Source: Gemmatimonadales bacterium
Lineage (GTDB): Bacteria; Gemmatimonadota; Gemmatimonadetes; Gemmatimonadales; GWC2-71-9
Assembly (NCBI GenBank): GCA_035538515.1
Contig: DATLKF010000032.1
Coordinates: 36,073 to 100,072 of the forward strand
Direction: 5' to 3'
DNA length: 64,000 nt
This document shows positions 1 to 64,000 of this stretch, one piece after another (the stretch's first letter is position 1; the number at the start of each line of letters is the position of its first letter). The notes below the pieces were generated by a model that made no database searches, was not told the DNA's origin, and was given only the letters and a program-made list of their open reading frames with translations. The position numbers were made by a program, and so were the translations under genes.

Positions 1-389
1 GGCGCCCGCCCGGCAATGAGACCGTCACGCCCGGCGACCGGATCCCGATGATTCCGACACAACGCGCCAACGCCGGAGTCTCGCTTCCGCTGGCGGGCGA
101 GCGATTGCGGGCGCGGCTCGATGCGCGCTACGTCGGCCCGCAGTATCTCCGGGGTGACGAAGAGAACGTCGAACGGCGGCTGCCGGATTACACCGTGGCT
201 GACGCCGCGCTCGAGGCCAGCTTCGGGCGCTACGACGTCCGCGTCGTCGCGCCCAACGTCTTCGATCATTCGTACTTGACGTTCGGTACGTTCGCGGCCA
301 ACCCCACCGTCCCCGGCAACCCGGTCGAGCGATTCGTGACGCCGGGGATGCGGCGGCATCTGCTGGTGAGCGTGAGCGGGGAATTCTAG
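1..389 (+). CDS. TonB-dependent receptor, C-terminal fragment (5' part outside window)
   Basis: The frame is open to the window edge. Barrel-like C-terminal strands end ...HLLVSVSGEF, with the terminal aromatic residue typical of TonB-dependent/OM beta-barrels. Confidence 0.7.
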   Translation, partial: RPPGNETVTPGDRIPMIPTQRANAGVSLPLAGERLRARLDARYVGPQYLRGDEENVERRLPDYTVADAALEASFGRYDVRVVAPNVFDHSYLTFGTFAANPTVPGNPVERFVTPGMRRHLLVSVSGEF

Positions 390-390
390 A

Positions 391-495
391 GTCGTCAGTC
401 GTCAGTCATCAGGTATCAGTTGCACGAATGCGCGGGCCGGGTTTCCTTTCTCCTCGCGAAACCCAACTGATGACTGAGCACTGACGACCGATCAC
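391..495. repeat. Palindromic heptad-array element, family D
   Basis: Left arm 391-421 is gtcgtca gtcgtca gtcatca ggtatca gtt. Right arm 465-495 (aactgatgactgagcactgacgaccgatcac) is its imperfect reverse complement. An inner hairpin pairs gggtttc 439-445 with gaaaccc 458-464. The element fills the spacer between the receptor stop (387-389) and the etfB ATG (499). Confidence 0.8.
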
Positions 496-498
496 TCC

Positions 499-1251
499 AT
501 GAAAATCGCTGTCTGCATCAAGCGCGTGCCCGACTCCGAAACGCGCGTCAAGATCGCCGCCGACGGCAAGTCGATCGACGAGGCCGGGGTCAAGTTCATT
601 CTCAATCCCTACGACGAGTTCGCGGTCGAAGAGGCGCTGCGCCAGAAGGAGCGCGCGGGCACGGGCGAAGTGGTCGTCGTGGCGCTCGGTCCCGCGGCCG
701 CGCAGGAGACGATCCGGACGGCGCTCGCGATGGGTGCGGATCGCGGCATCCTGCTCGAGACCAAGGGACTTCACCCCGATGGCTTGGAGACCGCGCGGGC
801 GCTCGCCGGGGAGCTCAAACATGCGGCGTTCGACTTGATCCTGTTCGGCAAGATGGCGATCGACGACTACAACCATCAGGTCGGTCCGATGGTGGCCGAG
901 CTGCTCGACTTGGCGTGCGTGACGACGGTGGCCCACCTCGAAGTTGCCGGCAACAAGGGGACCGCTGAGCGCGAGATCGAGGGCGGTGTGGAGGTGGTGG
1001 AGTTCTTGCTGCCAGCGGTGCTCACCACCGACAAGGGGCTCAACGAGCCGCGCTATCCCGCGCTCAAGGGCATCATGGCGGCGAAGAAAAAGCCGCTCGA
1101 GGTGAAGCCGACCGCGCCGGGCCCAGGGGCGCTGGAGATCGTCTCGCTCACGCTGCCGCCCGAGCGAAAGGCGGGAAAGATCGTGGGCGAGGGCTCCGCC
1201 GCGGTCCCCGAGCTGGTCCGTCTGCTGCGTGAAGAGGCCAAGGTCCTGTGA
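499..1251 (+). CDS. etfB: Electron transfer flavoprotein, beta subunit
   Basis: The N-terminus MKIAVCIKRVPDSETRVKI... and the full 250-aa pattern match ETF-beta. A GTGA overlap couples it to etfA. Confidence 0.92.
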   Translation: MKIAVCIKRVPDSETRVKIAADGKSIDEAGVKFILNPYDEFAVEEALRQKERAGTGEVVVVALGPAAAQETIRTALAMGADRGILLETKGLHPDGLETARALAGELKHAAFDLILFGKMAIDDYNHQVGPMVAELLDLACVTTVAHLEVAGNKGTAEREIEGGVEVVEFLLPAVLTTDKGLNEPRYPALKGIMAAKKKPLEVKPTAPGPGALEIVSLTLPPERKAGKIVGEGSAAVPELVRLLREEAKVL

Positions 1252-2231
1252 GCAACGTGCTCGCGGTGCTCGAGCAGCGGGACAGTACCCTTCGCAAGGT
1301 GTCGCACGAGGTGGTGACCGGGGCCCGCCGGCTCGCGGATGCTCTGGGAGCCTCCTCTACCGTGGACGCGCTCGTTGTCGCGGCAGCGGCGCCCGTGCGC
1401 GGCGTGGACCAGCTGGGAGGATTTGGGGCAGACCGCGTGGTCACGTTGACGAACGCAGCGTTCGCTCGCTATGCACCGGAGGGATACGCGCGCGCAGTCG
1501 CCGACCGCGCCACGGCGGGCGCCTATGGAGCCGTCGTGTTCGCGGCGAGCGCTACCGGGAAGGACCTCGCGCCTCGGGTGGCCGCCCGTCTCGGTCGCCC
1601 CCTCGTCCAGGAGATCACCGACGTGAGCGTCGCGGGCGGCGCCGTGATCGCCATCCGGCCGGTGTACGCGGACAAGGCGCTCCTCAAGATCAGAGTCGCT
1701 GGCACGCCGGCGGTCCTGTCGCTTCGCCCCAACGTGTTCACGCCGGTCCAGCGTCCCAAGGCGGGCGTGCAGGAGACGGCGACCGTGGACGGCGCGGCGG
1801 GCCGGGTGGTGGTGAAGGAGATCAAGGCCGCCCCCGCGGGCACTCTCGACGTCGCCGAGGCGCCGATCGTCGTGTCGGGCGGTCGCGGTCTCAAGGAGCC
1901 CGCCAACTTCAAGGTACTCGAGGCGCTGGCGGCGGCGTTCGGTGGTCGCGCTGCGGTGGGTGCGTCGCGGGCGGTGGTAGACGCCGGGTGGCGGCCGCAC
2001 GCGGACCAGGTGGGACAGACCGGGAAGACCGTCAGCCCCACGCTCTATGTGGCGGTGGGCGTTTCCGGCGCGATCCAGCATCTCGCGGGGATGCGGACGT
2101 CCAAGGTGATCGTGGCGATCAACAAGGACAAGGATGCCCCGATCTTCAAGGTGGCGGACTACGGGATCGTGGGCGATCTATTCGAGGTGGTGCCGAGACT
2201 GACGGAGGAGATCAAGAAGCTTCATGGGTAA
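1248..2231 (+). CDS. etfA: Electron transfer flavoprotein, alpha subunit
   Basis: The C-terminal FAD-binding region ...[34 protein letters not shown]... is present, and the gene directly follows etfB. Confidence 0.92.
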
Positions 2232-2234
2232 GCG

Positions 2235-3893
2235 GTGAGCGGTGCGCGGTTCGTCCCGGCTCACTTCCAGCCGCCGCTGCCGCTGGACAAAGTGCTGCTG
2301 CCGGTTGACGCTCCCGGTGCGGGCGACCGCATGGAGCTCGATGCCCTAATTGTCGGCGCGGGACCGGCGGGGCTCGCGTGCGCCATCGAGCTCGCCCAGC
2401 TCGCCCGGCGGGCCGGCCGCGAGGTGAACATCGGTGTGCTCGAGAAGGCCGAAGCGCTGGGCGAGCACTCGCTCTCTGGAGCGGTCGTCAACCCCCGCGC
2501 GTTCCGCGCGCTGTTCCCCGATCTCCAAGATCGAGATTTCCCGTTCCGCGCCCCCGTGACCAAGGAGAAGGTCTACCTCCTGACCGGCCAGCGCGCTCTC
2601 CGGATCCCCACGCCGCCCACCATGCACAACGCCGGCAACCAGATCGCCTCACTGTGCGAGATCGTACGCTGGTTGGGAGCGCGGGCGGAGGCCCTTGGGG
2701 TGAATCTCTTCACCGGGTTTCCCGCTGCGAGTCTGCTCGTCGAGCAGCGGCGCGTAGCGGGCGTGCGCACGGTTGCCACCGGGCTCGATCGCGATGGGCG
2801 AGGGCTCACGAACTACGTCGCGCCGAACGATCTCGTGGCGAAGGTCACCGTGCTCGCCGAGGGGACACGCGGCAGCCTGTCCCAGGCGTGGCTGGAATGG
2901 CAGGGAGTACCGTCCCAGAATCCCCAGATCTTCGCGCTGGGGGTGAAGGAGATCTGGGAGACCAGGCGCTCGCTCGACGCGATCGTGCATACGCTCGGCT
3001 GGCCACTCGGGAACGACGCCTTCGGCGGCAGCTTCATGTATCCGCTCGCACCCGACCTGGTGGCGCTCGGCCTGGTGGCGGGGCTCGACTACGGCGATGC
3101 GGCCTTCGACGTGCATGCGCGCTTCCAGGAAATGAAGCTGCACCCACTGTTCCGCCGTGTCCTCGAGGGCGGGGAGATGGTCGAGTGGGGCGCGAAGACG
3201 ATTCCCGAGGGCGGCTACTACTCGGTCCCGGCGCGCCGCTCGGGCGACGGCGTGGTGGTCGTGGGCGACGCTGCGGGTTTCGTGGACGTACCGTCGCTCA
3301 AGGGGATTCACTACGCGATGCAGTCGGGGATGTTCGCGGCGCGCGCGATCTTTCCGGCGCTCGACTCGGGCGACCCGTCCGCGGCGCGACTCGCTGAGTA
3401 CGACCGTCTGCTCGACGACTCGTACATCATGCAGGATCTGTATCGCACTCGGAACATGCGGTTGGCGTTCAAGGACGGGTTCTACCTGGGCGGCTTGAAG
3501 GCGGCGCTGATGACGTTGACCGGTGGCCGGTTCCCCGGCGACAAGATCGCCATGAAGCGCGATGCGGATGTGGCGCGAAGGCTAACCCCGGGCGCGAGCC
3601 CGGGGTCTACCCCTGACGGCCGTCTCACCTTCTCGAAGGTCGACGGCGTGTTTAAGTCCGGCAACGCCACCCGCGATACGATCCCCTCGCACCTCGGGGT
3701 GGGGCGCGACGTGCCGGCCGCGGTGGCGGAGTTCTACGCCCGGCTGTGTCCGGCCGGAGTGTACGAAGTGGCCGGTGGGGCCACGTTGCGCGTCAACGCG
3801 CCAAACTGCGTCGACTGCAAAGCCACGGATGTGCTGGGCCCGCGCTGGTTCCCGCGAGAGGGCGGCAGCGGTCCCAAGTACAAGCGAATGTGA
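2235..3893 (+). CDS. Electron transfer flavoprotein:quinone oxidoreductase (ETF-QO)
   Basis: FAD motif LIVGAGPAGLACA, a C-terminal ferredoxin-like Cys region (CPAGVY...NCVDCKATD) and the family C-terminus GGSGPKYKRM are present. GTG 2235 gives the longest ORF; ATG 2331 (MELDALIVGAG) is an alternative start. Confidence 0.9.
   Translation: MSGARFVPAHFQPPLPLDKVLLPVDAPGAGDRMELDALIVGAGPAGLACAIELAQLARRAGREVNIGVLEKAEALGEHSLSGAVVNPRAFRALFPDLQDRDFPFRAPVTKEKVYLLTGQRALRIPTPPTMHNAGNQIASLCEIVRWLGARAEALGVNLFTGFPAASLLVEQRRVAGVRTVATGLDRDGRGLTNYVAPNDLVAKVTVLAEGTRGSLSQAWLEWQGVPSQNPQIFALGVKEIWETRRSLDAIVHTLGWPLGNDAFGGSFMYPLAPDLVALGLVAGLDYGDAAFDVHARFQEMKLHPLFRRVLEGGEMVEWGAKTIPEGGYYSVPARRSGDGVVVVGDAAGFVDVPSLKGIHYAMQSGMFAARAIFPALDSGDPSAARLAEYDRLLDDSYIMQDLYRTRNMRLAFKDGFYLGGLKAALMTLTGGRFPGDKIAMKRDADVARRLTPGASPGSTPDGRLTFSKVDGVFKSGNATRDTIPSHLGVGRDVPAAVAEFYARLCPAGVYEVAGGATLRVNAPNCVDCKATDVLGPRWFPREGGSGPKYKRM
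3852..3893 (+). repeat. Direct repeat copy 1 (native 3' end of ETF-QO, PREGGSGPKYKRM*)
   Basis: ccgcgagagggcggcagcggtcccaagtacaagcgaatgtga; about 36/42 nt identical by eye to 4297-4338. Confidence 0.85.
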
Positions 3894-3894
3894 C

Positions 3895-4347
3895 TCACAG
3901 CAGCTTCTTGAACTGCGCACGCAGGGTCAACTGCACCCGATTCTCCACCTTCAGCTTCCGGTAAATGTGGTGCAGGTGGATCTTGACCGTCCCTTCGCTG
4001 ATGGCCAGCCGCTGCGACATCTCCTTGTTGCGCAGACCGCGCGCCGCCATACGCACCATCTGAATTTCACGTGGCGTCAACCCGCCGACCGCGGCGGATG
4101 CGCCGGCCTCGCGCTCGAGCAGTGCGTGCAGGGCGCGAGTACAGGCATGCTTTTCGACCCACTGTTCCCCCGCGTGGACCTGGCGCACACAGCGGACCAC
4201 CATCTGCGGCGCCTGCTCCTTCAGGATCATCCCGCGCACCCCGAGACGGAACGCCTCAAGGACCTCCGCTTCTTCCAGCACGGCCGCGAGCAGTCCCCGA
4301 GAGAGGGCGGCATCGGTCCCAAGTACAAACGGATGTAGACCCGACAC
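3895..4347 (-). CDS. LuxR/NarL-family HTH protein, apparently a 5'-truncated response regulator
   Basis: The C-terminal LuxR HTH is LTPREIQMVRMAARGLRNKEMSQRLAISEGTVKIHLHHIYRKL. Upstream, only the last part of a receiver domain remains (...FRLGVRGMILKEQAPQMVVRCVRQVHAGEQWV). The first ~17 codons are the reverse reading of the duplicated ETF-QO tail, and the start is GTG. Confidence 0.6.
   Translation of the reverse strand: MSGLHPFVLGTDAALSRGLLAAVLEEAEVLEAFRLGVRGMILKEQAPQMVVRCVRQVHAGEQWVEKHACTRALHALLEREAGASAAVGGLTPREIQMVRMAARGLRNKEMSQRLAISEGTVKIHLHHIYRKLKVENRVQLTLRAQFKKLL
4297..4338 (+). repeat. Direct repeat copy 2 (orphan duplicate of ETF-QO 3' end, PREGGIGPKYKRM*)
   Basis: ccgagagagggcggcatcggtcccaagtacaaacggatgtag. 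It keeps the reading frame and a stop codon, and differences from copy 1 are mostly synonymous. Confidence 0.85.
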
Positions 4348-4447
4348 TGTGGCGGGGGCGCTGCGTCAGCGCGCTGCTCCGACCCCCCATACGCTCGAAT
4401 TCCGCCGTCTGGCACCGCCTGATCCGGGTGGGCCATGCGGCACGCGC

Positions 4448-4481
4448 GTTGCACAGAAGCATCGGTTGCACAGAAGCATCG
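4448..4481 (+). repeat. Perfect tandem duplication, 2 x 17 bp (GTTGCACAGAAGCATCG)
   Basis: Read directly from the sequence. It lies 38 nt upstream of the ATG at 4519. Confidence 0.9.
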
Positions 4482-4518
4482 GCGGAAGTGGCCTCGCGGG
4501 ATCGGACTCTGGGGCGAT

Positions 4519-5208
4519 ATGACCTGGTACAGGGTGGTCATCGCGCTGCTGGCGCTCGGCTTGGCGTTCGACGTGTACCTGCGGGTTCGTGCGCGTCGGC
4601 GCGAGAGCGCGTCGTCGGGCGACGAGCTCGCGGGAATCGAGGACTGGCGGAGCTTTTACGAGCGCGCGGAGGCCGAGTTCGAGCGGGCCCGCCGCTACGC
4701 TCATCCGTTCAGCCTGTGCTATTTCGACCTCGACGACTTTACGGAAGTGAGCGATCGCTTCAGTCCCGACGTCGCGGAAGCGATGCTCCGCTCGCTGGCT
4801 GAGTCCGCCCGCGCGTCAATCCGCTCGAGCGACGTGATCGGGCGCTTGGGGAGCGACGTCTTTGCCCTGCTGCTTCCTGAGGCCGGCTCGGAGGCGGCCG
4901 ACGCCGTGATCCGCAAGCTGCAACAGGCGCTGGGAGACATGTCGCTGCAAACCGGGCTGCCCCTCACGATCACCGGCGCGGTGGTGACATGCCAGCCGCC
5001 CACGGAAAGCCTTGAGGCGGTGATCGGCGCGGCCGACCGCTTGCTGTCCGGCGCGAGGAATGCCGGCAAGGGCACGCTGTGGAGTGAGGTGATCGCCCCG
5101 CAACCACTCGAGGGCTTCGAGCCGGCGCAGCTGCGGCGGGCCCGTCGGTTGCCACCGGCATTCGACGTGCCGATGCCCCCGATGCAGCGGCGACAAGGGG
5201 GCGGCTGA
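4519..5208 (+). CDS. Membrane-anchored degenerate GGDEF-domain protein
   Basis: The N-terminal TM helix is MTWYRVVIALLALGLAFDVYL. The GGDEF fold pattern FSLCYFDLDDFTEVSD...VIGRLGSDVFALLLPE has GSDVF in place of GGDEF. Confidence 0.7.
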   Translation: MTWYRVVIALLALGLAFDVYLRVRARRRESASSGDELAGIEDWRSFYERAEAEFERARRYAHPFSLCYFDLDDFTEVSDRFSPDVAEAMLRSLAESARASIRSSDVIGRLGSDVFALLLPEAGSEAADAVIRKLQQALGDMSLQTGLPLTITGAVVTCQPPTESLEAVIGAADRLLSGARNAGKGTLWSEVIAPQPLEGFEPAQLRRARRLPPAFDVPMPPMQRRQGGG

Positions 5209-5209
5209 T

Positions 5210-5845
5210 CTACAGCCCCGCCATCTTGATCCCATCGATGATGAACTGCACGGCGATGGCGCTCAGCACGAGCCCCATGAGCCGCGTGAGGATGCGCATC
5301 CCCGTCTGACCGAGCCGGCGCTCCAGCCGGGTCGCGGCCGCGAGCGTCAGGTAGCAGATGACCGCGGTGAGGGCGATGGCGACGTACACGCCGGCCGTCG
5401 TGACCGGCGACTTCGCTGCGCCCGCGAGCACCATCACGGTGGAGATCGCACCCGGCCCCGCCAGCATTGGCACGCCGAGCGGCATGATCCCCACGTCCTC
5501 CTTCTCGATCCCCTCCGCCTTCTCGACTGCGGTCTCTTTTTGCTGACTGCGGCGCGCCTGCACCATGTCGAGCGCGTTGAGGCCGATCAGCACGCCGCCT
5601 GCGACTTTGAAGGCCCCCAAGGTGATACTGAAGAGCCGAAAGATGAGGCTGCCGCCCAGCGCGAACGCGGTGAGCGTGATGGCGCAAGTCCACGCCCCCC
5701 GGCGCGCCATGGCCCGGCGCGTCTCCGGGGTGTCGCGAGCCGTCATGGCGAGAAAGGTGGGTACCGCCGTCAACGGGTCGACGATGAACAGGACGGAGGT
5801 GAAGATGAGGAACAGCTCCTGCAGGGTCTTCACCATGGGCGTCAC
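5210..5845 (-). CDS. MarC-family integral membrane protein
   Basis: It has a multi-TM profile and N-terminal FIVDPLTAVPTFLAMT, typical of the MarC/UPF0056 family. Confidence 0.8.
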   Translation of the reverse strand: MTPMVKTLQELFLIFTSVLFIVDPLTAVPTFLAMTARDTPETRRAMARRGAWTCAITLTAFALGGSLIFRLFSITLGAFKVAGGVLIGLNALDMVQARRSQQKETAVEKAEGIEKEDVGIMPLGVPMLAGPGAISTVMVLAGAAKSPVTTAGVYVAIALTAVICYLTLAAATRLERRLGQTGMRILTRLMGLVLSAIAVQFIIDGIKMAGL

Positions 5846-6648
5846 ATCGCGACCTGCACGACGCGGTCCTTCCCAGCGCGCTTCGCCTCGTACATCGCCT
5901 GGTCGGCCTTGCGGATCAGCTCGTCGGTGCCGGCCTCGGTCCCCGCGACTGACACGACGCCGATGCTGGCGGTCACGGAGGGAGTGCCCCGGAACACGAT
6001 GCGGATGCCGGCCACCAGGCGCGACGCGGCCGCGTGGGCCACGCCGGCGTCGGTTTCGGGCATCAAGACGCCGAATTCGTCGCCACCCAGCCGTCCCACG
6101 ACGTCCGCCGCGCGCACGGCGGCGCGCATGGCGTCGGCAACCAGGCGGAGCACCGCGTCGCCGGTGGCGTGACCGTGGGCGTCATTGACCCTCTTGAAGT
6201 CGTCGAGATCGAGGTAGATCAGGGCCAGCGGGCGGCCGTAGCGCCGGTTGCGGCTCAGCTCCTGCGCCAGCTCGCGGGAGAAGGCCCGCGCGTTGAGCAC
6301 GTTGGTGAGCGGATCGTGGGTGGCGAGCAGCTCGAGCTGCGTCTGCGACCGCCGCACGCGCGACAGGCCGGCGATCGCGACCGCGACCACCGCGAGGTAG
6401 GCTACTTCGTTCACGATGCGGACCTGGAGCGGCGTGGCGATCGGCATCTGATCGATCCCGATACTGAAGCGCAGCAGCGCCGTTCCCAGTGCGAGGGCGA
6501 CGCCCCATCCGATGCCGTCCTGCCACGCCGCGAGCAGGACCGGGATCACGAACAAGATCCCGAGGCGTAGTTCCGGCGGTGCACGCACGTTTAGGACGAA
6601 GACGAGAGCGGTGAGCACCGCCCACGCGAGGCGCCGCAGCCAGGCCAC
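5842..6648 (-). CDS. Membrane-bound diguanylate cyclase (GGDEF)
   Basis: An N-terminal TM region is followed by HDPLTNVLNARAF...LIYLDLDDFKRVNDAHGHATGD...GRLGGDEFGVLMPE. The start is GTG. Confidence 0.85.
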   Translation of the reverse strand: MAWLRRLAWAVLTALVFVLNVRAPPELRLGILFVIPVLLAAWQDGIGWGVALALGTALLRFSIGIDQMPIATPLQVRIVNEVAYLAVVAVAIAGLSRVRRSQTQLELLATHDPLTNVLNARAFSRELAQELSRNRRYGRPLALIYLDLDDFKRVNDAHGHATGDAVLRLVADAMRAAVRAADVVGRLGGDEFGVLMPETDAGVAHAAASRLVAGIRIVFRGTPSVTASIGVVSVAGTEAGTDELIRKADQAMYEAKRAGKDRVVQVAM

Positions 6649-7905
6649 TTAGAAGGGTGCCTCGGCGACGTGGTGCGGATCGTCGAGCAGCAGGGCCGCC
6701 AGCGTCTCCCCGGCGGCCACGACGGGCCGGTCCTCCGGGACGACGAGCAAGGCGTTCGCTCGGGCCATGGAGGTGAGGATGCCGGAGCCCTGCGGGCCCG
6801 TCAAGCGCGCGGCCAGCGCGCCGCCCGGCTCGGCCTGCACCACCGCCCGCAGGAAGTGCCGCAGCTTGGGACCGAGGGTGATCGGCTCCGCGACGCGCAC
6901 CGGCACGATACGCCGGTACGGCAGCCGGTGGCCCAGCAACCGCCGCATCGCCGGCCGCACGAACAGCTCGAACGTCACCATCACGCTGACCGGATTCCCC
7001 GGCAACCCGATCCACGGCTTGCCGTCGAGCACTCCGAACCCCACCGGCGCGCCCGGACGCATGGCGATGCGCCACAGCTTGATGTCGGCACCCAGCTCGG
7101 TGAGCACCTCCCGCACGAAGTCGTGCTCCCCGACGCTGATGCCGGCGGTCGTGACCAGCAGGTCGCTATCTTTCCGCCCCGCCTCCGCGAGCCGCTCCCG
7201 CAAGCTGTCTTTGGTATCGCGCGCTACCCCGAGGTCGATCGGAATGCCGCCCGTGCGGCGAATCAACCCGTGCAGCGTGTACGAATTGGAGGTCACGATC
7301 TTGCGCCCGGCGAGCACCTCGGCGGCACGATCCAGGTCCACGATCTCGTCTCCCGAGCCCATGAAGGCGACGCGCGGGGCACCGTGCACGAGCGGAGTGG
7401 CCTGTGCGATGGAAGCGAGCACGCCGAGCTGGGCGGGCGCGAGGGGCGTCCCGGCCGCCAGCACCACCACGCCCTTGCGGATGTCTTCGCCGCGATGCCG
7501 GACGTTCTTACCGGCGTCACGTCCCGTGACGACGGTGACGCGACCCGCGTCCGCGGGCTCGGTGTCCTCCTGTCGCACCACGGTGTCGGCCCCGGCGGGG
7601 AGGGGCGCGCCCGTGAAGATGCGGGTGACCTGTCCCGGACCGATGGGCTTTGTGGGGAATTGCCCCGCGGCAACGGCTTCGATCACGGTGAGCGTCACCT
7701 TGGCGTCGGGTCGGGCGCGCTCGACGTCGGCGGCGCGCGCCGCATAGCCGTCCATCCCCGAGTTGTCCCACGCGGGCAGATCGATGGGGCTGATCACATC
7801 CTCCGCGAGCACGCGGTCGAGCGCTTCGCGCAGTGAGCACCGCGCGGCGGGAAGGGGCTCGATGTGCTCGAGGATCAGCCGAGCCGCGGCTGCCGGTGTG
7901 AGCAC
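6649..7905 (-). CDS. moeA: Molybdopterin molybdenumtransferase
   Basis: It has the MoeA N/central/C-terminal pattern, including ...PAWDNSGMDGYA... and GLPGNPVSVMVTFELF. Confidence 0.9.
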   Translation of the reverse strand: MLTPAAAARLILEHIEPLPAARCSLREALDRVLAEDVISPIDLPAWDNSGMDGYAARAADVERARPDAKVTLTVIEAVAAGQFPTKPIGPGQVTRIFTGAPLPAGADTVVRQEDTEPADAGRVTVVTGRDAGKNVRHRGEDIRKGVVVLAAGTPLAPAQLGVLASIAQATPLVHGAPRVAFMGSGDEIVDLDRAAEVLAGRKIVTSNSYTLHGLIRRTGGIPIDLGVARDTKDSLRERLAEAGRKDSDLLVTTAGISVGEHDFVREVLTELGADIKLWRIAMRPGAPVGFGVLDGKPWIGLPGNPVSVMVTFELFVRPAMRRLLGHRLPYRRIVPVRVAEPITLGPKLRHFLRAVVQAEPGGALAARLTGPQGSGILTSMARANALLVVPEDRPVVAAGETLAALLLDDPHHVAEAPF

Positions 7906-7906
7906 G

Positions 7907-8440
7907 TCAGGGCGGGAGGATCTTGGCCCGGTCCCACGCGACGTTGGCGAGCGTCACGAGCCAGGCGGTGTCCGTGAAGCGGAACACCGGAAAGTCGGCG
8001 CGATACTTGGTGTTGTCGGTCACCATTGCCACCCAGTCTGCAGGGTCGTGCACCGCCGGATCAAACAGCGGCTCGGGCCCCGCGGCGAGGCGATACACCT
8101 CGATCTTGGGGAGCGGCGCCCCCTTGAATCCTTCCACGAGCACGATGTCCGCCCCAGCCAGATAGCGTCGCGCCAGCGCCACCGGGTCGGACTCCTCCTC
8201 GGTTTTCTCCCATAGCACGCGCTGGCCGGGGCCCTCCATGAGCACGCGCTCCGCGTGTCCCTCATGCCAATGCCGCCAGGAGTCCTTGCCGCGCTGGTCG
8301 GTGTCGGCCGGGTGAGTGCCGTGCTTAATCGTCATCACGCGAAACTTGCGACGCGCGAGCTCCGCGGCGAGCGCGACGAGCAGCGTCGTCTTGCCGGCGT
8401 TCTTGCGCCCGATCACGGAGATCATCCGCGTCGCCGCCAC
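7907..8440 (-). CDS. mobB: Molybdopterin-guanine dinucleotide biosynthesis adapter protein
   Basis: P-loop VIGRKNAGKTTL is present, the protein is 177 aa, and the gene sits between mobA and moeA. Confidence 0.85.
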   Translation of the reverse strand: MAATRMISVIGRKNAGKTTLLVALAAELARRKFRVMTIKHGTHPADTDQRGKDSWRHWHEGHAERVLMEGPGQRVLWEKTEEESDPVALARRYLAGADIVLVEGFKGAPLPKIEVYRLAAGPEPLFDPAVHDPADWVAMVTDNTKYRADFPVFRFTDTAWLVTLANVAWDRAKILPP

Positions 8441-9021
8441 ACGGCCTCCGCCCGTTGCAGATCTTCCGGTGTGTTCACGTTGAAGAACAGCTCGTCGGGC
8501 TCCCCGAACGCCCGGACGCGCTCGAGGGGTAGTGTACCGACGTTCACGGCGGCGTGGAAGCCGATTGCCCGGAGGTCACCCCGGTCGAGCTGACGCTCGA
8601 TGGCGGGGCCGCACGCAGGTCCGTACACGGCGCACAGCGGCTCGACACCGCGGCGCCCGTCGCTCTCCGGAAGAAACGCGTCGCGGCCCGCCGACCCGTG
8701 CACCAGCGCCCGCAACAGCTCCGGAGTAACGAACGGCATGTCCCAGGCGACACACAGCACCGGACCGGCGCCCGAGACCACCGCAGTGTAGATCCCGCCC
8801 AGGCTGCCGCAATCGGGACGCACGTCGCGAATCGCGCGCAGGTCGGGCCGCCACGTGGGGCCGTCGGGGGCGTTCGCCACGAGCAGGGGAGCGACGCCGG
8901 TCACCGCGGCGACGGCATCCACCACGCGGTCGAGAATGCGTTTTCCGCCGAGCTCGATCAACCCCTTGGGACGACCGCCGTAGCGGCGGGCAGCGCCGCC
9001 GGCGAGCACGGCGCCCCGCAC
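8422..9021 (-). CDS. mobA: Molybdenum cofactor guanylyltransferase
   Basis: N-terminal VLAGGAARRYGGRPKGL matches the LAGGxxxRMG-type motif. The protein is 199 aa. Confidence 0.85.
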   Translation of the reverse strand: MRGAVLAGGAARRYGGRPKGLIELGGKRILDRVVDAVAAVTGVAPLLVANAPDGPTWRPDLRAIRDVRPDCGSLGGIYTAVVSGAGPVLCVAWDMPFVTPELLRALVHGSAGRDAFLPESDGRRGVEPLCAVYGPACGPAIERQLDRGDLRAIGFHAAVNVGTLPLERVRAFGEPDELFFNVNTPEDLQRAEAVWRRRG

Positions 9022-9022
9022 C

Positions 9023-9436
9023 TCAGGTCCCCAGCGCCCGATGCTCCAGCATCAGGCAGCGATCCATCACGAAGGGGATACCGGCCGCACGCGCCCGCTC
9101 CTCCGCCGCCCGGTCCACCACTCCCAGCTGCAGCCAGATCAGCCGGGGCGGGGGCCGCAGCCGAATCGCCTCGTCCACGATCGGCCCCACGAAGGCGCTG
9201 CGGCGAAAGATGTCCACGACGTCGATGGTGTGCTCCGCCGCGGCGGCCGTCAGCGTTTCGTAGCTCCGCTCGCCGAGGATGGTGTCGTGATGTGGGTTCA
9301 CGGGGACGATGCGGTATCCGGCGCTCTGGAAATACCGCGCCACGCCGTGACTGGGGCGCTCAGGACTTGGGGAAAGGCCGACGACGGCGATGGTGCGTGT
9401 AGCGGCGAGGATGTCGCGGAGGGCCTCCGGCGTCAC
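9023..9436 (-). CDS. CoA-binding domain protein (YccU-like)
   Basis: It carries TIAVVGLSPSPERPSHGVARYFQSAGYRIVPVNP. The GTG start forms a GTGA overlap with the fdhD stop. The longer listed ORF (to 10114) is out of frame with fdhD and was rejected. Confidence 0.75.
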   Translation of the reverse strand: MTPEALRDILAATRTIAVVGLSPSPERPSHGVARYFQSAGYRIVPVNPHHDTILGERSYETLTAAAAEHTIDVVDIFRRSAFVGPIVDEAIRLRPPPRLIWLQLGVVDRAAEERARAAGIPFVMDRCLMLEHRALGT

Positions 9437-10152
9437 GCGTCGGGCCGGTGGAGGTGCGGGGTGCCGCTCACCGCGCGCCCGACGAGCACGATCCCCGAGC
9501 GCTGGGCGATCGTGAGCGCGAGGGTCGAGGGCACGCTCGGCGTCGCCACATAGGCGAGACCGGCGCGCGCGGCCTTGTACGCGAGCTCGGCCGAGATCCT
9601 GCCGGTGACGAGCAAGCCGCGTCCGGCGATCGGCTCCCGCGCAATCACCGCGGCGCCCACCACCTTGTCTACGGCATTGTGGCGCCCGATGTCCTCCGCG
9701 TGGAACAACAGCCGCTCGCCGTCGGTGAGCGCGGCGGCGTGAATGCCCCCCGTCTCGTTGTAGCGCTCCCCGCGCGTGAACAGCTCCTTGAACAACGCGC
9801 GCAGCCGTTCCGCGCCGGGCGGCTCTCCTCGGGCCGGCGCATGCGCGACGGCGTGCGGATCGGCGAGGAAGGTGGACACGGCCCCGCATCCCGAGGCGAG
9901 CACCCGCTTGCGGTTCTCGGCCGTGACGACGGCAACGCGCTCCGGCCTTACCTCCGCCCAGAACCCCAGGTCCGGGGCACAAGGCCGCAGCTTCACCAGG
10001 TCGTCGAGCGACTCGATGTAGCCCTCGCCGTGCAGCCACCCCGTGGCGAGCTCCTCGAGCTGGTCGGGCGTGCACATCCACGTGACCGCCGGCGCGCCGT
10101 TTACCTCCAGCCACACGGGCACTTCTTCGACCGCGGCCGATTCGGCGAGCAT
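9433..10152 (-). CDS. fdhD: Formate dehydrogenase accessory sulfurtransferase
   Basis: It carries EEVPVWLEVNG..., GGIHAAAL, GRHNAVDKVVGAA and the C-terminal VATPSVPSTLALTIAQRSGIVLVG. ATG 10152 was chosen; the upstream extension to 10254 is simply the translated repeat element. Confidence 0.85.
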   Translation of the reverse strand: MLAESAAVEEVPVWLEVNGAPAVTWMCTPDQLEELATGWLHGEGYIESLDDLVKLRPCAPDLGFWAEVRPERVAVVTAENRKRVLASGCGAVSTFLADPHAVAHAPARGEPPGAERLRALFKELFTRGERYNETGGIHAAALTDGERLLFHAEDIGRHNAVDKVVGAAVIAREPIAGRGLLVTGRISAELAYKAARAGLAYVATPSVPSTLALTIAQRSGIVLVGRAVSGTPHLHRPDA

Positions 10153-10171
10153 GCGGCCCCGGCGGGATCCC

Positions 10172-10239
10172 GGGGTTCGGGGTTCGGGTCTCGGGGCTTG
10201 GGATGCACCCCCAGCCCCGAGCCCCGAGCCCCGAGCCCC
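10172..10239. repeat. Palindromic heptad-array element, family C (GGGG[C/T]TC units)
   Basis: Left arm 10172-10202 is ggggttc ggggttc gggtctc ggggctt ggg. The loop is atgca. Right arm 10208-10239 is cccccag ccccgag ccccgag ccccgag cccc. It sits in the 91-bp spacer between the PTPS-like stop and the fdhD ATG. Confidence 0.85.
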
Positions 10240-10243
10240 TCGA

Positions 10244-10663
10244 TCACCGTTCACCGAAGTATTCCGAATAGATAGTCGGCCCCTCTTGGATGCGCACCGC
10301 GTGCAGCGTCACGCCGTTGGGCAACCGCGGCGCAACCCGTTCCCACACCCACACTGCTAGCGCCTCGCCCGTCGCCAGCCGACCCCCGTCTCTGAACTCG
10401 GGGAGCGCCCGATTGATGCTTTGCCCGTCCAGCCGCCGTGTGATTTCCTCCGCCAAGACGTCGTCCAACAGCCCAAGCCGCATCACCCCACCTGCCTCCG
10501 CCACGAGGGGTCCCTTCACGGTGACCCGGCACTGATAGCGATGCCCGTGCTCCGCGGCGGCACGGCCGAACTCGCGCGCGTTCTGCGCGTCCGACCAATC
10601 CGCGCGCCGGATGCGGTGCGTCGCGCTAAACTCAACGATACGCGTAAGATAGCTGATCGGCAT
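10244..10663 (-). CDS. 6-pyruvoyl-tetrahydropterin synthase / QueD-family protein
   Basis: Three Zn-ligand His residues are present (FSATHRI..., ...EHGHRY) and the protein is 139 aa. The Cys of the QueD CxxxHGH motif is not present (AAAEHGH). Confidence 0.75.
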   Translation of the reverse strand: MPISYLTRIVEFSATHRIRRADWSDAQNAREFGRAAAEHGHRYQCRVTVKGPLVAEAGGVMRLGLLDDVLAEEITRRLDGQSINRALPEFRDGGRLATGEALAVWVWERVAPRLPNGVTLHAVRIQEGPTIYSEYFGER

Positions 10664-10665
10664 CG

Positions 10666-11676
10666 CTAGAACACGCGCACCGCGCTCGCCTTGAAGGAGA
10701 ACACCACCGGACCTCCCGGGGTGAGCCCCAAGTCGTGCACAGCGGCTTGGGTGACCACCGCCACGAGCTCCACACCCACGTCCGCCGTAACGTGGACGAC
10801 GCCGGAGCGCTGGTGGCTCAGGCGGGTCACGCGTCCGAGGAAGACATTGCGCGCGGACGAGGTGAGCGGCTCAAGGCTCACGATGATGTCCGTCGCGGGG
10901 ATCGCGAGGATGGCGGGGCCGGTCTTGTCCGTCGTCACGGCGACTTCGATGCTGCCCACGCACACGTGCATCAGGTCGCCGCTTCCGGACGGCAGCTCCA
11001 CGCGGAACAGGTTCTCGGGCGTCACGGGCGCGAGCCGCCCTTCGGCGAGCGCACGCACGTCATCCGCCCAGCGGTAGGCATCTTCCAGCTGATGTGAGGC
11101 GAGACAGATCGCGAGTGGGCGGCGGGCGCGCTCTTCGGCCAGCACCCGGTACAGCGTCTGCGACGCCGCGCGGTCGGCCGAGCTCGTGGGCTCGTCCAGC
11201 AGCAGCACGTCGGGCTCGACCACGAGCGCGCGTGCCACCGCGACGCGCTGCACCTCGCCCTCGGACAACTCGTGCCGGCGACGCGCGAGCAGCGGCGTGA
11301 TGCCGAGCCGCGCGGCGACGGTCGCCACCCTCTTGTTCCCTTCTGTCCGTCTAATTCCTCGAACCTGCAATCCAAATCCTATGTTGTCGCGGACCGTTCC
11401 CTGGAGCATCGCTGGCCGCTGTTCCACCAGCGTCACTTGCCGGCGCAGCGCGGCGCTGGCGCGGCCGGCGCCGGCGCCGGCCACCAGCGCGCCGTCGAGC
11501 CGGACCTCGCCTTCGCTGGGACGCTCGAGCAACGCGAGCAGTCTTAGTAGGGTGCTCTTTCCCGACCCGTTGGGCCCCACGACGGCGACCGTGGCGCCCG
11601 GCGCGAGGGTGAACCGCTCGAGGTCGAGCACCACCCGGTCGTCGTAGCGGTGGCGCACGCCAACCAGCTCAAGCAC
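10666..11676 (-). CDS. ABC transporter ATP-binding protein with C-terminal TOBE/Mop-like domain (molybdate/tungstate type)
   Basis: Walker A is GPNGSGKST, the signature is LSEGEVQR and Walker B is LLLDEP. A ~110-aa beta-rich tail ends ...FSFKASAVRVF. The gene lies in a Moco-gene context. Confidence 0.8.
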   Translation of the reverse strand: MLELVGVRHRYDDRVVLDLERFTLAPGATVAVVGPNGSGKSTLLRLLALLERPSEGEVRLDGALVAGAGAGRASAALRRQVTLVEQRPAMLQGTVRDNIGFGLQVRGIRRTEGNKRVATVAARLGITPLLARRRHELSEGEVQRVAVARALVVEPDVLLLDEPTSSADRAASQTLYRVLAEERARRPLAICLASHQLEDAYRWADDVRALAEGRLAPVTPENLFRVELPSGSGDLMHVCVGSIEVAVTTDKTGPAILAIPATDIIVSLEPLTSSARNVFLGRVTRLSHQRSGVVHVTADVGVELVAVVTQAAVHDLGLTPGGPVVFSFKASAVRVF

Positions 11677-12367
11677 GGCTGCCTCGTCCTTGGAGCGCCT
11701 GGAGCCCGACGTTCACGAGCAGCGCGAGCATCAGCAGGATCAGGCCGAGCGCGAGCGCCAAGCCGAAGTCGCCCTGACTGGTGTACAGGGTGACCGCGGT
11801 CGTGAGCGTGCGGGTCTGGCCGCGGATGTTGCCGCCCACCGTCATCGCGGATCCGACCTCGGCCACGACGTGGCCAAAGGCAGTCGTGATCACGGCGGCG
11901 AGGGCAAAGCGCGCCTCCCGCGCCACGGTCCACGCTGTGCGCCAGCGCCCGGCGCCCAGCGTTTCGGCCGTGCGGCGGATGCGCGGGTCCACCCCCTGGA
12001 CAGCCGCGGCCGCGAGCGCCGCCGCGATCGGAAACGCGAGCAGCACGTCGCCCACAACTATCGCTTGCCAGGTATACAGCCACCCGATCGCGCCCAGCGG
12101 CCCACGGCGGGAGAGCAGGCCGTATAGCAGCAGGCCCACCACGACGGTGGGGAAAGCGAGCGCGGTGTTGACCACGGTGAGGGCGGCGCGGCGGCCCCAA
12201 AACGGCTTCGTGGCCAGCACAAAGCCCGTCGGGATGCCGAGGCCACAGGCGACGATCGTGGAGAGCACACCGATCTTGAGCGTCAGGCGGGCGATGCCGT
12301 ACACCTCGGCGTCGCCCGAGACCAGCAGCGCGAACGCTCGCCGGAATCCCTCCGCTAGAAAGTCCAC
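11669..12367 (-). CDS. ABC transporter permease (TupB/ModB-like)
   Basis: It has a multi-TM profile and an EAA-type loop TAETLGAGRWRTAWTVAREARFAL. It overlaps the ATPase start by 8 nt. GTG 12367 was chosen because the longer ORF would overlap the OMP gene. Confidence 0.7.
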   Translation of the reverse strand: MDFLAEGFRRAFALLVSGDAEVYGIARLTLKIGVLSTIVACGLGIPTGFVLATKPFWGRRAALTVVNTALAFPTVVVGLLLYGLLSRRGPLGAIGWLYTWQAIVVGDVLLAFPIAAALAAAAVQGVDPRIRRTAETLGAGRWRTAWTVAREARFALAAVITTAFGHVVAEVGSAMTVGGNIRGQTRTLTTAVTLYTSQGDFGLALALGLILLMLALLVNVGLQALQGRGSRA

Positions 12368-13089
12368 GCCACGCCGATCGTGGCCCAGCGGTGCGAGGTC
12401 CACTCGGTGATCGCCGCGGTGGGCGCCAGCACGCTGCTTCCCCCGCCTGACGGCGGCACCTTGTAAGAGAGCGGGTAGTGCAGCCGCCACAGCACCAGCC
12501 GGAAATCGCCGCGGATCGAGAGGCGCCGCGCGGGATACCAGCGCACGCCGGCGTTAGGCGAAAGGGTGAACTTGGTGCCGAACGTGTAGCCGCTCGAATC
12601 CTGGGCCAACGTGTTCGCGAACGCGACGCCGAGCGCGCCGCCGATGTAAGGCGCGAAGCCGCGCCACGTCTTGCGGCCCGTCAACACGAGCTGCAGGCCG
12701 GCGTCGGCGAGCACCACCCCGTTGTCGTACGGACCGCTGGTGCGCGCGGAATCCTTCTTGGGATCCACGACGAAGCTTTGGGTCCGCCCGTACGCGAGGC
12801 CGAGTGACGCGCCGATGGCCCCGAATTGGGCGTCGTAGCGGATCCCCGCGGTCGCACCATCGGCGAGGCCGACGCCCAGGCTCCCCCGGCCGCCGCTCAG
12901 GTATCCGAACGCCAGCACGCCGACGGCTCCGCGCCGGATATCGCGATAGGGGGAGTGGCCGGGATCGTAGCCCACTTGAGCGCCGGACGGTTGGACGGTG
13001 GGACCGACGGACAGTAGCACCGTTGCACCGAGTGCGATCCAGCCACGGGTCCACCGTCCGACCGTCCGACCGTCCGACCGTCCGTCCAT
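12355..13089 (-). CDS. Small outer-membrane beta-barrel protein (hypothetical)
   Basis: The predicted signal peptide is MDGRSDGRTVGRWTRGWIALGATVLLSVGPTVQPSGA/QV. It has an alternating amphipathic strand pattern and ends ...ATIGVAWTF. The ATG overlaps the gpmI stop (ATGA). Confidence 0.6.
   Translation of the reverse strand: MDGRSDGRTVGRWTRGWIALGATVLLSVGPTVQPSGAQVGYDPGHSPYRDIRRGAVGVLAFGYLSGGRGSLGVGLADGATAGIRYDAQFGAIGASLGLAYGRTQSFVVDPKKDSARTSGPYDNGVVLADAGLQLVLTGRKTWRGFAPYIGGALGVAFANTLAQDSSGYTFGTKFTLSPNAGVRWYPARRLSIRGDFRLVLWRLHYPLSYKVPPSGGGSSVLAPTAAITEWTSHRWATIGVAWTF
12983..13087. repeat. Palindromic octad-array element, family B ([A/G]GTCGGAC units)
   Basis: Arm 12983-13015 is ccggacggt tggacggt gggaccga cggacagt. 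Arm 13054-13087 is (ccgtccga)x3 ccgtccgtcc, its imperfect reverse complement. A 38-nt spacer separates them. The element lies inside the first ~35 codons of the OMP gene. Confidence 0.8.
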
Positions 13090-14657
13090 CAGTCCGTCTC
13101 CCTGAGATCTCGCCCCGTCATCTCCGGCGGCGGCTCCACACCGAGCAATCGGAGCACCGTGGGCCCCACGTCGCACAGCGCGCCGCCGTGGCGCAGCGGG
13201 CCGCGCACGTCGTCCCCAACGAGGCAGAACGGTACCGGATTGGTGGTGTGGGCCGTGTGAGGGCCGTCCGTCGTGGGATCGATCATCAGCTCGCAATTAC
13301 CGTGGTCCGCCGTGACGAGCAGGGTGGCGCCGCGCCGCTCGGCGCTGCGTAAGACGCGCTCCAGGCAGCGATCCACCGTTTCCACCGCTTGGATGGCGGC
13401 GCGTAGTACCCCGGAGTGGCCGACCATGTCCCCGTTGGCGTAGTTGCACAGGATGAAGTCGTGGTGCCCCGCCTCGATCGCGCGGCACAGCACGTCGGTC
13501 ACGCCCGGGGCGCTCATTTCCGGCATGAGATCGTAGGTCGCGACCTTTTGAGACGGCACCAGCTGCCGCTCCTCGCCCGGGTACGGCGTCTCGACCCCAC
13601 CGTTGAAGAAGTAGGTGACGTGGGCGTATTTCTCCGTCTCGGCGGTCCGGAACATCGTCTTGCCCCGCTCCGACAGCACCTGCGCGACGATCTGCGAGAG
13701 CACCATCGGGCCGAACGCCATCGGGAATGGGAAGGTCGCGTCGTACTGTGTCATCGTCACGAGATCGACGGCCGGCCGAGCCCCGGTGTCGAAACCGTCG
13801 AATCCTTCGAGCGCGAGCGCGCGCACGATCTGGCGCATGCGGTCGGCTCGGAAGTTGACGCAGAAGATACCGTCTCCATCCCGGATGCGCGGCGTGCCGG
13901 TGATCACGCGCGGCTTCACGAACTCGTCCGTCTCGCCGGCCTCGTACGCGCGACGGACGGCGGTAATCGGGTTCGGCGCGGGCTCGCCCACGCCGTGTAC
14001 CATCGCGTCGTACGCGATCTTGGTGCGCTCCCAGCGCTTGTCGCGGTCCATGGCATAGTAGCGACCGACGACGGTGGAAATGCATATGGGGGCTCGGGGA
14101 TCGGGGCTCGGGGCTCGGGCCCCGCCACCCCCGATCCCCTCTACCAGCTCCTGCATGAACGCCAGCCCCGACTGCGGCGCCGTGTCGCGCCCGTCGAGCC
14201 ACGCGTGGATCGCGACCGGCAGGTCGTGCTCGCGGCCGAGCTCGACGGCGGCCACGAGGTGCTGATCGAGCGCGTGCACGCCGCCCGTGCCGATCAGCCC
14301 GCACAGGTGGAGCGTGCCGCCGCGCCGCTTCACGTCGGCGCACAACTGGACTAAGGGCGGAAGGCGGAAGAACTCGCCCGACTGGATTGCCTGCGAGATG
14401 CGCACCATGTCCTGCGGCACGACGCGACCCGCGCCCAGGTTCAGGTGTCCCACCTCGCTGTTGCCGATCTGTCCTTGGGGGAGTCCCACGGCGAGACCCG
14501 ACGCGTCGAGCAGTGTGCGCGGTGCTTTGGCCCACAGACGATGCCAGGTAGGTGTCGCGCCGAGCTCGACGGCGTTGCCCTCCCGGCCGGGGCGGAAGCC
14601 CCAGCCGTCGAGCACGATCAGGACGACCGGGGTGCGCGGCCCATTCTGCTTTGCCAT
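13089..14657 (-). CDS. gpmI: 2,3-bisphosphoglycerate-independent phosphoglycerate mutase
   Basis: It carries VVLIVLDGWG, GNSEVGHLNLGAGR, GRYYAMDRDKRWER and TADHGN. The protein is 522 aa. Confidence 0.92.
   Translation of the reverse strand: MAKQNGPRTPVVLIVLDGWGFRPGREGNAVELGATPTWHRLWAKAPRTLLDASGLAVGLPQGQIGNSEVGHLNLGAGRVVPQDMVRISQAIQSGEFFRLPPLVQLCADVKRRGGTLHLCGLIGTGGVHALDQHLVAAVELGREHDLPVAIHAWLDGRDTAPQSGLAFMQELVEGIGGGGARAPSPDPRAPICISTVVGRYYAMDRDKRWERTKIAYDAMVHGVGEPAPNPITAVRRAYEAGETDEFVKPRVITGTPRIRDGDGIFCVNFRADRMRQIVRALALEGFDGFDTGARPAVDLVTMTQYDATFPFPMAFGPMVLSQIVAQVLSERGKTMFRTAETEKYAHVTYFFNGGVETPYPGEERQLVPSQKVATYDLMPEMSAPGVTDVLCRAIEAGHHDFILCNYANGDMVGHSGVLRAAIQAVETVDRCLERVLRSAERRGATLLVTADHGNCELMIDPTTDGPHTAHTTNPVPFCLVGDDVRGPLRHGGALCDVGPTVLRLLGVEPPPEMTGRDLRETD
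14088..14139. repeat. Family C heptad tract inside gpmI
   Basis: gggggctc ggggatc ggggctc ggggctc ggg occupies 14088-14119. It is followed by ccccgatcccc (14129-14139), which is complementary to ggggatcgggg (14096-14106). It is read in frame as GGGGARAPSPDPRAP. Confidence 0.8.
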
Positions 14658-14667
14658 ATTGGAGGGG

Positions 14668-15749
14668 ATGCAATCTAGCCGGGGCTTCCGCGCCCTTCCA
14701 GTTGTTCTGTGGCTCGCGCTTCCCCTGCCGCTCGCCGCCCAAGCGCGCTATCGAGTCACCACCGACGGCGCCTGGTTCTACCAGGAAGCCGGTGGCAAGC
14801 GCCTGGCACGGCTAGCGCGCGGGGCAGTGCTGATGGGTGGCGACACACAAGGCGACTGGCAGGGCGTGACGCTCGAGGGGTGGATCTTCGCGACGTCCGT
14901 CGTCCCGACGACGCGCTCCGGGTACGATCTGATCGTGACGCGTGCGCCCGAGGAAAACCTCCGGTCCGCGCCGGCGGGCGCGCTCATCGGAAAGCTGCCC
15001 GAGGGATTTCTCTTGAACCGCGTGGCCGAGGGGAGCTCGGACCGCTGGGTGCACGTGACTCGCGCGGGGTGGATCGAGAAGACCGACGCGGAAGCGGTGG
15101 TACAGGTCGCGAGCTCGCGCAGCGCCGCGCCGGCGGATTCGGATACGACGCGTGCGCGTCACTCGACGCCGCGCGCCGCCTCCCAGCCTCCGCCTCTCGT
15201 TCCCGGCGACAGTGCGCCGCCGACCAGTGTCTCGGCGCCGGTAGACCCCGCCAGGGTCGAGTCGGCGCGCCGCACGGTACTGTATCGCGCGCCCGAAGGA
15301 CAGCCAGCGGGGACGCTGGCGCCCTCCGCGCCGTTGCGCGTGCTTGGGAAGTCCGGCGACTGGACCCGCGTGGCGCTCGAAGGGTGGGTGAAGAGCGCGG
15401 ATCTGGAGATCGCGCCGCCCGGCGTGCTTGTGGGGATCACGGCCGCCGAGTTGCGCACCGACCCGCAGCGCTACGCGGGACAGGTGCTGCGCTGGACCCT
15501 GCAGTTCATCTCGGCCCAGAAGGCGGACGAGCTGCGGCCCGAGATACCGAATGGCGCTAGCTATTTTCTGGCGCGCGGCCCGCTTCCCGAGCGTGGCTTC
15601 GTGTACGTCGTGGTGCCGGACGCGAAGCGCGCGCAGCTCGAGGCGCTGGCGCCCCTCGCGACGGTTCAGGTCACGGCGCGCGTCCGCACCGGGCGCACCC
15701 GCTTCCTCGGGAACCCGGTGTTGGATCTGATCAGCCTGGAGACCCTGCC

Positions 15750-15753
<4 letters not shown>
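14668..15753 (+). CDS. Secreted protein with repeated SH3b-like modules (hypothetical)
   Basis: An SD ggagggg precedes the ATG. The signal peptide is MQSSRGFRALPVVLWLALPLPLAAQA. Three similar modules occur: GDWQGVTLEGWIF, DRWVHVTRAGWIE and GDWTRVALEGWVK. Confidence 0.6.
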
Positions 15754-17563
<1,810 letters not shown>

Positions 17564-17606
17564 GGCCGTCTTTTTTTGGGGGTCAGGGGGACGGGGCGCT
17601 TGCGCC

Positions 17607-18469
17607 TTGTTGCAAATTGGCACATTGGACGCGGCAGTTTGCCGCTCGAGGACCCCGCCGGTGCTTGCTCGCTTCGCTCTCCTTCTGGCCGGGGGTGTCG
17701 TTGTCGCCTCGCCGCCGACGTGCGTCGCCCAGACGGGCACCTCTCCTGAGCCCCTGGACTCGAACACTCGCCCGACCGCGTCTTATTTCATCGACGCCGC
17801 GCGCCTCACGCGCGAGGGAGCCGTACGCGACCTGGGCGAGCTGCTCACTAGTCGTGTTCCCAACCTCCTAGTCATTCCCGGCTCGGGGCTCATGGGCACG
17901 GGGTCGTGCATCCGGTTCCGGGGCGTGCAGTCTCTCGTGGACGACGAGGCGCCGATCGTGCTCGTCGATGGCATGCGGGTAGATCAAACGGAGGACGATT
18001 TCCTTTTCGGCGGACCTGGTTCGGCCGGGCCGCTGCGGCTATCCGACCTGAACATCGTGGACATCGAATCGGTCGAGGTCGTAGGGCCAGCCGCTGCCGC
18101 GCTGTACGGGCCCGGGGCGGCCGGGGGCGTGTTGCTGATCCGCACAAAACGGGGCCACCCCGGGGCACCACGCTGGGAGGCCTACGGAGCCGGCGGCGTG
18201 AGATCGGAGCCGGCATCTTGGCCGGCCAACTTTGGGGGGGTGGACGTCGACAATCCGCGCCACCGGGCGTCGCGGCCGCCTTGCGCGCGCGCGCGGCAAC
18301 GATCACGCTTGCCGGTCGGAATCTCATGACGTGGACCGGGTATTCGGGCGGCGATCCGGAAGCGGGGAGCTACGGTACGGCGGTGCCGGGCCGGCCCAGG
18401 ACCGTCGAAGACTTCGCAACCATGCCGGTTCCCCGTTCGTGGACGTTGAGGGTGGACCTCACCTTCTGA
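17607..18469 (+). pseudogene. SusC/TonB-dependent receptor remnant (plug region plus last barrel strands; internal deletion and frameshift)
   Basis: Frame 0 (17607-~18260) encodes a signal peptide and a plug region (...IRFRGVQSL...PIVLVDGMRV...SVEVVGPAAAALYGPGAAGGVLLIRTKRG). Frame 2 (~18270-18469) encodes the C-terminal strands ...ITLAGRNLMTWTGYSGGDPE...RSWTLRVDLTF. The total is ~0.86 kb against ~3 kb for intact genes. Confidence 0.65.
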
Positions 18470-18470
18470 C

Positions 18471-18499
18471 TTGACAGGTCCACTGGCCGGTCCTACTCT
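18471..18499 (+). promoter_or_regulatory. Possible sigma70-type promoter for the first APC permease
   Basis: TTGACA (18471-18476), a 17-nt spacer, then TACTCT (18494-18499), about 50 nt upstream of ATG 18551. This is a pattern match only. Confidence 0.3.
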
Positions 18500-18550
18500 A
18501 GCCGCCGACTCGCCGTTCACCTGCTGTCCGCTCCAACCATCCGAGGACTC

Positions 18551-19984
18551 ATGAACCTGCTCCGACGGAAGAGCGTCACCGAGCTGCAGCAGGAGGCCCA
18601 GACCGACCACAGCCTCAAGCGGGCACTCGGCGCGCTCAACCTCACGATGCTGGGGATCGGGGCGATCATCGGTACCGGCATTTTCGTACTGACGGGGACG
18701 GTGGCGGCGCAGAATGCCGGCCCCGCCGTCGTACTGTCGTTCATCCTCGCGGGCGTCGCCTCGATCTTCGCCGCGTTGTGCTACTCGGAGTTCGCGTCGC
18801 TCGTGCCGATGGCGGGGAGCGCGTACACGTACGGCTACGCTACACTCGGAGAGGTCTTCGCCTGGATCATCGGCTGGGACCTGATTCTTGAGTATGCCCT
18901 AGGCGCGGTGACCGTGGCGATCGGGTGGTCCGGCTACGTCGTGAGCTTCCTGAAGGACATCGGGATCAACGTGCCGTGCTCGCTCGCCGCAGCGCGAGGC
19001 GTGGTGGCGCCGCAGTGCACCGAGCCCGCTGTGTTCAACCTGCCCGCCGTGATCATCATCGCGATCGTGACGACCCTGCTCGTGATCGGCATCAAGGAGT
19101 CGGCGAACGTCAACAACGTCATCGTGTTCATTAAGGTCGCGGTCGTCCTGCTGTTCATCGTCGGGGCCGCCCACGCCATCATCCCCGCCAACTGGCACCC
19201 GTTCATTCCGGCGAACACGGGAGACCGTGGCGCGTTCGGGTGGACGGGCGTGATGGCCGGCGCGGGCCTCGTGTTCTTCGCCTACATCGGCTTCGACGCC
19301 GTGAGCACCGCAGCCCAGGAGGCGAAGAACCCGCAACGCGACATGCCGATCGGCATCATCGGCTCGCTGCTCATCTGTACGGTGCTGTACATCCTGGTCT
19401 CCGGAATCGCCACGGGCGTGATGAGCTACAAGGACCTGAACGTCCCGGACCCGATCGCCGTCGCGGCCGATCACGCCGGCCTTGGGTGGATGTCGACGCT
19501 CATCAAGCTCGGCGCCATCGCCGGCTTGTCGTCGGTGATCCTGGTCATGTTGCTCGGCCAGTCGCGCGTGTTCTACTCGATGGCGCGCGACGGTCTCCTG
19601 CCACAGTTCGTCAACAAGGTCCACCCCAAGTTCCAGACGCCGTACCTCACCTCGATCATTACCGGCATCGTCGTCGCCTTCGTGGCGTCGCTGCTCACGG
19701 TGCGCGAGGCCGGCAACCTGGTTTCCATCGGCACGCTGCTCGCGTTCGTGATCGTGTCGATCGGCGTCATGGTGCTGCGGGTGCGGGAGCCGACGTTGCC
19801 GCGGGCCTTCACGACGCCGGCGGTTTTCATCGTCGCTCCGCTCGGGGCGATCTCCGCGGCGTACCTGATGATCTCGCTGCCCTGGACCACTTGGCGGCGG
19901 TTGATCATCTGGTTCGTCTTCGGCATGTTCCTGTACTTCCTCTACGGCGTACGCCATTCCAAGCTGGCGCGGCCCAAGACCTGA
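18551..19984 (+). CDS. APC-family amino acid permease (paralog 1)
   Basis: It has a 12-TM profile, with ALNLTMLGIGAIIGTGIFVLTG and AGSAYTYGYATLGEVFAWIIGWDLILEY. Confidence 0.88.
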   Translation: MNLLRRKSVTELQQEAQTDHSLKRALGALNLTMLGIGAIIGTGIFVLTGTVAAQNAGPAVVLSFILAGVASIFAALCYSEFASLVPMAGSAYTYGYATLGEVFAWIIGWDLILEYALGAVTVAIGWSGYVVSFLKDIGINVPCSLAAARGVVAPQCTEPAVFNLPAVIIIAIVTTLLVIGIKESANVNNVIVFIKVAVVLLFIVGAAHAIIPANWHPFIPANTGDRGAFGWTGVMAGAGLVFFAYIGFDAVSTAAQEAKNPQRDMPIGIIGSLLICTVLYILVSGIATGVMSYKDLNVPDPIAVAADHAGLGWMSTLIKLGAIAGLSSVILVMLLGQSRVFYSMARDGLLPQFVNKVHPKFQTPYLTSIITGIVVAFVASLLTVREAGNLVSIGTLLAFVIVSIGVMVLRVREPTLPRAFTTPAVFIVAPLGAISAAYLMISLPWTTWRRLIIWFVFGMFLYFLYGVRHSKLARPKT

Positions 19985-19998
19985 GGTCGGCGCAAACG

Positions 19999-20796
19999 GT
20001 GCGCATCCGCCTCAAGTGGTTCGGCTTTTGGACGCTCGTCGGCCTGTGCTTCGCTGCGCAGCAGTTCCTGGCCGGCCGACGCCTCCCGTCGCACGCCACG
20101 GCCTGGTGGCAAGCGCTCGCCGCGAGCCTCTCCATGTGGTACCTGTGGGGCCTCCTATCGCTCGTCGTGGCGTGGCTGGCGCGCCGGTTCCGGGTGGATC
20201 GGGCGAACTTCGGCCGGCATTTCTTCATCCACCTCGGCGCGAGTCTCGACCTGGCGCTGGTACAGCTCCTTGCCACCGTAGGGGTGCAGGACTTATTGCA
20301 TACGGCGGCGGGCGAGCCGTTCGGGTTCGCGCAGAAGCTCGTGGACAACTTCACGCTGCTCTACCACTGGAACGTCCTGATCTACTGGACGATCCTGGCC
20401 GTGGTGCACGCCCGCGATTATCACCATGATCTGGAACAGCGCCGCGCCGCGCTGCGGCCGGTGATCGAACGGCTCCTGGTCGAGAGCAACGGCCACGGCG
20501 TCTTTGTGCGGACCAGTGATATCGACTGGATGGAGGCCGCGAAGAACTACGTCCGTCTCCATCTGGGGGACCGTACCCACGTGCTTCGCTCCACGCTCAG
20601 CGCGCTCGAGCGGCGGCTCGATCCAGAGCGGTTTCGCCGCGTCAGCCGCTCGGCGCTCGTGAATCTGGACCGGGTACGCGAGGTGCAGCCGTGGTTCCAC
20701 GGCGACGCGATCGTCATTCTCGAGACCGGCGCCCGAGTCACCCTCAGCCGGCGCTACCGCCGCAACCTGCTCGCTTCCGCTCCCGGCACGCTCTAG
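19999..20796 (+). CDS. Membrane-anchored LytTR-domain DNA-binding protein
   Basis: The start is GTG. The N-terminal half has several TM helices. The C-terminal LytTR domain reads FVRTSDIDWMEAAKNYVRLHLGDRTHVLRSTLSALERRLDPERFRRVSRSALVNLDRV. No receiver domain is present. Confidence 0.75.
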   Translation: MRIRLKWFGFWTLVGLCFAAQQFLAGRRLPSHATAWWQALAASLSMWYLWGLLSLVVAWLARRFRVDRANFGRHFFIHLGASLDLALVQLLATVGVQDLLHTAAGEPFGFAQKLVDNFTLLYHWNVLIYWTILAVVHARDYHHDLEQRRAALRPVIERLLVESNGHGVFVRTSDIDWMEAAKNYVRLHLGDRTHVLRSTLSALERRLDPERFRRVSRSALVNLDRVREVQPWFHGDAIVILETGARVTLSRRYRRNLLASAPGTL

Positions 20797-21011
20797 GGCA
20801 TCTCTGCACGAGGACTCCCAAGCCCAAGGCTGGCCAGACCTGCACAGTGCCGCGTTGCATGTTTCGGTGCGCCCTCGCGTGTAGGCGCCCAGCGTTCCAC
20901 CCCAGCACCACGTTCCCTTGGTACGGAGTTCCCTAGCGCCGTTCGTCCCGCTCACGGTCCCGCTCGTCCCGGCGCCGTTGGGGACGCGCTCGCTACGTCC
21001 CAAATTGTGGG

Positions 21012-22490
21012 GTGACTCTGTTCGCCACCAAGCCGATCGCGAGCCTCCGCGCCGAAGCGGAGGCGGCGGGTGAGCACGCCCTGAGGCGGGCCCTCGGGCC
21101 CCTCAATCTCGTCACACTCGGCATCGGCGCCGTCATCGGCGCGGGGATCTTCGTGATCACTGGGCAGGTGGCGGCCCTGTACACGGGTCCCGCGGTGCCG
21201 CTGTCAATGATCCTCGTCGGGATTGCCTGCGCCTTCGCGGGACTGTGCTACGCCGAGATGGCGAGCGCCGTGCCGGTGGCGGGCAGCGCGTATACGTACT
21301 CCTACGCCACGATGGGGGAGTTCGCCGCCTGGATCATCGGGTGGGACCTGGTGCTCGAGTACGCCGCGGGCGCTGCCACCGTGGGCGTCGGCTGGTCGGC
21401 CCATTTCGTCTCCCTGCTGGGGTTGTTCGGCCTCCGAATTCCCGCCACGCTCACCGCCCCGCCAACCCAGCTGTGCACCGCCGGGCAGGTGGCGAGCCAC
21501 GTCGCGGGATGCGCCCACGCGGGGCTCAATCTCACGGGGGCGATCATCAACCTCCCGGCCGTTTGCATCGTCGCCGTAATGTCCGCCGTGCTCGTGATCG
21601 GTATCAGGGAGTCGGCCCGGGTCAACACCGCGATCGTGATTCTCAAGGTGGGGATCGTCCTGCTCGTCGTGCTCGTGGGCTTCGGGCATATCAATCGGGC
21701 CAACTGGACGCCGTTCATTCCCGCCAACACGGGGGAATGGGGCACGTACGGTTGGTCGGGTGTGTTGCGGGGCGCGGGCCTGGTGTTCTTCTCTTACATC
21801 GGGTTCGACTCGGTCTCGACCGCGGCGCAGGAATCGAGAAACCCCCAACGCGACATGCCTATCGGCATCCTCGGGTCGCTCGTGATTTGCACGCTGTTGT
21901 ACGTCGTCGTGTCGGCCGTGCTGGTGGGCATGGTGCCCTACCGCGAGCTCAATATCGCGGCGCCGATGGCGTACGCCATGGAGCGGATCGGCGCGCCCTG
22001 GTGGATTCGCGTCTCGATCGACTTGGGCGCGGTCCTGGGCATCGCCTCCGTGATCCTGGTGATGCTGCTCGGTCAGTCTCGCATATTCTACTCGATGTCG
22101 CGGGACGGCTTGCTGGGGCGCTGGGCGGGCAAGGTCCATCCCCGCTTCCGGACGCCCTACGTTTCCACGATCTACACCGGGATCGCGGTGTGCGTCGCCA
22201 CCGGCCTCTTGCCGCTGCAGCTCCTCGGAACGTGGGTCAACATCGGCACACTGCTCGCGTTCGTGCTGGTGTGCACCGGTGTGTGGGTGCTGCGGCACAC
22301 CCGACCTGATTTGGAGCGGCCGTTCCGCACGCCACTCGTCCCCCTCGTGCCGCTGCTCGGTATTCTTTCCTGCCTGGGCCTCATGCTCACGCTGCCGTTC
22401 GACACCTGGATCCGGCTGGCCGTGTGGCTCGTGATCGGCTTGGGGATCTACTTCGGGTACAGCCGGCAACACAGCGTACTGAAGGAATAG
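21012..22490 (+). CDS. APC-family amino acid permease (paralog 2)
   Basis: The start is GTG. It is collinear with paralog 1: PLNLVTLGIGAVIGAGIFVITG and AGSAYTYSYATMGEFAAWIIGWDLVLEY. Confidence 0.88.
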   Translation: MTLFATKPIASLRAEAEAAGEHALRRALGPLNLVTLGIGAVIGAGIFVITGQVAALYTGPAVPLSMILVGIACAFAGLCYAEMASAVPVAGSAYTYSYATMGEFAAWIIGWDLVLEYAAGAATVGVGWSAHFVSLLGLFGLRIPATLTAPPTQLCTAGQVASHVAGCAHAGLNLTGAIINLPAVCIVAVMSAVLVIGIRESARVNTAIVILKVGIVLLVVLVGFGHINRANWTPFIPANTGEWGTYGWSGVLRGAGLVFFSYIGFDSVSTAAQESRNPQRDMPIGILGSLVICTLLYVVVSAVLVGMVPYRELNIAAPMAYAMERIGAPWWIRVSIDLGAVLGIASVILVMLLGQSRIFYSMSRDGLLGRWAGKVHPRFRTPYVSTIYTGIAVCVATGLLPLQLLGTWVNIGTLLAFVLVCTGVWVLRHTRPDLERPFRTPLVPLVPLLGILSCLGLMLTLPFDTWIRLAVWLVIGLGIYFGYSRQHSVLKE

Positions 22491-22511
22491 AGACGTCACG
22501 CGAAGACGTCA

Positions 22512-22540
22512 CGCAGGACCGTCGCGTCCCTGCGGTTCTT
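22512..22540 (+). terminator. Possible intrinsic terminator after permease 2
   Basis: The stem is cgcaggac / gtccctgcg (one bulge), the loop is cgtcgc, and the tail is gttctt. It is preceded by the direct repeat agacgtcacgc x2 (22491-22514). Confidence 0.3.
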
Positions 22541-22591
22541 GGCGCCCCTGTGCTACGCCCCATAGCTTTAGGGCACCTAAGGGGAGGTGCC

Positions 22592-23080
22592 ATGAAGCTC
22601 TGGTCTCGCTGTATCGTGCTCGTTGGCGCCGTGGCGGCGGCGATCGCGGACGCGTGCAGCAACAGCACTAGCCCGCATCAGCCGGCTGTGTGTCCGTCGT
22701 ACAGCGGCGGGGCGGCGCAGCCTGACACCCTGTACGGCTTGTACCACCTGGTCTCGTACTGTCTCGACACCCTCCCTGCATTCGGCCCGCCGACGGACTC
22801 GGGCCACGTCACTCTGAGCCACTCATCCAGTGTTGACTCGTTCGTCGCCGTACTCGCGACCCAGGGCCAGCAGCCCGAGACGATCCTCGGCACGTACACC
22901 CACCCCATTCCGGATTCGATCCATGTGACCGGCGAGGTCAGGGCGCCGGGCGTTCCGTTCGCGGTGCCGGTCCAGCTGCTGGGCCGGTTCCTGCTGCGTC
23001 ACGACAGTCTGTCGGTGAGCGGGAGTCTGGTTGTGACGGGGACGAGCCCGCACTTCGTGTCGTTCATCGGAGCGAGGTAG
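22592..23080 (+). CDS. Hypothetical lipoprotein
   Basis: An SD ggggagg precedes the ATG. The signal peptide with lipobox is MKLWSRCIVLVGAVAAAIADAC. Confidence 0.55.
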   Translation: MKLWSRCIVLVGAVAAAIADACSNSTSPHQPAVCPSYSGGAAQPDTLYGLYHLVSYCLDTLPAFGPPTDSGHVTLSHSSSVDSFVAVLATQGQQPETILGTYTHPIPDSIHVTGEVRAPGVPFAVPVQLLGRFLLRHDSLSVSGSLVVTGTSPHFVSFIGAR

Positions 23081-23099
23081 GGACCGTTATCTTGATGTC

Positions 23100-24113
23100 G
23101 TGACGACAAACGGAGTCACGGTTCCCCCTGAGCGAGCACGCGCCGCGCAGGACGTCGCGGCCGTTCTTACGCCCGGCCGCCGAGTGGCCGTCACCACGCA
23201 TGTGAACGCGGACGGTGATGGCGTGGGCAGCGAAGTCGCGCTGTGGCATCTGCTCACGGCGCGCGGCCTACGCTCGGGCCTCGCAAATCCTACGCCGATC
23301 CCCGAGCGGTTTCACTTTCTCGTGCCGCCGGGCGCCGACCACTCGGACCGCGCCGCACGGGAGATCGAGGCGGCCGACGTGGTGATCGTGCTCGACATCT
23401 CGGAGCTGAGCCGGCTGGGCGATCTGGCGCGGGCGATCACGCGCTCGCACGTGGTCGCCTGCATCGACCATCACGTGAGCCAGGGCTCGCTCCCGGCGGG
23501 CCCCCGGCTCGTGGCCCCCGAGGCGGCCGCGACCGCCGAGCTGGTGTTCGACCTCGCGAGCGCCGTGGGGTGGCCCATCTCACCGGCGGCGGCGCGGGCG
23601 TTGTACGTCGGCATCCTGACCGACACCGGCGGGTTCCGGTTCGCCAACACGACCCCGCGGGCGCTGCGCGTGGCGGGCGCGCTGCTGGAGCGGGGCGTGG
23701 ACCCGGAATCGATCTACGAGTCGGTGTACGCCAGCGCCCCGGAAGGGCGTGTGCGCCTCTTGGTCGAGGTGCTCGCCACATTGGTTGTCGAGCGTGAGCA
23801 CGGACTGGCGTGGGTGACCGTGCCACCGGACGCACTGCAACGGCATCGCGCCACCGCCGACGATCTGGACGGGATCGTCGAGTACCCGCGCTCGATCGCT
23901 GGGGTGCGCCTCGCGCTGCTGTTCCGCCAGCTGGCGAGCGGCAAGGTGAAGGTCAGCTTTCGCTCGCTCGGCGAAGTCGACGTGGCGGAGCTGGCGCACC
24001 AGTTCGGAGGCGGAGGCCACCGCAAGGCGGCCGGGGCGTCGCTCGAGGGCACGCTGGCCGAAGCGCAGGGCCGGGTGTTGGCCGCGGCCCGCGCCTACCT
24101 GAACGGGCGATGA
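23100..24113 (+). CDS. DHH/DHHA1-family phosphoesterase (NrnA-like oligoribonuclease/pAp phosphatase)
   Basis: It carries VTTHVNADGDGVGS, ACIDHH and the DHHA1 motif FGGGGHRKAAGASL. Confidence 0.8.
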   Translation: MTTNGVTVPPERARAAQDVAAVLTPGRRVAVTTHVNADGDGVGSEVALWHLLTARGLRSGLANPTPIPERFHFLVPPGADHSDRAAREIEAADVVIVLDISELSRLGDLARAITRSHVVACIDHHVSQGSLPAGPRLVAPEAAATAELVFDLASAVGWPISPAAARALYVGILTDTGGFRFANTTPRALRVAGALLERGVDPESIYESVYASAPEGRVRLLVEVLATLVVEREHGLAWVTVPPDALQRHRATADDLDGIVEYPRSIAGVRLALLFRQLASGKVKVSFRSLGEVDVAELAHQFGGGGHRKAAGASLEGTLAEAQGRVLAAARAYLNGR

Positions 24114-25576
24114 GCAAGCGAGCGTTCCTCGTCCTGTTCGCGGCCGTGCTGATCCTCGGCGCGATCGTCCTCGAGCGCACCTTCACTTTCGGGTCGCGGC
24201 AGCCCGCGGTGCCCACCGCGGCCGCGATGCCGCTCGATACCGCAGCCCTGGCCACCCGGCTGGCAGGGGCGCTGCGGTTTCGCACGGTGTCCTACCAGGA
24301 CTCGAGCCGGTTCGAACCGCGCGAGTTCGACGGCTTGCAGCGGTACCTCCGGGAGTCGTTCCCCAGAGCGCACGCGGCGCTCAAGCTCGAGAAGGTCAAC
24401 GGCTACGGCCTGTTGTACGAGTGGACCGGCTCGGATACGCGCCTCGCTCCGGTCATGCTCCTCGCCCACCAGGACGTCGTGCCAGTGGAGCCCGGGACCG
24501 AAGGCAAGTGGACGGAGCCACCATTCGCAGGGCGCGTCGCCGGCGGCTACATCTGGGGACGAGGGGCGCTCGACGACAAGGGCAGTCTGGTAGCGATCCT
24601 CGAGGCCGTGGAGCACTTACTCGAGGCCGGCGCCAAGCCGCGACGCACGGTATACCTCGCGTTCGGGTACGATGAAGAAGTGGGTGGGCGCCGCGGTGCG
24701 GCGCAGATCGCCGCGGCCCTCGCGTCCCGGAAGGTGCACCCTGACTTCGTGCTCGACGAAGGGGGCGCCGTCGCCACGGGGCTCATCGCCGGCATCGGCG
24801 CTCCGGTCGCCCTGGTCGGCATCGCGGAGAAGGGCTACCTGACCGTCGAGCTCGTGGCGCACGCGGAGGGCGGCCATTCGTCGATGCCGCCCGAGCAGAC
24901 CGCCGTCGGCATGCTGGCGGCCGCGTTGACGCGCCTCGAGCGCGAGCAGATGCCGCGCGCCATCCGTGGACCGACCGCGGCCATGTTCGACTACCTGGGG
25001 CCCGAGATGTCGTTCGGGCCACGCCTGGTTCTCGCGAACCGCTGGCTGTTCGGCGGGATGCTCGCGGCGCGCTTCGGCGCCACGCCGCAGGGCAATGCCC
25101 TGGTGCGTACGACGACGGCTCCTACGGTGATCCAGGCGGGTGTGAAGGAGAACGTACTGCCGTCTACCGCTCAGGCACTGGTGAACTTCCGGATCCTTCC
25201 CGGCGACAGCGCAGCGGGCGTGGTCGAGCACGTGCGAGCGGTGGTGCACGACGCCGCGATCGACGTGCGGGCGCTCGAGACGAACGTCACCAACCCGTCC
25301 GCCGTCAGCGATGTGGACGCCGAGCCATTCCAGTTACTGGCTCGCACGATTCGACAGGTGATTCCCGGGGCGGTCGTGACACCCTGGCTCGTGGTGGGCG
25401 GCACCGATTCACGCCACTACGGCCGGCTCACTCCCAACGTGCTGCGCTTCGTGGGGGCGACGATCGGAAAGGACGACCTGCGGCGAGTGCATGGCATCGA
25501 TGAGCGCATCGGGCTGCAGGCGTATGCCGATGCCGTGCGGGTGTACGTTCAGCTCTTGAGGAACGCGGCGCTTTAG
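24110..25576 (+). CDS. M20-family metallopeptidase (carboxypeptidase-like), membrane-anchored or secreted
   Basis: The N-terminal anchor is MSKRAFLVLFAAVLILGAIVL. It also carries LLAHQDVVPV, GRGALDDKG and GGTDSRHY. An ATGA overlap couples it to the upstream gene. Confidence 0.8.
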   Translation: MSKRAFLVLFAAVLILGAIVLERTFTFGSRQPAVPTAAAMPLDTAALATRLAGALRFRTVSYQDSSRFEPREFDGLQRYLRESFPRAHAALKLEKVNGYGLLYEWTGSDTRLAPVMLLAHQDVVPVEPGTEGKWTEPPFAGRVAGGYIWGRGALDDKGSLVAILEAVEHLLEAGAKPRRTVYLAFGYDEEVGGRRGAAQIAAALASRKVHPDFVLDEGGAVATGLIAGIGAPVALVGIAEKGYLTVELVAHAEGGHSSMPPEQTAVGMLAAALTRLEREQMPRAIRGPTAAMFDYLGPEMSFGPRLVLANRWLFGGMLAARFGATPQGNALVRTTTAPTVIQAGVKENVLPSTAQALVNFRILPGDSAAGVVEHVRAVVHDAAIDVRALETNVTNPSAVSDVDAEPFQLLARTIRQVIPGAVVTPWLVVGGTDSRHYGRLTPNVLRFVGATIGKDDLRRVHGIDERIGLQAYADAVRVYVQLLRNAAL

Positions 25577-26217
25577 GGACTCCGCGCGGGCCTTGACGCG
25601 TTGACGCCATGATGCGGCGCCACCTCGAAGTGTCGCGCCGAGGCCTGAGGTGTGGGAAGATCGGGCGGCCCAGGCAGGAACGCTTGCTGGGTGCGGTCGA
25701 TTCCCCGCACGACGCGGATCGCGAGGATGATCGCCACGATCCCGACGGCGTGCATCGGGAGACGGAGGTCGAAGGCGTCCTCCGTAAGCCACGTGGTCAC
25801 CAGGACGAGCGCTCCCCATGCCAGTGAGATCCCCCACCAGCCCGGCAGCAGGGCAGAGGGCGGTAGGTCGTCGTAGCCGTCGCGATCGTTCATGGAGTTG
25901 GTGCGGAGCCACAGATCCTTCATTACTTCGTAGGCGCGCACCACGTTGAGGAACGGGATGAGCCAGACCCCGATGGCCCAGCGGCGGCCGAATCGAGTCC
26001 GCCTCGAGCCGACCAGCGCGAGATTCCCGTACGCCCGGCGGAGCCACAGGAGCCACATGAGCCCGGTGCCAACCAGTACCGGTAGCTTGAGCGCGCCGAC
26101 CGCCTCGGGCCGCGCGATCGCGGCGGCTTCGAGCGCGAGGCAGGCGAACAGCAGGCCGATCGTCCATTGCGCCGCGAAGTGTTCCGCGCGGCGCGCACTG
26201 CTCAGGTCTTGGGGCAT
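25573..26217 (-). CDS. DUF4328-like membrane protein
   Basis: TM helices are present along with WLLWLRRAYGNL...RWAIGVWLIPFLNVVRAYEVMKDLW. The start is uncertain (ATG 26217 or 26286). Confidence 0.6.
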   Translation of the reverse strand: MPQDLSSARRAEHFAAQWTIGLLFACLALEAAAIARPEAVGALKLPVLVGTGLMWLLWLRRAYGNLALVGSRRTRFGRRWAIGVWLIPFLNVVRAYEVMKDLWLRTNSMNDRDGYDDLPPSALLPGWWGISLAWGALVLVTTWLTEDAFDLRLPMHAVGIVAIILAIRVVRGIDRTQQAFLPGPPDLPTPQASARHFEVAPHHGVNASRPARSP

Positions 26218-26333
26218 CGAGGGCGCGGTGAGACACCCGGGCTTGCGGCAATCTCCATGCCTGGTGTCCCGAGGTGTCGCGCGCACTCAGCAGGGACGAT
26301 TCTCCGAGCGTATCCTCTGGTAAAGGAGGCCGA

Positions 26334-26675
26334 ATGAGACCACCATTCTTGCTATTTGCAACGCTGCTGGCCGCGTCGCCGGCGCTGGCGCAGAACCCGT
26401 CGGGGCGTGGCCCGGGCCGCGCGATGGAAGGGCTGCTTCGGGACATCACGCTGACCGCCGAGCAGCAAGCGAAAGTCGATTCGATCCGGGGACACTATCG
26501 GGAGCAGATGCCGTCGTTCACGCCGGGAAGTCCGCCGGATTCGGCGACTCGGGAGAAGGTGCGCGGCCTATTTCACCACGAGGTGGACGACATTCGCGCC
26601 GTGCTGACCGCCGATCAGCAGAAGATCTTCGATCGCAATGTGGCTGCGATGCGGGAGCGTCGGGGCCGACCCTGA
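26334..26675 (+). CDS. Periplasmic Spy/CpxP-like LTXXQ-motif protein
   Basis: An SD aaggagg precedes the ATG. The signal peptide is MRPPFLLFATLLAASPALAQ. There are two LTxxQ motifs (LTAEQQAKV and LTADQQKIF). Confidence 0.65.
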   Translation: MRPPFLLFATLLAASPALAQNPSGRGPGRAMEGLLRDITLTAEQQAKVDSIRGHYREQMPSFTPGSPPDSATREKVRGLFHHEVDDIRAVLTADQQKIFDRNVAAMRERRGRP

Positions 26676-26760
26676 GGGGGGCTGGGCGGAGTCACATCCG
26701 CGAGCGCTTGCTCGGTACCGGTCCCGCACGTCCCCCGCCGAGGCTCGTTACCTTTCACTC

Positions 26761-27858
26761 GTGCCTGCTTCCCACACGCTCCAAGCCCGCGTCGAGCACG
26801 TGCTCTCGCTCCTCGTCAACCCGCGCCGCGGTGGCGACGTCCTCTCGGCCGGGATGGTGAAGGACCTCGCGATCGCCAGCGACGGGACGGTCAGCTTCAC
26901 CTTCCTGCTCGGCCGCGACGATCCGGGATCGCTCGCTCGCGAGGTGCGGAAGGCCGTCCAGGGGGTGGAGGGCGTGACGGCGGTGCGCGTCAACGTGACG
27001 GACGCCGGCGGCGTGCCGACCGGTACCGCGCCTCGCTCGACGGCTCCGCGGCCGGGTGGCGCCTCCGTGCCACCGCCCCCGACGCCCGTGGAACTCCCCC
27101 AGCTCGGTACGGTGCTCGCGATCTCGTCGGGAAAGGGTGGCGTGGGCAAATCCACGGTGTCCGCGAACGTGGCGGTGGCGCTGGCGCGTGCCGGTCACCG
27201 CGTGGGACTGATGGACGCGGACATTTATGGACCCAACATCCCGCGCATGATGGGCGTCGACCGCAAGCCGGAGGTGCAGGGCGGGAGGATCCAGCCGCTC
27301 GAGGCCCACGGCGTGAAGATCATGTCGCTGGGCCTGATCGTGGAGCGCGACGCGCCCGCCATCTGGCGGGGACCGATCATCATGAAGGTGATCCAGCAGT
27401 TCTTGAAGGATGTGGATTGGGGAGAGCTGGATTTCTTCCTCGTGGATTTGCCGCCCGGCACGGGCGACGCGCAGCTGTCGCTCGCGCAGACCGTGCACAT
27501 CCGCGCCGCCGTCATCGTCACCACTCCGCAGGAGGTGGCGGTGGGCGACAGCCTGCGCGGCGCCAAAATGTTCGAGCGCGTGGGGGTGCCCGTGCTGGGC
27601 GTGGTGGAGAACATGAGCTACTTCGTGTGCCCCCATTGCGGCGAGCGGACCGAGATCTTCCTGTCGGGCGGCGGCACCCGGCTCGCGGACGAGCTGGGGG
27701 TGCCGCTGCTGGGACAGGTCCCGTTGCAGGCGCGGCTCCCGAATCTCGCTGACGCCGGCCAACCGGTGGTCGTGGCGGAGCCGGGCACGCCCGCGGCGCA
27801 AGCGCTGGACGCGGTCGCGCGCCGCCTGACCGACTCTCTCGCCTCGCTGCCACGCTGA
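26761..27858 (+). CDS. Mrp/ApbC/NBP35-family Fe-S cluster carrier ATPase
   Basis: An N-terminal DUF59-like region is followed by the deviant Walker A SSGKGGVGKST and the CPHCG motif. The start is GTG. Confidence 0.88.
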   Translation: MPASHTLQARVEHVLSLLVNPRRGGDVLSAGMVKDLAIASDGTVSFTFLLGRDDPGSLAREVRKAVQGVEGVTAVRVNVTDAGGVPTGTAPRSTAPRPGGASVPPPPTPVELPQLGTVLAISSGKGGVGKSTVSANVAVALARAGHRVGLMDADIYGPNIPRMMGVDRKPEVQGGRIQPLEAHGVKIMSLGLIVERDAPAIWRGPIIMKVIQQFLKDVDWGELDFFLVDLPPGTGDAQLSLAQTVHIRAAVIVTTPQEVAVGDSLRGAKMFERVGVPVLGVVENMSYFVCPHCGERTEIFLSGGGTRLADELGVPLLGQVPLQARLPNLADAGQPVVVAEPGTPAAQALDAVARRLTDSLASLPR

Positions 27859-27859
27859 C

Positions 27860-28624
27860 GTGCGGGCTCTGCTTGCCGCGCTGTGTCTGCTGCAAGATCC
27901 CCGCGCCGACCGACCCGAGCTCCGCGCCGGGTTGGACACGCTGTATGCCGGCGGTTTTCCCACCGCCGCCGCGTATTTCGCGGCGCTGGCGGCGCACGAC
28001 TCGAGCGACGCTGCGGCGGTGACGTTCGAGGCGAGCGCCTACATCTGGTGGGCCGCCGCGCTCGAAAACGATGCCTACGAAGCCGAGCGCATCGACTCGC
28101 TGCTGGACCTCGCCGTCCGCCGGGCGCGCGCCGGGTCTCCCGGCCCCGCGCGCGACTTCTGGCTGGCGACCGCGCTGGGGTACCGAGCCCGCCAGCGCGA
28201 CCTGCACGGCCACTCATGGAGCGCGGCGAAAGACGGCAAGGCGATGCGCGACGCCTATGCCCGCGTGCTCGCGGTCGATTCCACCTGCACCGATTGTCTT
28301 CTCGGACTGGGAGTCTATCAGTACGGCCTGGCGCGGGCGGGGGCGCTGGCGCGGCTCGTGGCGAAGATCATCGGGCTGGGGAGCGGGAATGCGGATCGGG
28401 GCATCGGCTACCTCCGGCGGGCCGCGACCGAGGGAGATCTGGGGCGGGTGGAAGCGACCTGGGTGCTCGCGGCCGTGCTCGAGCGCGAGGCCCGACGCGA
28501 CCCCGCGCAACGTGAGGCGCGCGAGCGTGACGCCCGCGACGCGGTCCGGCGCCTCGCCGAGCAATATCCTGGCAATCCGGTCTTCCAGCGCTTCCTCCGC
28601 GAGGTCCCCCAGACGCCCCCCTGA
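27860..28624 (+). CDS. Hypothetical protein (helical, TPR-like?)
   Basis: The ORF has coding-like composition and starts at a GTG 1 nt after the mrp stop. I recognised no motif. Confidence 0.45.
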   Translation: MRALLAALCLLQDPRADRPELRAGLDTLYAGGFPTAAAYFAALAAHDSSDAAAVTFEASAYIWWAAALENDAYEAERIDSLLDLAVRRARAGSPGPARDFWLATALGYRARQRDLHGHSWSAAKDGKAMRDAYARVLAVDSTCTDCLLGLGVYQYGLARAGALARLVAKIIGLGSGNADRGIGYLRRAATEGDLGRVEATWVLAAVLEREARRDPAQREARERDARDAVRRLAEQYPGNPVFQRFLREVPQTPP

Positions 28625-28694
28625 TCGTGCTCACCGCCCCTGTTGCGACGGCGCCACTCTACCATTCTGGCATGAACCTTTTAGCGTGTTCCCG

Positions 28695-29084
28695 ATGGAA
28701 CCGGGCCTGGAGGGGGCGCTCGCCGAGCCGCAGTGGGCTCGGTTACGGGTCGACGTGAACTGTCGGCTACGCCGTGGTGCGTGGTACCGGGTCGCGGGCT
28801 TGAGGGCCGGCGAGGCGATGCTGGACGTGAACCGGCATCCGGTGCCCGTGCCCCGCACCTCGCTGAAGATCGTTACGAAGCCACCCCAGTGCTGGACGGT
28901 CGTCTCGCTCCCGCGCGATGCGAAAGGACTCGCCGCCATGTGGGGCGGTCGGTACGCCGTGTGCCCATCGTGCCGTAATCGCGCGCAGCTGAAGGGGACA
29001 CCAAGCGAGATGCGTTGCTCGCGGTGTATCAAGACGTACCGTGTGGCATGGGAGGAGTGGTTCATGGGGCCGGCTGATCGGTAG
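28695..29084 (+). CDS. Hypothetical protein with C-terminal CxxC...CxxC zinc-ribbon
   Basis: It carries CPSCRNRAQLKGTPSEMRCSRC. The start is ATG 28695. I did not recognise a family. Confidence 0.45.
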   Translation: MEPGLEGALAEPQWARLRVDVNCRLRRGAWYRVAGLRAGEAMLDVNRHPVPVPRTSLKIVTKPPQCWTVVSLPRDAKGLAAMWGGRYAVCPSCRNRAQLKGTPSEMRCSRCIKTYRVAWEEWFMGPADR

Positions 29085-29170
29085 GTTGCATCGGGAGCCG
29101 GTCCCTGTCATCGTTGAGTACTAGTGCCGTTGAAGGCGCGCGCCCCGCCGTCCGGAGACCGAGGGCTGGG

Positions 29171-30553
29171 ATGATCCAGTCGCGATTGGTCAGACGTCTG
29201 GGGTTGCTCGCCGCCATCTGCGCCGCCTATATCGTAGCCGGCAAGCTGGGGTTGCGGCTTGCGTTCGTGAACCCGAGCGCGACGCCCGTCTGGCCTCCCA
29301 CCGGTATCGCGCTCGCGGCGTTCCTGCTTGCCGGGTACGAAGTGTGGCCGGCCATCCTGGTCGGTGCCTTCCTCGTCAACATCACGACCGCGGGCTCCAC
29401 GGCGACTTCCATCGGCATCGCTGCCGGCAATATGCTCGAGGGGTTGGTCGGCGCGTACCTAGTCAACCGGTTTGCCCGGGGGCGGCGGGCGTGCGAGCGC
29501 GCCCGCGACGTCGTCAAACTCGTCGCACTCGCCGGGCTGGCCAGCACCACCCTGAGCGCCACCGCGGGCGTCGTGACGCTCTCGCTCGCGGGCTTCGCCC
29601 CCTGGGGAGACTTTTGGCCCATTTGGTCCACCTGGTGGACGGGGGACGTGGTGGGCGATCTGGTGGTCGCGCCCGCCGTGCTCCTGTGGGCGGAGCGCCC
29701 CCGCATCCACTGGCACCGCCGTCAGGCGCTCGAGGCCGCCGCCTTGCTCGGGTGCCTTGTGGTCGTGGGCCTCGCGGCATTCGATGGGTTGTTCCCGTGG
29801 AAAGACAAGCACTATCCGCTGGAATTCCTGTGCCTCCCGCCGCTGTTGTGGGCGGCGTTCCGCTTCGAGCGGCGCGAAGCGGCGGCGGTCGTGGTGATGC
29901 TCTCGGTCTTGGCGATCTGGGGGACCCTGAGTGGGTACGGGCCGTTCGTCCGGCCGACGTTCAACGAGTCGCTGCTCCTGCTGCAGGCATTCCAAGGTGT
30001 CTCGGCCGTCATGACGCTGGTGCTCGCCGCGGTGGCGGGCGAGCGGAAGGAAGCGGAGGAGCGGCTGCGGCGGCTCGCGGTGAGCGATCCGCTCACGGGG
30101 CTCGCCAATTACCGCCAGCTGGTGCAGGCGCTGGACGTCGAGATCCGGCGCTCCTCCCGCACCGAACGGCCGTTCGCGGTGGTGTTGATGGACCTGGACG
30201 GCTTGAAGCAGATCAACGACCAGCACGGGCACCTCGTAGGCAGCCTGGCCCTGCGGCGGGTGGCGGAGACGTTGCTCGGCTCCTGCCGGGGCATCGATAC
30301 CGCTGCGCGCTTCGGCGGCGACGAGTTCGCGCTGGTGCTTCCGGAGACGGGGGACGCAGCGGCGTGGCACGTCGCCCGGCGTGTGGCCGAACGGGTGTCC
30401 CGGGACGGTGAGAAGCCGAAGCTCTCCGTGAGCATCGGGGTCGCGGTCCATCCGCGCGACGGCGCGACGCTCGAAACGCTGCTGAACGCGGCGGATCGCT
30501 CGTTGTACGAGATCAAGGCGCAGCGGCACCGCAAGACGCACATCGCTCGTTGA
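29171..30553 (+). CDS. MASE1-GGDEF diguanylate cyclase
   Basis: It has a MASE1-like multi-TM sensor region (FVNPSATPVWPPTGIALAAFLL...) and a catalytic domain SDPLTGLANYRQL...VVLMDLDGLKQINDQHGHLVG...ARFGGDEFALVLPE. TTG 29114 is an alternative start. Confidence 0.8.
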   Translation: MIQSRLVRRLGLLAAICAAYIVAGKLGLRLAFVNPSATPVWPPTGIALAAFLLAGYEVWPAILVGAFLVNITTAGSTATSIGIAAGNMLEGLVGAYLVNRFARGRRACERARDVVKLVALAGLASTTLSATAGVVTLSLAGFAPWGDFWPIWSTWWTGDVVGDLVVAPAVLLWAERPRIHWHRRQALEAAALLGCLVVVGLAAFDGLFPWKDKHYPLEFLCLPPLLWAAFRFERREAAAVVVMLSVLAIWGTLSGYGPFVRPTFNESLLLLQAFQGVSAVMTLVLAAVAGERKEAEERLRRLAVSDPLTGLANYRQLVQALDVEIRRSSRTERPFAVVLMDLDGLKQINDQHGHLVGSLALRRVAETLLGSCRGIDTAARFGGDEFALVLPETGDAAAWHVARRVAERVSRDGEKPKLSVSIGVAVHPRDGATLETLLNAADRSLYEIKAQRHRKTHIAR

Positions 30554-30587
30554 CCTCCGGCCCGGCGCCCCGGTAGCTTCCGGCGCC

Positions 30588-31928
30588 ATGACCACCGTCG
30601 CCCGCACGCCCGGCTCCCTCACCGTCGGGCCGCTCCGGCCCGTCATTCTGAAGCTCGCCGCGCCTGCGGTCGCGATGATGGCCTGCCACTTCTGTTTCAA
30701 CCTCATCGATGCCATCTGGGTGGGCAACCTGATCGGGGCCGCCGCGCTCGCCGCGGTCTCGACCGCGGGGTTCTACGTGTGGGTGCTGCTGTCGCTTGGC
30801 GAGATGGTGGAGGTAGGGCTGATCGCGGTCGCGGCGCGGCGACACGGAGAGGGGCGCCCTGACGCCGCCGCGCGTGCCGCGGGCGCCGCCGTGGTGTATG
30901 CCCTCGCGGCTGGGACCGTCGTCTCCCTGGTCGGCCTCGGCCTCACCGCCGCCCTGTTCCGCTTGATGAGCGTTCCGGCCGAGGTTGCGACGCTGGGGCG
31001 CGCGTACCTCGACACCTGGCTCCTGGGCGGGCCGCTCGTGTTCGGGTTCTTCGCCGTCGAGGCGACGTTCCGCGCCTCGGGCGACACGCGTACGCCGTTT
31101 CGGCTGTTGATGGCCTCCGTGTTGCTGTCGATCGGGCTCGATCCGCTGCTGATCGCCGGAATCGGCCCCTTGCCCAGGCTCGGGGTGGAAGGCGCTGCCC
31201 TCGCGTCGGTCATGGTGCGGGGCGGTGGTTTCCTCATCGGGATCGGCATCGCGTGGCGGCGGGGGCTGATCCGCCTCGATGCGCCCGACTGGCATGCGCT
31301 CCCCACGGTGTTTCGCGTGGGCGCGCCGCTTTCGCTCGCGGGCGTGCTGCTCTCGATCGTGTACATGTGGCTCACGCGGTACACGTCGCGCTTCGGGACC
31401 GCGGCGCTCGCGGCGCTCGGTGTCGGCCACAAGGTGGAGGGCCTCGGCTTCATCGCGATCTCGGGATTCGCGCTCTCGGCGTCGGCGCTCGTGGGACAGA
31501 ACCTAGGCGCGGGACAGGAGGCCCGCGCGCGCCAGGCCGTGCGCATGACAGTGGCGTACTGCCTCGCCGTCACCACGACCACGGCCATCGCGTTTCTAAC
31601 GATTCCGAGGCTGCTCGTCGCGCTGTTCACGTCGGATTCGGCGGTGATCGCGGACGGGAGTCTCTATCTGCGGGTGATCGCGTTCGCGCAGATCGGCCAG
31701 ACGTTCGAGATCATTCTGGAGGGCGCGTTGGCCGGGGCGGGCTATACCCTGTGGCCTCAGATCACGAGCACCACGCTCACCTTGCTGCGAGTGCCGCTCG
31801 GCGCCTGGTGGTCGGGTGCGATCGGGCTGATCGGCATCTGGCTCGCTCTGTCGGTGACCGCCGTGTCGCGGGGGATCGCGATGACTCTGTTTTGGCTACG
31901 AGGCGCATGGCGGAACACGGTGTTATGA
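30588..31928 (+). CDS. MATE-family efflux transporter
   Basis: It has a 12-TM profile with duplicated halves, N-terminal ILKLAAPAVAMMACHFCFNLIDAIWVG, and 446 aa. Confidence 0.85.
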   Translation: MTTVARTPGSLTVGPLRPVILKLAAPAVAMMACHFCFNLIDAIWVGNLIGAAALAAVSTAGFYVWVLLSLGEMVEVGLIAVAARRHGEGRPDAAARAAGAAVVYALAAGTVVSLVGLGLTAALFRLMSVPAEVATLGRAYLDTWLLGGPLVFGFFAVEATFRASGDTRTPFRLLMASVLLSIGLDPLLIAGIGPLPRLGVEGAALASVMVRGGGFLIGIGIAWRRGLIRLDAPDWHALPTVFRVGAPLSLAGVLLSIVYMWLTRYTSRFGTAALAALGVGHKVEGLGFIAISGFALSASALVGQNLGAGQEARARQAVRMTVAYCLAVTTTTAIAFLTIPRLLVALFTSDSAVIADGSLYLRVIAFAQIGQTFEIILEGALAGAGYTLWPQITSTTLTLLRVPLGAWWSGAIGLIGIWLALSVTAVSRGIAMTLFWLRGAWRNTVL

Positions 31929-31929
31929 C

Positions 31930-32015
31930 AACGCGGAACGCGGAAGTCGGAATGCGGAACAGGCGGCTCGAGGTCCGCTCGAATGTTCCGCGTTCGGCAT
32001 TCCGCGTTCCGACTT
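31930..32015. repeat. Palindromic heptad-array element, family A copy 1
   Basis: The left arm is cgcggaa cgcggaa gtcggaa tgcggaa ca (31932-31961). The spacer is 22 nt. The right arm is tg ttccgcg ttcggca ttccgcg ttccgac tt (31984-32015). About 24/30 arm positions are complementary by eye. It starts 1 nt after the MATE TGA and ends at the next gene start. Confidence 0.85.
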
Positions 32016-32019
32016 GACC

Positions 32020-32763
32020 ATGGCCACCCTAATCACGCTCCTTACCGACTTCGGTGACGCCGACAGCTACCTGGGCGAAATGAAGGGTGTGCTGCTGTCG
32101 CAGGTGCACGGCGCGGCGCTCGTCGATATCACTCACCAGGTGCCCCCCGGTAACGTGCGGGCCGCGCAGTACGTCCTGTCACGCGTGTGGCACCGGTTCC
32201 CGCAAGGAAGCGTCCACCTCGCGGTGGTGGATCCGGGAGTGGGCACGGCCCGGCGAGCGCTCGCCGCCTCGACGGCCGGCCACTTCTTCGTCGCCCCCGA
32301 CAACGGGCTGCTCTCGTTCCTGCCGGGGGATGCACACTTCGCAACCCTGCCGATTCCGCCAACGGCCGCCCCCACGTTCCATGCGCGCGACGTGTTCGCG
32401 CCGGCCGCGGGCCAGCTCGCCCTGGGTGCCTCGTTGTCACACGTGGGCCACCCCATCACCGATCCGCTGCGCTCCCCGCTCCCTGCGCCCCGCACGCACG
32501 GCGGCGTGACGATCGGCGAAGTGCTCTATGTCGATCGGTTTGGGACTCTGATCTCGAACATTCCGGGCGCAGCGGTGGAGCCGGGCGTGCGGATCAGGGT
32601 CGCGGGAACGGAAATCGGTCCCCTGTCGCGGACGTTCGGCGACGTGGGCCGGGGAGCCCTGTTGGCGTTTGTGGGAAGTGGCGGGACGGTGGAGATCGCC
32701 GTGCGGGACGGCAGCGCGGCGCGCCTGTTAGGCGTCGGTGTGGGGGCGGAGGTGCGGGCCTGA
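32020..32763 (+). CDS. SAM hydroxide adenosyltransferase / chlorinase-fluorinase-family (DUF62) protein
   Basis: It carries ITLLTDFGDADSYLGEMKGV, VVDPGVGTARRALA, FVAPDNGLLSF and FHARDVFAPAAG. TTG 32014 is an alternative start. Confidence 0.8.
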   Translation: MATLITLLTDFGDADSYLGEMKGVLLSQVHGAALVDITHQVPPGNVRAAQYVLSRVWHRFPQGSVHLAVVDPGVGTARRALAASTAGHFFVAPDNGLLSFLPGDAHFATLPIPPTAAPTFHARDVFAPAAGQLALGASLSHVGHPITDPLRSPLPAPRTHGGVTIGEVLYVDRFGTLISNIPGAAVEPGVRIRVAGTEIGPLSRTFGDVGRGALLAFVGSGGTVEIAVRDGSAARLLGVGVGAEVRA

Positions 32764-32988
32764 CGGTGTGGGGATCTTCACCTTCGCCATTACCCGCTCC
32801 ACGAACCCGAATTCGGGTGCGAAGCGCGTCAACTGCGCCAGCTCGCGAATCAGCTTGCGCTCCCGCTCCGCCGCCAGACGGCAGTCGGCGCACGCGCCCA
32901 CGTGACCCTCACGTGCGGCGGGCAGGAGACCCTGAGCCCACAGCTCGATCTCCTCGGGAGTCAGATGCTGCACCAGCGGCTCGTTCAT
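32728..32988 (-). CDS. Putative anti-sigma factor (zf-HC2-like)
   Basis: The 86-aa ORF lies immediately downstream of the ECF sigma gene and carries an H..x3..C..xx..C pattern (GHVGACADCRLA). Its 3' end overlaps the convergent DUF62 gene. Confidence 0.55.
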   Translation of the reverse strand: MNEPLVQHLTPEEIELWAQGLLPAAREGHVGACADCRLAAERERKLIRELAQLTRFAPEFGFVERVMAKVKIPTPSGPHLRPHTDA

Positions 32989-33022
32989 GGTGTCGTCCTA
33001 CGGCCCGGAGGGGGTGCGGGTT

Positions 33023-33739
33023 TCACGGGCGCCGATCCTCCAGGTAGGTCCGTAATTCGTTGCGCGCCCTGTGGATATACGTCTTCACCGTGCCCAGGGG
33101 CAGGTCCAGAATGCGGGCGATCTCCTCGTAGCTGTGACCCTCCACGTGGCGCAGCAGGATGCAGGAGCGGTATTCGGGGCGGAGCCGCGCGATGGCCCGC
33201 TCGATGGCGCTGCCGAGCTCGCGCGCCTCGAGCTCCTGCAACGGTGTTTCGCTCCGGTCGCCGAGCTGCAGCGCCGTCGCGCGCATTTGGTCCGGCGTCG
33301 TGGCGTGCGGCGACCCGTCGAGCGACAGCGTCTCGAGCTCGCGCTTGCGCAGGTGATCGATCGCGGCGTTGTTGGCGATCTTGAAGATCCACGAGGAGAA
33401 CTTGAACTGCGGATTGTACGAGTCGATGCCGTTCAGGACCTTGATGAACGTTTCCTGCGCGAGGTCCTCGGCGAGCGCGCGGTCACGCACCATACGATAC
33501 AGTAACGAGAACACCGGGCGCTCGTAGCGCCGCACCAGCTCGCGAAACGCCGCTTCGTGGCCCTGCGTCGCCCACGCGGCGACTTGTTGATCGCTGGCGC
33601 CCGTCAGGTTGCCCGGCCTATCTTTCGCGCTTATGACGCACCCCTTCGGTACCTCCCCGACCTTCACAGCCTCCACCGACCTCCCGCCCGCCGCGCGGGC
33701 GGCCAAGCGGTCGTACGTGCGCACCATGTTCGCCGCCAT
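33023..33739 (-). CDS. ECF-type RNA polymerase sigma factor
   Basis: Region 2 reads FRELVRRYERPVFSLLYRMVRDRALAEDLAQETFIKV. Region 4 reads LRHVEGHSYEEIARILDLPLGTVKTYIHRARNEL. The longest ORF is given; GTG starts at 33676 or 33667 are equally possible because the 5' end overlaps divergent ubiE. Confidence 0.8.
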   Translation of the reverse strand: MAANMVRTYDRLAARAAGGRSVEAVKVGEVPKGCVISAKDRPGNLTGASDQQVAAWATQGHEAAFRELVRRYERPVFSLLYRMVRDRALAEDLAQETFIKVLNGIDSYNPQFKFSSWIFKIANNAAIDHLRKRELETLSLDGSPHATTPDQMRATALQLGDRSETPLQELEARELGSAIERAIARLRPEYRSCILLRHVEGHSYEEIARILDLPLGTVKTYIHRARNELRTYLEDRRP

Positions 33740-34385
33740 CGCGCCGCGCTACGACTTCCTCAATCATCTCCTCAGCTTCAACATCGACCGCGCCTGGCGG
33801 CGCGCCGCGGTGCGACGGCTCGGCTGGGAGCGGCGACCCGGCGGCACGTACCTCGATCTCTGCGCCGGCACACTCGACCTCGCGGCGACGCTGGCGCGTG
33901 AGCCGGCGTTCTCCGGGCGCGTCGTCGGCGCGGACTTCGTGGTCCCGATGCTCGCACGGGGGAAGACCAAAGCGGTCCGTATCCGTCCCGTCGGAGCCGA
34001 CGCGCTCACGCTCCCGTTCGCTGACGCTCGGTTCGACGGAGCGATGGTGGCTTTCGGAGTGCGGAATCTGGCGGATCTCGACGCGGGGCTCGCCGAGGCG
34101 CATCGCGTGCTCCGGCCGGGGGCGCACTTCGTGGCGCTGGAGTTCACGCTGCCGAGGTTCGCGCCGCTGCGCGCCCTCTACCTCGTGTACCTGCGGCACG
34201 TGCTCCCGGCGATCGGCCGCGTGGTGTCGAAACATAGGGACGCCTATGCCTACCTGCCAGAGTCGGTGCTCGGCTTTCCAGATCCCGAGGCCTTCGCACA
34301 CCGGTTGGAACGCGCCGGATTCCACGAGGTGAGCTTCGAGCGGCTTACGGGCGGGATCTGCGCCGTCCATCATGGCACTCGATAA
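33633..34385 (+). CDS. ubiE: Demethylmenaquinone/ubiquinone C-methyltransferase (UbiE/MenG)
   Basis: It carries VRTMFAAIAPRYDFLNHLLSFNIDRAWRR and the SAM motif YLDLCAGTLDL. The exact start is uncertain. Confidence 0.85.
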   Translation: MTHPFGTSPTFTASTDLPPAARAAKRSYVRTMFAAIAPRYDFLNHLLSFNIDRAWRRAAVRRLGWERRPGGTYLDLCAGTLDLAATLAREPAFSGRVVGADFVVPMLARGKTKAVRIRPVGADALTLPFADARFDGAMVAFGVRNLADLDAGLAEAHRVLRPGAHFVALEFTLPRFAPLRALYLVYLRHVLPAIGRVVSKHRDAYAYLPESVLGFPDPEAFAHRLERAGFHEVSFERLTGGICAVHHGTR

Positions 34386-35850
34386 CCTGCGTGGCTGGCT
34401 CGACGCGATCGCTGCGCGCGACGAGCTGGTACGCGTCGAGCGCCCGGTGTCGGTGGACAAAGAGCTCACGGAGATCGCGGATCGCTGCATGAAGTCGCCG
34501 GGAGGTGGACCGGCGCTCTTGTTCACACATCCCACGCTGCGGTCGGGCGGCACCGCGCGGCAGCCGGTTGCCGTGAACCTGTTCGGGTCGGAGCGCCGCA
34601 TGGCGCTGGCGCTGGGCGTGGAGTGCCTGGACGAGATCGGCGAGCGGATCACGACTTTCCTCAACCTGAAGGTTCCCGACAGCCTGCTCGGCAAGCTCGC
34701 GATGCTGCCGCAGCTGGCAGAGGTCGCCAAGTTCCCGCCCAAGACGACCGGCGGAAAGCCGCCGTGTCAGGAGACAGTGCTGCGCGAGCGGGATGTCGAC
34801 CTGTCGCAGTTCCCGGTGCCAGTGTGCTGGCCGCTCGACGGAGGTCCGTACATCACCCTGCCCGGCGTGATCACGCGCGATCCCAGGACCGGCGTGCGCA
34901 ACGTGGGCATGTACCGCATCCAGGTGATCGGACGCAACGAGCTGGCAATGCACTGGCAGCGCCACAAGGTTGGCGCCGCGCACTGGCGCGAGATGGCGGC
35001 GCGCGGCGAGCGCATGCCGGTCGCCATCGCGCTGGGCGGCGACCCCGCGTCCATCTACGCGGCCTCGGCGCCGCTCCCCCCCACCATCGATGAGTTCCTG
35101 TTCGCGGGCTTCCTCCGCAAGGAGCCGGTGCGGCTCGCGAAGGCCGTGACGAGCGACCTCGAAGTGCCAGCGGAAGCCGAAATCGTGCTGGAGGGTTATG
35201 TCGACCCCCGCGAGGAGCTCGTGCTCGAAGGACCGTTCGGTGACCACACCGGCTTCTACTCGCTTGCAGACTACTACCCCAGGGTGCACGTCACCGCGAT
35301 CACGCTGCGTCAGGACCCCGTGTGGCCGCACACGATCGTGGGCCGGCCGCCGATGGAAGATTACTGGCTGGGCCATGCGACCGAGCGGATCTTCCTGCCG
35401 CTCCTGAAGCTCACGCTCCCCGAGATCGTGGACCTCCATATGCCGGCCGAGGGGATATTCCACAACCTCGTGTTCGTGAGCATCGACAAGCAGTACCCGG
35501 GCCAGGCGTACAAAGTGATGAGCGGCCTATGGGGGCAAGGACTGATGTCACTCGCCAAGGTGATCATCGTCCTCGACAAGGATGTGAACGTGCGCGACCC
35601 CAAGGAGGCGTGGTGGGTGGCGTTGAATCACATCGACCCCGAGCGCGACGTGCGCTTCACCCCGGGGCCGATCGACGTGCTGGATCATTCGAGCCGCGGC
35701 TTCACCTTCGGGTCCAAGATGGGCATCGATGCCACGCGCAAATGGAAGGAAGAAGGCTTCACGCGCGAGTGGCCGGGAAGAATCGTGATGGATGCGGAAA
35801 CGAAGCAGCGCGTCGACGTGATGTGGAAGGAGCTGGGAATTGAGCTCTGA
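34372..35850 (+). CDS. ubiD: UbiD-family (prenylated-FMN dependent) decarboxylase
   Basis: The 492-aa protein carries ...RNVGMYRIQVIGRNELAMHWQRHKVGAAHW... and ...GPFGDHTGFYS... Confidence 0.9.
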   Translation: MALDNLRGWLDAIAARDELVRVERPVSVDKELTEIADRCMKSPGGGPALLFTHPTLRSGGTARQPVAVNLFGSERRMALALGVECLDEIGERITTFLNLKVPDSLLGKLAMLPQLAEVAKFPPKTTGGKPPCQETVLRERDVDLSQFPVPVCWPLDGGPYITLPGVITRDPRTGVRNVGMYRIQVIGRNELAMHWQRHKVGAAHWREMAARGERMPVAIALGGDPASIYAASAPLPPTIDEFLFAGFLRKEPVRLAKAVTSDLEVPAEAEIVLEGYVDPREELVLEGPFGDHTGFYSLADYYPRVHVTAITLRQDPVWPHTIVGRPPMEDYWLGHATERIFLPLLKLTLPEIVDLHMPAEGIFHNLVFVSIDKQYPGQAYKVMSGLWGQGLMSLAKVIIVLDKDVNVRDPKEAWWVALNHIDPERDVRFTPGPIDVLDHSSRGFTFGSKMGIDATRKWKEEGFTREWPGRIVMDAETKQRVDVMWKELGIEL

Positions 35851-36763
35851 CCGACAGTCGGAAGGTCGGACAGTCGGACGAGAAGGCCAAACGGTCGCGG
35901 GCGAAAGCTTGCTTGTCCGCTATGTCAACTTCGTCAAGCTGCCGCACACAGTATTCGCGTTACCGTTCGCATTGCTCGGTGTGATCGTTGCTTCGCGTGA
36001 GGCGGCGGTGACGTGGCGGATGCTCGGGCTCGTCGTTCTCGCGTTCACGTGTGCCCGGTTCGTTGCGCTCGGGTTCAACCGCATCGCGGATCGCGAGCTC
36101 GACGCGCGGAACCCGCGCACCAGCGGCCGTGAGCTCCCCAGCGGGCGCCTCACCCTGACGCAGGCCTGGGTCGCGGTGGCCGCGGCGGCGGCGCTGTTTC
36201 TGGTGAGCGCCTGGGCGCTGAACCCGCTGTGCTTCGCCCTCGCCCCCATCGCGCTGCTCTTCGTCGCGGCATACAGCTACACCAAGCGGTTCACGTCCTG
36301 GTCGCATCTGTGGCTCGGCCTCGCGGACGGCATCGCGACGCCGGCAGGATATCTCGCGGTGACCGGCCGCTGGGGCGATCCCTGGTGGCTGCTTCCTGTG
36401 GGCGCGCTCGCCGTCACGTTCTGGGTTGGTGGCTTCGACGTGTTCTACGCGCTCCCCGACGAGACCTTCGACCGTGCCGAGCGGCTCGCGTCGCTCGTGG
36501 TGCGGCTGGGGCAGGCGCGGGCCATCCGGGTCGCGAAGCTGCTGCACGGGGTCGCGCTGGTCGCGCTTGTCGTATTCGGGATCGGGGCGGGTTTGGGTGT
36601 GGCCTATTACGCCGGCGTGGCGGCCGGCGCCGCGCTCATCATCTGGGAGCACCAGCTGGTCCGGCCGGGAGACCTGCGCCGGCTGAATGCGGCGTTCTTC
36701 ACCGCGAACGGAATCGTGAGCGTGGTCGTGTTCCTGGGAGCGTTGGTGGATAGAGTGATATGA
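35840..36763 (+). CDS. ubiA: UbiA-family aromatic prenyltransferase (4-hydroxybenzoate / dihydroxynaphthoate type)
   Basis: It carries VKLPHTVFALPFALLG, the Asp-rich motif NRIADRELD and 8-9 TM helices. TTG 35840 gives the longest ORF; TTG 35909 is an alternative that would leave the family B tract noncoding. Confidence 0.85.
   Translation: MSSDRQSEGRTVGREGQTVAGESLLVRYVNFVKLPHTVFALPFALLGVIVASREAAVTWRMLGLVVLAFTCARFVALGFNRIADRELDARNPRTSGRELPSGRLTLTQAWVAVAAAAALFLVSAWALNPLCFALAPIALLFVAAYSYTKRFTSWSHLWLGLADGIATPAGYLAVTGRWGDPWWLLPVGALAVTFWVGGFDVFYALPDETFDRAERLASLVVRLGQARAIRVAKLLHGVALVALVVFGIGAGLGVAYYAGVAAGAALIIWEHQLVRPGDLRRLNAAFFTANGIVSVVVFLGALVDRVI
35851..35880. repeat. Family B octad tract (single arm)
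   Basis: ccgac agtcggaa ggtcggac agtcggac g lies directly after the ubiD TGA (35848-35850). No convincing inverted partner was seen nearby. Confidence 0.7.
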
Positions 36764-36851
36764 AACGCGGAACGCGGAAGTCGGAACGCGGAGCAGACGA
36801 GCGAGTGCCGGTGGCGCCTGTTCCGCGTTCCCCGTTCCGCGTTCCGCGTTC
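36763..36851. repeat. Palindromic heptad-array element, family A copy 2
   Basis: The left arm is cgcggaa cgcggaa gtcggaa cgcggag ca (36766-36795). The spacer is 22 nt and unrelated to that of copy 1. The right arm is tg ttccgcg ttccccg ttccgcg ttccgcg ttc (36819-36851). About 26/30 positions are complementary. It abuts the ubiA TGA. Confidence 0.85.
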
Positions 36852-36917
36852 TCTTCCGCCCCCGAGACCGCCAGCGCATCCCAAGCGCTCTCCCACGCCC
36901 AATCGACGCGGGCACTG

Positions 36918-37508
36918 ATGGCCAAGCTTCCGCTGATCCTCGCCATCACCGGCGCCTCGGGGGTCACGTACGGCGTGCGGCTGCTCGAGGTGCTCGCCAT
37001 GCACCAGGTGCCGACCTGGCTGATGATCTCGAGCCACGGCTGGCGGCTGCTCACGGAAGAGTGCGCCATCAAAGACGACCGTGAGCTGAAGAAGGCCACG
37101 GGGGGCGACTGGGCGAGCGTGCGGGTGTTCGACGACAAAGACCGCGGGGCCGAGCCGGCGTCCGGATCGGCCAGGAGTGCGGGAATGGTGATTTGCCCCT
37201 GCTCCATGGGCACGGTCGCTGCGATCGCCCATGGCACGAGCCGCAGCCTCATCGAGCGCGCGGCCGACGTGGTGCTCAAGGAGCACCGCCCGCTCGTCCT
37301 AGTGCCCCGCGAGACCCCGCTATCGCTCGTGCACCTTCGCAATCTCACTCTCGCCACCGAGGCGGGCGCCGTGGTGCTGCCGGCGGCGCCGGGGTTCTAT
37401 CACAAGCCCCAGCAAATACGCGACCTTGTGGACTTCGTGGTGCAGCGGGTACTGGACCACCTTGGGGTCGAGATCAGTCTGGTCAAGCGCTGGGAAGGCA
37501 ATAAGTAG
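36918..37508 (+). CDS. ubiX: Flavin prenyltransferase UbiX
   Basis: It carries LAITGASGVTYG, the ...ICPCSMGTVAAIAHG... motif and 196 aa. Confidence 0.9.
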   Translation: MAKLPLILAITGASGVTYGVRLLEVLAMHQVPTWLMISSHGWRLLTEECAIKDDRELKKATGGDWASVRVFDDKDRGAEPASGSARSAGMVICPCSMGTVAAIAHGTSRSLIERAADVVLKEHRPLVLVPRETPLSLVHLRNLTLATEAGAVVLPAAPGFYHKPQQIRDLVDFVVQRVLDHLGVEISLVKRWEGNK

Positions 37509-37511
37509 TTG

Positions 37512-37535
37512 CACGACGCCACGACGCCACGTGAC
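37512..37535. repeat. Short tandem octad tract (CACGACGC CACGACGC CACGTGAC)
   Basis: Read directly from the sequence, in the 38-nt ubiX-to-next-gene spacer. Confidence 0.7.
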
Positions 37536-37546
37536 ACCAGTGAGCC

Positions 37547-38023
37547 ATGAGAGTCGGCGTCATCTCCGACACTCATGGGTTGCTGCGGCCCGAGGTGCTC
37601 GACGTCTTCGCGAAAGTCGATCACATTCTGCACGCCGGCGACGTCGGGGACGCTCAGATCCTGATCGAGCTCGCGGCGGTCGCGTCGCTCACTGCCGTAT
37701 ACGGTAACGCAGATCCTCCGGACATCCGGGCGCGGCTGCCGCAAGTCGCGAGCATCGAACTCGACGGGTTCGCGATCGTGGTGACGCACGGCGACCAGCT
37801 CGGGCATCCGACTCCCGCCAAGCTGCACGAAGCGTTTCCGCGCGCCGAGATCATCGTGTACGGCCACACGCACAAACCGCTGCTCGAGCTGGTGGATCGA
37901 ACGGTGACAGTGATGAATCCCGGCGGGGCGGGCGTTGCGCGGTTCAATCTCAAGCCGTCCGTTGGAATCATGGAGCTCGAGCCCGGGATTCCGCCGCGGG
38001 CGAGGGTGGTGAAGCTGTTGTAA
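37547..38023 (+). CDS. YfcE/MJ0936-family metallophosphoesterase
   Basis: It carries MRVGVISDTHG, HAGDV and VYGHTHKP. The protein is 158 aa. Confidence 0.8.
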   Translation: MRVGVISDTHGLLRPEVLDVFAKVDHILHAGDVGDAQILIELAAVASLTAVYGNADPPDIRARLPQVASIELDGFAIVVTHGDQLGHPTPAKLHEAFPRAEIIVYGHTHKPLLELVDRTVTVMNPGGAGVARFNLKPSVGIMELEPGIPPRARVVKLL

Positions 38024-38174
38024 GGCGATGGGCGGCTGCAGTGATCCGAGGCGCGACAGCTGTGGCGCCGGCGCCTGCTTGACGGCGCGGCCTCAGGTGC
38101 GTGTTCAGCAGTCGTTTCAAAGGGCACCCGTCTTGCGCCGCACCTCACTCAACCCCTACCTCAAAGTCTCCCCG

Positions 38175-39056
38175 ATGGGTCGCGCCCTCTCGGCATCCCT
38201 CACTCTCGTGTCCCTCGGCGTTCTGGAATCCTGTCATCGCGACGAGGTGACCGCGCCACACGCGGCGTCGAGGATCGCCTTCGTGAGCGACCGGGACCGC
38301 AGGGCCGGTGACATCTACGTGATGAGTGCGGATGGATCGGCTCCCACGCGGCTGACCAACACGGTCACGCAGCTCACAGGCGCGTTCAGCAACACCGAGC
38401 CCAGCTGGTCGCCCGACGGTACGCGGATCGCGTTCACGAACGCGCATCGTGTGTTCGCCACGGAGCTCGACATTAACATCTGGCTCATGAATGCCGATGG
38501 ATCGGCCCAGCGCAGCTGACTCATGAATTTCGTACAAATATCGGAGACCAGCACCCGACGTGGTCACCCGACGGCCTGAGAATCGCTTTCAACAGCATTG
38601 CGGTGCTTATCAACGTCATCAACGCCGATGGAACGGGGGAGGTGACGCTGACGCCGCTCACAGCCGATGTCCGCCCAGAAACAACCCAGCTGGTCGCCGG
38701 ACGGAAGCCGCATTGCGTTCAGCAACCTTGTCCAGGTCTACATGATGAATGCTGACGGATCAGCCCAGACACAGCTGACGAACAGTTCGGGCTTCAATCG
38801 GAACCCGGCGTGGTCCCCAGACGGAGGGCAGATTGCGTTCCAGACCGACCGGGACGGCAACAACGAGATTTACGTGATGAACGCAGACGGATCGGCCCCA
38901 CTGAACCTGACGAATAATCCGGCCAGCGACGAGCAGCCCAGCTGGTCACACGCAACCAGCGTCTGCAAAGACCACGGTCGGCAGAAGGGCTCCGCGGGGC
39001 CAAACGATCCTGACTGCCACCCTGAGAAGGACAAGACCCCCGACTTGGCGCCCTGA
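38175..39056 (+). pseudogene. PD40 (TolB-like beta-propeller) lipoprotein gene disrupted by two frameshifts
   Basis: The lipoprotein-like start MGRALSASLTLVSLGVLESC and PD40 repeats run in frame 0 to the stop at 38517. The repeat continues in frame 2 (38516-~38680: LTHEFRTNIGDQHPTWSPDGLRIAFNS...VINADGTGEVTLT). It then returns to frame 0 (PSWSPDGSRIAF... from ~38685). Confidence 0.6.
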
Positions 39057-39087
39057 GGCTGCCCAGCGCGATTGCTGCGTGTGCGCA

Positions 39088-39127
39088 ACGCCCGGCGGCG
39101 CGGCACCCTGCGCCGGCGGGCGTTTTA
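39088..39127 (+). terminator. Rho-independent terminator
   Basis: The stem 39088-39101 acgcccggcggcgc pairs with 39110-39123 gcgccggcgggcgt (13 of 14 bp). The loop is ggcaccct, followed by a T-run tttt(a). Confidence 0.6.
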
Positions 39128-39185
39128 GTACGGGCATTGGACTTGCGACTCCACCAAGTCGACCCAAGGGAGTCGAGCTCGCTCC

Positions 39186-41789
39186 GTGCGCCGTCTCGTC
39201 ACCGCAGCGCTGCTGCTGGCCCTCACGCTGGTCCCGCAGGCGTGTCACCAGGATGACGTGCTGGCGCCGCACCTGACCAAGATCAAGGCGCAGCTCGGCT
39301 CCAGCCTTACCTACAAGGTTGCCTTCGAGAGTCGGGGCGACGTCTACGTGACGAACCCCGACGGCTCACAAGCGCGGCTGACGACCAGCTCCGGTCGGGA
39401 GCCCGCGTGGTCGCCCGACGGGCAACGGATCGCGTTTTCGAGCGGGCGGGACGGCCACCCGGAGATCTATCTGATGATGGCCGGCGGCTCGACGCAAACG
39501 CGGTTGACGTACACCGCGAGCGCCGTCTACTACCCGGGGTCTCCGACCTGGTCGCCCGACGGCAGCAAGATCGCCTTCTCGAAGGACGGGCACATCTTTG
39601 TGATCAGGGCCGATGGATCCGGCCTGACCCAGCTGACCAGCGGCGCATCATTCGACGATTCTCCAAATTGGTCTCCCGACGGAGGCCTGATCGCCTTCTC
39701 GAGCGACCGGGTCAACTTCAACCACGACATCTACGTGATGAACGCCGATGGATCCGGCCCGACGCGCTTGACGGACGATCCAGGGTGGGACGGCGAACCC
39801 AGCTGGTCGCCCGACGGCAAACGGATCGCGTTCACGAGCTTTAGGGACGACAGCTACGAGATCTACGTAATGAACGCCGACGGATCGGGCCAGACGCGCC
39901 TGACCAACGATCCGGCCTGGGATGGCCAGCCCAGCTGGTCCCCCGACGGACGGCAAATCGCGTTCGCGACGTACCGCGCGTCCATCAACGGCGATGTCTA
40001 CTTGATCAACGCGGATGGTTCCGAGCCGACGCGGCTGACGTACAACCTGGCAGGTGCTCTGAATCCGAGTTGGTCTCCCACCCACGAGCCCGGAAAACGC
40101 TCGCTGACCTTCGCCACGCAACCCTCGGAGACTGTCGCGGTGAATGACGCGCTGTCACCGCCGGTCCGCGTCGCGGTGGTCGACTCGCTCGGCCACCCGG
40201 TGCCGGGCGCGACCGACACGGTGACGCTCGAGCTCGGGACCAACTTGACCGGGGCGACCTTGCGAGGCACCACGAAGGTCGCGGCGGTGGACGGTGTCGC
40301 CACCTTCGGCGACTTGCGACTCGACCGGCTGGGGCGCGCCTACACACTCGCTGCCAGGGTTCCGTCGCTGAATGGGGTGGAGAGCCACCCCTTTACCGTG
40401 ACCTCGGCGGTGCGCCTGGTCTTCGTCGGCCAGCCTCCACAGGCCGTCGCAGCGAATGGGGTCTTGTCGCCTCCCGTGCGGGTCGCACTGGTGGACGCGT
40501 CCGGCAACCCCCTGCCGGGCGCGGCGGATACCGTGACCTTGGCACTCTCCGCCAACCCGAGCGCCGCCGCGCTCCAAGGAACCACGAGCGTTGCGGCCCA
40601 GGGCGGGATTGCGACGTTCGCCGACTTGCGCGTCGACCGCCCCGGCGACGGCTTCACGCTCGGCGCCACGGCGGCCGGGCGTAACCCGGCGACGAGTACA
40701 GCGTTCGCGGCGCACGTGACGTTCGCCTCCGTGGAGGCCGGGGGGGCACACTCCTGCAGCGTGACCACGAGTGGCGCGGCGTACTGCTGGGGGAGCAGCT
40801 CGTGGGGCGAAGCGGGCGACGGGAGCCAGTCGAGGCCCAACTACCGGACGAGCCCCGCGCTGGTCGTGGGCGGGCTGGACTTCGCGATGGTGAGCGTCGG
40901 CGGTGCGCACACGTGTGGCGTGACCACGTCCGGCGCGGGGTACTGCTGGGGGTTCGGATACTGGGGCCAGCGCGGGGACGGCGGTCTCGGCCAGTCGCGC
41001 GCCATGCCGACGCCGGTCGCGGGTGCGCTCGTCTTCGCCTCGATCAGCGCAGGCGGTAATCACACGTGTGGCGTCACCACACGGAAGAGAGTCTACTGCT
41101 GGGGACAAAACATCTTCGGCCAGCTCGGGGACGGGCAGATCAATACGCGAAGCTTCAGCGCGACTCCGGTACGCGCCCTGGCCAGCTCCCACTTCGCGAT
41201 GATCAGTTCGGGGACCGCGCACACCTGCGGCGTGACGGTCTCTGGCAGGGCGTCCTGTTGGGGCGCGAATGCCTCCGGCCAGCTCGGCGACGGCACCACC
41301 AGCGACCGGTCCGTACCGGCTCCCGTCGTGGCCGGAGTCAGGTTTACCACGCTGAGCGCGGGAGGTAGCCACACGTGCGGCCTCACCACAAGCGGTACGG
41401 CGTACTGCTGGGGGGACAACAGCTATGGACAGCTCGGCGACGGGACCCCCACTCAGCGGCTGAGGCCGGTCTCGGTAGCGGGCGGGCTGACCTTTACCAC
41501 GATCCGTGCCGGGGATAGGCACACGTGCGCCGTTACGGCGAGCGGCGCCGCGTACTGCTGGGGCTACAATGCGGACGGTCGGCTCGGCGATGGCACGACC
41601 ACTCAGCAGCTGACGCCAGTGCTCGTTGCGGGAGGCCTCGGCTTCACGGCGATTCGTGCCGGGACGAGCTATACCTGTGGCATCGTGAGCGGCGGCGGTG
41701 GGGCATACTGCTGGGGAGACAATGCGACGGGCCAGCTCGGCACCGGCACCCAGACCGTGAGCCTCACGCCTGCACGAGTGGTGCAATAG
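39186..41789 (+). CDS. Large lipoprotein: PD40 beta-propeller + two Ig-like domains + 7-bladed RCC1-like propeller
   Basis: The start is GTG, with the lipobox LTLVPQAC. WSPDG repeats occur at aa 75, 122, 162, 207 and 251 (and a degenerate one at 296). Two ~100-aa paralogous modules span aa 306-406 and 408-511 (SPPVRVAVVDSLGHPVPGATDTVTL / SPPVRVALVDASGNPLPGAADTVTL). There are seven HTCGVT..G..YCWG..GQLGDG repeats. Confidence 0.8.
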   Translation: MRRLVTAALLLALTLVPQACHQDDVLAPHLTKIKAQLGSSLTYKVAFESRGDVYVTNPDGSQARLTTSSGREPAWSPDGQRIAFSSGRDGHPEIYLMMAGGSTQTRLTYTASAVYYPGSPTWSPDGSKIAFSKDGHIFVIRADGSGLTQLTSGASFDDSPNWSPDGGLIAFSSDRVNFNHDIYVMNADGSGPTRLTDDPGWDGEPSWSPDGKRIAFTSFRDDSYEIYVMNADGSGQTRLTNDPAWDGQPSWSPDGRQIAFATYRASINGDVYLINADGSEPTRLTYNLAGALNPSWSPTHEPGKRSLTFATQPSETVAVNDALSPPVRVAVVDSLGHPVPGATDTVTLELGTNLTGATLRGTTKVAAVDGVATFGDLRLDRLGRAYTLAARVPSLNGVESHPFTVTSAVRLVFVGQPPQAVAANGVLSPPVRVALVDASGNPLPGAADTVTLALSANPSAAALQGTTSVAAQGGIATFADLRVDRPGDGFTLGATAAGRNPATSTAFAAHVTFASVEAGGAHSCSVTTSGAAYCWGSSSWGEAGDGSQSRPNYRTSPALVVGGLDFAMVSVGGAHTCGVTTSGAGYCWGFGYWGQRGDGGLGQSRAMPTPVAGALVFASISAGGNHTCGVTTRKRVYCWGQNIFGQLGDGQINTRSFSATPVRALASSHFAMISSGTAHTCGVTVSGRASCWGANASGQLGDGTTSDRSVPAPVVAGVRFTTLSAGGSHTCGLTTSGTAYCWGDNSYGQLGDGTPTQRLRPVSVAGGLTFTTIRAGDRHTCAVTASGAAYCWGYNADGRLGDGTTTQQLTPVLVAGGLGFTAIRAGTSYTCGIVSGGGGAYCWGDNATGQLGTGTQTVSLTPARVVQ

Positions 41790-41802
41790 GCGTGAATCGT
41801 CG

Positions 41803-42630
41803 TTACCGCTGGCAGCTCGGACAGAACGTGGTCGCGCGGAGATCGATCGTGTGCGTGGTCACGAGCTTCTTGCCGCAGGTGACGCAGCGCTCGCCACCGC
41901 GGCCGTACACCTTCAGCTCGAACTGAAACCGTCCCGGCTCGCCCACACCCGTCCGATAGTCGCGCACCGTCGTCCCCGACGAGCTCACGGCGCGCTCCAG
42001 CACATCCGTCACGGCCGCGTGGAGCCGCGCAAACTCGTCCAGCGACAGCTTGCTCGTCGGCTTCGAGGGATCGATCCCGGCCTGGAATAGCGCTTCGTTG
42101 GCGTAGATGTTGCCGACCCCCGCCACCCGGCGCTGGTCCATGATGCTCTTCTTGATCGCGGCGCGCGTGCCGTGCAGCCGCTCGGCGAATACGAACGGGG
42201 TGAACGTCTCGTCTAGCGGCTCGGGACCGATCCGGCTGGTGTAGCCGGCCCACCCCTTCTCGTCGAGCAGCCACACCGTGCCGAGGCGGCGCACGTCGCG
42301 GTACACGAAGAGCTGGCCGTCTTCGAGCGTGCAGATGAGGACCGCGTACTTCGCCTCGTCCTTGGTGAGCGGCCGGTCGTAGACCACGAGTGAGCCGGTC
42401 ATGCGCGGCTGCACCACCAGCCGGTGACCGCTCGTGAGTCGGAACACCGCATGCTTGGCTCGCCGGGTCACCTCCTCGAAGCCATTGCCGCGCAACGTCC
42501 GGAGCAGGCGGGCCTTCGAGACCCGCCGCAACACGTCGCTCTTCGCGAGCCGGGCGCGCGCGATCCGAAATCCTTCGAGCCGGGGTGCCAGCTCCCGGAC
42601 GATCGTCTCAACCTCGGGCAGCTCCGGCAC
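41803..42630 (-). CDS. mutM: Formamidopyrimidine-DNA glycosylase
   Basis: It has N-terminal MPELPEVE and the C-terminal zinc finger CVTCGKKL...FCPSCQR. Confidence 0.9.
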   Translation of the reverse strand: MPELPEVETIVRELAPRLEGFRIARARLAKSDVLRRVSKARLLRTLRGNGFEEVTRRAKHAVFRLTSGHRLVVQPRMTGSLVVYDRPLTKDEAKYAVLICTLEDGQLFVYRDVRRLGTVWLLDEKGWAGYTSRIGPEPLDETFTPFVFAERLHGTRAAIKKSIMDQRRVAGVGNIYANEALFQAGIDPSKPTSKLSLDEFARLHAAVTDVLERAVSSSGTTVRDYRTGVGEPGRFQFELKVYGRGGERCVTCGKKLVTTHTIDLRATTFCPSCQR

Positions 42631-43912
42631 GCGCCCCCCTCCCGTCCCTGATCTCGCGCCAACCGATATCCCGGCGGTAGGTCTTGCCCGGAAACGTGAT
42701 CAGCTCGCAGGCGTCACTGCTCTTGTGCGCGGCCTCCACCAGCGTGTCGCCGAGCCCAGTGACGGTGAGCACCCGGCCGCCGCGCACGTGAAGCGCACCC
42801 TGGTCGTCGCGCTCCGTCCCCGCGTGGAACACCAGCGTTCCGGCTTCGACGTCGCGCGGGATGACGACGGTCGCGCCTACTTGAGGCTTGTCGGGATACC
42901 CAGTGGCGGCGAGAACCACGGCGACGGCGGCGCGAGCCGCGGTGAGCGCGGTCTGCTCGGGCTGCCACGTGCCCGCCGCGATCTCCGCGACATGCCGCAT
43001 CACCCCGGGGAGCACCGGCAGCAACGCCTGCGCCTCCGGGTCGCCGAACCGGCAGTTGAACTCGAGCACCGAGAGCGTGCCGTCCGTCGCGAGCATCAGG
43101 CCCGCGTAGAGCACTCCCTGAAACGGCGCGCCCAGCGCCGCCAGTTCGCGTATCGCCGGCTCGAGCACTTCGCGCCGCACCCGCTGCAGCAGGCCCGGCG
43201 TGGCGGTGCTCACCGGGCAATAGGCGCCCATCCCTCCGGTGTTGGGTCCGGTGTCTCCCTCCCCCAGTCGCTTGTGGTCCTGCGCGGCGGGGAGGAGCAC
43301 GAGACGCTCACCGTCCGTGAGCGCCAGCACCGAAAGCTCTTCCCCCTTCAAGAAGTCCTCGATCACGATCTCGCGACCGGCGTCGCCGAACGCGCCGTCG
43401 GCGAGCATGGCGCGCGCCGCGCGGGTCGCGTCGGTGCGTCGCGCGCACACGACCGCGCCCTTGCCGGCGGCGAGGCCCGACGCCTTGACCACCATGGGCT
43501 CGGGGTGCCGGGCGATAAACGCGAGCGCCGGGTCCAACGCGGTGAAGGTACGGCTCGGCGCGGTCGGAATCTTCGCGCGTCGCATCACGTCCTTCGCGAA
43601 CGCTTTGGACGACTCGATCCGGGCGGCCGCCGCGCTCGGTCCGAATACGGGATAGTCTCGCGCCCGCAAGGCGTCGGCGAGTCCGGCAGCAAGTGGCGCT
43701 TCCGGGCCTACGATCGTGAGGTCGATGTGGTTGGCCTTCACAGCCTCCACAACCTCCTCACTCTTCACGACGTCGATGTTCAGATTGGTGCCAAGCTGAG
43801 CGGTGCCGGGGTTGCCCGGTGCGGCGAACAACGTCGCGTCGGGGGTGTCGCGTTTCAGCGCCCAGCACAGCGCGTGCTCGCGACCGCCCCCCCCGACGAC
43901 CAGGACTCTCAC
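42608..43912 (-). CDS. purD: Phosphoribosylamine--glycine ligase
   Basis: It has MRVLVVGGGGREHAL and the ATP-grasp pattern. The protein is 434 aa. Confidence 0.93.
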   Translation of the reverse strand: MRVLVVGGGGREHALCWALKRDTPDATLFAAPGNPGTAQLGTNLNIDVVKSEEVVEAVKANHIDLTIVGPEAPLAAGLADALRARDYPVFGPSAAAARIESSKAFAKDVMRRAKIPTAPSRTFTALDPALAFIARHPEPMVVKASGLAAGKGAVVCARRTDATRAARAMLADGAFGDAGREIVIEDFLKGEELSVLALTDGERLVLLPAAQDHKRLGEGDTGPNTGGMGAYCPVSTATPGLLQRVRREVLEPAIRELAALGAPFQGVLYAGLMLATDGTLSVLEFNCRFGDPEAQALLPVLPGVMRHVAEIAAGTWQPEQTALTAARAAVAVVLAATGYPDKPQVGATVVIPRDVEAGTLVFHAGTERDDQGALHVRGGRVLTVTGLGDTLVEAAHKSSDACELITFPGKTYRRDIGWREIRDGRGARAGAARG

Positions 43913-44904
43913 TTCTTCTTGAACGCCTCCGTGAACGCCTGGGCGGCGCGCTTGGCGCTGTCCACCACGTCGTCCACGACGGCCCTGGCTTCCCTCATGT
44001 AGTGTTCGCGCGCTTCGTCGACGTCTTTCTCGATGGGCCGCTGCTCGGCGTCAGGTCCGCGGCGCGTGTACTCGCCTCCCAGGATGCGCTCGTAATTCCC
44101 ACCCTGGATCCAGCGCTGCAGCTCGGCCGCGCGGAGGGTGTTGAACGGATGTGACTGCGGCAGGGTGTTGAGAATCTTGAACACGCGGTCGATGGCGCCG
44201 CCCGACTCCTCGTACTCCTTCGCCTGCTCGAGATAGGTGTCGAGGTCCATCTGCTTCATGTCGCCGCCGCCCGCCATCTTGAGGAACATCCGCATCGAGG
44301 CGGCGGGATCCTGCGCGGCCAGGAGGCCCGCGCGGTCGGAGGAGAGCTCGCTCTTACGATACCACTCGAGCAGCGCGAACTCGATCGGCGCGAGCACGAT
44401 CCCCGTCAGGAAAGGCAGGAAGTTCATCCCCACGAACACGATGAGCACCAGGATCGTGTGGTACAGCGCGTGGCCGCTCATCACGTGCCCGAGCTCATGG
44501 CCGAGCAGGACGCGCATCTCGTCGTCGTCGAGCAGGTTCAACGCCCCGGAGTTGATCACGATGAACGGACGCTCCATGCCGTACGCGCCCGCATTCACAA
44601 ACGGGGTTTGCGACACGAACAGCTCGGGACGCTCGGGCCAGTCGAGCGATGTGAGCACGTCGCTGTACAGGGCGTTCATCCGCGGGAATTGCGTGGGGCC
44701 GACGCGGACCGCGTTGGCCTGGAACAGCAGCCGGATGCCGCGCTCGCCGAAGAACCCGACGACCTTCTTCACGACCTGATCGAACCCGGGAACCGAGCGC
44801 AACGTCTGCAACGCCGCACGATCGGCGGGGTGCTCCCACGTCACCGGGGCGACCTGGGTGAGGATCTTGCGCGGCCTCGCGGCCGGAAGGGTGGACTCAG
44901 TCAT
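43909..44904 (-). CDS. M48-family zinc metalloprotease
   Basis: It has the HEXXH motif LLGHELGHVMSGH and hydrophobic segments after the motif. Confidence 0.8.
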   Translation of the reverse strand: MTESTLPAARPRKILTQVAPVTWEHPADRAALQTLRSVPGFDQVVKKVVGFFGERGIRLLFQANAVRVGPTQFPRMNALYSDVLTSLDWPERPELFVSQTPFVNAGAYGMERPFIVINSGALNLLDDDEMRVLLGHELGHVMSGHALYHTILVLIVFVGMNFLPFLTGIVLAPIEFALLEWYRKSELSSDRAGLLAAQDPAASMRMFLKMAGGGDMKQMDLDTYLEQAKEYEESGGAIDRVFKILNTLPQSHPFNTLRAAELQRWIQGGNYERILGGEYTRRGPDAEQRPIEKDVDEAREHYMREARAVVDDVVDSAKRAAQAFTEAFKKK

Positions 44905-44957
44905 GTGATGCTCCTGCCGAAAGATAGAACCCGCACTACGCTAACGGATCTGTGGTG

Positions 44958-45015
44958 TTTCGCGCGATCAGTAGTTTCGCGCCATCAGTAGGGGCGCAGC
45001 ATGCTGCGCCCCTAC
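44958..45015. repeat. 2 x 17-bp direct repeat followed by a 28-bp perfect palindrome
   Basis: The repeat is TTTCGCGCGATCAGTAG (44958-44974) / TTTCGCGCCATCAGTAG (44975-44991). The palindrome gtaggggcgcagcatgctgcgcccctac spans 44988-45015. Confidence 0.85.
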
Positions 45016-45108
45016 GCATACCAGGCTGCGCCCCTCCGCATTCTCGGCCCGGGTGCGTCCTTCAAGGACGCCCTGGCGCCGAGCCCGGGCTTCAGCCCGG
45101 GGAAACCC

Positions 45109-46278
45109 TCACGCCCCGTCCAGCGCCTGCTCCAGGTCGTCGATCAGATCTTCAACCTCCTCGATGCCCACCGAGAGCCGCACCAGACTGTCCGTCAGGC
45201 CCATGGCCCGGCGCATCTCGGGCGGGACGCTCGCGTGCGTCATCGAGGCCGGATGCCCGATCAGGCTCTCAACGCCGCCCAGCGATTCGGCGAGCGCGAA
45301 GATCCGCGTGCCCTCGGCGAACCGCTTCGCACGCTCGACCGAGCCGAGCTCAATCGAAATCATGCCGCCGAACCCCGCCATCTGGCGGCAGGCGAGGTCG
45401 TGCTGGGGGTGCGACGGCAGACCGGGATAGTAGACCCGCTCCACCTTGGGGTGCCGGGTGAGCCAGTCGGCGATGCGGCGGCCGTTGGCGTCGTGCTGCC
45501 GCATCCGCACCGCCAGCGTCTTGGTGCCGCGCAGGCACAGCCAGCAGTCGAAGGGACCCGGCACCGCGCCCACCGAGTTCTGCAGGAAGCCGATCCGCTC
45601 CGCGAGGTTGTCCCGGTTCACCACCAGCATCCCGCCCACCATATCGCTGTGCCCATTCAGGTACTTGGTGGTCGAGTGCAGCACTACGTCGGCGCCCAGC
45701 TCGAGCGGCCGTTGGAAACACGGGGTGGCGAACGTGTTGTCCACCACGAACAGCGCCCCGGTGCGGCGCGCGATCTCGCCGGCGGCGGCGAGGTCGCACA
45801 GCCGCATCATGGGATTGGTGGGCGTCTCGGCGTAGATCATCTTGGTGCGCGGCGTCACCGCCGCCGCGATGTTGGCGGTCTCGGCGGCGTCCACGAACGT
45901 GAACCTGACGCCGAACGGCGTCCAGATCCGCGTCATCTGGCGGTGCGAGCCGCCGTACAGATTCTCGCTGCTCACCACCTCGTCGCCGGGGGACAGCAGC
46001 TTGAGGACGGCGTCCAGCGCGGCCAGTCCCGACGCGAAGGCGAAGCCGTGACGCCCGCCTTCGAGGGCGGCGATGTTGCGCTCGAGCACCTCGCGCGTGG
46101 GGTTGCGAGTGCGAGCATACTCGTACCCCTTGTGCCGACCCAGCCCGTCTTGGATGTACGTCGACGTCTGATAGATGGGCGTCATGACGGCGCCCGCGAG
46201 CGGATCCGCGATGTGACCGGCGTGCACGGCGCGGGTTCCCAAGCGCGACTTGAGGTCGTCGCCCGATACCTGACTCAT
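45109..46278 (-). CDS. Cys/Met-metabolism PLP-dependent enzyme (cystathionine gamma-synthase/beta-lyase family)
   Basis: The PLP-lysine motif HSTTKYLNGHSDMVGG is present. The protein is 389 aa. Confidence 0.85.
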   Translation of the reverse strand: MSQVSGDDLKSRLGTRAVHAGHIADPLAGAVMTPIYQTSTYIQDGLGRHKGYEYARTRNPTREVLERNIAALEGGRHGFAFASGLAALDAVLKLLSPGDEVVSSENLYGGSHRQMTRIWTPFGVRFTFVDAAETANIAAAVTPRTKMIYAETPTNPMMRLCDLAAAGEIARRTGALFVVDNTFATPCFQRPLELGADVVLHSTTKYLNGHSDMVGGMLVVNRDNLAERIGFLQNSVGAVPGPFDCWLCLRGTKTLAVRMRQHDANGRRIADWLTRHPKVERVYYPGLPSHPQHDLACRQMAGFGGMISIELGSVERAKRFAEGTRIFALAESLGGVESLIGHPASMTHASVPPEMRRAMGLTDSLVRLSVGIEEVEDLIDDLEQALDGA

Positions 46279-46284
46279 GGCGTG

Positions 46285-46306
46285 AACGTAAAGGTGCCTT
46301 TACGTT
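46285..46306. promoter_or_regulatory. Candidate operator: 10-2-10 perfect palindrome AACGTAAAGG-TG-CCTTTACGTT
   Basis: It lies in the 37-bp divergent spacer between the metB-family start (46278) and the REC-HD-GYP start (46316). It is locally AT-rich in a high-GC genome. Confidence 0.4.
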
Positions 46307-46315
46307 AAGCGCAAC

Positions 46316-47434
46316 ATGCCACAACCGACCGCCGTCAAGTGTCTGGTGGTAGACGACGAGCCCCGGCTTCGCCGGGTGCTCGTGCGGCTGCTCGAGGGTG
46401 AGGGATTCACCTGCTCGGAGGCAGGGTCCGGCACCGAGGCGCTCGAGATACTGCAGCACGACCCCGTGCCGCTCGTCATCTCCGATCTGCGAATGCCGCA
46501 GATGGATGGCGTCACCTTGCTGCGTGAGATCCTGGCGCGCTGGCCGGACACCGCGGTGATCGTCGTGACCGCCGTGGCGGAGGTGGAGAGCGCGGTCGCG
46601 TGCCTGCAGCAGGGTGCGCTCGACTACGTCGCCAAGCCCTTCCATCTGGATGAAGTGCGCGCCCGCGTGATGCAGGCGCTCGACAAGCGCCGCCTCAAGT
46701 TGGAAGTCGAGGACTACAAGCACAATCTGGAGCTGCGCGTCCAGCAGCAGGCGCGGCGCATCGAAGAGCTGTCGCTCGAGCGGCTCCAGGCGCTGGTGTT
46801 CTTCCTGGAGGAGAAGGATCCCTACACCCGCGGCCACTCGGTGCGGGTCGCCGACTACTCGGCGCGCATCGGCCGCATGATGGGTCTGCCGCAGACGACG
46901 ATGGACTTGATCGCCCTTGGCGCCGAGCTCCATGACATCGGGAAGATCGGCGTGAGCGAAGCCGTGCTCCATAAGGAGGGCAAGCTCAGCGACGGCGAGT
47001 ACCGGCACATCATGGAGCACCCCGTGATCGGCGCGCGCATCCTGGCGCCGCTGATGCGCGACGTGCCCGCGGCCCTCGCTATCGTGCGGTCCCACCACGA
47101 GCGCCTCGACGGCAAGGGGTTCCCCGACGGTCTCAGGGGAGACGCGATCCCGCTCGAGGTGCGGGTCGTCACCGTCGCCGACTCGTTCGATGCCATGACC
47201 AGTGTCCGCCCTTACCGGCCGGCGCTGTCGGTGCCCAAGGCGCTGCAGGAGCTCGAAGAGGGCAAGGGGAGCCAGTTCCACGCCCCGGCCGTCGACGCCT
47301 TCATGGCCGCTTTTCCCGATCGCACGGCGCTCCCCGTCTCCACACCGGAAATCAAACCGCTGCGTCTACCCGTCCCTGTTGCCGAGGCGCTCCAGAGCGG
47401 CGGCCGCGGGGGCCGCACCTCCACACCGAATTAA
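46316..47434 (+). CDS. Response regulator with HD-GYP domain (putative c-di-GMP phosphodiesterase)
   Basis: The receiver domain reads KCLVVDDEP...LVISDLRMPQMDG. The HD-GYP domain reads GHSVRVADY, LHDIGKIG and HHERLDGKGFPDGL. Confidence 0.85.
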   Translation: MPQPTAVKCLVVDDEPRLRRVLVRLLEGEGFTCSEAGSGTEALEILQHDPVPLVISDLRMPQMDGVTLLREILARWPDTAVIVVTAVAEVESAVACLQQGALDYVAKPFHLDEVRARVMQALDKRRLKLEVEDYKHNLELRVQQQARRIEELSLERLQALVFFLEEKDPYTRGHSVRVADYSARIGRMMGLPQTTMDLIALGAELHDIGKIGVSEAVLHKEGKLSDGEYRHIMEHPVIGARILAPLMRDVPAALAIVRSHHERLDGKGFPDGLRGDAIPLEVRVVTVADSFDAMTSVRPYRPALSVPKALQELEEGKGSQFHAPAVDAFMAAFPDRTALPVSTPEIKPLRLPVPVAEALQSGGRGGRTSTPN

Positions 47435-47444
47435 ATTGGTGCGC

Positions 47445-48865
47445 ATGACCGGCACCTTAATGGTCGGTGTCTCGGGGATCCGCGGCATCGTAGGCAAGGA
47501 CCTGACCGATGAAATCGTCGCCCGCTACGCCCGGGCGTTCGGCCGGTGGGCCAAGGGAAGGGCGGGGGGGGCGCGCAATCCGCTCGTGGTGGTCGGCCGC
47601 GACGCGCGGGAATCCGGAGCGGCGTTCGAGCGGGCCGTGACCGACGCGTTGCGGTCCGTGCGGTGCGACGTCGTGCAGCTAGGCGTCGTCCCCACCCCCA
47701 CCGTGCAGCTAGCGGTCGAGCATCACCACGCAGGCGGCGGGATCGCCATCACGGCCAGCCACAACCCCATCGAGTGGAACGCCCTGAAATTCATCGGGCC
47801 GGACGGAATTTTCCTCGACGGCAAGGACGGAAGGCGGGTGCTGGAGCTGGTGGGAGAGGACGGGGGAGGACGGGGAAGGACGGGGGAGGCTAGGACCGAT
47901 GACCAGGCGATCGCGCGGCACCTCGCGGCCGTGCTGGAGCTTCCGGCGGTGGACGTCGCGGGGGTCCGGGCCCGCAAGCTCACCGTGGCGCTCGACACGG
48001 TGCGGGGAGCGGGAGGCCCGGTGATGCGGGAGCTCCTGGAGCGGCTTGGCTGCCGCGTGGAGGGCATCAACCTCGAGACCGATGGCCAGTTTCCCCGGCC
48101 CCCGGAGCCGGTGCCCGAGAACCTGGGTGACCTGGCCGCCCTCGTGCAGCGGACCGGTGCGGTGTTCGGCATCGCGGTCGATCCGGACGTGGATCGCCTG
48201 GCGATCGTGGACGACCGGGGGATGCCGATTGGGGAGGACTACACGCTTGCCTTCGCCGTTCGAGCGGTCTTCGGTGTCGGAGCGTCGGACAGTCGGACGG
48301 TCGGACTGCAAAGCGGTGGACTGTCCGACCGTCCGACCGACCGAAGAACCGTCGTCTGCAACCTCTCGACCAGCCTCGTCGTCGAAGACGCCGCCCGTGA
48401 GTTCGGCGCCGAGGTCGTCCGGACGCCCGTCGGCGAAGTGCACGTCGCCCGCAAGATCCTCGCACTCGGGGCGCCGATCGGGGGGGAGGGGAACGGGGGC
48501 GTCATGTATCCCGCGCTGCACGTCGGTCGGGATGCCCCGGTCGCGGCGGCGTTGCTGCTGACGCTGCTCGCCCGGTCGGGAACGCGAGTGAGCGAGCTCG
48601 TAGCCGCGGCCCCGCGCTATGTGATCGTCAAAGCAAAGTTGGAACGGGGAACGCGGAACGCGGAACGGGGAATGGAAGAGATCTATGCCGCTTTGCGTCG
48701 GCGGTTCCCCGAGGCGAGCGTCGACACGCAGGACGGGTTGCGGCTCGCCTGGTCGGACCGCTGGCTGCACGTGCGGCCGTCCAACACCGAGCCGATCATC
48801 CGGCTGATCGCCGAGGCGCCGATCCGCGCCGATGCGGAACGACTGATCGAGGAGGGGCGCCGCCC

Positions 48866-48881
<16 letters not shown>
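47445..48881 (+). CDS. Alpha-D-phosphohexomutase (phosphoglucosamine mutase / phosphomannomutase family)
   Basis: It has the phosphoserine loop GIAITASHNP, the Mg site FGIAVDPDVDR and the sugar-binding motif GGEGNGG. Its 3' end overlaps the glmS start, which suggests a GlmM-type role. It contains three repeat tracts. Confidence 0.85.
47853..47889. repeat. Tandem decamer tract AGGACGGGG[G/A] x3.3 inside the mutase gene
   Basis: ggagaggacgggggaggacggggaaggacgggggagg is read as GEDGGGRGRTGEA. It fits a G>=3 N1-7 x4 quadruplex pattern on the sense strand. Confidence 0.8.
48271..48344. repeat. Family B palindromic element inside the mutase gene
   Basis: A perfect 15-bp stem pairs gtcggacggtcggac (48292-48306) with gtccgaccgtccgac (48323-48337), and the loop is 16 nt. 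The flanking units are gcgtcggac agtcggac / ...cgaccga. It is read as ASDSRTVGLQSGGLSDRPTDRRT. Confidence 0.85.
48638..48675. repeat. Family A heptad tract (single arm) inside the mutase gene
   Basis: gttggaa cggggaa cgcggaa cgcggaa cggggaa tgg is read as LERGTRNAERGM. Confidence 0.8.
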
Positions 48882-50707
<1,826 letters not shown>

Positions 50708-50827
50708 GAACGCGGAAGTCGGAACGCGGAATGCGGAACGGCCGGTCGGCCGTCGATCGGCAACGAAAGCCCACGGGCCAGAAACGCGAAGGCTCTGTTC
50801 CGCGTTCCGACTTGCGCGTTCCGCGTT
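50708..50827. repeat. Palindromic heptad-array element, family A copy 3
   Basis: The left arm is cgcggaa gtcggaa cgcggaa tgcggaa cgg (50711-50741). The spacer is 53 nt. The right arm is tg ttccgcg ttccgac ttgcgcg ttccgcg tt (50796-50827). It abuts the glmS TGA and is followed by an SD gggagggg and the dtd GTG. Confidence 0.85.
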
Positions 50828-50845
50828 AGGGAGGGGCGGGGCGGC

Positions 50846-51295
50846 GTGAGGGTGGTTCTGCAGCGCGTGTCCCGTGCGGCGGTGCGGGTGAACGGACGAG
50901 TGACGGGATCGATTGGGGTCGGGTTGCTCGTCCTCGCCGGCTTCGCCGCGTCCGACACCGAGGAGACGCTCACCTGGATGGCCGACAAGATCATCGGTGT
51001 GCGGCTGTTCGCGGACGCCGAGGGCAAGATGAACCTGGCGCTCGCCGATGTGCGTGGAGGGCTGCTGGTCGTCTCTCAGTTCACATTGTATGGCGACGTC
51101 AAGAAAGGACGGCGCCCGAGCTTCATCGACGCCGCGGTGCCCGAGGTGGCCATCCCGCTCTATGATCGCTTCGTCGCACTGCTCCGGGAGCGGGGCGCCG
51201 GGAGCGGGACCGCGGTGGCGACGGGGGAGTTTGGCGCCATGATGGAAGTGGAGCTGGTGAACGACGGACCCGTCACCTTGATCTTGGAGCGGTGA
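50846..51295 (+). CDS. dtd: D-aminoacyl-tRNA deacylase
   Basis: It carries MRVVLQRV, SQFTLYGDVKKGRRPSF and the NDGPVT motif. The protein is 149 aa. Confidence 0.9.
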   Translation: MRVVLQRVSRAAVRVNGRVTGSIGVGLLVLAGFAASDTEETLTWMADKIIGVRLFADAEGKMNLALADVRGGLLVVSQFTLYGDVKKGRRPSFIDAAVPEVAIPLYDRFVALLRERGAGSGTAVATGEFGAMMEVELVNDGPVTLILER

Positions 51296-51864
51296 TCGTC
51301 CTCGCGAGCGGCAGCCCGCGGCGGCGGCAGCTGCTCGAGATGCTGGGCATTCCGTTCCGCGTGGTCGCCCCCCATGTCGAGGAGACCCTGGGAACGGCCG
51401 AGCAGCCCGAGGCGTATGTGACCCGCCTGGCCCGCGAAAAGGCCCGCAGCGTCGCGGCGCGCGAACCGGGCGCCGTGGTCCTGGCGGCCGACACGACCGT
51501 GGTGCTGCGGGGTCACGTGTTCGAGAAGCCCGCGACGCCCGACGAGGCGGTCCAGATGCTCGAGCGGCTGCAGGGACGCAAGCATCAGGTCCTGACCGCC
51601 GTGGCGGTGGCTCGCGATACCCGGCTGGAGCACGCGCTCGACGTGACGGATGTGATGTTCCGGCAGCTCTCGCGCCAGGTGATCGCCGACTACGTGGCCA
51701 CGGCAGAGCCGCTCGACAAGGCGGGCGCCTACGCGATCCAGGGGAAGGGCGCCGCCCTCGTCGAGGGCATCCATGGCGACTTCTTCGGCGTGATGGGGCT
51801 GCCGCTGCGGCTCGCGCTGGACCTGCTGGCGCGCTTCGACGTGCCTTACCGCTTCACCCGGTAG
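51292..51864 (+). CDS. maf: Maf-family nucleoside triphosphate pyrophosphatase
   Basis: It carries IVLASGSPRRRQLL and ...KAGAYAIQG... The protein is 190 aa. Confidence 0.88.
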   Translation: MIVLASGSPRRRQLLEMLGIPFRVVAPHVEETLGTAEQPEAYVTRLAREKARSVAAREPGAVVLAADTTVVLRGHVFEKPATPDEAVQMLERLQGRKHQVLTAVAVARDTRLEHALDVTDVMFRQLSRQVIADYVATAEPLDKAGAYAIQGKGAALVEGIHGDFFGVMGLPLRLALDLLARFDVPYRFTR

Positions 51865-53471
51865 ACCGGAATCCTCTTCGCCTTTCCCTTCACCTGGATC
51901 GACTCCAGGGCCTCGACGTTGGCGGGCTTCTTGAGCTGCTGGTAGAACGGCTCCGAGATGAGGATCTCGTTCGGACCGGCGGTGTCGCACAGGCGCTTCG
52001 CGGTATTCACTGCGTCGCCGATGACCGTGTACTCGAGGCGCCGGTCGGAGCCGATGTTCCCCGCAAAGACCTCGCCGAAGTTGATGCCGATCCCGATGCG
52101 CAGCTCGGGCTGGCCCTGCTCCTTCCACTTGGCGTTGAGCTTCTCGAGCGCCGTGAGCTGGCCGAGCGCGCACTCGAGCGCGCGGTCGGCATCGTCCTCA
52201 TGCGCGATGGGCGCGCCCCACAGCGCCATGATCGCGTCACCCATGAACTTGTCGAGCGTGCCACCGTTCTCGAACACCATGTCCACCATCTCGGTGAAAT
52301 ACGCGGTGAGAAGCGTGGCGATCTCGTCGGGCCCCATCGACTCGGACATGGGGGTGAAGCCGCGGATGTCGGAGAAGAAGATCACGACCGGCCGCTTCCG
52401 GCCGCCCAGCTGCACCGCGCCTTCCTGCTGCGCGATCTGCGCCGCTAGGTTGGGCGCGAAGTAGCGTTGGAAGTTGGAGAGCACGAGCGCCTCGCGCTGC
52501 AGCCGTTCGGAGCGCTGCGAGTTCTCGATCGCCACCGCGGCGAGGGAGCCGAACGCGATCAGGAACTTGAGGTCGTCGTCCGAGAACGAATGCGTCGCGG
52601 TGAGATTATCGACGTACAGGATCCCCAGCACTTTCTGGTCCGTCCCCATGAGCGGCGTGCACATCGCGCTGCGGACGCTCTGGATCAGGATCGACTTCCC
52701 CTTGAACCGCTCGTCCGCCGCGGTGTTGTCGGACAGGATCGCCACGCGGTCGTCCACCACCTTGCGCGCGATCGATTGCGGCACGTGCTTCGAGGCGGAC
52801 GACTGGGCGGTCCGTCCCCGCGAGATGCGGGGCACCAGCTCGCCCGACGGCTCCTCCAGCAGCAGGATCGACACGCGATCCACGTTCATCACCTGGAACG
52901 TGAACTCGACCACCTTGTCGAGCAGGCGGTCCAGCTCTTGCTGCTTGGATAGCTCCTTGGAGATCTCGAGCAGCAGCTCCAGCTTCTTCTCGCGCAGCTC
53001 CTCGAGTGACTTAGCGGTCACCTTGAGATGGGAGGCGCCCGACGGCGAGGCCGTCACGATCGCCGGGACGCCCCCCGACACGCTCACGGGGAGCTGTCGC
53101 ACGATGGTGCCGCCCGCCGGCTTGGCTCCGGCGAACTCGGCCGAGGGCCGCGGCACGACCTGGGGGCGCGCCGATGGGGTGGTCACTTCCTTCACGCGGA
53201 AGGCGACTTTGCCGAAGGTGATCACGTCGTTCTCGACGGCGATCGCATCGGTGATGCGGGCGCCGTTCAGGAACGTGCCGTTGGAGGAGCCGGCATCCTT
53301 GACCTTCACGCCGCCGTCGGTGAGGGAGACCTCGGCATGCCGGCGGGAGATGGTCGGATCGTAGATGGGAACGTCGCTCGTGACCGCGCGCCCGACGATG
53401 ATGATCCGGCCGGGCTGCAGGTCGATCGACTGCTCACCCGTGGTGCTCAGCAGCTTGAACACGACGGCCAA
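51846..53471 (-). CDS. FHA-GAF-class III adenylate/guanylate cyclase
   Basis: The FHA domain reads GRAVTSDVPIYDPTISRRHAEV...GSSNGTFLNG. The GAF domain reads MNVDRVSILLLE...VLGILYVDN. The cyclase domain reads VVIFFSDIRGFTPMSE...DKFMGDAIMALWGAP...TVIGDAVNTAKRL. Confidence 0.85.
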   Translation of the reverse strand: MAVVFKLLSTTGEQSIDLQPGRIIIVGRAVTSDVPIYDPTISRRHAEVSLTDGGVKVKDAGSSNGTFLNGARITDAIAVENDVITFGKVAFRVKEVTTPSARPQVVPRPSAEFAGAKPAGGTIVRQLPVSVSGGVPAIVTASPSGASHLKVTAKSLEELREKKLELLLEISKELSKQQELDRLLDKVVEFTFQVMNVDRVSILLLEEPSGELVPRISRGRTAQSSASKHVPQSIARKVVDDRVAILSDNTAADERFKGKSILIQSVRSAMCTPLMGTDQKVLGILYVDNLTATHSFSDDDLKFLIAFGSLAAVAIENSQRSERLQREALVLSNFQRYFAPNLAAQIAQQEGAVQLGGRKRPVVIFFSDIRGFTPMSESMGPDEIATLLTAYFTEMVDMVFENGGTLDKFMGDAIMALWGAPIAHEDDADRALECALGQLTALEKLNAKWKEQGQPELRIGIGINFGEVFAGNIGSDRRLEYTVIGDAVNTAKRLCDTAGPNEILISEPFYQQLKKPANVEALESIQVKGKAKRIPVYRVKR

Positions 53472-53475
53472 TATA

Positions 53476-54969
53476 TCACCCTCCGCCCTTCGCGAGTGCC
53501 AGCGCCTTGAGCACGGCCTGCGCCTTGTCTTCGGTCTCGCGAAACTCGCGCGCGGGATCGGAATCGGCCACGATGCCGGCGCCCGCCTGGACCACGACCC
53601 GATCGGGGCGCACCACGGCGCTGCGGATCGTGATGGCGGTGTCCAGGTTGGTCGCGCCCCACCCGACGTAGCCCACCGCGCCCGCGTACGGCCCCCGCCG
53701 CTCCGGCTCGAGCTCGTCGATGATCTCCATGGCGCGCACCTTGGGCGCCCCGGTCACGGTGCCCGCCGGGAAGCACGCCTTGAACACATCGAGCGCGTCG
53801 TAGCCCTCCCGCAGCTGCCCGCGCACTTCACTCACCAGGTGCTGGACGTGGGAGTAGCGCTCGATCGCGAGCAGCTCGGTGACGCGGACGGTACCGAATC
53901 GCGCCACGCGTCCCACGTCGTTGCGGCCCAGATCCACCAGCATCAAGTGCTCCGCGCGCTCCTTTTCGTCGGCGGCGAGCTGCCGGGCCAGCGCCTCGTC
54001 CTCCTCAGGCGTGCGGCCGCGCGGCCGTGTCCCGGCGATCGGCCGCACCGTCACGTCGCTGCCCTCCACCCGCACCAGCACCTCGGGCGAGCTGCCGAGC
54101 AGCGTGAAGTCGTCGAGCGCCAGGTAGAACAGGTACGGCGCCGGGTTGAGCGCCCGCAGGTAGCGGTACAGCAGCAACGGATCGACCGCGCCGCGGATCT
54201 CCTGGCGGCGCGACAGGACGGTCTGAAAGGTGTCGCCCGCGCCGATGTACTCGAGCACGCGGCCGACGTCGCGCTCGAACGCGCCGCGCGGGTAGCGCGA
54301 CTCGGTGGCCACGGGCGGCAGGCTGTTCCGCAGCGCGAGCGGCGCGAGCTCGTGCCGACCGCCGAGCCGTGCCACCAGCTCTTCGAGCCGGGCCTCCGCG
54401 CTCGCGTACAGCCGCAGCCGCTCCGCCGGCGGGGCGCCCGGCGGCACCTCCACGTTCGCCACGATGATCGCCCGCCCGAACAAATTGTCGATGATGACGA
54501 GCGAGTCGGCGACCATCATCACGGCGTCGGACGCATCGAGCGTGTCGGCGGGAGCTCGCGGCAGTCGCTCCACGGTACGCACCAGGTCGTACCCGAGGTA
54601 GCCTACCGCCCCGCCCGTGAAGCGCGGCAGGCCCGGCACCGGGGCGCCGGGGAGCGCGCGCAGCCGCTGCGCCAGGTGGCCGATCGGGTCGTGGGTCTCC
54701 CCCGCCGCTTGCCAGCCGGTGGGCCTGGTCCAGCGCTCCACCCGTTGCCCACGGTACCGCCACACCTCACGCGGCTCGGTGCCGAGAAAGGTGTAGCGGG
54801 CCCAGCGCTCGCCGCCCACCAGCGATTCGAGCAGGAACGCGAACGGCGGCCGGGCCACCTTCGCGAACGCCGCGAGCGGGGTGTCGCCATCGAGCACCAC
54901 CTGACGCAGCACCGGCACCATGCCCCCGCGCTCGGCGCGCGCGAGGAACGCGGCACGGGGATCAGTCAT
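53476..54969 (-). CDS. trpE: Anthranilate synthase component I
   Basis: It carries FLLESLVGGERWARYTF, ...LMLVDLGRNDVGRV... and FPAGTVTGAPKVRAMEII. The protein is 497 aa. Confidence 0.92.
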   Translation of the reverse strand: MTDPRAAFLARAERGGMVPVLRQVVLDGDTPLAAFAKVARPPFAFLLESLVGGERWARYTFLGTEPREVWRYRGQRVERWTRPTGWQAAGETHDPIGHLAQRLRALPGAPVPGLPRFTGGAVGYLGYDLVRTVERLPRAPADTLDASDAVMMVADSLVIIDNLFGRAIIVANVEVPPGAPPAERLRLYASAEARLEELVARLGGRHELAPLALRNSLPPVATESRYPRGAFERDVGRVLEYIGAGDTFQTVLSRRQEIRGAVDPLLLYRYLRALNPAPYLFYLALDDFTLLGSSPEVLVRVEGSDVTVRPIAGTRPRGRTPEEDEALARQLAADEKERAEHLMLVDLGRNDVGRVARFGTVRVTELLAIERYSHVQHLVSEVRGQLREGYDALDVFKACFPAGTVTGAPKVRAMEIIDELEPERRGPYAGAVGYVGWGATNLDTAITIRSAVVRPDRVVVQAGAGIVADSDPAREFRETEDKAQAVLKALALAKGGG

Positions 54970-55040
54970 ACGACGGCGTGCGGGGTACTGGGTGCGTGGC
55001 CCGTTGCTCGCGTCTCAGCCCGCCCCGACATTTCGCGCCC

Positions 55041-57086
55041 ATGCGCGTCGCGCTTACCGCTTGCGCCGTCGGGATCCTCGTGTGTCCCGAGTCCGCGCGG
55101 GCGCAGGCGTGGAACTCGGAGGGCGCGCTGAGCCTGGCGCGCCGGGCGATCCTGCGGCGCAGCGGCGCCGTGGCCGACAGCTCGCTGCACGATTACAAGG
55201 CCCAGGCCCATGGGTTCCTCTTCTTTCTGGGCGCCTTCGGTCAGGGGCTTGCCGACCCTCCTCGCCTCGTCAAGGCCGATCAGCTGGAGCTGGAAGTGTA
55301 CTGGAAGGCGCCCGCCAGCAGCAAGCAGCGGGTCGTCGGCTGGCGCGACCAGGCGCTGTTGCCCACCGACATCAACTATCATCGCGACCACCTCGGCATC
55401 ATCCAAAACAACTTCGGGGCCGCCATCCGACTGGGCGAGGGCGACGAAGTGCGCGACGTGCCCCACCCCCTCGCGCCCGCCGGTCCGGCGCTGTACGACT
55501 TCGCCCTGGGAGATACGACGACGATCGTGTTCCCCGGGCGCGAAGTGCGGGTCGTGGCGCTGCGCGTCCGACCGAAGGATTTCGGCCTCCCTCGCATCGT
55601 CGGCACCTTGTACGTGGACGCCGAGAGCGCCGACCTCGTGCGCATGGCCTTCAATTTCACGCCGCGGTCCTACCTCGATCCCGAGCTCGAGGACGTAAGC
55701 ATCGTGCTCGACAATGCGCTCGAGGAGCAGCGCTACTGGCTCCCGTACCGCCAGGAGATCGAGATCCGGCGCCGTGCCACCTGGCTGGATGTGCCGGCGC
55801 GCGGGATCATCCGCGCACGCTGGGAGATCGACGGCTACGCGTTGAACCTGGGGCTCGCGAACAGCTGGTTCGCGGGAGAAGAAATCACGTTCCTTCCGAA
55901 GGCGGAGCGCGATTCGTTTCCGTGGAAGGAGCCGCTGGCGGCCGCCCTGCAGGACGTGGCCGAGCCCGTGCGGCAGAACGACCTGGCGCGAGTGCGGGCG
56001 CAGGTGGAGGAGATCGCCGGCCGGCGCGCTCTCACGGGACTCAAGGCCCGGCGCCTCGGCGTCCGCGGCGTCTCAGACCTGCTGCACGCCAACCGTGTCG
56101 AGGGGCTGACGCCGGGCGCGGGGATCGTGCTGCGCGGCGGGGGCGAGCGCCGCGAGCTGCGGGCACGAGGGAGCTACGGCTTCGGCGACCGGCGCCCCAA
56201 GGGCGCGCTCAGCGCAGTCGACCGCCAGGGACGGGGTGCGCTCGAGGCCGGCGTGTATCGCGAGGTGCGCGACGTCGGGGACGCGCCGGTCATCGCCCCG
56301 CTCCTGAACTCGTTTTCGTCCCAGGAATTCGGGCTCGACTACGGGGACTATTACTTGGCGGACGGTGGGCGCCTGACCTACCGCCACGGGGTGGGCGCGC
56401 GCAGCGAATGGCGCGTGACGGTGGGCCGCGAGTCCATCGGGTCGCTTCCGATCGTCGCCGTCCCGGCGAACGGCCGCTTCCGGCCCAATCCCCCTCTCGG
56501 CGGCACCGGCGTAGACCTCGTGCAGCTGGGGCTCGAGCGCAAGAGCGAGGGCTTCGCCGTGCTGCGCGACCTGCACTACGAGCTGTTGCTCGAGGGAGGG
56601 CGTCGGGACGGGGGCGTGGACTTCCTGAGGCTCTCGACCGTCGGACACGTGTTGGTTCCAGTCGGCGCGACGCGAGTGCTGGTCCGCGCTCAGGGCGGCG
56701 TGGCGAGCGCGAACTTGCCGGCGCACCGCGCGTTCGTGCTCGGCGGGCGCGGCACGCTCCTGGGCGATGAGTTTCGCCGCTGGGGCGGCGCCCGCATGGC
56801 GCTGGTCCACGTCGAATGGCGCGTGCCGGTCCCGTTCGTCTCGCTCGGGATCGGTCCGTACGCGCGCACGCCGCGCACCCTCACGGTCGCGCCCTATGCG
56901 GCGCTCGGCGGGACCGGCCGACCGCTCGCTGATACACCCTGGGCCGCCACACCAGGTGTCCGGGTCACGGTTGGGCTCGGGTTCGAGTGGCTGGGTGTGT
57001 TCCGATGGGACGTGGGGTTCGGCACGACCACGCATCGCGTGGCGGTGGCGTTCGACGTGGCGCGCGATTTTTGGTCGATACTGTAA
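55041..57086 (+). CDS. Large outer-membrane protein, hypothetical (possibly surface-antigen/Omp85-like barrel)
   Basis: The signal peptide is MRVALTACAVGILVCPESARAQA. The beta-rich C-terminal third reads ...VTVGLGFEWLGVFRWDVGF... The family was not recognised with confidence. Confidence 0.5.
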   Translation: MRVALTACAVGILVCPESARAQAWNSEGALSLARRAILRRSGAVADSSLHDYKAQAHGFLFFLGAFGQGLADPPRLVKADQLELEVYWKAPASSKQRVVGWRDQALLPTDINYHRDHLGIIQNNFGAAIRLGEGDEVRDVPHPLAPAGPALYDFALGDTTTIVFPGREVRVVALRVRPKDFGLPRIVGTLYVDAESADLVRMAFNFTPRSYLDPELEDVSIVLDNALEEQRYWLPYRQEIEIRRRATWLDVPARGIIRARWEIDGYALNLGLANSWFAGEEITFLPKAERDSFPWKEPLAAALQDVAEPVRQNDLARVRAQVEEIAGRRALTGLKARRLGVRGVSDLLHANRVEGLTPGAGIVLRGGGERRELRARGSYGFGDRRPKGALSAVDRQGRGALEAGVYREVRDVGDAPVIAPLLNSFSSQEFGLDYGDYYLADGGRLTYRHGVGARSEWRVTVGRESIGSLPIVAVPANGRFRPNPPLGGTGVDLVQLGLERKSEGFAVLRDLHYELLLEGGRRDGGVDFLRLSTVGHVLVPVGATRVLVRAQGGVASANLPAHRAFVLGGRGTLLGDEFRRWGGARMALVHVEWRVPVPFVSLGIGPYARTPRTLTVAPYAALGGTGRPLADTPWAATPGVRVTVGLGFEWLGVFRWDVGFGTTTHRVAVAFDVARDFWSIL

Positions 57087-57090
57087 GGCA

Positions 57091-57201
57091 GGTTGGGGAG
57101 GCGAGATACGAGATGCGAGATGCGGGATGGGTGGTAAGGGGCCGCAATCACGCTCTCCTATCCCGGCTCCAACCTCCCCTAACCTCCCCAACCTCCCTAC
57201 C
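57091..57201. repeat. Composite palindromic repeat element, family F
   Basis: The outer perfect 11-bp stem pairs ggttggggagg (57091-57101) with cctccccaacc (57183-57193). Inside are four heptads cgagata cgagatg cgagatg cgggatg (57102-57129) and the C-rich decamers aacctcccct aacctcccc aacctccct (57171-57198). It fills the spacer before the gspE-REC gene. Confidence 0.8.
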
Positions 57202-57212
57202 TTTAGGAGACG

Positions 57213-59462
57213 ATGGCCGACACACACTTCCCGGATGAGTGGCTGACGCATTCCCTGGAGGGAGTGCTGACCCCGGAGCTCCTCGCCGAGCTGCGGGAGA
57301 AGGCTGCACCGCAGGCCACCCTGTGGCAGACCCTCGTGGCGCAGAAGGTGACGAGTGACGAGCAAATCCTCGCCGCCTTGTCGTCGCGGTTTCGGCTGAA
57401 GGTCGCCGACTCGCAGCTGGTGGACCCGACCGCCAAGGAGAAGGTGCCCGAGGCTCTAGCCCGGCGCTATCAGATCTTGCCGCTGCGCGCCACGGACTCC
57501 TATCTGGAAGTGGCGACCGCGAACCCGTTCGATCTCGACGCCGAGAAGGCGCTCGCTTTCGCGACCGCCCGCGAAGTCCGGATACTCCTGCTCGCTCCCT
57601 CCAAGATCGCCGAAAAGCTGGACGAGCTGTACCGCCCGGAGAAGGCCGTCGACAAGCTGCTCGAGAGGATGGAGGGCGCGACTGAGTTCGAGCACCTGCA
57701 GGAAAAGCCGCCGGCCCCCGACGAGATCGCCGCGTCGGAAGCCGAGGCGAGCCAGCGGCCGGTGGTCCGCCTCGTGGATCTGATCATCTCGGAAGGAATC
57801 CTCGCGCGCTCGAGCGACATTCACATCGAGCCTGAGGAAGGCGGCGTCGCGGTGCGCTACCGCATCGACGGTGTGTTGCGGCAGGTGATGAAGATCCCGC
57901 GCCAGGCCGGCCTGCCGCTGATCTCCCGTATCAAGATCATGTCGTCGCTCGACATCGCCGACCGGCTGCGACCGCAGGACGGCCGCGCGCGGGTGGCGGT
58001 GAACGGCCAGCCGATCGACCTGCGGGTGTCGACGCTCCCCGCCGCGCTGGGCGAGAAGGTCGTGATCCGTATCCTGGACTCGCGCGCCACGGTGAAGTCG
58101 CTCGACTCACTGGGACTCAACAGCAACGAAGCCGCCGGCATCAAACGGCTACTGGAGAACCACGAGGGCGTCATCCTCGTCACGGGCCCCACCGGCTCCG
58201 GCAAGACCACCACCCTCTACTCCTGCATCAACCAGATCAAGAGCGAGGGTGTGAACATCGTCACGGTGGAAGACCCGGTCGAGTATCGCATGCAGGGAAT
58301 CGTGCAGGTCCAGGTGCAGGAAAAGGCAGGGCTCACGTTCGCGGCGGCGCTGCGGTCGATTCTGCGGCAGGACCCGAACGTCGTGCTGATCGGCGAGATT
58401 CGCGACCGCGAGACGGCGCAGATCGCGGTGCAGGCGTCGCTCACGGGTCACCTCGTGCTCTCGACGCTGCACACCAACGATGCGGCGAACGCGGTCACGC
58501 GCCTCGTGGACATCGGCATCGAAGCCTACAAGATCGCGGCGGCGTTGCGCGGCGTGCTGGCGCAGCGGCTGATGCGCAAGTTGTGTCCCACCTGCAAGGA
58601 AGTCTGGATGGAGGCGCCGCCGGAGCGCCTCAAGCGGTGGATTCCGAAGGGCACGCCGCTGTATCGCGCGGCCGGGTGCCCCGACTGCGCGATGACGGGG
58701 TACCGGGGCCGCTTCTCAATCGTCGAGGTGTTGACGGTGTCGGCCGAGGTCGAGCGGCGCATCGCTGCGGGCGAAACGGCGGAGCACATCGCCGGCGCCG
58801 CCCGCCGCGCCGGGATGAAGGGGTTGTGGGAATCCGGCTTGGAGCACGTGCTGCGCGGCGAGTCCACGCTCGACGAGCTGACACGCGTCGTGGACATCCC
58901 GGACGTGGACGACCGGCCCTCGGCGTCCGCCCCTCCGTCGGCGCGCCGCCCGGGCGGTGGAGTGCCGCAGCCGCAGCAGGCGTCTTACGGGGCCGTGGCC
59001 GAGGCGGCGCCCCCCTCCGACACGCTGGCCGCGCACTTCGAGCTGCTGGAAGAGCCGCCACCGCGGCGCTCTGGCCCGCACGGGCTACCCGCGCGCAAGG
59101 TGCTGCTGGTGGACGACGAGGACAGCCTGCGCAAGGTCGTCAAGGATTTGCTGGAGCGCGACGGCTACGATGTGGCCGAAGCGCGCGATGGCGTGCAAGC
59201 GCTCGACCAGGTCGATCGCGTCGGGCCCGACATCATCGTGCTGGACCTCAACATGCCGGGGCTGGATGGCTACGGCGTGCTGTCCCACCTCCGGTCTCGC
59301 CCCGCCACCGCCGACATCCCGGTCATCGTGCTCACCGCCAAAGGCGACGAGGACAACGAAGTGCGTGTGTTCGAGCTCGGCGCGGACGACTTCCTGACGA
59401 AGCCGTTCCGTGCCCGCGCGCTCTCGGCCCGGTTGGAAGCGGTCCTGGGACGGCGGCGCTAG
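57213..59462 (+). CDS. GspE/PilB-family secretion ATPase fused to a C-terminal response-regulator receiver domain
   Basis: It has a T2SSE_N-type N-domain, Walker A VTGPTGSGKTTTLY, Asp/His boxes and the tetracysteine CPTC...CPDC. A Pro-rich linker follows. The REC domain starts at aa 629 (nt 59097): KVLLVDDEDS...IIVLDLNMPGLDG...LTKPF. Confidence 0.85.
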   Translation: MADTHFPDEWLTHSLEGVLTPELLAELREKAAPQATLWQTLVAQKVTSDEQILAALSSRFRLKVADSQLVDPTAKEKVPEALARRYQILPLRATDSYLEVATANPFDLDAEKALAFATAREVRILLLAPSKIAEKLDELYRPEKAVDKLLERMEGATEFEHLQEKPPAPDEIAASEAEASQRPVVRLVDLIISEGILARSSDIHIEPEEGGVAVRYRIDGVLRQVMKIPRQAGLPLISRIKIMSSLDIADRLRPQDGRARVAVNGQPIDLRVSTLPAALGEKVVIRILDSRATVKSLDSLGLNSNEAAGIKRLLENHEGVILVTGPTGSGKTTTLYSCINQIKSEGVNIVTVEDPVEYRMQGIVQVQVQEKAGLTFAAALRSILRQDPNVVLIGEIRDRETAQIAVQASLTGHLVLSTLHTNDAANAVTRLVDIGIEAYKIAAALRGVLAQRLMRKLCPTCKEVWMEAPPERLKRWIPKGTPLYRAAGCPDCAMTGYRGRFSIVEVLTVSAEVERRIAAGETAEHIAGAARRAGMKGLWESGLEHVLRGESTLDELTRVVDIPDVDDRPSASAPPSARRPGGGVPQPQQASYGAVAEAAPPSDTLAAHFELLEEPPPRRSGPHGLPARKVLLVDDEDSLRKVVKDLLERDGYDVAEARDGVQALDQVDRVGPDIIVLDLNMPGLDGYGVLSHLRSRPATADIPVIVLTAKGDEDNEVRVFELGADDFLTKPFRARALSARLEAVLGRRR

Positions 59463-59476
59463 CCGCCCCCGTTTTC

Positions 59477-59944
59477 ATGACGGAAGTGCGCGTGGCGTTC
59501 GTGGACGCCTACGTTTTGCGCCGGGTCGGCGCGGGACTCGAGGTGCTCGTGCTGCGCCGCGGCCCGGAGGGTCGTTCTCCGGGCTCGTGGGAGACCGTGC
59601 ACGGGCACATCGAGTCCGGAGAGACACCGGTGCAGGCGGCGCTGCGCGAGCTGCGCGAAGAGACGGGCCTCGAGCCGCTGCGGCTCTACAACGTCTCGCG
59701 TGTGGAGACGTTCTATCGCCACGCCACCGACGAAATCGTCCTGATTCCGGTGTTCGCGGCGCTCGTGGGCTCGGACGCGACGCCCCGGCGCTCGCAGGAG
59801 CACGATCGGGTGGAGTGGCTCACGCCGTCGGCGGCGGCCGGGCGCTTCTCCTGGCCCCGCGAGCGCAGAGCACTGGAAGACGTTTTGTCAATCCTCTGGT
59901 CCGGCGACGCAGGCTTGCTGGAAGATGTGCTGCGGATAGGTTAG
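59477..59944 (+). CDS. NUDIX hydrolase
   Basis: The Nudix box is GHIESGETPVQAALRELREETGL. Confidence 0.8.
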   Translation: MTEVRVAFVDAYVLRRVGAGLEVLVLRRGPEGRSPGSWETVHGHIESGETPVQAALRELREETGLEPLRLYNVSRVETFYRHATDEIVLIPVFAALVGSDATPRRSQEHDRVEWLTPSAAAGRFSWPRERRALEDVLSILWSGDAGLLEDVLRIG

Positions 59945-59999
59945 AGGCGGCCGGGGTGGTGGTGGCCGGAGCGCGGACCTCGAGAGGTAGCGACGGCAT

Positions 60000-60389
60000 G
60001 TGAACCCGTTCTATCACCGCATCTATCGCGTCGTGCGCCACGTCCCCAAAGGCCGAGTCGCCACGTACGGGCTCGTGGCCCGACTCGCCGGCCGTCCTGG
60101 AGCCGCCCGCACCGTCGGGTGGGCGCTCTCGGCCCTTCCCGATGACTCCGATGTCCCCTGGTGGCGGGTGCTCAATGCGGCCGGCCGCATCTCTCTCTCC
60201 GGCTCGGATCACGGCAGCGTGGTGCAGCGCGCGCTCCTGTTGCGCGAAGGCGTGAAGTTCGCCCCCGGTGGAAGCGTCAACCTGGCGATGTTCGGCTGGC
60301 CGTCCGAGGCCTACGACAACGCCGTAGCCGCCCACACTCGCGCCGCCTCGTCCAAGAGATCCCGCAGGTTGAAGGGCTTGCGGACGTAG
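60000..60389 (+). CDS. MGMT-family DNA-binding protein lacking the acceptor Cys (alkyltransferase-like, Atl/YbaZ type)
   Basis: It carries VPKGRVATYGLVARLAG and PWWRVLN where methyltransferases have PCHRV. The start is GTG. Confidence 0.7.
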   Translation: MNPFYHRIYRVVRHVPKGRVATYGLVARLAGRPGAARTVGWALSALPDDSDVPWWRVLNAAGRISLSGSDHGSVVQRALLLREGVKFAPGGSVNLAMFGWPSEAYDNAVAAHTRAASSKRSRRLKGLRT

Positions 60390-62455
60390 CGCAGGCCCAA
60401 CCGCGTCAGGACATCCTCGCTCGAAGGCACAGTTCCGGCCGCGACCAACACCCGGTCCTTGAGACCGGGGTACGCCTCCACCAGCCGCTGCACGAACGGC
60501 TGATCGCTCGCCTGCACGTCGCGGTCGGCCACGATCAGGTCGAACGCACGCGTGCCCGCGAGATCGAGTGCGTGCTCGGCGTCGTGCGCCACTTCCACCG
60601 AGTGTCCCTCGCGCCCGAACAGTGCCTTGACCATGCGGCGCACAGCCGGATCGTCATCGACGAGCAGGATGGCGCGCCTGACGACCGGAGCCGCGGCGCG
60701 GGGCTCGGGCGTATCGCGACGCGCTGCGTCGACCGCTGTGGGCAGGTCCACCAGGAACGCCGCGCCTCCCCCCGGCGGACGCTCGACGACGATGCGACCC
60801 CCGTGCGCTTCCACTATCGAGAACGTGATCGACAGGCCCAGCCCCGTTCCCTGGCCCGGTTCCTTGGTCGTGAAGAACGGGGTGAACAGATGCGGCAGCA
60901 CATCGTCGGCGATGCCGGGCCCCGAGTCCGACACCCGGAGGCGCACCCGGTCGTCCGCCCAAGTCTCGACCCGAATCTGGCGCCGCCGCTGCGGCGGGTT
61001 CAACGCCACCGCTTGCGCCGCGTTGGTCAACAAGTTGATCACCACCTGCTGCAGCGCGTGTCGGTCTCCCAGCACTGGTGGCAGCGGCGCGAGGCTCTTG
61101 TCGATGACCACGTCCTTGAGCTGCAGGTCGTAGCTCATGAGCAGGAGCGTCCGGTGGATCACGTCGTTCAGGTCGAGCGGCGCCCGCTCCGCGGGGCTCT
61201 GGCGCGCGAACGTGAGCAGGTTCCGGACGATGCGGCCCGCCCGATCCGCCTGCTCGTGAATCACCCGCAGGTGGCCGCGATCCTTGGCGCCGAGCTCCCG
61301 TTGCTCGAGGAGGAACTCGGACAGACCGGCGATGGAGGTGAGCGGATTGTTCAGCTCGTGCGCCACGCCGGAGACGAGCTGTCCGACGGCGGCGAGCTTC
61401 TCGCTCTGGATCAGCTGGGCTTCCAGCGCATGCTGGTCGGTGACATCCTCCACCAGCACGACCAGGTTCTGATCGTGGGCGGGGGCGGGAATGCGGGCGG
61501 CGTTCACGCGGATAGTGCGGCCGAGCTTCGTCGAGCGCACGACGAGCGGCTGCGGCCGGCCGCCGTCGCGCGCGGCCGCGAGCAACTCCTGCAGGGGAGG
61601 GGAGAGCCCGAGGAGCGCCTCCGCCAGGTCACGGCCGATGACTGCCGGCAAGGAGGCGCCCAGGAGTGAGGCGAACGCCCGGTTGGCGCGGCGCACGCGA
61701 CCGCCGTCGTCCACCACGGCGATGCCCTCGGATAGGGCGTCGAAGGCGGTCTCCCATTGCTCCTTGGCGTGTCGTACCATCTCGAAGAAGCGGGCGTTGG
61801 CGATGACGATCGCGGCGTGGGTCGCCACGGTGGACAGCAGGCGCGCGTCCTCCGGCCCGAACCCTCCCTCGCGCGGGTTGGCGATCACGAGCGTGCCCAC
61901 CACGACGCCGTGGGAGCGCAGCGGCACCGCCGCCGCCGACTCCACGCTCACGTCGTTCACGAGCGGGGTCGGCTGGCCGGGGGGAGGGTTCCGCACCAGC
62001 TCGAGCCGGTCGCGTCCCAGCGCCCGCGCCACGAGGCCCGGATCGTCGGGACGGATCAAGGTTCCGACGAGTGGCGCCAGTGTCCCCACGGCCGCCGCAA
62101 CGTGCAGCGGTCGTCGCTCCGCGGCGCCGGCTACTCCCCCCCCGCTCGGCCCGCTGCTCCCGCCCCCCCCGCTCCCGTCCCCCTCCGGCGCCAAGGCGAT
62201 CAGGGCGCCCTGCGCATCGAGAAAGCGCATGGCGTAGCGCACCACTTGCTCCGTGATACGGTCGAGCTGCAGCGAGCCCGAGAGGATGTAGGACAGCTCT
62301 TGGAGTGAGAACAGCTCGGAGAGCCGGCGGTTCAGCTCGTCGGCGGCCTTCCGCCGGTCGCGCTCGCTCCGTTCGAGGCGGCGCTTGAGGCGGATGGCGC
62401 CCCAGCCCAGCCCGCCGGCGGCGAGCAGCAGGAGCGAAACGAGAATCGTCGGCAT
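60311..62455 (-). CDS. Hybrid sensor histidine kinase (TM-GAF-PAS-HisKA-HATPase-REC)
   Basis: The H-box is VSGVAHELNNPLTSI, the G-box is GTGLGLS, and the C-terminal REC is ILLVDDDPAVR...LIVADRDV...KPF. ATG 62455 (MPTILVSLLLL) is preferred because the extension to 62524 is AT-rich with low third-position GC. Confidence 0.85.
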   Translation of the reverse strand: MPTILVSLLLLAAGGLGWGAIRLKRRLERSERDRRKAADELNRRLSELFSLQELSYILSGSLQLDRITEQVVRYAMRFLDAQGALIALAPEGDGSGGGGSSGPSGGGVAGAAERRPLHVAAAVGTLAPLVGTLIRPDDPGLVARALGRDRLELVRNPPPGQPTPLVNDVSVESAAAVPLRSHGVVVGTLVIANPREGGFGPEDARLLSTVATHAAIVIANARFFEMVRHAKEQWETAFDALSEGIAVVDDGGRVRRANRAFASLLGASLPAVIGRDLAEALLGLSPPLQELLAAARDGGRPQPLVVRSTKLGRTIRVNAARIPAPAHDQNLVVLVEDVTDQHALEAQLIQSEKLAAVGQLVSGVAHELNNPLTSIAGLSEFLLEQRELGAKDRGHLRVIHEQADRAGRIVRNLLTFARQSPAERAPLDLNDVIHRTLLLMSYDLQLKDVVIDKSLAPLPPVLGDRHALQQVVINLLTNAAQAVALNPPQRRRQIRVETWADDRVRLRVSDSGPGIADDVLPHLFTPFFTTKEPGQGTGLGLSITFSIVEAHGGRIVVERPPGGGAAFLVDLPTAVDAARRDTPEPRAAAPVVRRAILLVDDDPAVRRMVKALFGREGHSVEVAHDAEHALDLAGTRAFDLIVADRDVQASDQPFVQRLVEAYPGLKDRVLVAAGTVPSSEDVLTRLGLRYVRKPFNLRDLLDEAARVWAATALS

Positions 62456-62480
62456 TTGCGAGTCCACTACAATAATCTGC

Positions 62481-62509
62481 TTGACCCGGCGAATCCCGAG
62501 TTCTAAATT
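62481..62509 (+). promoter_or_regulatory. Possible sigma70-type promoter for the porin-like gene
   Basis: TTGACC (62481-62486), a 17-nt spacer, then TAAATT (62504-62509), in an AT-rich divergent spacer. This is a pattern match only. Confidence 0.4.
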
Positions 62510-62523
62510 CGGGTATCCACTCA

Positions 62524-62540
62524 TTGAGAACGATTCTCAA
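62524..62540. promoter_or_regulatory. Perfect 7-3-7 palindrome TTGAGAA-CGA-TTCTCAA directly upstream of the porin-like ATG
   Basis: Read directly from the sequence. It ends 2 nt before ATG 62543 and occupies the position where an SD would be expected. Confidence 0.35.
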
Positions 62541-62542
62541 CT

Positions 62543-63661
62543 ATGAAGCGCCTCTCATCAGCCCTGGCGCTCGCCGTGATGGGGTTGCCAGGGCAGGCCG
62601 CTGTAGCACAGGAGCGTACAACGGTGGGGGGATACGGTGAGGTGCACTACACCGACCCCACCGGCACGGCCACGCCACCCGTGGTGAACCTCGCCCGCTT
62701 CGTCGTCTACCTCGCCCACAGTTTCGACGACCGGCTGGCGTTCCGCTCCGAGGTGGAGATCGAGGATGCGAAGGTGGAGGGGGGGACCCCCGGCGGCGAA
62801 GTCTCGGTCGAGCAGGCATACCTCGATTACCGCCTCGGCGCCCGCGTGACCCTTCGGACCGGCCTCGTCTTGCCTCCGGTCGGCATCATCAACGAGACGC
62901 ACGAGCCCCCCACCTTCAACGGCGTGGACCGTCCCGGCTTCGACCACGATGTGGTTCCGACGACATGGCGGGAGTTGGGGCTCGGCGTCGTGGGCACCGT
63001 CCCAGGAGGGGCGGGACTCGCCTACCGCGTGTATCTCGTGAATGGGCTCCTGGCTGAGGGCTTTTCAGCGAGCGAGGGCATCCGCGAGGGGCGTCAGGAA
63101 GGACGACAGGCGAGGTTCGTCAACCCTTCGCTCACCGGTCGATTGGAGTGGGCAAGACCGGGCTGGAAGGTCGGGGCCTCGTTCTGGTACGGTGGGTCGG
63201 CGGACACGAATCGCGCCGTCGGGACGGGCGCCTTCGCCGCTCCCGTCACGCTGCTCTCGGCGGACGCCCGTTACGAGAACGGCGGCCTCGCCGCGCGGGC
63301 CGTCGTCGCCAACATAAGCGTTGGCGACGCCCAGGCTATCAACGCTGCGTACGGGGGGTCAGTGGGGAGTCGCATCGCGGGAGGCTACCTCGAGGTTGCC
63401 TACGACCTGCTGCATGTGCTGGCGCCGGCGTCGTCCGGGAAGCTCAACGCGTTCGTTCGCCACGAGCGGTACGACACGCAGGCGGATGTGCCCCTGGGCG
63501 TCACGCGCGACCGCTCACTGGCGCGTCGCCTCTCGACCTTCGGTCTGGCCTACAAGCCCACTTGGAATACGGCCTTCAAAGGGGACTACCAGCTGGTCCG
63601 GAACGCGGCCGGTATGGGGGAGCACGAGGTGCTGAGCCTCGGCTTCGGATATCAGTTTTGA
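62543..63661 (+). CDS. Porin-like outer-membrane beta-barrel protein
   Basis: The signal peptide is MKRLSSALALAVMGLPGQAAVAQ. It has an alternating strand pattern and ends ...LSLGFGYQF. Confidence 0.6.
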   Translation: MKRLSSALALAVMGLPGQAAVAQERTTVGGYGEVHYTDPTGTATPPVVNLARFVVYLAHSFDDRLAFRSEVEIEDAKVEGGTPGGEVSVEQAYLDYRLGARVTLRTGLVLPPVGIINETHEPPTFNGVDRPGFDHDVVPTTWRELGLGVVGTVPGGAGLAYRVYLVNGLLAEGFSASEGIREGRQEGRQARFVNPSLTGRLEWARPGWKVGASFWYGGSADTNRAVGTGAFAAPVTLLSADARYENGGLAARAVVANISVGDAQAINAAYGGSVGSRIAGGYLEVAYDLLHVLAPASSGKLNAFVRHERYDTQADVPLGVTRDRSLARRLSTFGLAYKPTWNTAFKGDYQLVRNAAGMGEHEVLSLGFGYQF

Positions 63662-63665
63662 TCTG

Positions 63666-64000
63666 ATGCTCGCCCTCGCCCTGCTGCTGGTCCTGCAAAC
63701 CGCTGCCCCCAATGCGCCACCGGCCAAGGTAGCCGCCTCAATCGCGCGTCTGTTCGGCCCTGGTGTCCGAGTGGACACGTTGCGGGTGGACAGTACCGCC
63801 GTGCTCCGTGTCTCCCGAGCCGACTCGCTGCTCGGCTTCGCCGCCGTGGCCGACGTGATGGGGAAAGACCAGCCGATCACGTTCCTGGTCGCCGTCGATC
63901 CCGCCGACCGGCTGAAGGACGTGGACATCCTCGTCTACCGAGAGCCGTACGGAGGCGAAGTCGCCTACGAGCCGTGGCGACGGCAGTTCCGGGGACACAC
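63666..64000 (+). CDS. FMN-binding-domain protein (partial, 3' end outside window)
   Basis: Translated by hand as MLALALLLVLQTAAP...FAAVADVMGKDQPITFLVAVDPADRLKDVDILVYREPYGGEV..WRRQFRG, which is an FMN_bind-like pattern. It is not in the ORF track because no stop codon falls within the window. Confidence 0.55.
   Translation, partial: MLALALLLVLQTAAPNAPPAKVAASIARLFGPGVRVDTLRVDSTAVLRVSRADSLLGFAAVADVMGKDQPITFLVAVDPADRLKDVDILVYREPYGGEVAYEPWRRQFRGH

Follow-up and report, generated by a model that had tools for sequence, protein, structure and literature searches.

The window, by which we mean the whole 64-kb stretch of DNA from a soil bacterium (Gemmatimonadales) analysed here, carries genes for ETF-beta and ETF-alpha, FdhD, PTPS, iPGM, MatE, a SAM hydroxide adenosyltransferase, UbiD, UbiA, UbiX, a phospho-sugar mutase ('GlmM'), glmS, dtd and T2SSE-RR, and the following repeat tracts lie at the ends of genes or within them.

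389–497, unstranded: family D hairpin of GTCGTCA-type heptads, arms 391–412 and 467–488
2232–2252, + strand: short single array, GCGGTGA GCGGTGC GCGGTTC (TRF 2227–2250)
10166–10245, unstranded: family C hairpin C1, GGGGYTC heptads, inverted repeats I3/I13
12977–13091, unstranded: family B hairpin B1, GGTCGGAC octads, inverted repeats I1/I16/I22
14088–14139, unstranded: family C hairpin C2, in frame within iPGM, encoding EGIGGGGARAPSPDPRAP
31929–32016, unstranded: family A hairpin A1, CGCGGAA/GTCGGAA/TGCGGAA heptads, inverted repeats I6/I21
35851–35880, + strand: single family B array, CAGTCGGA AGGTCGGA CAGTCGGA, no partner and no fold
36764–36851, unstranded: family A hairpin A2, inverted repeat I4, 0 nt past the UbiA stop (36761–36763)
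37512–37535, + strand: single array, CACGACGC x2.5, 3 nt past the UbiX stop (37506–37508)
47852–47889, + strand: decamer array, GGGGGAGGAC x3.8, in frame, encoding GEDGGGRGRTGEA
48262–48350, unstranded: family B hairpin B2, within the mutase reading frame, inverted repeat I2
48638–48675, + strand: single array of family A units (GGAACGC x4.6) within the mutase reading frame, encoding ERGTRNAER
50708–50827, unstranded: family A hairpin A3, inverted repeats I8/I11, -68.5 kcal/mol, z = -5.8
57091–57201, unstranded: family F element, a 9-mer hairpin (GGTTGGGGAGG with AACCTCCCC x3) with a nested CGAGATR x4 heptad array

All 13 tracts listed in an earlier sequence-only reading of this DNA were recovered where it had placed them, although its description of each as arm, spacer and inverted arm holds for only eight (D, C1, C2, B1, B2, A1, A2 and A3), which are clean hairpins. 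Four are lone arrays that have no partner and do not fold (35851–35880, 37512–37535, 47853–47889 and 48638–48675), and family F proved to be a 9-mer hairpin; the array at 37512–37535 has 2.5 units instead of the three reported. TRF places period-7 arrays at 390–412, 10171–10239, 14089–14119, 31930–31960/31985–32011, 36764–36792/36820–36851, 48641–48672, 50708–50740/50797–50827 and 57101–57129, period-8 arrays at 12985–13084, 35853–35879, 37512–37531 and 48276–48344, and a period-10 array at 47852–47889. Of the seven longest inverted repeats that the window contains, six (I1–I6) correspond to listed tracts, as does I8, and the seventh, I7 (59517–59634), is outside them. Our own scan found 11 hairpins in the window with stems of at least 18 nt, and the arms of the strongest seven are all periodic at 7 or 8 nt, whereas 40 dinucleotide shuffles of the window averaged 2.9 hairpins, of which 0.05 were periodic. 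A shared architecture despite unrelated units, of which there are at least six distinct ones in the 64 kb, is borne out. Full elements have folding energies of -42 to -71 kcal/mol (z = -3.6 to -8.0). Register-shifted pairing had been predicted, and alternative pairings are present (I4/I14/I17, I6/I21 and I8/I11/I19).

Nine of the listed tracts are intergenic, and by hand reading all begin 0–5 nt from the upstream stop codon, as had been proposed. The family D hairpin (-49.3 kcal/mol, z = -5.9; inverted repeats I5/I15) occupies the entire junction from an ORF ending at TAG 387–389 to ETF-beta (ATG 499). C1 (-65.4 kcal/mol, z = -3.8) begins 4 nt past the stop of the PTPS gene (10244–10663, minus strand) and is upstream of a probable FdhD start near 10153, and B1 (-71.5 kcal/mol, z = -4.6) begins 1 nt past the iPGM stop (13089–13091, minus strand). 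A1 (-55.1 kcal/mol, z = -6.3) starts 1–2 nt past the MatE stop (31926–31928) and runs to the start of the SAM hydroxide adenosyltransferase gene, the array at 35851–35880 directly follows the UbiD stop (35848–35850), and A3 begins 0 nt past the glmS stop (50705–50707) and 18 nt ahead of the dtd start (GTG 50846). The family F element (-54.1 kcal/mol, z = -2.3) begins 4 nt past a stop at 57084–57086 and finishes 11 nt ahead of the T2SSE-RR gene; locus L021 has a clean 9-mer hairpin at the same junction. The short array at 2232–2252, directly past the ETF-alpha stop (TAA 2229–2231), is an addition to the earlier list. Orthologous copies of A2 (-64.4 kcal/mol, z = -8.0) are found in L003, L005 and other genomes, and the array past UbiX is common to L003 and L004 at the same junction.

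Four tracts are inside reading frames, as the sequence-only reading had noted, and all are in loops of the phospho-sugar mutase and iPGM, whose reading frames remain intact. C2 (-42.2 kcal/mol, z = -3.6) gives iPGM a loop ~9 residues longer than that in PDB 5vpu. Within the mutase, the decamer array is between domains I and II, with orthologous arrays in L002 and L003, and B2 (-53.2 kcal/mol, z = -5.1) is in the hypervariable linker of domains II–III, where it forms an insertion of ~14–19 aa relative to orthologues and PDB 1wqa.

A comparison set of 80 related Gemmatimonadales MAG loci (1.26 Mb) yielded a further 61 periodic hairpins among 158 long ones, built from many different units. The architecture occurs in 34 of the 80 loci, which are independent and come from many projects, and also in metagenome contigs. 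Arrays with a period of at least 7 have an inverted partner within 170 nt in 69 of 153 cases (2 of 152 in the control). For window and loci together, 35 of the 67 hairpins have a stop codon no more than 12 nt from one edge, compared with 1.1 at random placement. In 63 of the 67 arrays that are informative, the order is G-rich arm 5′ and C-rich arm 3′. Hairpins occupy 19 of 181 convergent junctions (~10%), 23 of 559 co-directional (4%) and 6 of 191 divergent (3%).

These elements are a lineage-wide class of palindromes formed from long simple-sequence repeats. Each arm is 3–5 tandem copies of a 7–10 nt unit, with the G/purine-rich arm 5′ and the C-rich arm 3′ on either strand, and the arms are separated by an unconserved spacer of 4–126 nt; partnerless single arrays belong to the same class. 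The elements are at gene 3′ ends, usually 0–10 nt past the stop codon, at co-directional and convergent junctions, and occasionally in frame in enzyme surface loops. The earlier analogies to REP/BIME elements and RPEs are reasonable for the 3′-end location and for the in-frame coding insertions.

The design had been thought to match no described repeat class, but it is not new, and has been catalogued, unexplained, in Geobacter and Xanthomonas. Geobacter metallireducens has paired opposite-strand sites with variable spacing (Aklujkar et al. 2009, PMC2700814), namely 24 pairs of four tandem octamers, 21 of three tandem 8–9-mers and 8 of five tandem heptamers. The same catalogue has 49 elements of 4 x GGACCGG that lack a partner and occur both inside genes and between them (PMC2700814). 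The Xanthomonas GGGAATC heptamer arrays prefer four units (Rehm et al. 2015, PMC4692102), are between aligned ORFs at a mean of 28 nt from the upstream ORF, and form 70–75 convergent inverted pairings per genome (PMC4692102).

Comparison of orthologous junctions (the UbiA stop and glmS-dtd) shows that an element may be kept, or gained or lost between genomes, and near-identical genomes differ in both unit sequence and unit number. One example is provided by L042, L043 and L044, whose flanks are 94–97% identical and whose arms are merely 54–83% identical. Their units are CTCGCGA, CTCGTGA and CTCCCGA with the opposite arm changed complementarily, and their 5′ arms are 38, 52 and 60 nt; the L042 and L044 loops are still 76% identical. 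The UbiA stop has a periodic hairpin 0–9 nt downstream in 11 of 24 scored genomes and also in L005, which was aligned separately and is outside these 24. The units there are AACGCGG, AATGCGG, ATTGCGG, GAGGGAC, GTGGGGA, CGGTGCG and a 9-mer. The unit is identical in both arms in eight of the 11 and differs at one position in the remaining three. Across seven orthologues, 90.3% of cells are paired, two-sided changes are seen in 12 of 31 pairs, and there are 27 double-change cells compared with 11.6 in shuffles, a number reached in 0 of 500.

The explanation we favour, tentatively and at somewhat less than an even chance, is that these are long-SSR palindromes, generated and homogenised by slippage together with template switching between the arms, and that they behave as RNA stem-loops of the REP type at the 3′ ends of genes. 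Arrays would grow, shrink and become uniform at their site through replication slippage or unequal exchange among their units, and intramolecular template switching, as quasi-palindrome correction or arm-to-arm conversion, would preserve the complementarity of the arms. Together these processes would cause the unit to drift in concert in both arms while site and architecture persist. The covarying arms suggest such in-place homogenisation and upkeep of complementarity.

Family A departs from this pattern, and counts against the favoured model, in that its sequence is itself conserved beyond pairing. At the UbiA junction its arms are ~95% identical across genomes with mutases only 65–73% identical, while loop and flanks diverge. 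The unpaired coding array at 48638–48675 is common to nine orthologues and unusually conserved at synonymous sites, with an identical-codon fraction of 0.78 compared with 0.53 for the gene as a whole; only 0.25% of 9-codon windows reach this value. These observations are better explained by ongoing conversion or by a factor that reads the sequence than by pure slippage and drift. The tracts may be tandem binding sites recognised by a protein that binds DNA or RNA and reads its sequence, with the hairpin secondary; candidates would be a nucleoid or global regulator (IHF/HU), as Aklujkar et al. proposed for Geobacter (PMC2700814), or an RNA-binding protein taking one 7-nt unit per domain, in line with the remark of MacGregor et al. 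that cold-shock proteins each bind one heptamer. The unit number of about four across orthologues, as in Xanthomonas, would suit such a reader, as would the sense-strand polarity of stop-adjacent single arrays, which are G-rich on that strand in 12 vs 2 cases and, in a further count, 47 vs 18 (random level 15.7). However, at least six units in 64 kb and more across genomes would need many specificities, fast unit turnover between near-identical genomes is hard to square with a conserved reader, the unit length is not fixed, with 7, 8, 9 and 10 nt all represented, and no candidate protein was identified. We consider this explanation unlikely.

A similarly unlikely alternative, which we place just behind, is that these are non-autonomous mobile elements (REPIN-, MITE- or PATE-like) copied by an enzyme whose gene lies elsewhere in the genome, such as a hairpin-recognising HUH/Y1 transposase that leaves no duplication. 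Unit families are dispersed: family A is at three junctions and one intragenic site in the window, its arms are conserved across genomes, and families recur at other sites in other genomes and metagenome contigs, with CACGACGC past UbiX in the window and forming a full hairpin past glmS in L002, a non-orthologous site. Purely local birth would not predict this. The comparable Geobacter sites have IS elements inserted at a constant distance from them (Aklujkar et al., PMC2700814). The glmS-dtd junction has clean filled and empty states, ranging from a 4-nt overlap (15 loci) through 1–13 nt and a 31-nt direct octamer array to hairpins of 84–138 nt with four different units, and the xTGA overlap is duplicated at both sides of the insert; selection can, however, account for that duplication, since each of the two genes has to retain its codons. 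Same-family loops are unrelated in sequence and length, those of family A being 23, 25 and 57 nt and not alignable while its arms are conserved from copy to copy, as the sequence-only reading had seen, and so whole elements are not copied. Dozens of unrelated units have the architecture alone in common, and the unit has changed in place at one orthologous site with a shared loop. No target-site duplication signal is present over 67 elements (3.13 vs 3.12 in controls), which together with the lack of a conserved core weakens the MITE analogy drawn earlier, and the suggested check for a RAYT/TnpA-like gene found no transposase, RAYT or RT among ~60 window ORFs. A search for Rfam matches to the elements found none.

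That the hairpins are ordinary intrinsic (Rho-independent) terminators is improbable. They are stable, GC-rich, past stop codons and enriched at convergent junctions. But no T-run or U-tract follows the 3′ arm at the window hairpins inspected, many elements separate genes that share a 4-nt overlap in related genomes and hence lie inside operons, and four tracts are within coding sequence. Stems of 18–41 bp and loops of up to 126 nt also set them apart from the hairpins found past glmS in other loci of the order, which have short stems and small loops and in some cases a T-run.

More doubtful still are G-quadruplex or i-motif elements, proposed by Rehm et al. for the GGGNATC repeats (PMC4692102), with four units supplying four G-tracts. 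Family C (GGGGCTC/GGGGATC x4) fits both that motif and the four-unit rule, and the G-rich strand is consistently 5′, but a run of at least three G is absent from most units (e.g. CGCGGAA, GTCGGAC, GTCGTCA, GTTGCAC, GAGAAGT and TAGCTAT) and any G4 in a paired element would face competition from the hairpin. Chance or assembly artefact is negligible even though short-read assemblers can produce or collapse repeats and palindromes, given the recurrence in independent loci and contigs, orthologous copies with covarying arms at the same junction in independent assemblies, intact host reading frames and the excess over shuffles.

Slippage with inter-arm correction, which we continue to prefer, does not reach to the strict G-arm-first rule or the sense-strand G-richness of stop-adjacent arrays. 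Its least certain part is the RNA-level role. Folding is equal on the sense and antisense strands (20 vs 19 elements) and stem mismatches show no G-U enrichment on the sense strand (29 G-U vs 34 A-C), and neither comparison gives positive evidence that the sense RNA is under selection. We note that REP elements are found at the 3′ ends of genes, make the upstream mRNA more stable and assist Rho-dependent termination (PMC2817692), and that in high-GC species terminator stems are longer and U-tracts shorter (PMC13613805). Under the preferred explanation, elements would be tolerated only where neither a coding frame nor a promoter is broken, and would be co-transcribed with the upstream gene to give very stable RNA stem-loops of 18–41 bp without a U-tract. 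Such stem-loops may, like REP/BIME elements, serve as barriers to 3′ exonucleases or as sites of intercistronic processing or attenuation, and their closeness to the stop codon could affect termination or coupling.

All 13 tracts listed in the sequence-only reading are present in the window at the positions assigned to them, and Tandem Repeats Finder (TRF) reports a tandem array at each, with periods of 7 or 8 nt, one of 10 nt, and 2.5–4.7 copies of the unit. The design proposed to be common to all of them, an arm of tandem units followed by a spacer and the inverted arm, holds for eight (D, C1, C2, B1, B2, A1, A2 and A3; letters denote repeat-unit families and numbers the copies), whereas four (35851–35880, 37512–37535, 47852–47889 and 48638–48675) are single arrays that do not fold. 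The second of these, the family G array, has 2.5 units and not the three reported. The family F tract had been described as a heptad palindrome; a heptad array is nested within it, but the hairpin itself is built from a 9-mer. The arms of the eight full pairs are on opposite strands, with spacers of 0–66 nt. Within the 64 kb, family A (e.g. CGCGGAA) has three full copies and a half copy, family B (octad GGTCGGAC) two full copies and a half copy, and family C two copies; the loops of A1, A2 and A3 have no resemblance to each other, in agreement with the earlier view that family A spacers are unrelated. The window has a base composition of 69% G+C and contains several housekeeping operons (ETF, molybdenum cofactor, iPGM, IMPDH, ubiE-ubiD-ubiA-ubiX, a phospho-sugar mutase ('GlmM') with glmS-dtd-maf, and others). 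Nine of the tracts are intergenic and, as had been noted, all of them start 0–5 nt past a stop codon.

Arrays after stop codons in the window and their positions relative to flanking genes
D: from 1 nt past the TAG at 387–389 to 3 nt before the ATG at 499
Short array missed by the sequence-only reading, 2232–2252 (GCGGTGA, GCGGTGC, GCGGTTC): directly after the ETF-alpha stop codon TAA (2229–2231)
C1: starts 4 nt past the PTPS stop codon
B1: starts 1 nt past the iPGM stop codon
A1: starts 1–2 nt past the MatE stop codon
Family B single array: starts directly after the UbiD stop codon
A2: starts 0 nt past the UbiA stop codon
G: starts 3 nt past the UbiX stop codon
A3: starts 0 nt past the glmS stop codon
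F: starts 4 nt past the stop codon at 57086

The three heptads at 2232–2252 overlap the putative ETF-QO start and form a small member of the hairpin-array class. We note that the longest ORFs of FdhD and UbiA cross C1 (at 10153–10254) and the single family B array (at 35840–35957), respectively, so that a longest-ORF gene caller would add to both proteins false N-terminal extensions that derive from repeat DNA. The C-rich, G-poor 66 nt spacer between A2 and the UbiX start (36852–36917) is kept in two related loci (L003 and L005) but the A2 loop is not, and this spacer could be a rut-like or leader sequence. Two 17 nt direct repeats of two copies each (4448–4482 and 44957–44991) are outside of the heptad class; GTTGCACAGAAGCATCG is perfect and is at the start of a GGDEF gene, GTTTCGCGCNATCAGTA is between two minus-strand genes, and both may be regulator binding sites.

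Hairpins were defined by an exact seed of 7, a stem of at least 18 nt that is at least 78% complementary, and a loop of at most 130 nt; by this definition there are 11 in the window, and in each of the best seven the two arms have a period of 7 or 8 nt. In 40 dinucleotide-preserving shuffles, hairpins averaged 2.9 and periodic hairpins 0.05. Six of the seven longest inverted repeats (I1–I6), plus I8, correspond to tracts already listed; I7 (59517–59634) is among the seven longest, yet does not. Computed RNA folds of the full elements have energies of -42 to -71 kcal/mol, with z-scores of -3.6 to -8.0, and no T-run is present 3′ of the 3′ arm at any tract. There are no Rfam matches at the gathering score in the 64-kb window, a check that had been proposed earlier, and no tRNA was found in it.

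Some tracts are inside ORFs, as the sequence-only reading had noted; they number four, and the reading frames are intact. Three are at inter-domain positions in the mutase ORF, and the fourth, C2, is an in-frame tract in iPGM. An alignment of 81 mutase orthologues shows that domains II and III are joined by a hypervariable linker (~7–40 aa), which carries periodic hairpins of different units in the window and in L003, L009 and L036; the relatives are all Gemmatimonadales/Gemmatimonadota MAGs with 55–75% identity. In the same alignment the decamer tract is kept as protein in five close relatives, and the (GGAACGC)n array, encoding ERGTRNAER, is common to nine orthologues. Comparison with solved structures places a 19-aa insertion at the linker of the window mutase (PDB 1wqa) and ~9 extra residues where C2 sits in iPGM (5vpu). 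As read from the sequence, the peptides are Gly/Arg/Glu-rich for the G arm and Pro/Ser/Ala/Arg-rich for the C arm. Among solved structures, the best relative of 'GlmM' is a phospho-sugar mutase of archaeal type (1wqa) and not a bacterial GlmM. The longest ORF of the 'GlmM' gene starts 81 codons before the first Pfam domain (47202–47445) and overlaps the upstream response-regulator/HD gene; its true start probably lies near 47445.

The observation is confirmed with strong statistical backing, and the elements are genuine and occur throughout the lineage. A rescan of related genomes, as the sequence-only reading had suggested, finds many further examples: in 80 related Gemmatimonadales loci (1.26 Mb) there are 158 long hairpins, of which 61 have periodic arms with many different units and are spread over 34 loci. 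Seven is the commonest long period among the arrays of the window and loci (99 of 229), and periods of 8, 9 and 10 account for 38, 11 and 5, respectively. An inverted partner is found within 170 nt for 69 of the 153 arrays with a period of at least 7, compared to 2 of 152 in a displaced control. The 67 periodic hairpins in the window and loci together have a median stem of 25 nt (18–41), with a median of ~3.4 units per paired stem, and a median loop of 33 nt (4–126). Single-linkage clustering at one mismatch or fewer was uninformative, with 86 heptamer arrays falling into one cluster. Metagenome sequence matches show that heptamer arrays of the CGGAA core are widespread beyond Gemmatimonadota. 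Among the matches listed, CGGAANN arrays are in contigs of 35–72% GC, and inverted partners are present for 19 of 51 arrays in contigs of at least 66% GC versus 6 of 82 in the others. The kinds among these matches include CGGAATT, CGGAATG, CGGAAAG, CGGAAGC and others, and the arrays reach 116–158 nt (L096 and L183).

The elements lie at gene 3′ ends or in protein loops. Hairpin edges in the window and loci are strongly enriched near stop codons, contrary to a lack of positional bias, which had been named as grounds for abandoning the class; for 35 of the 67 hairpins, an edge is no more than 12 nt from the stop codon of a crudely called gene, with 1.1 expected from random placement. Among 181 convergent junctions 19 are occupied, among 559 co-directional ones 23 and among 191 divergent ones 6, and 16 hairpins are apparently intragenic, these counts being approximate because the gene calls use a crude GC3 heuristic. 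Orientation is also regular: of 67 informative arrays, 63 have the G-rich arm on the 5′ side and the C-rich arm on the 3′ side, and this G-first order of the palindrome holds on either strand. For single arrays beside stops, the G-rich strand is the sense strand 12 times versus twice, and among the metagenome matches listed, 47 CGGAANN arrays follow a long-ORF stop on the purine-rich strand and 18 on the other, with 15.7 expected at random. A rare exception to the G-arm-first order is at L154 295–397, where a family A-like pair is divergent (C-arm-first), with ~55–65 nt between the arrays. The purity of stop-proximal and stop-distal arms does not differ significantly (17 versus 12, p = 0.28). 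No sense-strand RNA signature was seen, either in folding (sense versus antisense, 20 versus 19 elements) or as a G-U bias in stem mismatches on the sense strand (29 G-U versus 34 A-C).

Comparison of orthologous sites shows that the elements evolve in place and in concert. The clearest example is three loci (L042, L043 and L044) with flanks that are 94–97% identical, in which nearly all units of the 3′ arms are CTCGCGA, CTCGTGA and CTCCCGA, respectively, the 5′ arms are complementary, the 5′ arm lengths are 38, 52 and 60 nt, and the loop is still common to L042 and L044 (76% identity). The units thus change in place, in every unit and both arms, far faster than the flanks, and the number of units changes too. 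A second example is the UbiA stop codon, which A2 adjoins in the window, and where a periodic hairpin is present 0–9 nt past the stop in 11 of 24 scored genomes (plus L005, aligned separately); in a more distant clade the junction is tight and has no element. The units at this junction are AACGCGG, AATGCGG, ATTGCGG, GAGGGAC, GTGGGGA, CGGTGCG and a 9-mer, and the unit is identical in both arms in eight of the 11 genomes and off at one unit position in L025, L013 and L056. The CGGTGCG hairpin is that which follows the UbiA stop in L004. In seven UbiA orthologues 90.3% of cells are paired, 12 of 31 pairs have changed on both sides, and there are 27 double-change cells compared to 11.6 in shuffles (0 of 500 reach 27), with pairing falling to 30–48% in slid registers; since the register was chosen by the analyst and the sequences are related, these values show maintained complementarity but do not in themselves demonstrate selection.

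The glmS-dtd junction has a similar variety of states. The two genes overlap by 4 nt ((G/A)TGA) in 15 related loci, and elsewhere are separated by 1–13 nt or, in L003, by a 49-nt purine-rich tract. Full hairpins of 84–138 nt also occupy the junction, and their units are of four kinds, namely AACGCGG (window), AATGCGG (L005), GTTGCAC (L021) and CACGACGC (L002). The window and L005 elements have a common right flank and units differing by one base throughout, a similarity of sequence suggesting that they are probably one insertion. In L009 the 31-nt gap (~6768–6798) is a direct octamer array (CGGCCGGA, 3.5 copies) lacking an inverted arm, which may be an early stage of element birth. At other sites, the L021 orthologue of F is a clean 9-mer hairpin, and the G array is common to L003 and L004, with the corresponding junctions in other genomes ranging from a 7-nt overlap to a 13-nt gap (outliers of 92 and 491 nt). 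Upstream of the T2SSE-response-regulator gene (orthologous to window 57087–57212), about 15 of loci L001–L031 share CTAG(G/C)TTTG in a ~50-nt spacer, some with a TTGACA-like -35 box after it; in the window and in L021, the family F hairpin takes its place.

Constraint at the level of the sequence is seen in family A. Across the window, L003 and L005, the arms next to the UbiA stop share ~95% identity, with a loop that varies in both sequence and length and a coding flank that has diverged further than the arms. In the mutase, 78% of same-residue pairs at the nine array codons use the identical codon, versus 53% gene-wide, an identity reached by only 0.25% of 9-codon windows, and 33% of the array codons have A or T at the third position versus 17% elsewhere. 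This conservation implies that the sequence is either read by something or continually converted from other copies.

The view that these elements match no described repeat class does not stand, as the same design is present in Geobacter metallireducens (PMC2700814) and Xanthomonas (PMC4692102). They are of a known kind that has been catalogued twice without explanation, and what is new is the phylum and the many unit families. The features of a paired hepta/octanucleotide class, with 3–5 tandem units, nearby inverse pairs, dispersed families and a location at gene 3′ ends, are all found in the window. The main text of Aklujkar et al. 2009 describes, as 'putative global regulator binding sites', three classes of paired opposite-strand sites with variable spacing: sites of four tandem octamers make 24 pairs, those of three tandem 8–9-mers make 21, and those of five tandem heptamers make 8, including one located between proB and proA. 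It also describes 49 unpaired elements of four GGACCGG units (Gmet_H4) inside and between genes (PMC2700814). That text proposes, without tests, that IHF/HU or unknown regulators bind the sites, which are lineage-specific in being absent from G. sulfurreducens, and notes that IS elements insert at a constant distance from class 1 sites (PMC2700814). The likeness extends to several families per genome, 3–5 tandem 7–9-nt units, and an arrangement mostly in pairs but with unpaired copies that include some in genes, whereas the phylum and units are different; stop distance, arm polarity, orthologous turnover and in-frame status are not analyzed in the paper's text.

Rehm et al. 2015 report heptamer repeats in Xanthomonas (GGGAATC) and Nostoc (GGGGA(C/T)T), with four units preferred and the repeat type kept between close species as length and sequence vary (PMC4692102). 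Of the arrays, 89–93% are intergenic, for the most part between aligned ORFs and seldom between divergent ones, with the upstream ORF on average 28 nt away and the downstream ORF 160 nt away; in Xanthomonas, two-site convergent pairing on opposite strands occurs 70–75 times per genome, and the repeats are transcribed with no function found (PMC4692102). Family C fits the GGGNATC motif. However, Xanthomonas has one G-tract family per genome, explained via G-quadruplexes, and the 64-kb window contains at least six families, which mostly lack G-tracts, together with octamers, 9-mers and 10-mers, starts 0–10 nt past stops, and in-frame insertions. A G-tract of at least three per unit is found only in family C (GGGGCTC/GGGGATC), with A, B, D and G having GG or no G run, and a general G-quadruplex explanation is rejected because most units lack G-tracts.

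REP, BIME and REPIN sequences are abundant, lineage-specific, RAYT-linked palindromic repeats at gene 3′ ends that form long hairpins as inverted pairs and also occur as singlets. The REP unit has a GT(A/G)G head and is an imperfect palindrome of 20–40 nt; in Xanthomonas the REPs (GTAGGAGCGC...) differ from the heptamer arrays, and mRNA stabilisation and Rho-dependent termination have been proposed or shown as REP functions (PMC2817692). The analogy with REPs drawn in the sequence-only reading is apt for location, and for the inverted pairs forming long hairpins, singlets and lineage-specific families, but not for unit structure; the window arms are non-palindromic tandem units without a GTAG head, and there is no RAYT among the ~60 window ORFs. 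Rickettsia palindromic elements, also suggested earlier, are in frame at fold-compatible positions in housekeeping genes, and the in-frame habit is the only point of agreement, with the window tracts in loops of the mutase and iPGM; those elements are conserved families of ~100–150 bp encoding a conserved peptide, whereas the window inserts are 21–90 nt of tandem units whose peptide is a mere reflection of the unit. The comparison with MITEs fails, as there is no conserved core (the loops are unrelated) and no target-site duplication was found, the length of direct repeats in the flanks being 3.13 versus 3.12 in the control. An excess of long heptanucleotide repeats in prokaryotes is attributed to Mrazek et al. 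2007, as cited, and long simple sequence repeats (TAACTGA of Beggiatoaceae, STRR of Calothrix) are similar in being intergenic and in having slippage as proposed origin; they are, however, mostly described as direct arrays, with the TAACTGA arrays upstream of start codons. We found no literature specific to palindromic repeats in Gemmatimonadetes, and none linking REP, tmRNA and stop codons.

From their location and stability we infer that a REP-like role as RNA stem-loops is the most economical function. Slippage would account for gain, loss and homogenisation of units, and the joint change of both arms would result from intramolecular template switching, in the form of the quasi-palindrome correction that is a well-established route of mutation in E. 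coli. Because the polarity is unexplained, family A is conserved and the same units recur at unrelated sites, two other explanations stay in play. A sequence-reading protein that binds the arrays is unlikely in our estimation; a reader of this type is one of the two options raised by family A conservation, set beside units that elsewhere change far faster than their flanks. We also regard as improbable a trans-acting mobiliser that moves the elements, for which the recurring units speak; Pfam identifies no transposase, RAYT or reverse transcriptase among the ~60 window ORFs.

These same weak points, together with the lack of a sense-strand signature, leave room for an active writer. A dedicated templated enzyme, rather than passive slippage, would make the arrays; a candidate is a telomerase-like or RT/primase enzyme adding G-rich 7–10 nt repeats to 3′ ends at a break or nick. 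Acting at a break that is then rejoined, it would leave two head-to-head G-strand arrays around arbitrary filler, which would account at once for the near-absolute order of G arm before C arm, the sharing of one unit by both arms, spacers that are unrelated between copies of a family and the preferred length of ~four units. In a milder version, a family-specific reader or convertase would keep family A constant even in coding DNA. We consider this a long shot. CRISPR arrays are rejected (no spacers and no regular interspacing), as are ordinary terminators, since the elements have stems of 18–41 bp, lack a U-tract and sit within operons or genes, and assembly artefact, since the assemblies are independent and the orthologues covary.

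Paired tandem-heptamer arrays are now described in three phyla: Proteobacteria (Xanthomonas), Desulfobacterota (Geobacter) and Gemmatimonadota. The comparative data offer fast, concerted in-place change of both arms, strict strand polarity, near-exact placement after stop codons, in-frame insertions tolerated in essential enzymes, and one family with nucleotide constraint beyond coding needs, and this evidence makes the nature of the arrays directly testable. In practical terms, the elements break or confuse assemblies and protein alignments, and also gene callers, in which they lead to false N-terminal extensions such as those of FdhD and UbiA. Should they prove to be selfish by-products of replication, they would provide a clean natural system for slippage and quasi-palindrome correction; should they shape mRNA ends or operon coupling, they would add a major layer, so far unannotated, to gene expression in this abundant soil phylum.

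Follow-up and report, generated by a model that had tools for sequence, protein, structure and literature searches.

A palindromic cassette as the probable signal peptide of an outer-membrane protein in Gemmatimonadales

In a 64-kb stretch of Gemmatimonadales DNA (the window, which comprises all 64,000 nucleotides analysed), codons 1-37 of a 244-amino-acid open reading frame (ORF) for a predicted outer-membrane protein (OMP) coincide with the span of an inverted repeat (12984-13087, minus strand) at the junction with the glycolysis gene gpmI. The likely explanation is that a translated, hypervariable palindromic cassette, belonging to a set of palindromes found behind stop codons, was co-opted as the signal peptide of this protein, with a probable role for its stem included. 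The preliminary description of this DNA had placed a family B element over the start-codon region and the entire signal peptide of the OMP, and this placement holds. About 100 nt would thereby be subject to natural dual coding, having at once to form a long nucleic-acid stem and to work as a signal peptide. The approximately 46 species carrying such a cassette with different sequences provide a comparative series for the sequence freedom of signal peptides and for 5' mRNA structure in secretory genes.

The gpmI-OMP junction and its inverted repeat

The OMP ORF (12355-13089, minus strand) is present and reads MDGRSDGRTVGRWTRGWIALGATVLLSVGPTVQPSGA↓QVGYDP. The gene preceding it is identified as gpmI by Pfam matches to Metalloenzyme and iPGM_N, and no record of its product was obtained by exact-sequence look-up. 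The AlphaFold model of the OMP contains eight strands (mean pLDDT 71) and is matched by Foldseek to OmpA, NspA, OmpW, OprG, Ail and OmpX with E-values of 1e-6 to 1e-4; the Pfam match to OMP_b-brl is weak (E 0.001, under the cut-off). Judged by this model, the ORF product is predicted to be an 8-stranded beta-barrel outer-membrane protein, and as such must be exported. The protein is conserved at 58-85% identity, and its exact 244-amino-acid sequence is absent from the protein collection searched, in which the best match is 83% identical. Gene callers may assign a wrong start to genes fronted by a repeat in this way, or miss them.

The features of the junction and of the two sibling sites in the window are listed in the table. 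The start codon of the OMP had been described as overlapping the gpmI stop codon in the form ATGA; the overlap is there, its form in the window is TGATG with a single shared base (A 13089), and relatives show both forms. The GGGAG motif at the end of gpmI may function as a Shine-Dalgarno sequence, and the context …RDLRETD-stop / AGGGAG is conserved among relatives.

Table. Features of the gpmI-OMP junction and sibling family B sites (window coordinates)
Feature	Position	Strand	Remarks
gpmI stop codon TGA	13089..13091	-	shares its final A (13089) with the OMP ATG, giving TGATG
OMP start codon ATG	13087..13089	-	base of hairpin
Shine-Dalgarno-like GGGAG	13098..13102	-	8 nt 5' of the OMP ATG; among the terminal codons of gpmI (…L R E T D-stop); outside the stem
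5' (G-rich) arm	13046..13086	-	about 4.6 tandem GGACGGTC units; encodes Arg-rich n-region DGRSDGRTVGRWTR
Spacer/loop	13007..13045	-	encodes hydrophobic core GWIALGATVLLSV; inner part also able to pair
3' (C-rich) arm	12984..13006	-	complementary units; encodes c-region GPTVQPSG
Predicted signal-peptidase I site	12976..12981	-	Ala37 (GCT) and Gln38 (CAA); mature start QVGYDPGHSPY
Mature OMP remainder and stop codon	12355..12975	-	8-stranded beta-barrel, end …IGVAWTF
Family B palindrome in phosphoglucosamine-mutase-like gene	48276..48344	+	in frame; encodes GASDSRTVGLQSGGLSDRPTDRR
Family B single arm (CGACAGTC GGAAGGTC GGACAGTC GGAC)	35853..35880	+	directly 3' of ubiD-like stop, before ubiA

The arms of the inverted repeat consist of tandem 8-mers (GGACGGTC) and are separated by a spacer of 39 nt. 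In the best inverted repeat, arms of 23 nt (12984-13006 and 13046-13068), 39 nt apart, show 87% complementarity, and a looser pairing of 50 nt extends over 12977-13091. Tandem Repeats Finder reports 4.6 copies of GTCCGACC at 13049-13084 with 96% matches, and 2.5 copies of its complement at 12985-13004.

The mRNA structure predicted for this region has a minimum free energy of -77.9 kcal/mol. Its z-score against dinucleotide shuffles is only -2.8 because of the GC-rich composition, and against synonymous recodings the folding energy of the whole region gives z = -1.4, so that by this measure the junction is weakly exceptional relative to controls. Whole-region folding energy is insensitive here, since strong folding is also seen in GC-rich shuffles and in synonymous recodings, and a stem-specific score was adopted. 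By this score the window copy reaches 20.5, compared with 10.0 +/- 2.2 in synonymous recodings, and none of 200 recodings attains the native value. The hairpin that had been proposed over the translation initiation region, with its possible coupling of the OMP to gpmI, is no alternative to exaptation of the repeat. No terminator-like site was identified within 12300-13700, and no T-run stands 3' of the stem: GGCGCTCAAGTGGGC comes right after the 3' arm, which does not conform to an intrinsic (Rho-independent) terminator. No Rfam family matches at its gathering score; hairpin models of miRNA precursors score 21-29 bits against gathering values of 71-137.

Signal peptide and stem in orthologous loci

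The comparison set contains 80 orthologous loci from species-representative Gemmatimonadales genomes, all relatives being metagenome-assembled genomes, and 76 of these loci were analysed. In nearly all 80 the OMP gene has gpmI directly upstream. Most of the 76 have a stop/start overlap (TGATG or ATGA), and so do most of those outgroups in which gpmI lies upstream; the overlap is ancestral and older than the hairpin. In most hairpin-bearing orthologues an in-frame ATG lies 0-7 nt from the gpmI stop codon.

That the cassette is translated and supplies the whole cleavable Sec-type signal peptide of the OMP is well supported by the comparison of these sequences. The G-rich arm would form the Arg/Gly-rich n-region, the spacer the hydrophobic core, and the C-rich arm the Pro/Ser/Thr c-region ending in SGA↓Q. 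Scored by hand for n-, h- and c-regions and for positions -3 and -1, the n-region MDGRSDGRTVGRWTRG has four Arg and two Asp with a net charge of +2 (median +3 over the 46 hairpin alleles), and the best 10-residue Kyte-Doolittle window of the h-region WIALGATVLLSV is 2.18, the median being 2.46 for alleles with a hairpin and 2.56 for outgroups. The hydrophobic core is encoded by the loop in every hairpin allele. The cleavage region of the window copy, S-G-A↓Q, has small residues at -3 and -1 and no Cys, hence no lipobox. Of the 76 loci, 67 have Ala, five Gly and four Ser at position -1, and 37 have Leu at -3, a residue tolerated by signal peptidase I and less typical. The conserved A↓QVG(H/Y)(D/E)P junction in the 76 loci would set cleavage between Ala37 and Gln38, at the SGA/QV site given in the preliminary description.

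The OMP frame is open in all 46 hairpin loci, the other two frames containing stop codons in 33 (72%) and 22 (48%) of them. Wherever TAG or TAA would fall in frame, as with TTAGAC-type units, it is always altered, to TGG or to TAT/TAC. A GTG at codon 24 is the sole downstream in-frame candidate for a start and leaves 14 residues with the n-region absent, so the possibility of a real start further downstream with another signal sequence finds no usable codon. The mature N-terminus QVG(H/Y)(D/E)P follows directly 3' of the 3' arm throughout, and the same N-terminus is found in outgroups, which carry ordinary signal peptides without a hairpin. Three loci (L010, L012 and L023) have lost the 5' arm, and their loop and 3' arm make up a signal peptide of 20 amino acids. 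Open frame, avoided stops, hydrophobic loop, the prevalence of Ala at -1 and the need to export a beta-barrel protein together support the earlier suggestion that a repeat was exapted as an export signal.

Hairpins are found in about 46-49 loci, with 26-49 nested pairs and energies of -35 to -86 kcal/mol, and extend from the ATG as far as the Ala/Gln junction. Signal peptides in these loci have a median length of 36 amino acids, compared with 25 in loci without a hairpin. On the gpmI tree the approximately 46 hairpin species are monophyletic, with nested losses and intermixed unit types, and the stem was lost while the OMP gene was retained in at least four lineages, so that the stem is dispensable. 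Arm units vary by species (GGACGGTC, GGCGGTCA, AGACGGTT, GGAACGAT, GGAAGGTT, CGACGCTA), with pairing, frame and hydrophobic loop retained. Between L029 and L030 the flanks are about 95% identical and the cassette is unalignable, its borders being sharp.

RNAalifold found only nine consensus pairs on the MAFFT alignment, as tandem arms align in different registers; a 36-pair stem was therefore named by hand and a register-adjusted count of covariation was made. In this stem 75.2% of cells are paired, compared with 61.6% in shuffles (none of the 500 is as high), and register slides leave only 29-44% paired. The covariation score is 0.351 (0.142 in shuffles), both sides have changed in 25 of the 36 pairs, and the register-adjusted count is 1150, compared with 394-581.

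Codon choice in the hairpin loci is tuned to stem pairing: the stem-specific score has a median z of about 5 against synonymous recodings, with none of 200 recodings reaching the native score in 36 of the 46 loci, whereas outgroups give z of about -0.6. Compared with the synonymous expectation of folding energy, signal-peptide regions are less structured in outgroups (z +1.6) and more structured in the hairpin clade (z -1.5). Symmetric scoring of sense-strand mismatches yields 28 G.U and 14 A.C, a weak excess among sequences that are not independent. It replaced a census based on the energy model (219 G.U and 21 A.C), which is biased because the model counts G.U as a pair. The G-rich-first order of the palindromes was also rejected as evidence at the RNA level; a palindrome reads alike on both strands, so the order is uninformative on transcription and remains as an asymmetry only.

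Sibling palindromes and the origin of the cassette

A two-unit pattern, searched with at most two mismatches, has 12 matches in the 64-kb window compared with 3.6 expected (0 of 100 shuffles reach 12), and these are confined to 12985-13087, 35860-35881 and 48287-48342. The recurrence of S-D-x-R-T-V-G peptides in all three tracts, pointed out earlier, is automatic, since three 8-nt units make eight codons and the same cyclic octapeptide results in whichever of the three frames they are read; of the three tracts, the one at 35853-35880 has only one arm and is not a palindrome. Orthologues lack the insert at the phosphoglucosamine mutase site or have other unit types there, and a further in-frame palindrome inside gpmI varies in presence and absence among orthologues. 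Palindromes stand right after stop codons at 398, 10172, 31934, 36764, 50708 and 57086, and the other full junction palindromes in the window all lie upstream of the next gene's start. The same junctions hold hairpins in every genome examined, even with a differing unit type. At least 120 metagenome contigs carry the 22-nt array, at many different loci, and only one of them is the gpmI-OMP junction. Within +/-6 kb of the OMP gene in relatives, each relative's own OMP-site unit almost never recurs, a sample that does not suffice to assess dispersal across the genome beyond the window. From these sequences, tandem-unit palindromes with 7- and 8-nt units in several families appear to form a lineage-wide set.

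Under the preferred explanation, co-option of such a palindrome, the cassette would fill the exact interval from the gpmI stop codon to the conserved mature N-terminus of the OMP. Palindromes of this clade begin 0-6 nt behind a stop codon where genes of an operon adjoin tightly, and occasionally lie in frame within genes; gpmI and the OMP gene already abutted, the overlap being ancestral, and therefore a post-stop hairpin would have found room only where the OMP ORF begins. Of the protein, the signal peptide, which is cleaved off, may be the sole part loose enough in sequence to absorb it. The cassette would have arisen once at the base of the clade, been lost a few times and been replaced wholesale between close relatives, each replacement keeping the stem and the n-h-c layout. 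By analogy with its intergenic siblings, the stem probably acts as a stable 3' stem-loop of gpmI, serving as an exonuclease barrier or as a processing or termination site. Initiation of the OMP probably depends on ribosomes terminating at gpmI, because the start codon and the initial ~100 nt of the ORF are buried in the stem.

A doubtful alternative is that the hairpin is a dedicated, locus-specific regulatory RNA under selection, acting by coupling, by slowed early elongation for targeting or as an RNase III switch; its likeness to other repeats would then be secondary and the signal-peptide coding fitted around it. Consistent with this are a stem that about 46 species keep fixed to start codon and cleavage site, the many compensatory changes within it, the tuned codon choice, the opposite folding tendencies of outgroups and hairpin clade, the sense-strand G.U excess, and the Shine-Dalgarno-like motif that stays free while the ATG lies within the stem. 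However, the same unit families and architecture are found at unrelated junctions and inside gpmI and phosphoglucosamine mutase; whole cassettes are swapped between near-identical flanks and unit types recur in separate subclades, which would be expected of a dispersed or exchangeable element more than of compensatory evolution by gradual steps. The losses of the stem with the gene kept, and an overlap, hence a coupling potential, older than the hairpin, also argue against a dedicated RNA.

It is conceivable, if rather unlikely, that the stem has no function in the cell and is selfish or mutationally self-maintaining DNA, tolerated where it is harmless, namely behind stop codons, within surface loops and in a signal peptide that is cleaved off. 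What maintains complementarity would then be slippage in the tandem arms, template switching or gene conversion from arm to arm, and recurrent cassette replacement, and not selection on RNA structure. The units of both arms do change in concert (for example in CGACGCTA versus CGACGCCA alleles), unit types switch between sister species, and the variable occupation of the gpmI and phosphoglucosamine mutase sites and the loss of stems without loss of the gene point the same way; the in-frame palindromic elements of Rickettsia offer a precedent (PMC10969869). Yet the same junctions are occupied in every genome examined despite the change of unit type, which looks like structure retained at a site, and tolerance does not obviously explain the strict placement 0-6 nt after stop codons.

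That the element is untranslated intergenic DNA, with the OMP starting downstream or being a pseudogene, is highly improbable, and the comparison of loci already contradicts it. By their make-up, GGACGGTC arrays contain no stop codon in any of the six frames, so that an open frame could be accidental, the other full junction palindromes do precede the next gene's start and the exact product is missing from the protein collection, but a beta-barrel OMP conserved at the identities given above has no downstream start with a usable signal peptide, the frame is open in every hairpin locus and closed in many for the other two, alleles with TAG/TAA units always avoid in-frame stops, hydrophobic loops occur throughout, and conservation includes the A↓Q junction.

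The co-opted cassette may, quite tentatively, belong to an undescribed class of hairpin cassettes that occupy fixed post-stop sites and are exchanged whole between genomes and loci, implying a recombination or transposition machinery that recognises hairpins. If true, this machinery would be analogous to RAYT-REPIN or integron attC-IntI, and the signal peptide would be continually rewritten by a mobile hairpin under the constraints of stem pairing and n-h-c layout.

Known repeat systems

The tandem-unit palindromes resemble two known groups of repeats, the Rickettsia palindromic elements (RPE) and REP, and have as far as found not been described previously. RPE (Ogata et al. 2000, 2002, as summarised in PMC10969869) are likewise dispersed palindromes, in frame in unrelated housekeeping genes, translated, and present or absent among orthologues; they are about 100-150 bp long, with family consensus sequences. 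The window shows comparable features, with three family B sites in 64 kb and variable in-frame inserts in gpmI and phosphoglucosamine mutase. Unlike RPE, the arms here are built of tandem 7- or 8-nt units that are exchanged for others from species to species, the copies stand mostly directly after stop codons and not within genes, and the host is a member of the Gemmatimonadota and not a Rickettsia; the different phylum and the tandem-unit arms make homology unlikely. Post-stop placement, switching of unit families at fixed sites and invasion of housekeeping enzymes would extend the RPE phenomenon beyond Rickettsia. The literature search found no report of an RPE supplying a whole signal peptide, and nothing relevant on such elements in Gemmatimonadetes or on repeat-encoded signal peptides.

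The REP/BIME/REPIN repeats of Proteobacteria, associated with RAYT transposases, are also short, abundant hairpin repeats in operon spacers, often just 3' of a gene, and REPINs share the paired-arm architecture as well as the occurrence of single arms. In work on malE-malF, REPs reportedly stabilise the upstream mRNA against 3' exonucleases, and the stabilising function proposed for the stem here is the one known for REPs. A REP, however, is an imperfect palindrome of 20-40 nt with a GT(A/G)G head; the head is absent here, and the arms are tandem arrays of GGACGGTC or GGAACGC that are not self-complementary and are also found in coding sequence.

Mycobacterial interspersed repetitive units (MIRU) are likewise intercistronic operon repeats, and work by Supply et al. 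in 1997 is said to have found their frames to overlap the flanking stop and start codons, suggesting translational coupling. They are direct tandem repeats of 40-100 bp with small separate ORFs, whereas the present element is an inverted repeat whose frame is continuous with the downstream OMP. The short tandemly repeated repetitive (STRR) heptamers of cyanobacteria are tandem heptanucleotide arrays dispersed through the genome. The family A GGAACGC arrays of the window resemble them, but the arrays here form inverted pairs with long stems, include 8-mers and take fixed post-stop positions. Integron attC sites, which combine variable sequence with a conserved hairpin 3' of ORFs, were considered as a candidate and rejected, the flanks being housekeeping genes in conserved synteny with no GTTRRRY core sites.

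Correia and ERIC-type MITEs also form long, near-perfect stems co-transcribed with genes; terminal inverted repeats of transposon type, a promoter and an IHF site, by which they differ, are not seen here. RNase III cuts Correia stems, and these change mRNA levels (PMC10969869); by analogy the 25-35 bp stem at the gpmI-OMP junction would be a plausible substrate of this enzyme. The palindromes expose a lineage-wide class of repeats in an uncultured and abundant soil phylum. The host of the window is itself a soil Gemmatimonadales bacterium.

Anatomy of the gpmI-OMP junction

The gene upstream of OMP, which encodes a 244-aa beta-barrel outer-membrane protein, was identified as gpmI by Pfam Metalloenzyme and iPGM_N matches. 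On the minus strand its 3' end reads …R E T D TGA, and the A at 13089 is common to this stop and to the ATG of the OMP ORF, which runs for 244 codons to 12355; the overlap reads TGATG, not ATGA as first described. AGGGAG is located 8 nt 5' of this ATG. From OMP codon 2 on, the 5' arm of an inverted repeat (the cassette) consists of about 4.6 copies of GGACGGTC (13049-13084; 96% matches in Tandem Repeats Finder) and is separated by a 39-nt spacer from a 3' arm with complementary units (12984-13006). The cassette translates as MDGRSDGRTVGRWTRGWIALGATVLLSVGPTVQPSGA, followed by the mature N-terminus QVGYDPGHSPY…. The palindrome noted earlier over the OMP start and signal-peptide codons is confirmed with small corrections.

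An AlphaFold model of OMP is an eight-stranded beta-barrel (mean pLDDT 71; N-terminal 50 residues of low confidence), with OmpA, NspA, OmpW, OprG, Ail, and OmpX as best PDB neighbours and a C-terminus …AWTF. Inside the element, the sole further start in frame is a GTG (codon 24), leaving 14 residues and no charged n-region. Export of OMP requires a signal peptide, for which the element is the only possible source. The exact 244-aa product (12358-13089, minus strand) is absent from a collection of 5.8 billion proteins, the best match being 83% identical, and no record was found of the exact 522-aa gpmI product; the source annotation may call different starts around the junction.

The two-unit pattern matches 12 times in the window (3.6 expected; none of 100 shuffles reach 12), at three places only. 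The RNA minimum free energy of the cassette region is -77.9 kcal/mol, with a z of only -2.8 because GC-rich shuffles fold well too. The stem-specific score is 20.5, against 10.0 +/- 2.2 in synonymous recodings, none of 200 equalling the native value. The cassette region has no match to an Rfam family, nor to a terminator-like or promoter-like site.

Conservation, covariation and reading frame in orthologous loci

The source genome is a Gemmatimonadales MAG, as shown by 100% identity between its phosphoglucosamine mutase and an NCBI entry. OMP homologues occur by the hundreds in Gemmatimonadetes MAGs; 80 orthologous loci with DNA were taken from one scan of species-representative genomes. In nearly all 80, gpmI (ending …GRDLRETD and stop) lies directly 5', overlapping or abutting the OMP start. 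Distant loci with an OMP identity of 38-44% share this adjacency, which makes the tight junction ancestral. At two loci (L009, L038) a long upstream ORF with the C-terminus …HARYRAAA stops 37 nt 5' of the OMP start and the gpmI translation appears frame-shifted, which could be a frameshift or a MAG assembly error.

The mature N-terminus QVG(H/Y)(D/E)P(G/S/A)xSPY is invariant among orthologues and is preceded by Ala in 67 of 76 loci. Distant orthologues possess ordinary signal peptides (median 25 aa) without a long stem. In about 46-49 loci the signal peptide is 30-41 aa long, and its coding sequence forms a hairpin that begins at the ATG, ends at the Ala/Gln codons and has 26-49 nested pairs, with folding energies of -35 to -86 kcal/mol. 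Tandem 8-mers make up the arms in every case, the unit varying by species.

Cassette units and the loci that carry them
Unit	Loci
GGACGGTC	window, L001, L022, L050
GGCGGTCA / GGGCGGAC	L002-4, L035, L039, L042, L062
AGACGGTT	L016, L018, L020, L034, L036, L044-L052
GGAACGAT / GGAACGAC	L021, L026, L029, L049, L059
GGAAGGTT	L011, L015, L028, L033
CGACGCTA / CGACGCCA	L005-L009, L013, L014, L019, L024, L027, L030, L038

Covariation was assessed in two ways. The first used 45 sequences in a plain MAFFT alignment and a stem of 36 pairs named by hand: 75.2% of cells pair, a level that none of 500 shuffles attains (61.6% in shuffles), and covariation scores 0.351 versus 0.142. Pairing falls to 29-44% when the partner is slid 1-3 columns, and both partners have changed in 25 of the 36 pairs. 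The second gave each sequence a register parameter of its own; pairing scores then sum to 1150, versus 394-581 for shifted registers, and most stem columns contain four to six pair types. Against synonymous recodings the stem score has a median z of about 5 over 46 hairpin loci, and in 36 of these the native score is above all 200 recodings; in outgroup signal-peptide regions the score does not exceed synonymous expectation or falls short of it. Codon usage is fitted to the stem, and the element is a real, conserved stem with covariation, co-extensive with the signal-peptide coding region. By folding stability, this region is more stable than synonymous recodings in the hairpin clade (median z -1.5) and less stable in the hairpin-free outgroups L053-L079 (median z +1.6).

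The OMP frame is open in all 46 hairpin loci, and the other two frames contain stops in 33 and 22. In TTAGAC-type alleles, the 5'-arm unit with a would-be in-frame TAG reads TGG, and the paired 3'-arm unit with a would-be TAA or TAG reads TAT or TAC (CAA, GAC, and CAC once each), each change introducing one stem mismatch; such avoidance is sharper evidence for translated arms than the counts of open frames. Every spacer encodes a hydrophobic stretch (its best 10-residue window has a median hydropathy of 2.46, versus 2.56 in outgroups), and the n-region has a median net charge of +3 in hairpin alleles. Loss of the 5' arm at three loci (L010, L012, L023) is accompanied by a new ATG, giving the peptide MRVVALLWLGVVASWNAVSA from loop and 3' arm, and L017 has a similarly shortened peptide, MTPRRIAALICLGVVASWNVATA; loop and 3' arm alone therefore seem to work as a signal peptide, the stem being dispensable. 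We infer from these sequences that the cassette is translated and cleaved between Ala and Gln. The export-signal reading of the preliminary description is supported by this comparative evidence, namely orthologue N-termini, open frame, stop avoidance, and hydrophobic spacer.

Cassette replacement and related palindromes

In a neighbour-joining gpmI tree (517 columns), hairpin-bearing species form one clade, within which losses or decay are nested (L053-55, L010/L023, L017, L025/L040), and unit types do not follow the clades but are intermixed. L029 and L030 share about 95% identity across the gpmI end and the mature OMP and are unalignable from a few bases 5' of the ATG to the Ala codon; L015/L018 and L011/L008 behave likewise, indicating that the cassette is replaced whole, between sharp borders. 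Within an allele lineage, the units of the two arms all change in concert, for example from ACGCTAC…GTAGCGT to ACGCCAC…GTGGCGT. The element is kept open in frame and replaced as a cassette.

Related elements in the window
Feature	Position	Strand
Junction palindrome, 7-mer arms	398-488	
Junction palindrome, 7-mer arms	10172-10239	
Junction palindrome, 7-mer arms	31934-32011	
Junction palindrome, 7-mer arms	36764-36851	
Junction palindrome, 7-mer arms	50708-50827	
Less regular junction element, short 16-nt arms, without 7-mer period	57086-57198	
C-rich (GGGGCTC)n arm in frame inside gpmI, read GGGGARAPSPDPRAP	14089-14119	-
Single arm, family B (8-mer type of the OMP cassette)	35853-35880	
(GGGGGAGGAC) x3.8 tract in frame in phosphoglucosamine-mutase-like gene, read GEDGGGRGRTGE	47852-47889	+
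Full family B palindrome in frame in the same gene	48276-48344	+
Family A (GGAACGC 7-mer type) single arm in frame in the same gene, read ERGTRNAERG	48641-48672	+

The six junction palindromes each begin 0-6 nt past the upstream stop codon and fill most of the spacer, the downstream gene starting beyond them. At the orthologous ubiA-ubiX and glmS-dtd junctions (relatives L201-L203) all genomes checked have a hairpin, in some cases of a different unit family. The OMP cassette is a member of this dispersed set of palindromes placed directly after stop codons.

Palindromes also occur within genes. The mutase family B site is empty in other genomes or holds a family B, family A, or GGAACGAC-type palindrome (-61 to -85 kcal/mol), while the ERGTRNAERG arm is common to most orthologues. 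The gpmI insert, (GGGGCTC)n/(GAGCCCC)n, is a full palindrome in many relatives, read GLGARGSGLGGGGVRAPSPDPRAP (L006, L008, L013, L014, L019, L026, L027, L029, L033, L049, at ~4900-5000); in others, among them L001, the closest relative, the site has a short native loop (…LLAQYGGRA…). Soil metagenome contigs with a 22-nt family B array number at least 120, and among the matches listed just one is the gpmI-OMP junction. In all full palindromes of the window the G-rich arm precedes the C-rich arm (5' to 3'), an order that holds on both strands because the palindrome is symmetric; among the metagenome matches listed, about 25 family B matches with a partner arm are G-first and 1 is C-first.

Possible roles and known systems

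The cassette may have landed or grown at the only post-stop position available in the spacer-less gpmI-OMP junction, and probably persisted there because almost any sequence is tolerated in a cleaved signal peptide, provided that the n-h-c layout is kept. Palindrome polarity would suit this layout, with Arg and Gly from G-rich codons and Pro, Ser, and Thr from C-rich ones. The alternative first proposed, a hairpin coupling OMP translation to gpmI, is plausible: the stem could serve the gpmI cistron as a 3' structure, and would bury the ATG and the next ~100 nt with the Shine-Dalgarno-like motif free, in which case OMP initiation would need ribosomes terminating at gpmI. A role at the gpmI 3' end or in OMP initiation is nevertheless our weakest inference, since G.U exceeds A.C in stems by no more than 28 to 14, several lineages have lost the stem, and no T-run follows it.

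Rickettsia palindromic elements are the closest precedent for translated palindromic repeats (PMC10969869), and the cassette resembles them in behaviour. REP/REPIN elements are the closest precedent for operon-junction hairpins and MIRUs for the stop/start overlap; the cassette lacks the GTAG-headed self-palindromic unit that defines REP, as well as the defining features of MIRUs and intrinsic terminators. Literature searches found neither a description of such tandem-unit palindromes in Gemmatimonadota nor a repeat element described as encoding a complete signal peptide. The cassette is a natural case, replicated across species, of one sequence coding for both RNA structure and peptide, and it gives access to a class of repeats that is undescribed. 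Other repeats in the window are unlike the tandem-arm palindromes in kind: a 17-nt tandem repeat (GTTTCGCGCCATCAGTA x2.1) at 44957-44991, adjoined by a perfect 16-nt palindrome (GTAGGGGCGCAGCATG/CATGCTGCGCCCCTAC) at 44988-45015, and a perfect 17-nt tandem repeat at 4448-4482.

Follow-up and report, generated by a model that had tools for sequence, protein, structure and literature searches.

Rehm et al. (2015) described heptameric repeats of GGGAATC in Xanthomonas and of GGGGA(C/T)T in Nostoc (PMC4692102). The Xanthomonas repeats are preferentially four units long, form 70-75 convergent inverted pairs per genome, and are biased towards non-coding DNA, where they lie close to or overlap stop codons; they occupy the same junctions in related species with variable length and sequence, and they were shown to form G-quadruplexes in vitro (PMC4692102). 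The 7-bp short tandemly repeated repetitive (STRR) hairpins of cyanobacteria include one group between hupS and hupL, for which a role in transcript stability or translational coupling was proposed (PMC2670836). TAACTGA heptamers form intergenic direct repeats of 2-6 units in Beggiatoaceae and cyanobacteria, with a patchy distribution across phyla (PMC4679880). In this study, we analyzed a 64-kb stretch of Gemmatimonadales DNA (referred to as “the window”), which carries hairpins that we call Family A; the names of the closest UbiD homologues and a G+C content of approximately 69% support this taxonomic assignment. Palindromes of heptamer repeats have long been on record, in cyanobacteria (as STRR) for decades and in Xanthomonas since 2015, but we know of no established function or origin. 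Literature searches with the exact Family A repeat strings matched no paper, and a keyword search returned only general papers on REP sequences and stem-loops. By its architecture, Family A is a Gemmatimonadales member of the heptanucleotide tandem-repeat palindrome class that had already been described.

Direct reading of the sequence located three Family A copies in the window, at 31929-32016 (copy 1), 36764-36850 (copy 2) and 50709-50827 (copy 3). All lie inside operons and consist of two inverted, four-unit tandem arrays of 7-nt units around a spacer: a G-rich arm of about 32 nt is followed by a non-conserved spacer and then by the complementary C-rich arm. The features are as follows.

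31926-31928, plus strand: TGA stop codon of the MATE gene (MatE); copy 1 begins 1 nt later.
31929-31961, plus strand: 5' G-rich arm of copy 1, (C)AA CGCGGAA CGCGGAA GTCGGAA TGCGGAA CA.
31962-31983, plus strand: spacer (loop) of copy 1, with no relation to the spacer of either other copy.
31984-32016, plus strand: 3' C-rich arm of copy 1, with TTCCGCG-type units, ending 3 nt before the SAM_HAT ATG (32020).
36761-36763, plus strand: TGA stop codon of UbiA; copy 2 begins at the next base.
36764-36799, plus strand: 5' arm of copy 2, AA CGCGGAA CGCGGAA GTCGGAA CGCGGAG CAGACG.
36815-36850, plus strand: 3' arm of copy 2, CGCCTG TTCCGCG TTCCCCG TTCCGCG TTCCGCG TT.
36852-36917, plus strand: tail without repeats that separates copy 2 from the ubiX ATG (36918), ending in cTGATG.
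50705-50707, plus strand: TGA stop codon of GlmS; copy 3 begins 1 nt later.
50709-50739, plus strand: 5' arm of copy 3, AA CGCGGAA GTCGGAA CGCGGAA TGCGGAA C.
50740-50796, plus strand: spacer of copy 3, 57 nt, partly alignable with the orthologous hairpin spacers of relatives L119, L120 and L124.
50797-50827, plus strand: 3' arm of copy 3, G TTCCGCG TTCCGAC TTGCGCG TTCCGCG TT.
50828-50848, plus strand: tail with the Shine-Dalgarno-like sequence GGGAGGGG and the new GTG start codon of dtd (GTGA); every relative with a hairpin here has this tail as well.

The flanking genes are MatE (30588-31928) and SAM_HAT (formerly DUF62; ATG at 32020), UbiA (35840-36763) and flavoprotein/UbiX (start at 36918), and GlmS (48866-50707) and Dtd (GTG at 50846). 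MatE, SAM_HAT, UbiD, UbiA and flavoprotein/UbiX were identified by Pfam marks on an identical Logan contig and on relatives, and GlmS and Dtd by translation and homology. A first-pass annotation of the window had named these neighbors (as MATE, DUF62, ubiA, ubiX, glmS and dtd), and the assignments hold. Its three copies were all recovered, 0-1 nt after a TGA, with the left boundary ATGA-(0-1 nt)-element that it had read; it was also correct in giving copies 1 and 2 a common unit order and in ending copy 3 just before a Shine-Dalgarno sequence and the dtd GTG, both of which lie in the tail. The Logan contig matching the window ends exactly at copy 2, and heptamer-repeat hairpins of this kind break short-read assemblies.

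Read from the outside inwards, all six arms follow AA, four NNCGGAA units and then CA or CG, with identical phase and length. The left boundaries are TTATGA-C-AACGCGGAA with units CGCGGAA CGCGGAA GTCGGAA TGCGGAA (copy 1), ATATGA-AACGCGGAA with units CGCGGAA CGCGGAA GTCGGAA CGCGGAG (copy 2) and GAATGA-G-AACGCGGAA with units CGCGGAA GTCGGAA CGCGGAA TGCGGAA (copy 3). TRF reported period 7 with 3.9-4.7 copies in 6/6 arms. By inverted-repeat search, the arms are 33 nt long and 82% complementary around a 22-nt spacer in copy 1 (31929-31961 with 31984-32016), 36 nt and 86% around 15 nt in copy 2 (36764-36799 with 36815-36850), and 31 nt and 81% around 57 nt in copy 3 (50709-50739 with 50797-50827). 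A 7-nt shift in register lets copy 3 pair over 24 nt at 96%, and alternative pairings in several 7-nt registers exist for the Family A stems. Local-alignment scores among the spacers of copies 1, 2 and 3 were no better than those of shuffled sequences; only the arms are common to the three.

Within the window, a two-unit pattern allowing up to 2 mismatches occurred 21 times against 2.9 expected (0/100 shuffles reached 21), and period-7 arrays occurred 15 times against 1.2 expected from third-order Markov simulations, whereas the single heptamer was not enriched (45 against 38 expected). What stands out is therefore the tandem arrangement. Several heptamer and octamer families are present in the window, Family A among them, and TRF together with direct reading added to the first account both a fourth, single-arm Family A copy in glmM and the following arrays of other families.

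48641-48672, plus strand: single-arm Family A array CGGGGAA CGCGGAA CGCGGAA CGGGGAA, in frame in glmM, encoding ERGTRNAERG.
48276-48344, plus strand: octamer hairpin of another family, GTCGGACN x4 / GTCCGACC, in frame in glmM.
390-492, plus strand: hairpin of another family, AGTCGTC x3 followed by GACGACT-type units.
12985-13098, minus strand: octamer hairpin GGACGGTN / GTCCGACC, which overlaps the minus-strand gene 13089-14657 at its stop end.
10171-10239, no strand assigned: hairpin GGGGTTC x3.7 / CCCCGAG x4.6, -77 kcal/mol on the plus strand.
35853-35879, plus strand: GTCGGACA-type octamer array, x3.4, within the N-terminal coding region of UbiA.
14089: GGGGCTC array of the same class.

Arrays lie close to stop codons at 390, 13049, 31930, 35853, 36764 and 50708. 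The hairpin at 390-492 begins at the base following a TAG (387-389) and ends 6 nt before an ATG (499), and the array at 35853 begins 2 nt after the UbiD TGA. Alignment with 15 orthologues showed that both glmM arrays are in-frame additions at variable loops: the segment with the Family A array exceeds that of relatives lacking the array by 15 nt, and the octamer hairpin amounts to approximately 57-60 extra nt relative to distant relatives.

The orthologous junctions were compared in relatives, as the first-pass annotation had advised, and empty overlaps were found at glmS/dtd and MATE/SAM_HAT. In 11 relatives, glmS and dtd overlap by 4 nt (the ATGA overlap in GAATGAGGGTCGTC) and the junction is empty, while the window and L129, L119, L120, L124 and L125 carry a hairpin followed by a common GGGG-rich tail with a new Shine-Dalgarno sequence and a GTGA start. 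At MATE/SAM_HAT, L202, L203 and L205 have a TGATG overlap without a hairpin, L200 and L201 have 6-12 nt spacers, and in L204 a vestigial TGATG comes after a hairpin built from CTTGCGG units. Since these relatives have bare stop/start overlaps (ATGA, TGATG), the elements are insertions. The ubiA/ubiX junction has a spacer of 145-192 nt with a conserved 3' tail in 7/7 genomes, and the hairpin abuts the TGA in 5/7. Conservation of this tail (36852-36917 in the window) extends to each of the seven relatives compared, even to the two without a hairpin: L202 and L205 keep the spacer, in which no significant structure was found (z approximately 0).

Sites that are orthologous carry different heptamers, which argues for turnover in place and not for fresh insertion of one family. 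At glmS/dtd, the hairpins are built from CGCGGAA, TGCGGAA/G, CACGTTG or, in L134, TTGCGGA, and at ubiA/ubiX from CGCGGAA (window), TGCGGAA/G (L201 and L204), GATGCGA (L199) or GGGGGAC (L200). At glmM site 1, four genomes have hairpins made of four different octamers in segments of equal length (99-102 nt). In the alignment of the glmS/dtd hairpins, compensatory double changes were found in 9/39 stem pairs and fall on the variable position of the unit, so both arms have changed in concert. The ubiA/ubiX hairpins of L201 and L204 have homologous loops, yet these two genomes fall into separate clades of a concatenated UbiD-UbiA-UbiX tree; together with the varied units and the loss in L202 and L205, this indicates that the hairpin at this junction is old, that its arms turn over, and that it can be lost. 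Hairpins can be absent or decayed while the operon stays intact, and the missing hairpin in two relatives at ubiA/ubiX means that any function is dispensable.

The first-pass annotation had also proposed selfish insertions that target stop codons. That they are insertions is borne out by the empty junctions, and stop proximity holds as well, but a discrete mobile element does not follow, as only the arms are common to the copies. Such an element is nevertheless kept as the main rival explanation, one that we consider unlikely: a non-autonomous MITE-like or REPIN-like unit whose 32-nt arms would be recognized by a trans-acting enzyme, and which would insert at stop/start overlaps with duplication of 3-4 nt (TGA/TGAG). 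Clean presence or absence at orthologous junctions and terminal inverted repeats are indeed MITE-type traits. In addition, the inserted segments have a TGA at or near either end: copy 3 reads ATGAG|...|GTGAG, copy 2 TGA|...|cTGATG and L204 TGA|...|TGATG, the ubiX starts read NTGA in 7/7 relatives, and a vestigial TGA (32013-32015) lies within the 3' arm of copy 1. However, selection demands such a duplication under any mechanism, because only insertions that duplicate the stop/start overlap keep both genes intact; the TGA at both ends is thus explained equally by selection or by target-site duplication. The empty site predicted for copy 1, TTATGACCATGG, was not found in the relatives, which have TGATG or 6-12 nt spacers instead.

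Further observations speak against transposition. The internal sequence, which a MITE would share, is not common to the three copies. The inserted segments contain non-hairpin tails (20-66 nt between the 3' arm and the right-hand TGA in copies 2 and 3) that are conserved even without the hairpin, so the hairpin is not flush with the right-hand TGA. The Family A array in glmM replaced approximately 15 nt and is not a clean insertion, and the arms lack a REP-type GTAG/CGTC head. These data do not show a discrete stop-codon-targeting mobile element, and the unrelated spacers, the tails and the glmM replacement make the case against a classical MITE. A full-length insertion sequence bounded by the arms was considered and rejected: in L084, no transposase was found in the 1.9 kb between two hairpins, which encodes phage structural proteins. 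Integron attC sites were likewise rejected, as the elements are flanked by housekeeping genes in conserved synteny and lack a RYYYAAC/GTTRRRY core.

We favor self-homogenizing repeat palindromes with occasional short-patch copying. Replication slippage within the arrays would keep the arms repetitive, and template switching between the arms would keep them complementary, a step made easy by the pairing of the stems in multiple registers. Spread between sites would probably occur by short-patch templated copying and not by a transposase.

The window and its relatives show that the architecture is far more widespread than previously recorded: it is present in Gemmatimonadota, and at least four further phyla, as well as viral contigs, have it with the same NNCGGAA unit. 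A scan with the pattern CGCGGAA-NNCGGAA-NNCGGAA yielded at least 117 loci, a few of which are likely to be chance matches; this count is no measure of over-representation. Among the matches listed, the loci belong to Gemmatimonadota, Verrucomicrobiota, Planctomycetota, Acidobacteriota, Chloroflexota and others; in the viral contigs, 21 stretches matched, most of them single arrays in intergenic positions, with some just upstream of start codons. Again among the matches listed, arrays have 3 (48 arrays), 4 (87), 5 (17), 6-7 (0) or 8 (4) units when counted by a strict core, and convergent (GGAA...TTCC) pairs outnumber divergent ones (47 vs 12). The 5' arm has more G than C in 77 of the 86 period-7 or period-8 hairpins listed and more C than G in the other 9; the bias is also seen among the listed hairpins with units other than xGGAA, which had not been selected by the scan pattern (36 vs 6, p = 3e-6). 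In the same set of matches listed, arms almost always begin with AA and often end with CAG, the CGGA core is conserved while other positions vary, GGAG variants are common, and many arms, even across phyla, contain exactly one GTCGGAA unit; near-identical arms, including this single unit, were found in Gemmatimonadota, Verrucomicrobiota, Planctomycetota, Chloroflexota and viral contigs. Individual genomes have their own multi-copy families, such as GGCTGAG, present twice in L162, and Family A in the window.

The preference for stop codons is also seen beyond the window. In the cross-phylum set, among the matches listed, long ORFs end 0-4 nt upstream of arrays at about six times background. In 622 kb of Gemmatimonadales loci, for which gene calls were crude (GC3-based) and orthologous sites are not independent, 28/73 non-coding arrays lie -13 to +9 nt from a stop compared with 9 near a start, and 17 arrays lie within 9 nt of a stop compared with 6.4 expected from uniform placement.

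Local slippage alone leaves the four-unit mode, the polarity, the recurrent arms and the arm ends unexplained. An enzyme-driven mobile element would accommodate arms fixed in length, phase and ends (AA...CAG) in many genomes, a four-unit quantum with a small bump at eight, near-identical arms in distant phyla and viral contigs, and genome-specific multi-copy families. A different and quite unlikely possibility is that the four-unit arm of about 32 nt is a module written or copied by a dedicated activity common to several phyla, either by adding G-rich repeats from a template to the two 3' ends of a DNA break, which are then joined, or through an enzyme recognizing four heptamers. Such an activity would explain: the four-unit length and the bump at eight; G-rich-first polarity on both strands; equal arms around unrelated spacers; the AA...CAG ends; and the cross-phylum arms.

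The exact number of units could also mean that the four spaced GGAA/GGAG motifs are themselves functional, as a multi-site landing pad for a protein or for the ribosomal anti-Shine-Dalgarno sequence or as a four-tract G-quadruplex, with the C-rich arm acting as a mask. The mode of exactly four units, as in Xanthomonas (PMC4692102), the conserved CGGA core among otherwise variable positions, the frequent GGAG variants and the single arrays just upstream of starts in viral contigs would all suit such a binding array. However, no candidate binding protein was identified, and the AGTCGTC and GCGAGAT families of the window share the architecture without a GGA motif or G-runs. Four tracts of three or more Gs, a feature of the Xanthomonas/Nostoc subfamily, were not found in the Family A units, which have GG runs only while the window families GGGGTTC and GGGGCTC carry GGGG; with GG runs and 5-nt loops, a quadruplex cannot compete with a stem of approximately -55 kcal/mol. 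We therefore regard the binding array as very unlikely. As a general explanation, the G-quadruplex was rejected because several families have no G-runs.

Folded as RNA, the Family A copies reach -54 to -68 kcal/mol (z-scores between -3 and -7.6). Such highly stable, GC-rich stems, placed immediately after genes, might be U-tract-poor “I-shaped” terminators or attenuators of a high-GC bacterium that cut read-through into the downstream gene. The arms are bounded by AA...TT, giving on each strand a hairpin and then UU, and in some lower-GC genomes, e.g. L094, a T-run follows the 3' arm. Nevertheless, a terminator/promoter scan of the window called nothing, and in particular no terminator-like site, at any Family A copy; no U-tract was found after copies 1-3, whose 3' flanks are GACCAUGG, CUCUUCC and AGGGAGG; and the loops are 15-57 nt long. 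We thus concur with the first-pass annotation that these are not classical intrinsic terminators. In addition, the flanking genes overlap in relatives, and are thus co-expressed, and arrays of the class occur within the glmM reading frame, which leaves termination or attenuation as a most improbable role. Rfam 15 gave 0 matches in the window at the gathering score, and in E-value mode the sole matches of copies 1 and 2 were miRNA-precursor models below threshold, which amount to generic hairpins. Of 22 hairpins of known orientation, many of them orthologues, 16 fold better on the sense than on the antisense strand, a weak sign of RNA-level selection.

Most likely, the element would act as a co-transcribed stem that the terminating ribosome must open, and would modulate termination, coupling and mRNA decay. 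The operon mRNA would contain a stem of 27-31 bp starting 0-1 nt after the UGA and, with no U-tract to follow, the proposed stem would not terminate transcription. Beginning there, it would fall inside the approximately 12-15 nt occupied by a terminating ribosome, which would have to unwind the 5' arm; by analogy with REP hairpins, this may slow termination and lower the output of the upstream gene. According to the summary of Liang et al. 2015 in PMC12306157, ribosomes in E. coli stall when a REP hairpin lies within 15 nt of a stop codon, and the upstream gene is expressed less. Unwinding of the 5' arm would also free the 3' arm beside the downstream start. The stem base, separated from the start by 3 nt in copy 1 and by 18 nt, Shine-Dalgarno sequence included, in copy 3, would hold the next start beside the stop, so that the coupling of formerly overlapping genes may be largely kept. 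By bringing stop and start together, such a stem would disturb coupling least, which would explain why these insertions survive. The stem would in addition block 3' exonucleases. Both notions, coupling and transcript stability, had already been put forward for the hupS-hupL STRR hairpins (PMC2670836). A stem of this length is also long enough to be a plausible RNase III substrate. We speculate that avoidance of Rho loading may explain the polarity, since the C-rich arm would be paired as soon as it is made.

With moderate confidence, we thus regard the elements as heptamer palindromes that are maintained in place and whose stems probably act next to the stop codon. They split formerly overlapping stop/start junctions in housekeeping operons and can sit in frame in enzymes, and three regularities call for a mechanism: the four units per arm, the G-rich arm coming first, and the joint change of both arms at a fixed site. 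If a stop-adjacent stem does modulate termination, coupling or decay, it would be a common and evolvable means of tuning operon stoichiometry; should the rules stem from a dedicated writing activity, this would be new biology.

Other repeat systems resemble Family A in part. Rickettsia palindromic elements (RPE) are palindromic repeats that are tolerated in frame within genes, and the glmM hairpin at 48276-48344 is likewise an in-frame insertion; however, RPE are 100-150 nt long with conserved sequence and are not tandem heptamers or octamers. E. coli REP/BIME sequences and REPINs are, like Family A, dispersed extragenic palindromic repeats, often occurring as inverted pairs, after stops in operons, and REP/BIME act as barriers to mRNA decay. 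A REP unit is an imperfect palindrome of 20-40 nt with a head and a link to the RAYT transposase, whereas Family A arms are headless, non-palindromic heptamer tandems starting with AA, and REPIN spacers are conserved between copies while those of Family A are not. The TAACTGA repeats also lie at gene boundaries and some overlap stop codons, but they are nearly always direct, are mostly located just upstream of starts, and contain stops in all frames (PMC4679880). Closer to Family A, the cyanobacterial STRR hairpins have 7-bp repeats that form an intercistronic hairpin in an operon, although their unit sequences and phylum differ and their role is a proposal (PMC2670836).

The closest system is the Xanthomonas/Nostoc class, with which Family A shares 7-nt units, the four-unit preference, convergent pairs, stop proximity, and conserved sites with variable sequence. 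Read in another phase, the Xanthomonas GGGAATC becomes TCGGGAA and takes the form NNSGGAA, as do the Family A units. The host phylum is different (Gemmatimonadota), and the tracts are GG in place of GGG or GGGG, which weakens the quadruplex rationale for Family A. Empty ancestral overlaps, concerted arm change, in-frame protein copies and G-rich-first polarity are not in the Xanthomonas report. What this study adds to the class is: the empty overlaps that preceded the insertions; the concerted turnover of arms at fixed sites; the in-frame copies in glmM; and rules on polarity and on the number of four units that unrelated units and different phyla alike obey.

Among the matches listed from the window and loci L002 to L226 (the other genomes and contigs compared with it), a G-rich 5' arm was followed by a C-rich 3' arm in 77 of 86 hairpins built on a period of 7 or 8 nucleotides. 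The same order was found in 36 of the 42 listed hairpins whose heptamers are unrelated to the search pattern. As a palindrome is identical on either strand, this G-rich-first polarity represents a real structural rule.

The hairpins also form multi-copy families that are particular to each genome, as one relative (L162) carries a GGCTGAG/CCCTTAG hairpin in two copies with 10 kb between them (2987-3077 and 12698-12800). In certain relatives, entire intergenic regions are occupied by long arrays (positions 6403-6550 and 7130-7230 of L165), one example consisting of ten ACGACAGG units from the dtd TAG onward and then seven CCGCTCA units. Related arms occur in other phyla as well. A lower-GC contig of a Verrucomicrobiota MAG (L036, 2098-2230) carries a 30-nt arm, AACGCGGAACGCGGAAGTCGGAACGCGGAG, that matches copy 2's left arm at every base (36764-36793 in the window), and exactly one GTCGGAA unit per arm is recurrent among the matches listed in Thermomicrobiales, Planctomycetota and Elusimicrobia loci. 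Viral contigs (L206-L226, e.g., L210/L221, L224 and L226) also carry NNCGGAA arrays, with at least four on one 71-kb contig; these are mostly single, G-rich on the coding strand, and located between a stop codon and the following ATG, ending or lying 5-25 nt ahead of that start codon.

Copy 2 lies directly after the UbiA TGA and is separated from ubiX by the following region:

36852-36917: tail between copy 2 and ubiX, 66 nt (alignment A2)

This tail (e.g., CGCATCC..GCTCTCCCAC..CCGAACCGG) is kept in all seven relatives aligned, including the two that have no hairpin, and the ubiX start reads NTGA in each of the seven. This stretch could represent a leader, some regulatory element or the remnant of an ATGA overlap. 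A Logan contig from SRR8500449 (L001) is identical to window positions 21105-36791, with the same genes, and stops within copy 2, 28 nt past the UbiA stop; apparently, the repeat broke this short-read assembly.

Repeats are also present within a coding region:

stop at 48881: glmM-like ORF (phosphoglucosamine-mutase-like), containing two in-frame repeat elements
48276-48344: octamer hairpin, in frame, about 19 residues added
48641-48672: four-heptamer Family A arm, in frame, 5 residues added
47852-47889: 10-nt repeat GGGGGAGGAC, 3.8 copies, inside glmM, coding for the Gly/Arg-rich stretch GEDGGGRGRTGE

In relatives, exactly the two loops that hold the in-frame elements carry other octamers or heptamers, or no repeat, and the GEDGGGRGRTGE stretch lies at a further loop, whose length differs among orthologues.

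Elsewhere in the window, a perfect 17-nt tandem duplication (GTTGCACAGAAGCATCG, 2.1 copies, 4448-4482), its unit being no multiple of three, sits just 3' of the first start codon of ORF 4435-5208, and a similar 17-nt duplication with 94% identity is found at 44957-44991.

The arrays among the matches listed show a sharp mode at four units, with 48 arrays of three units, 87 of four, 17 of five, none of six or seven, and four of eight. Simple slippage would not produce such a distribution. The unit preference reported for the GGGAATC heptameric repeats of Xanthomonas (PMC4692102) agrees with the four-unit mode observed here.
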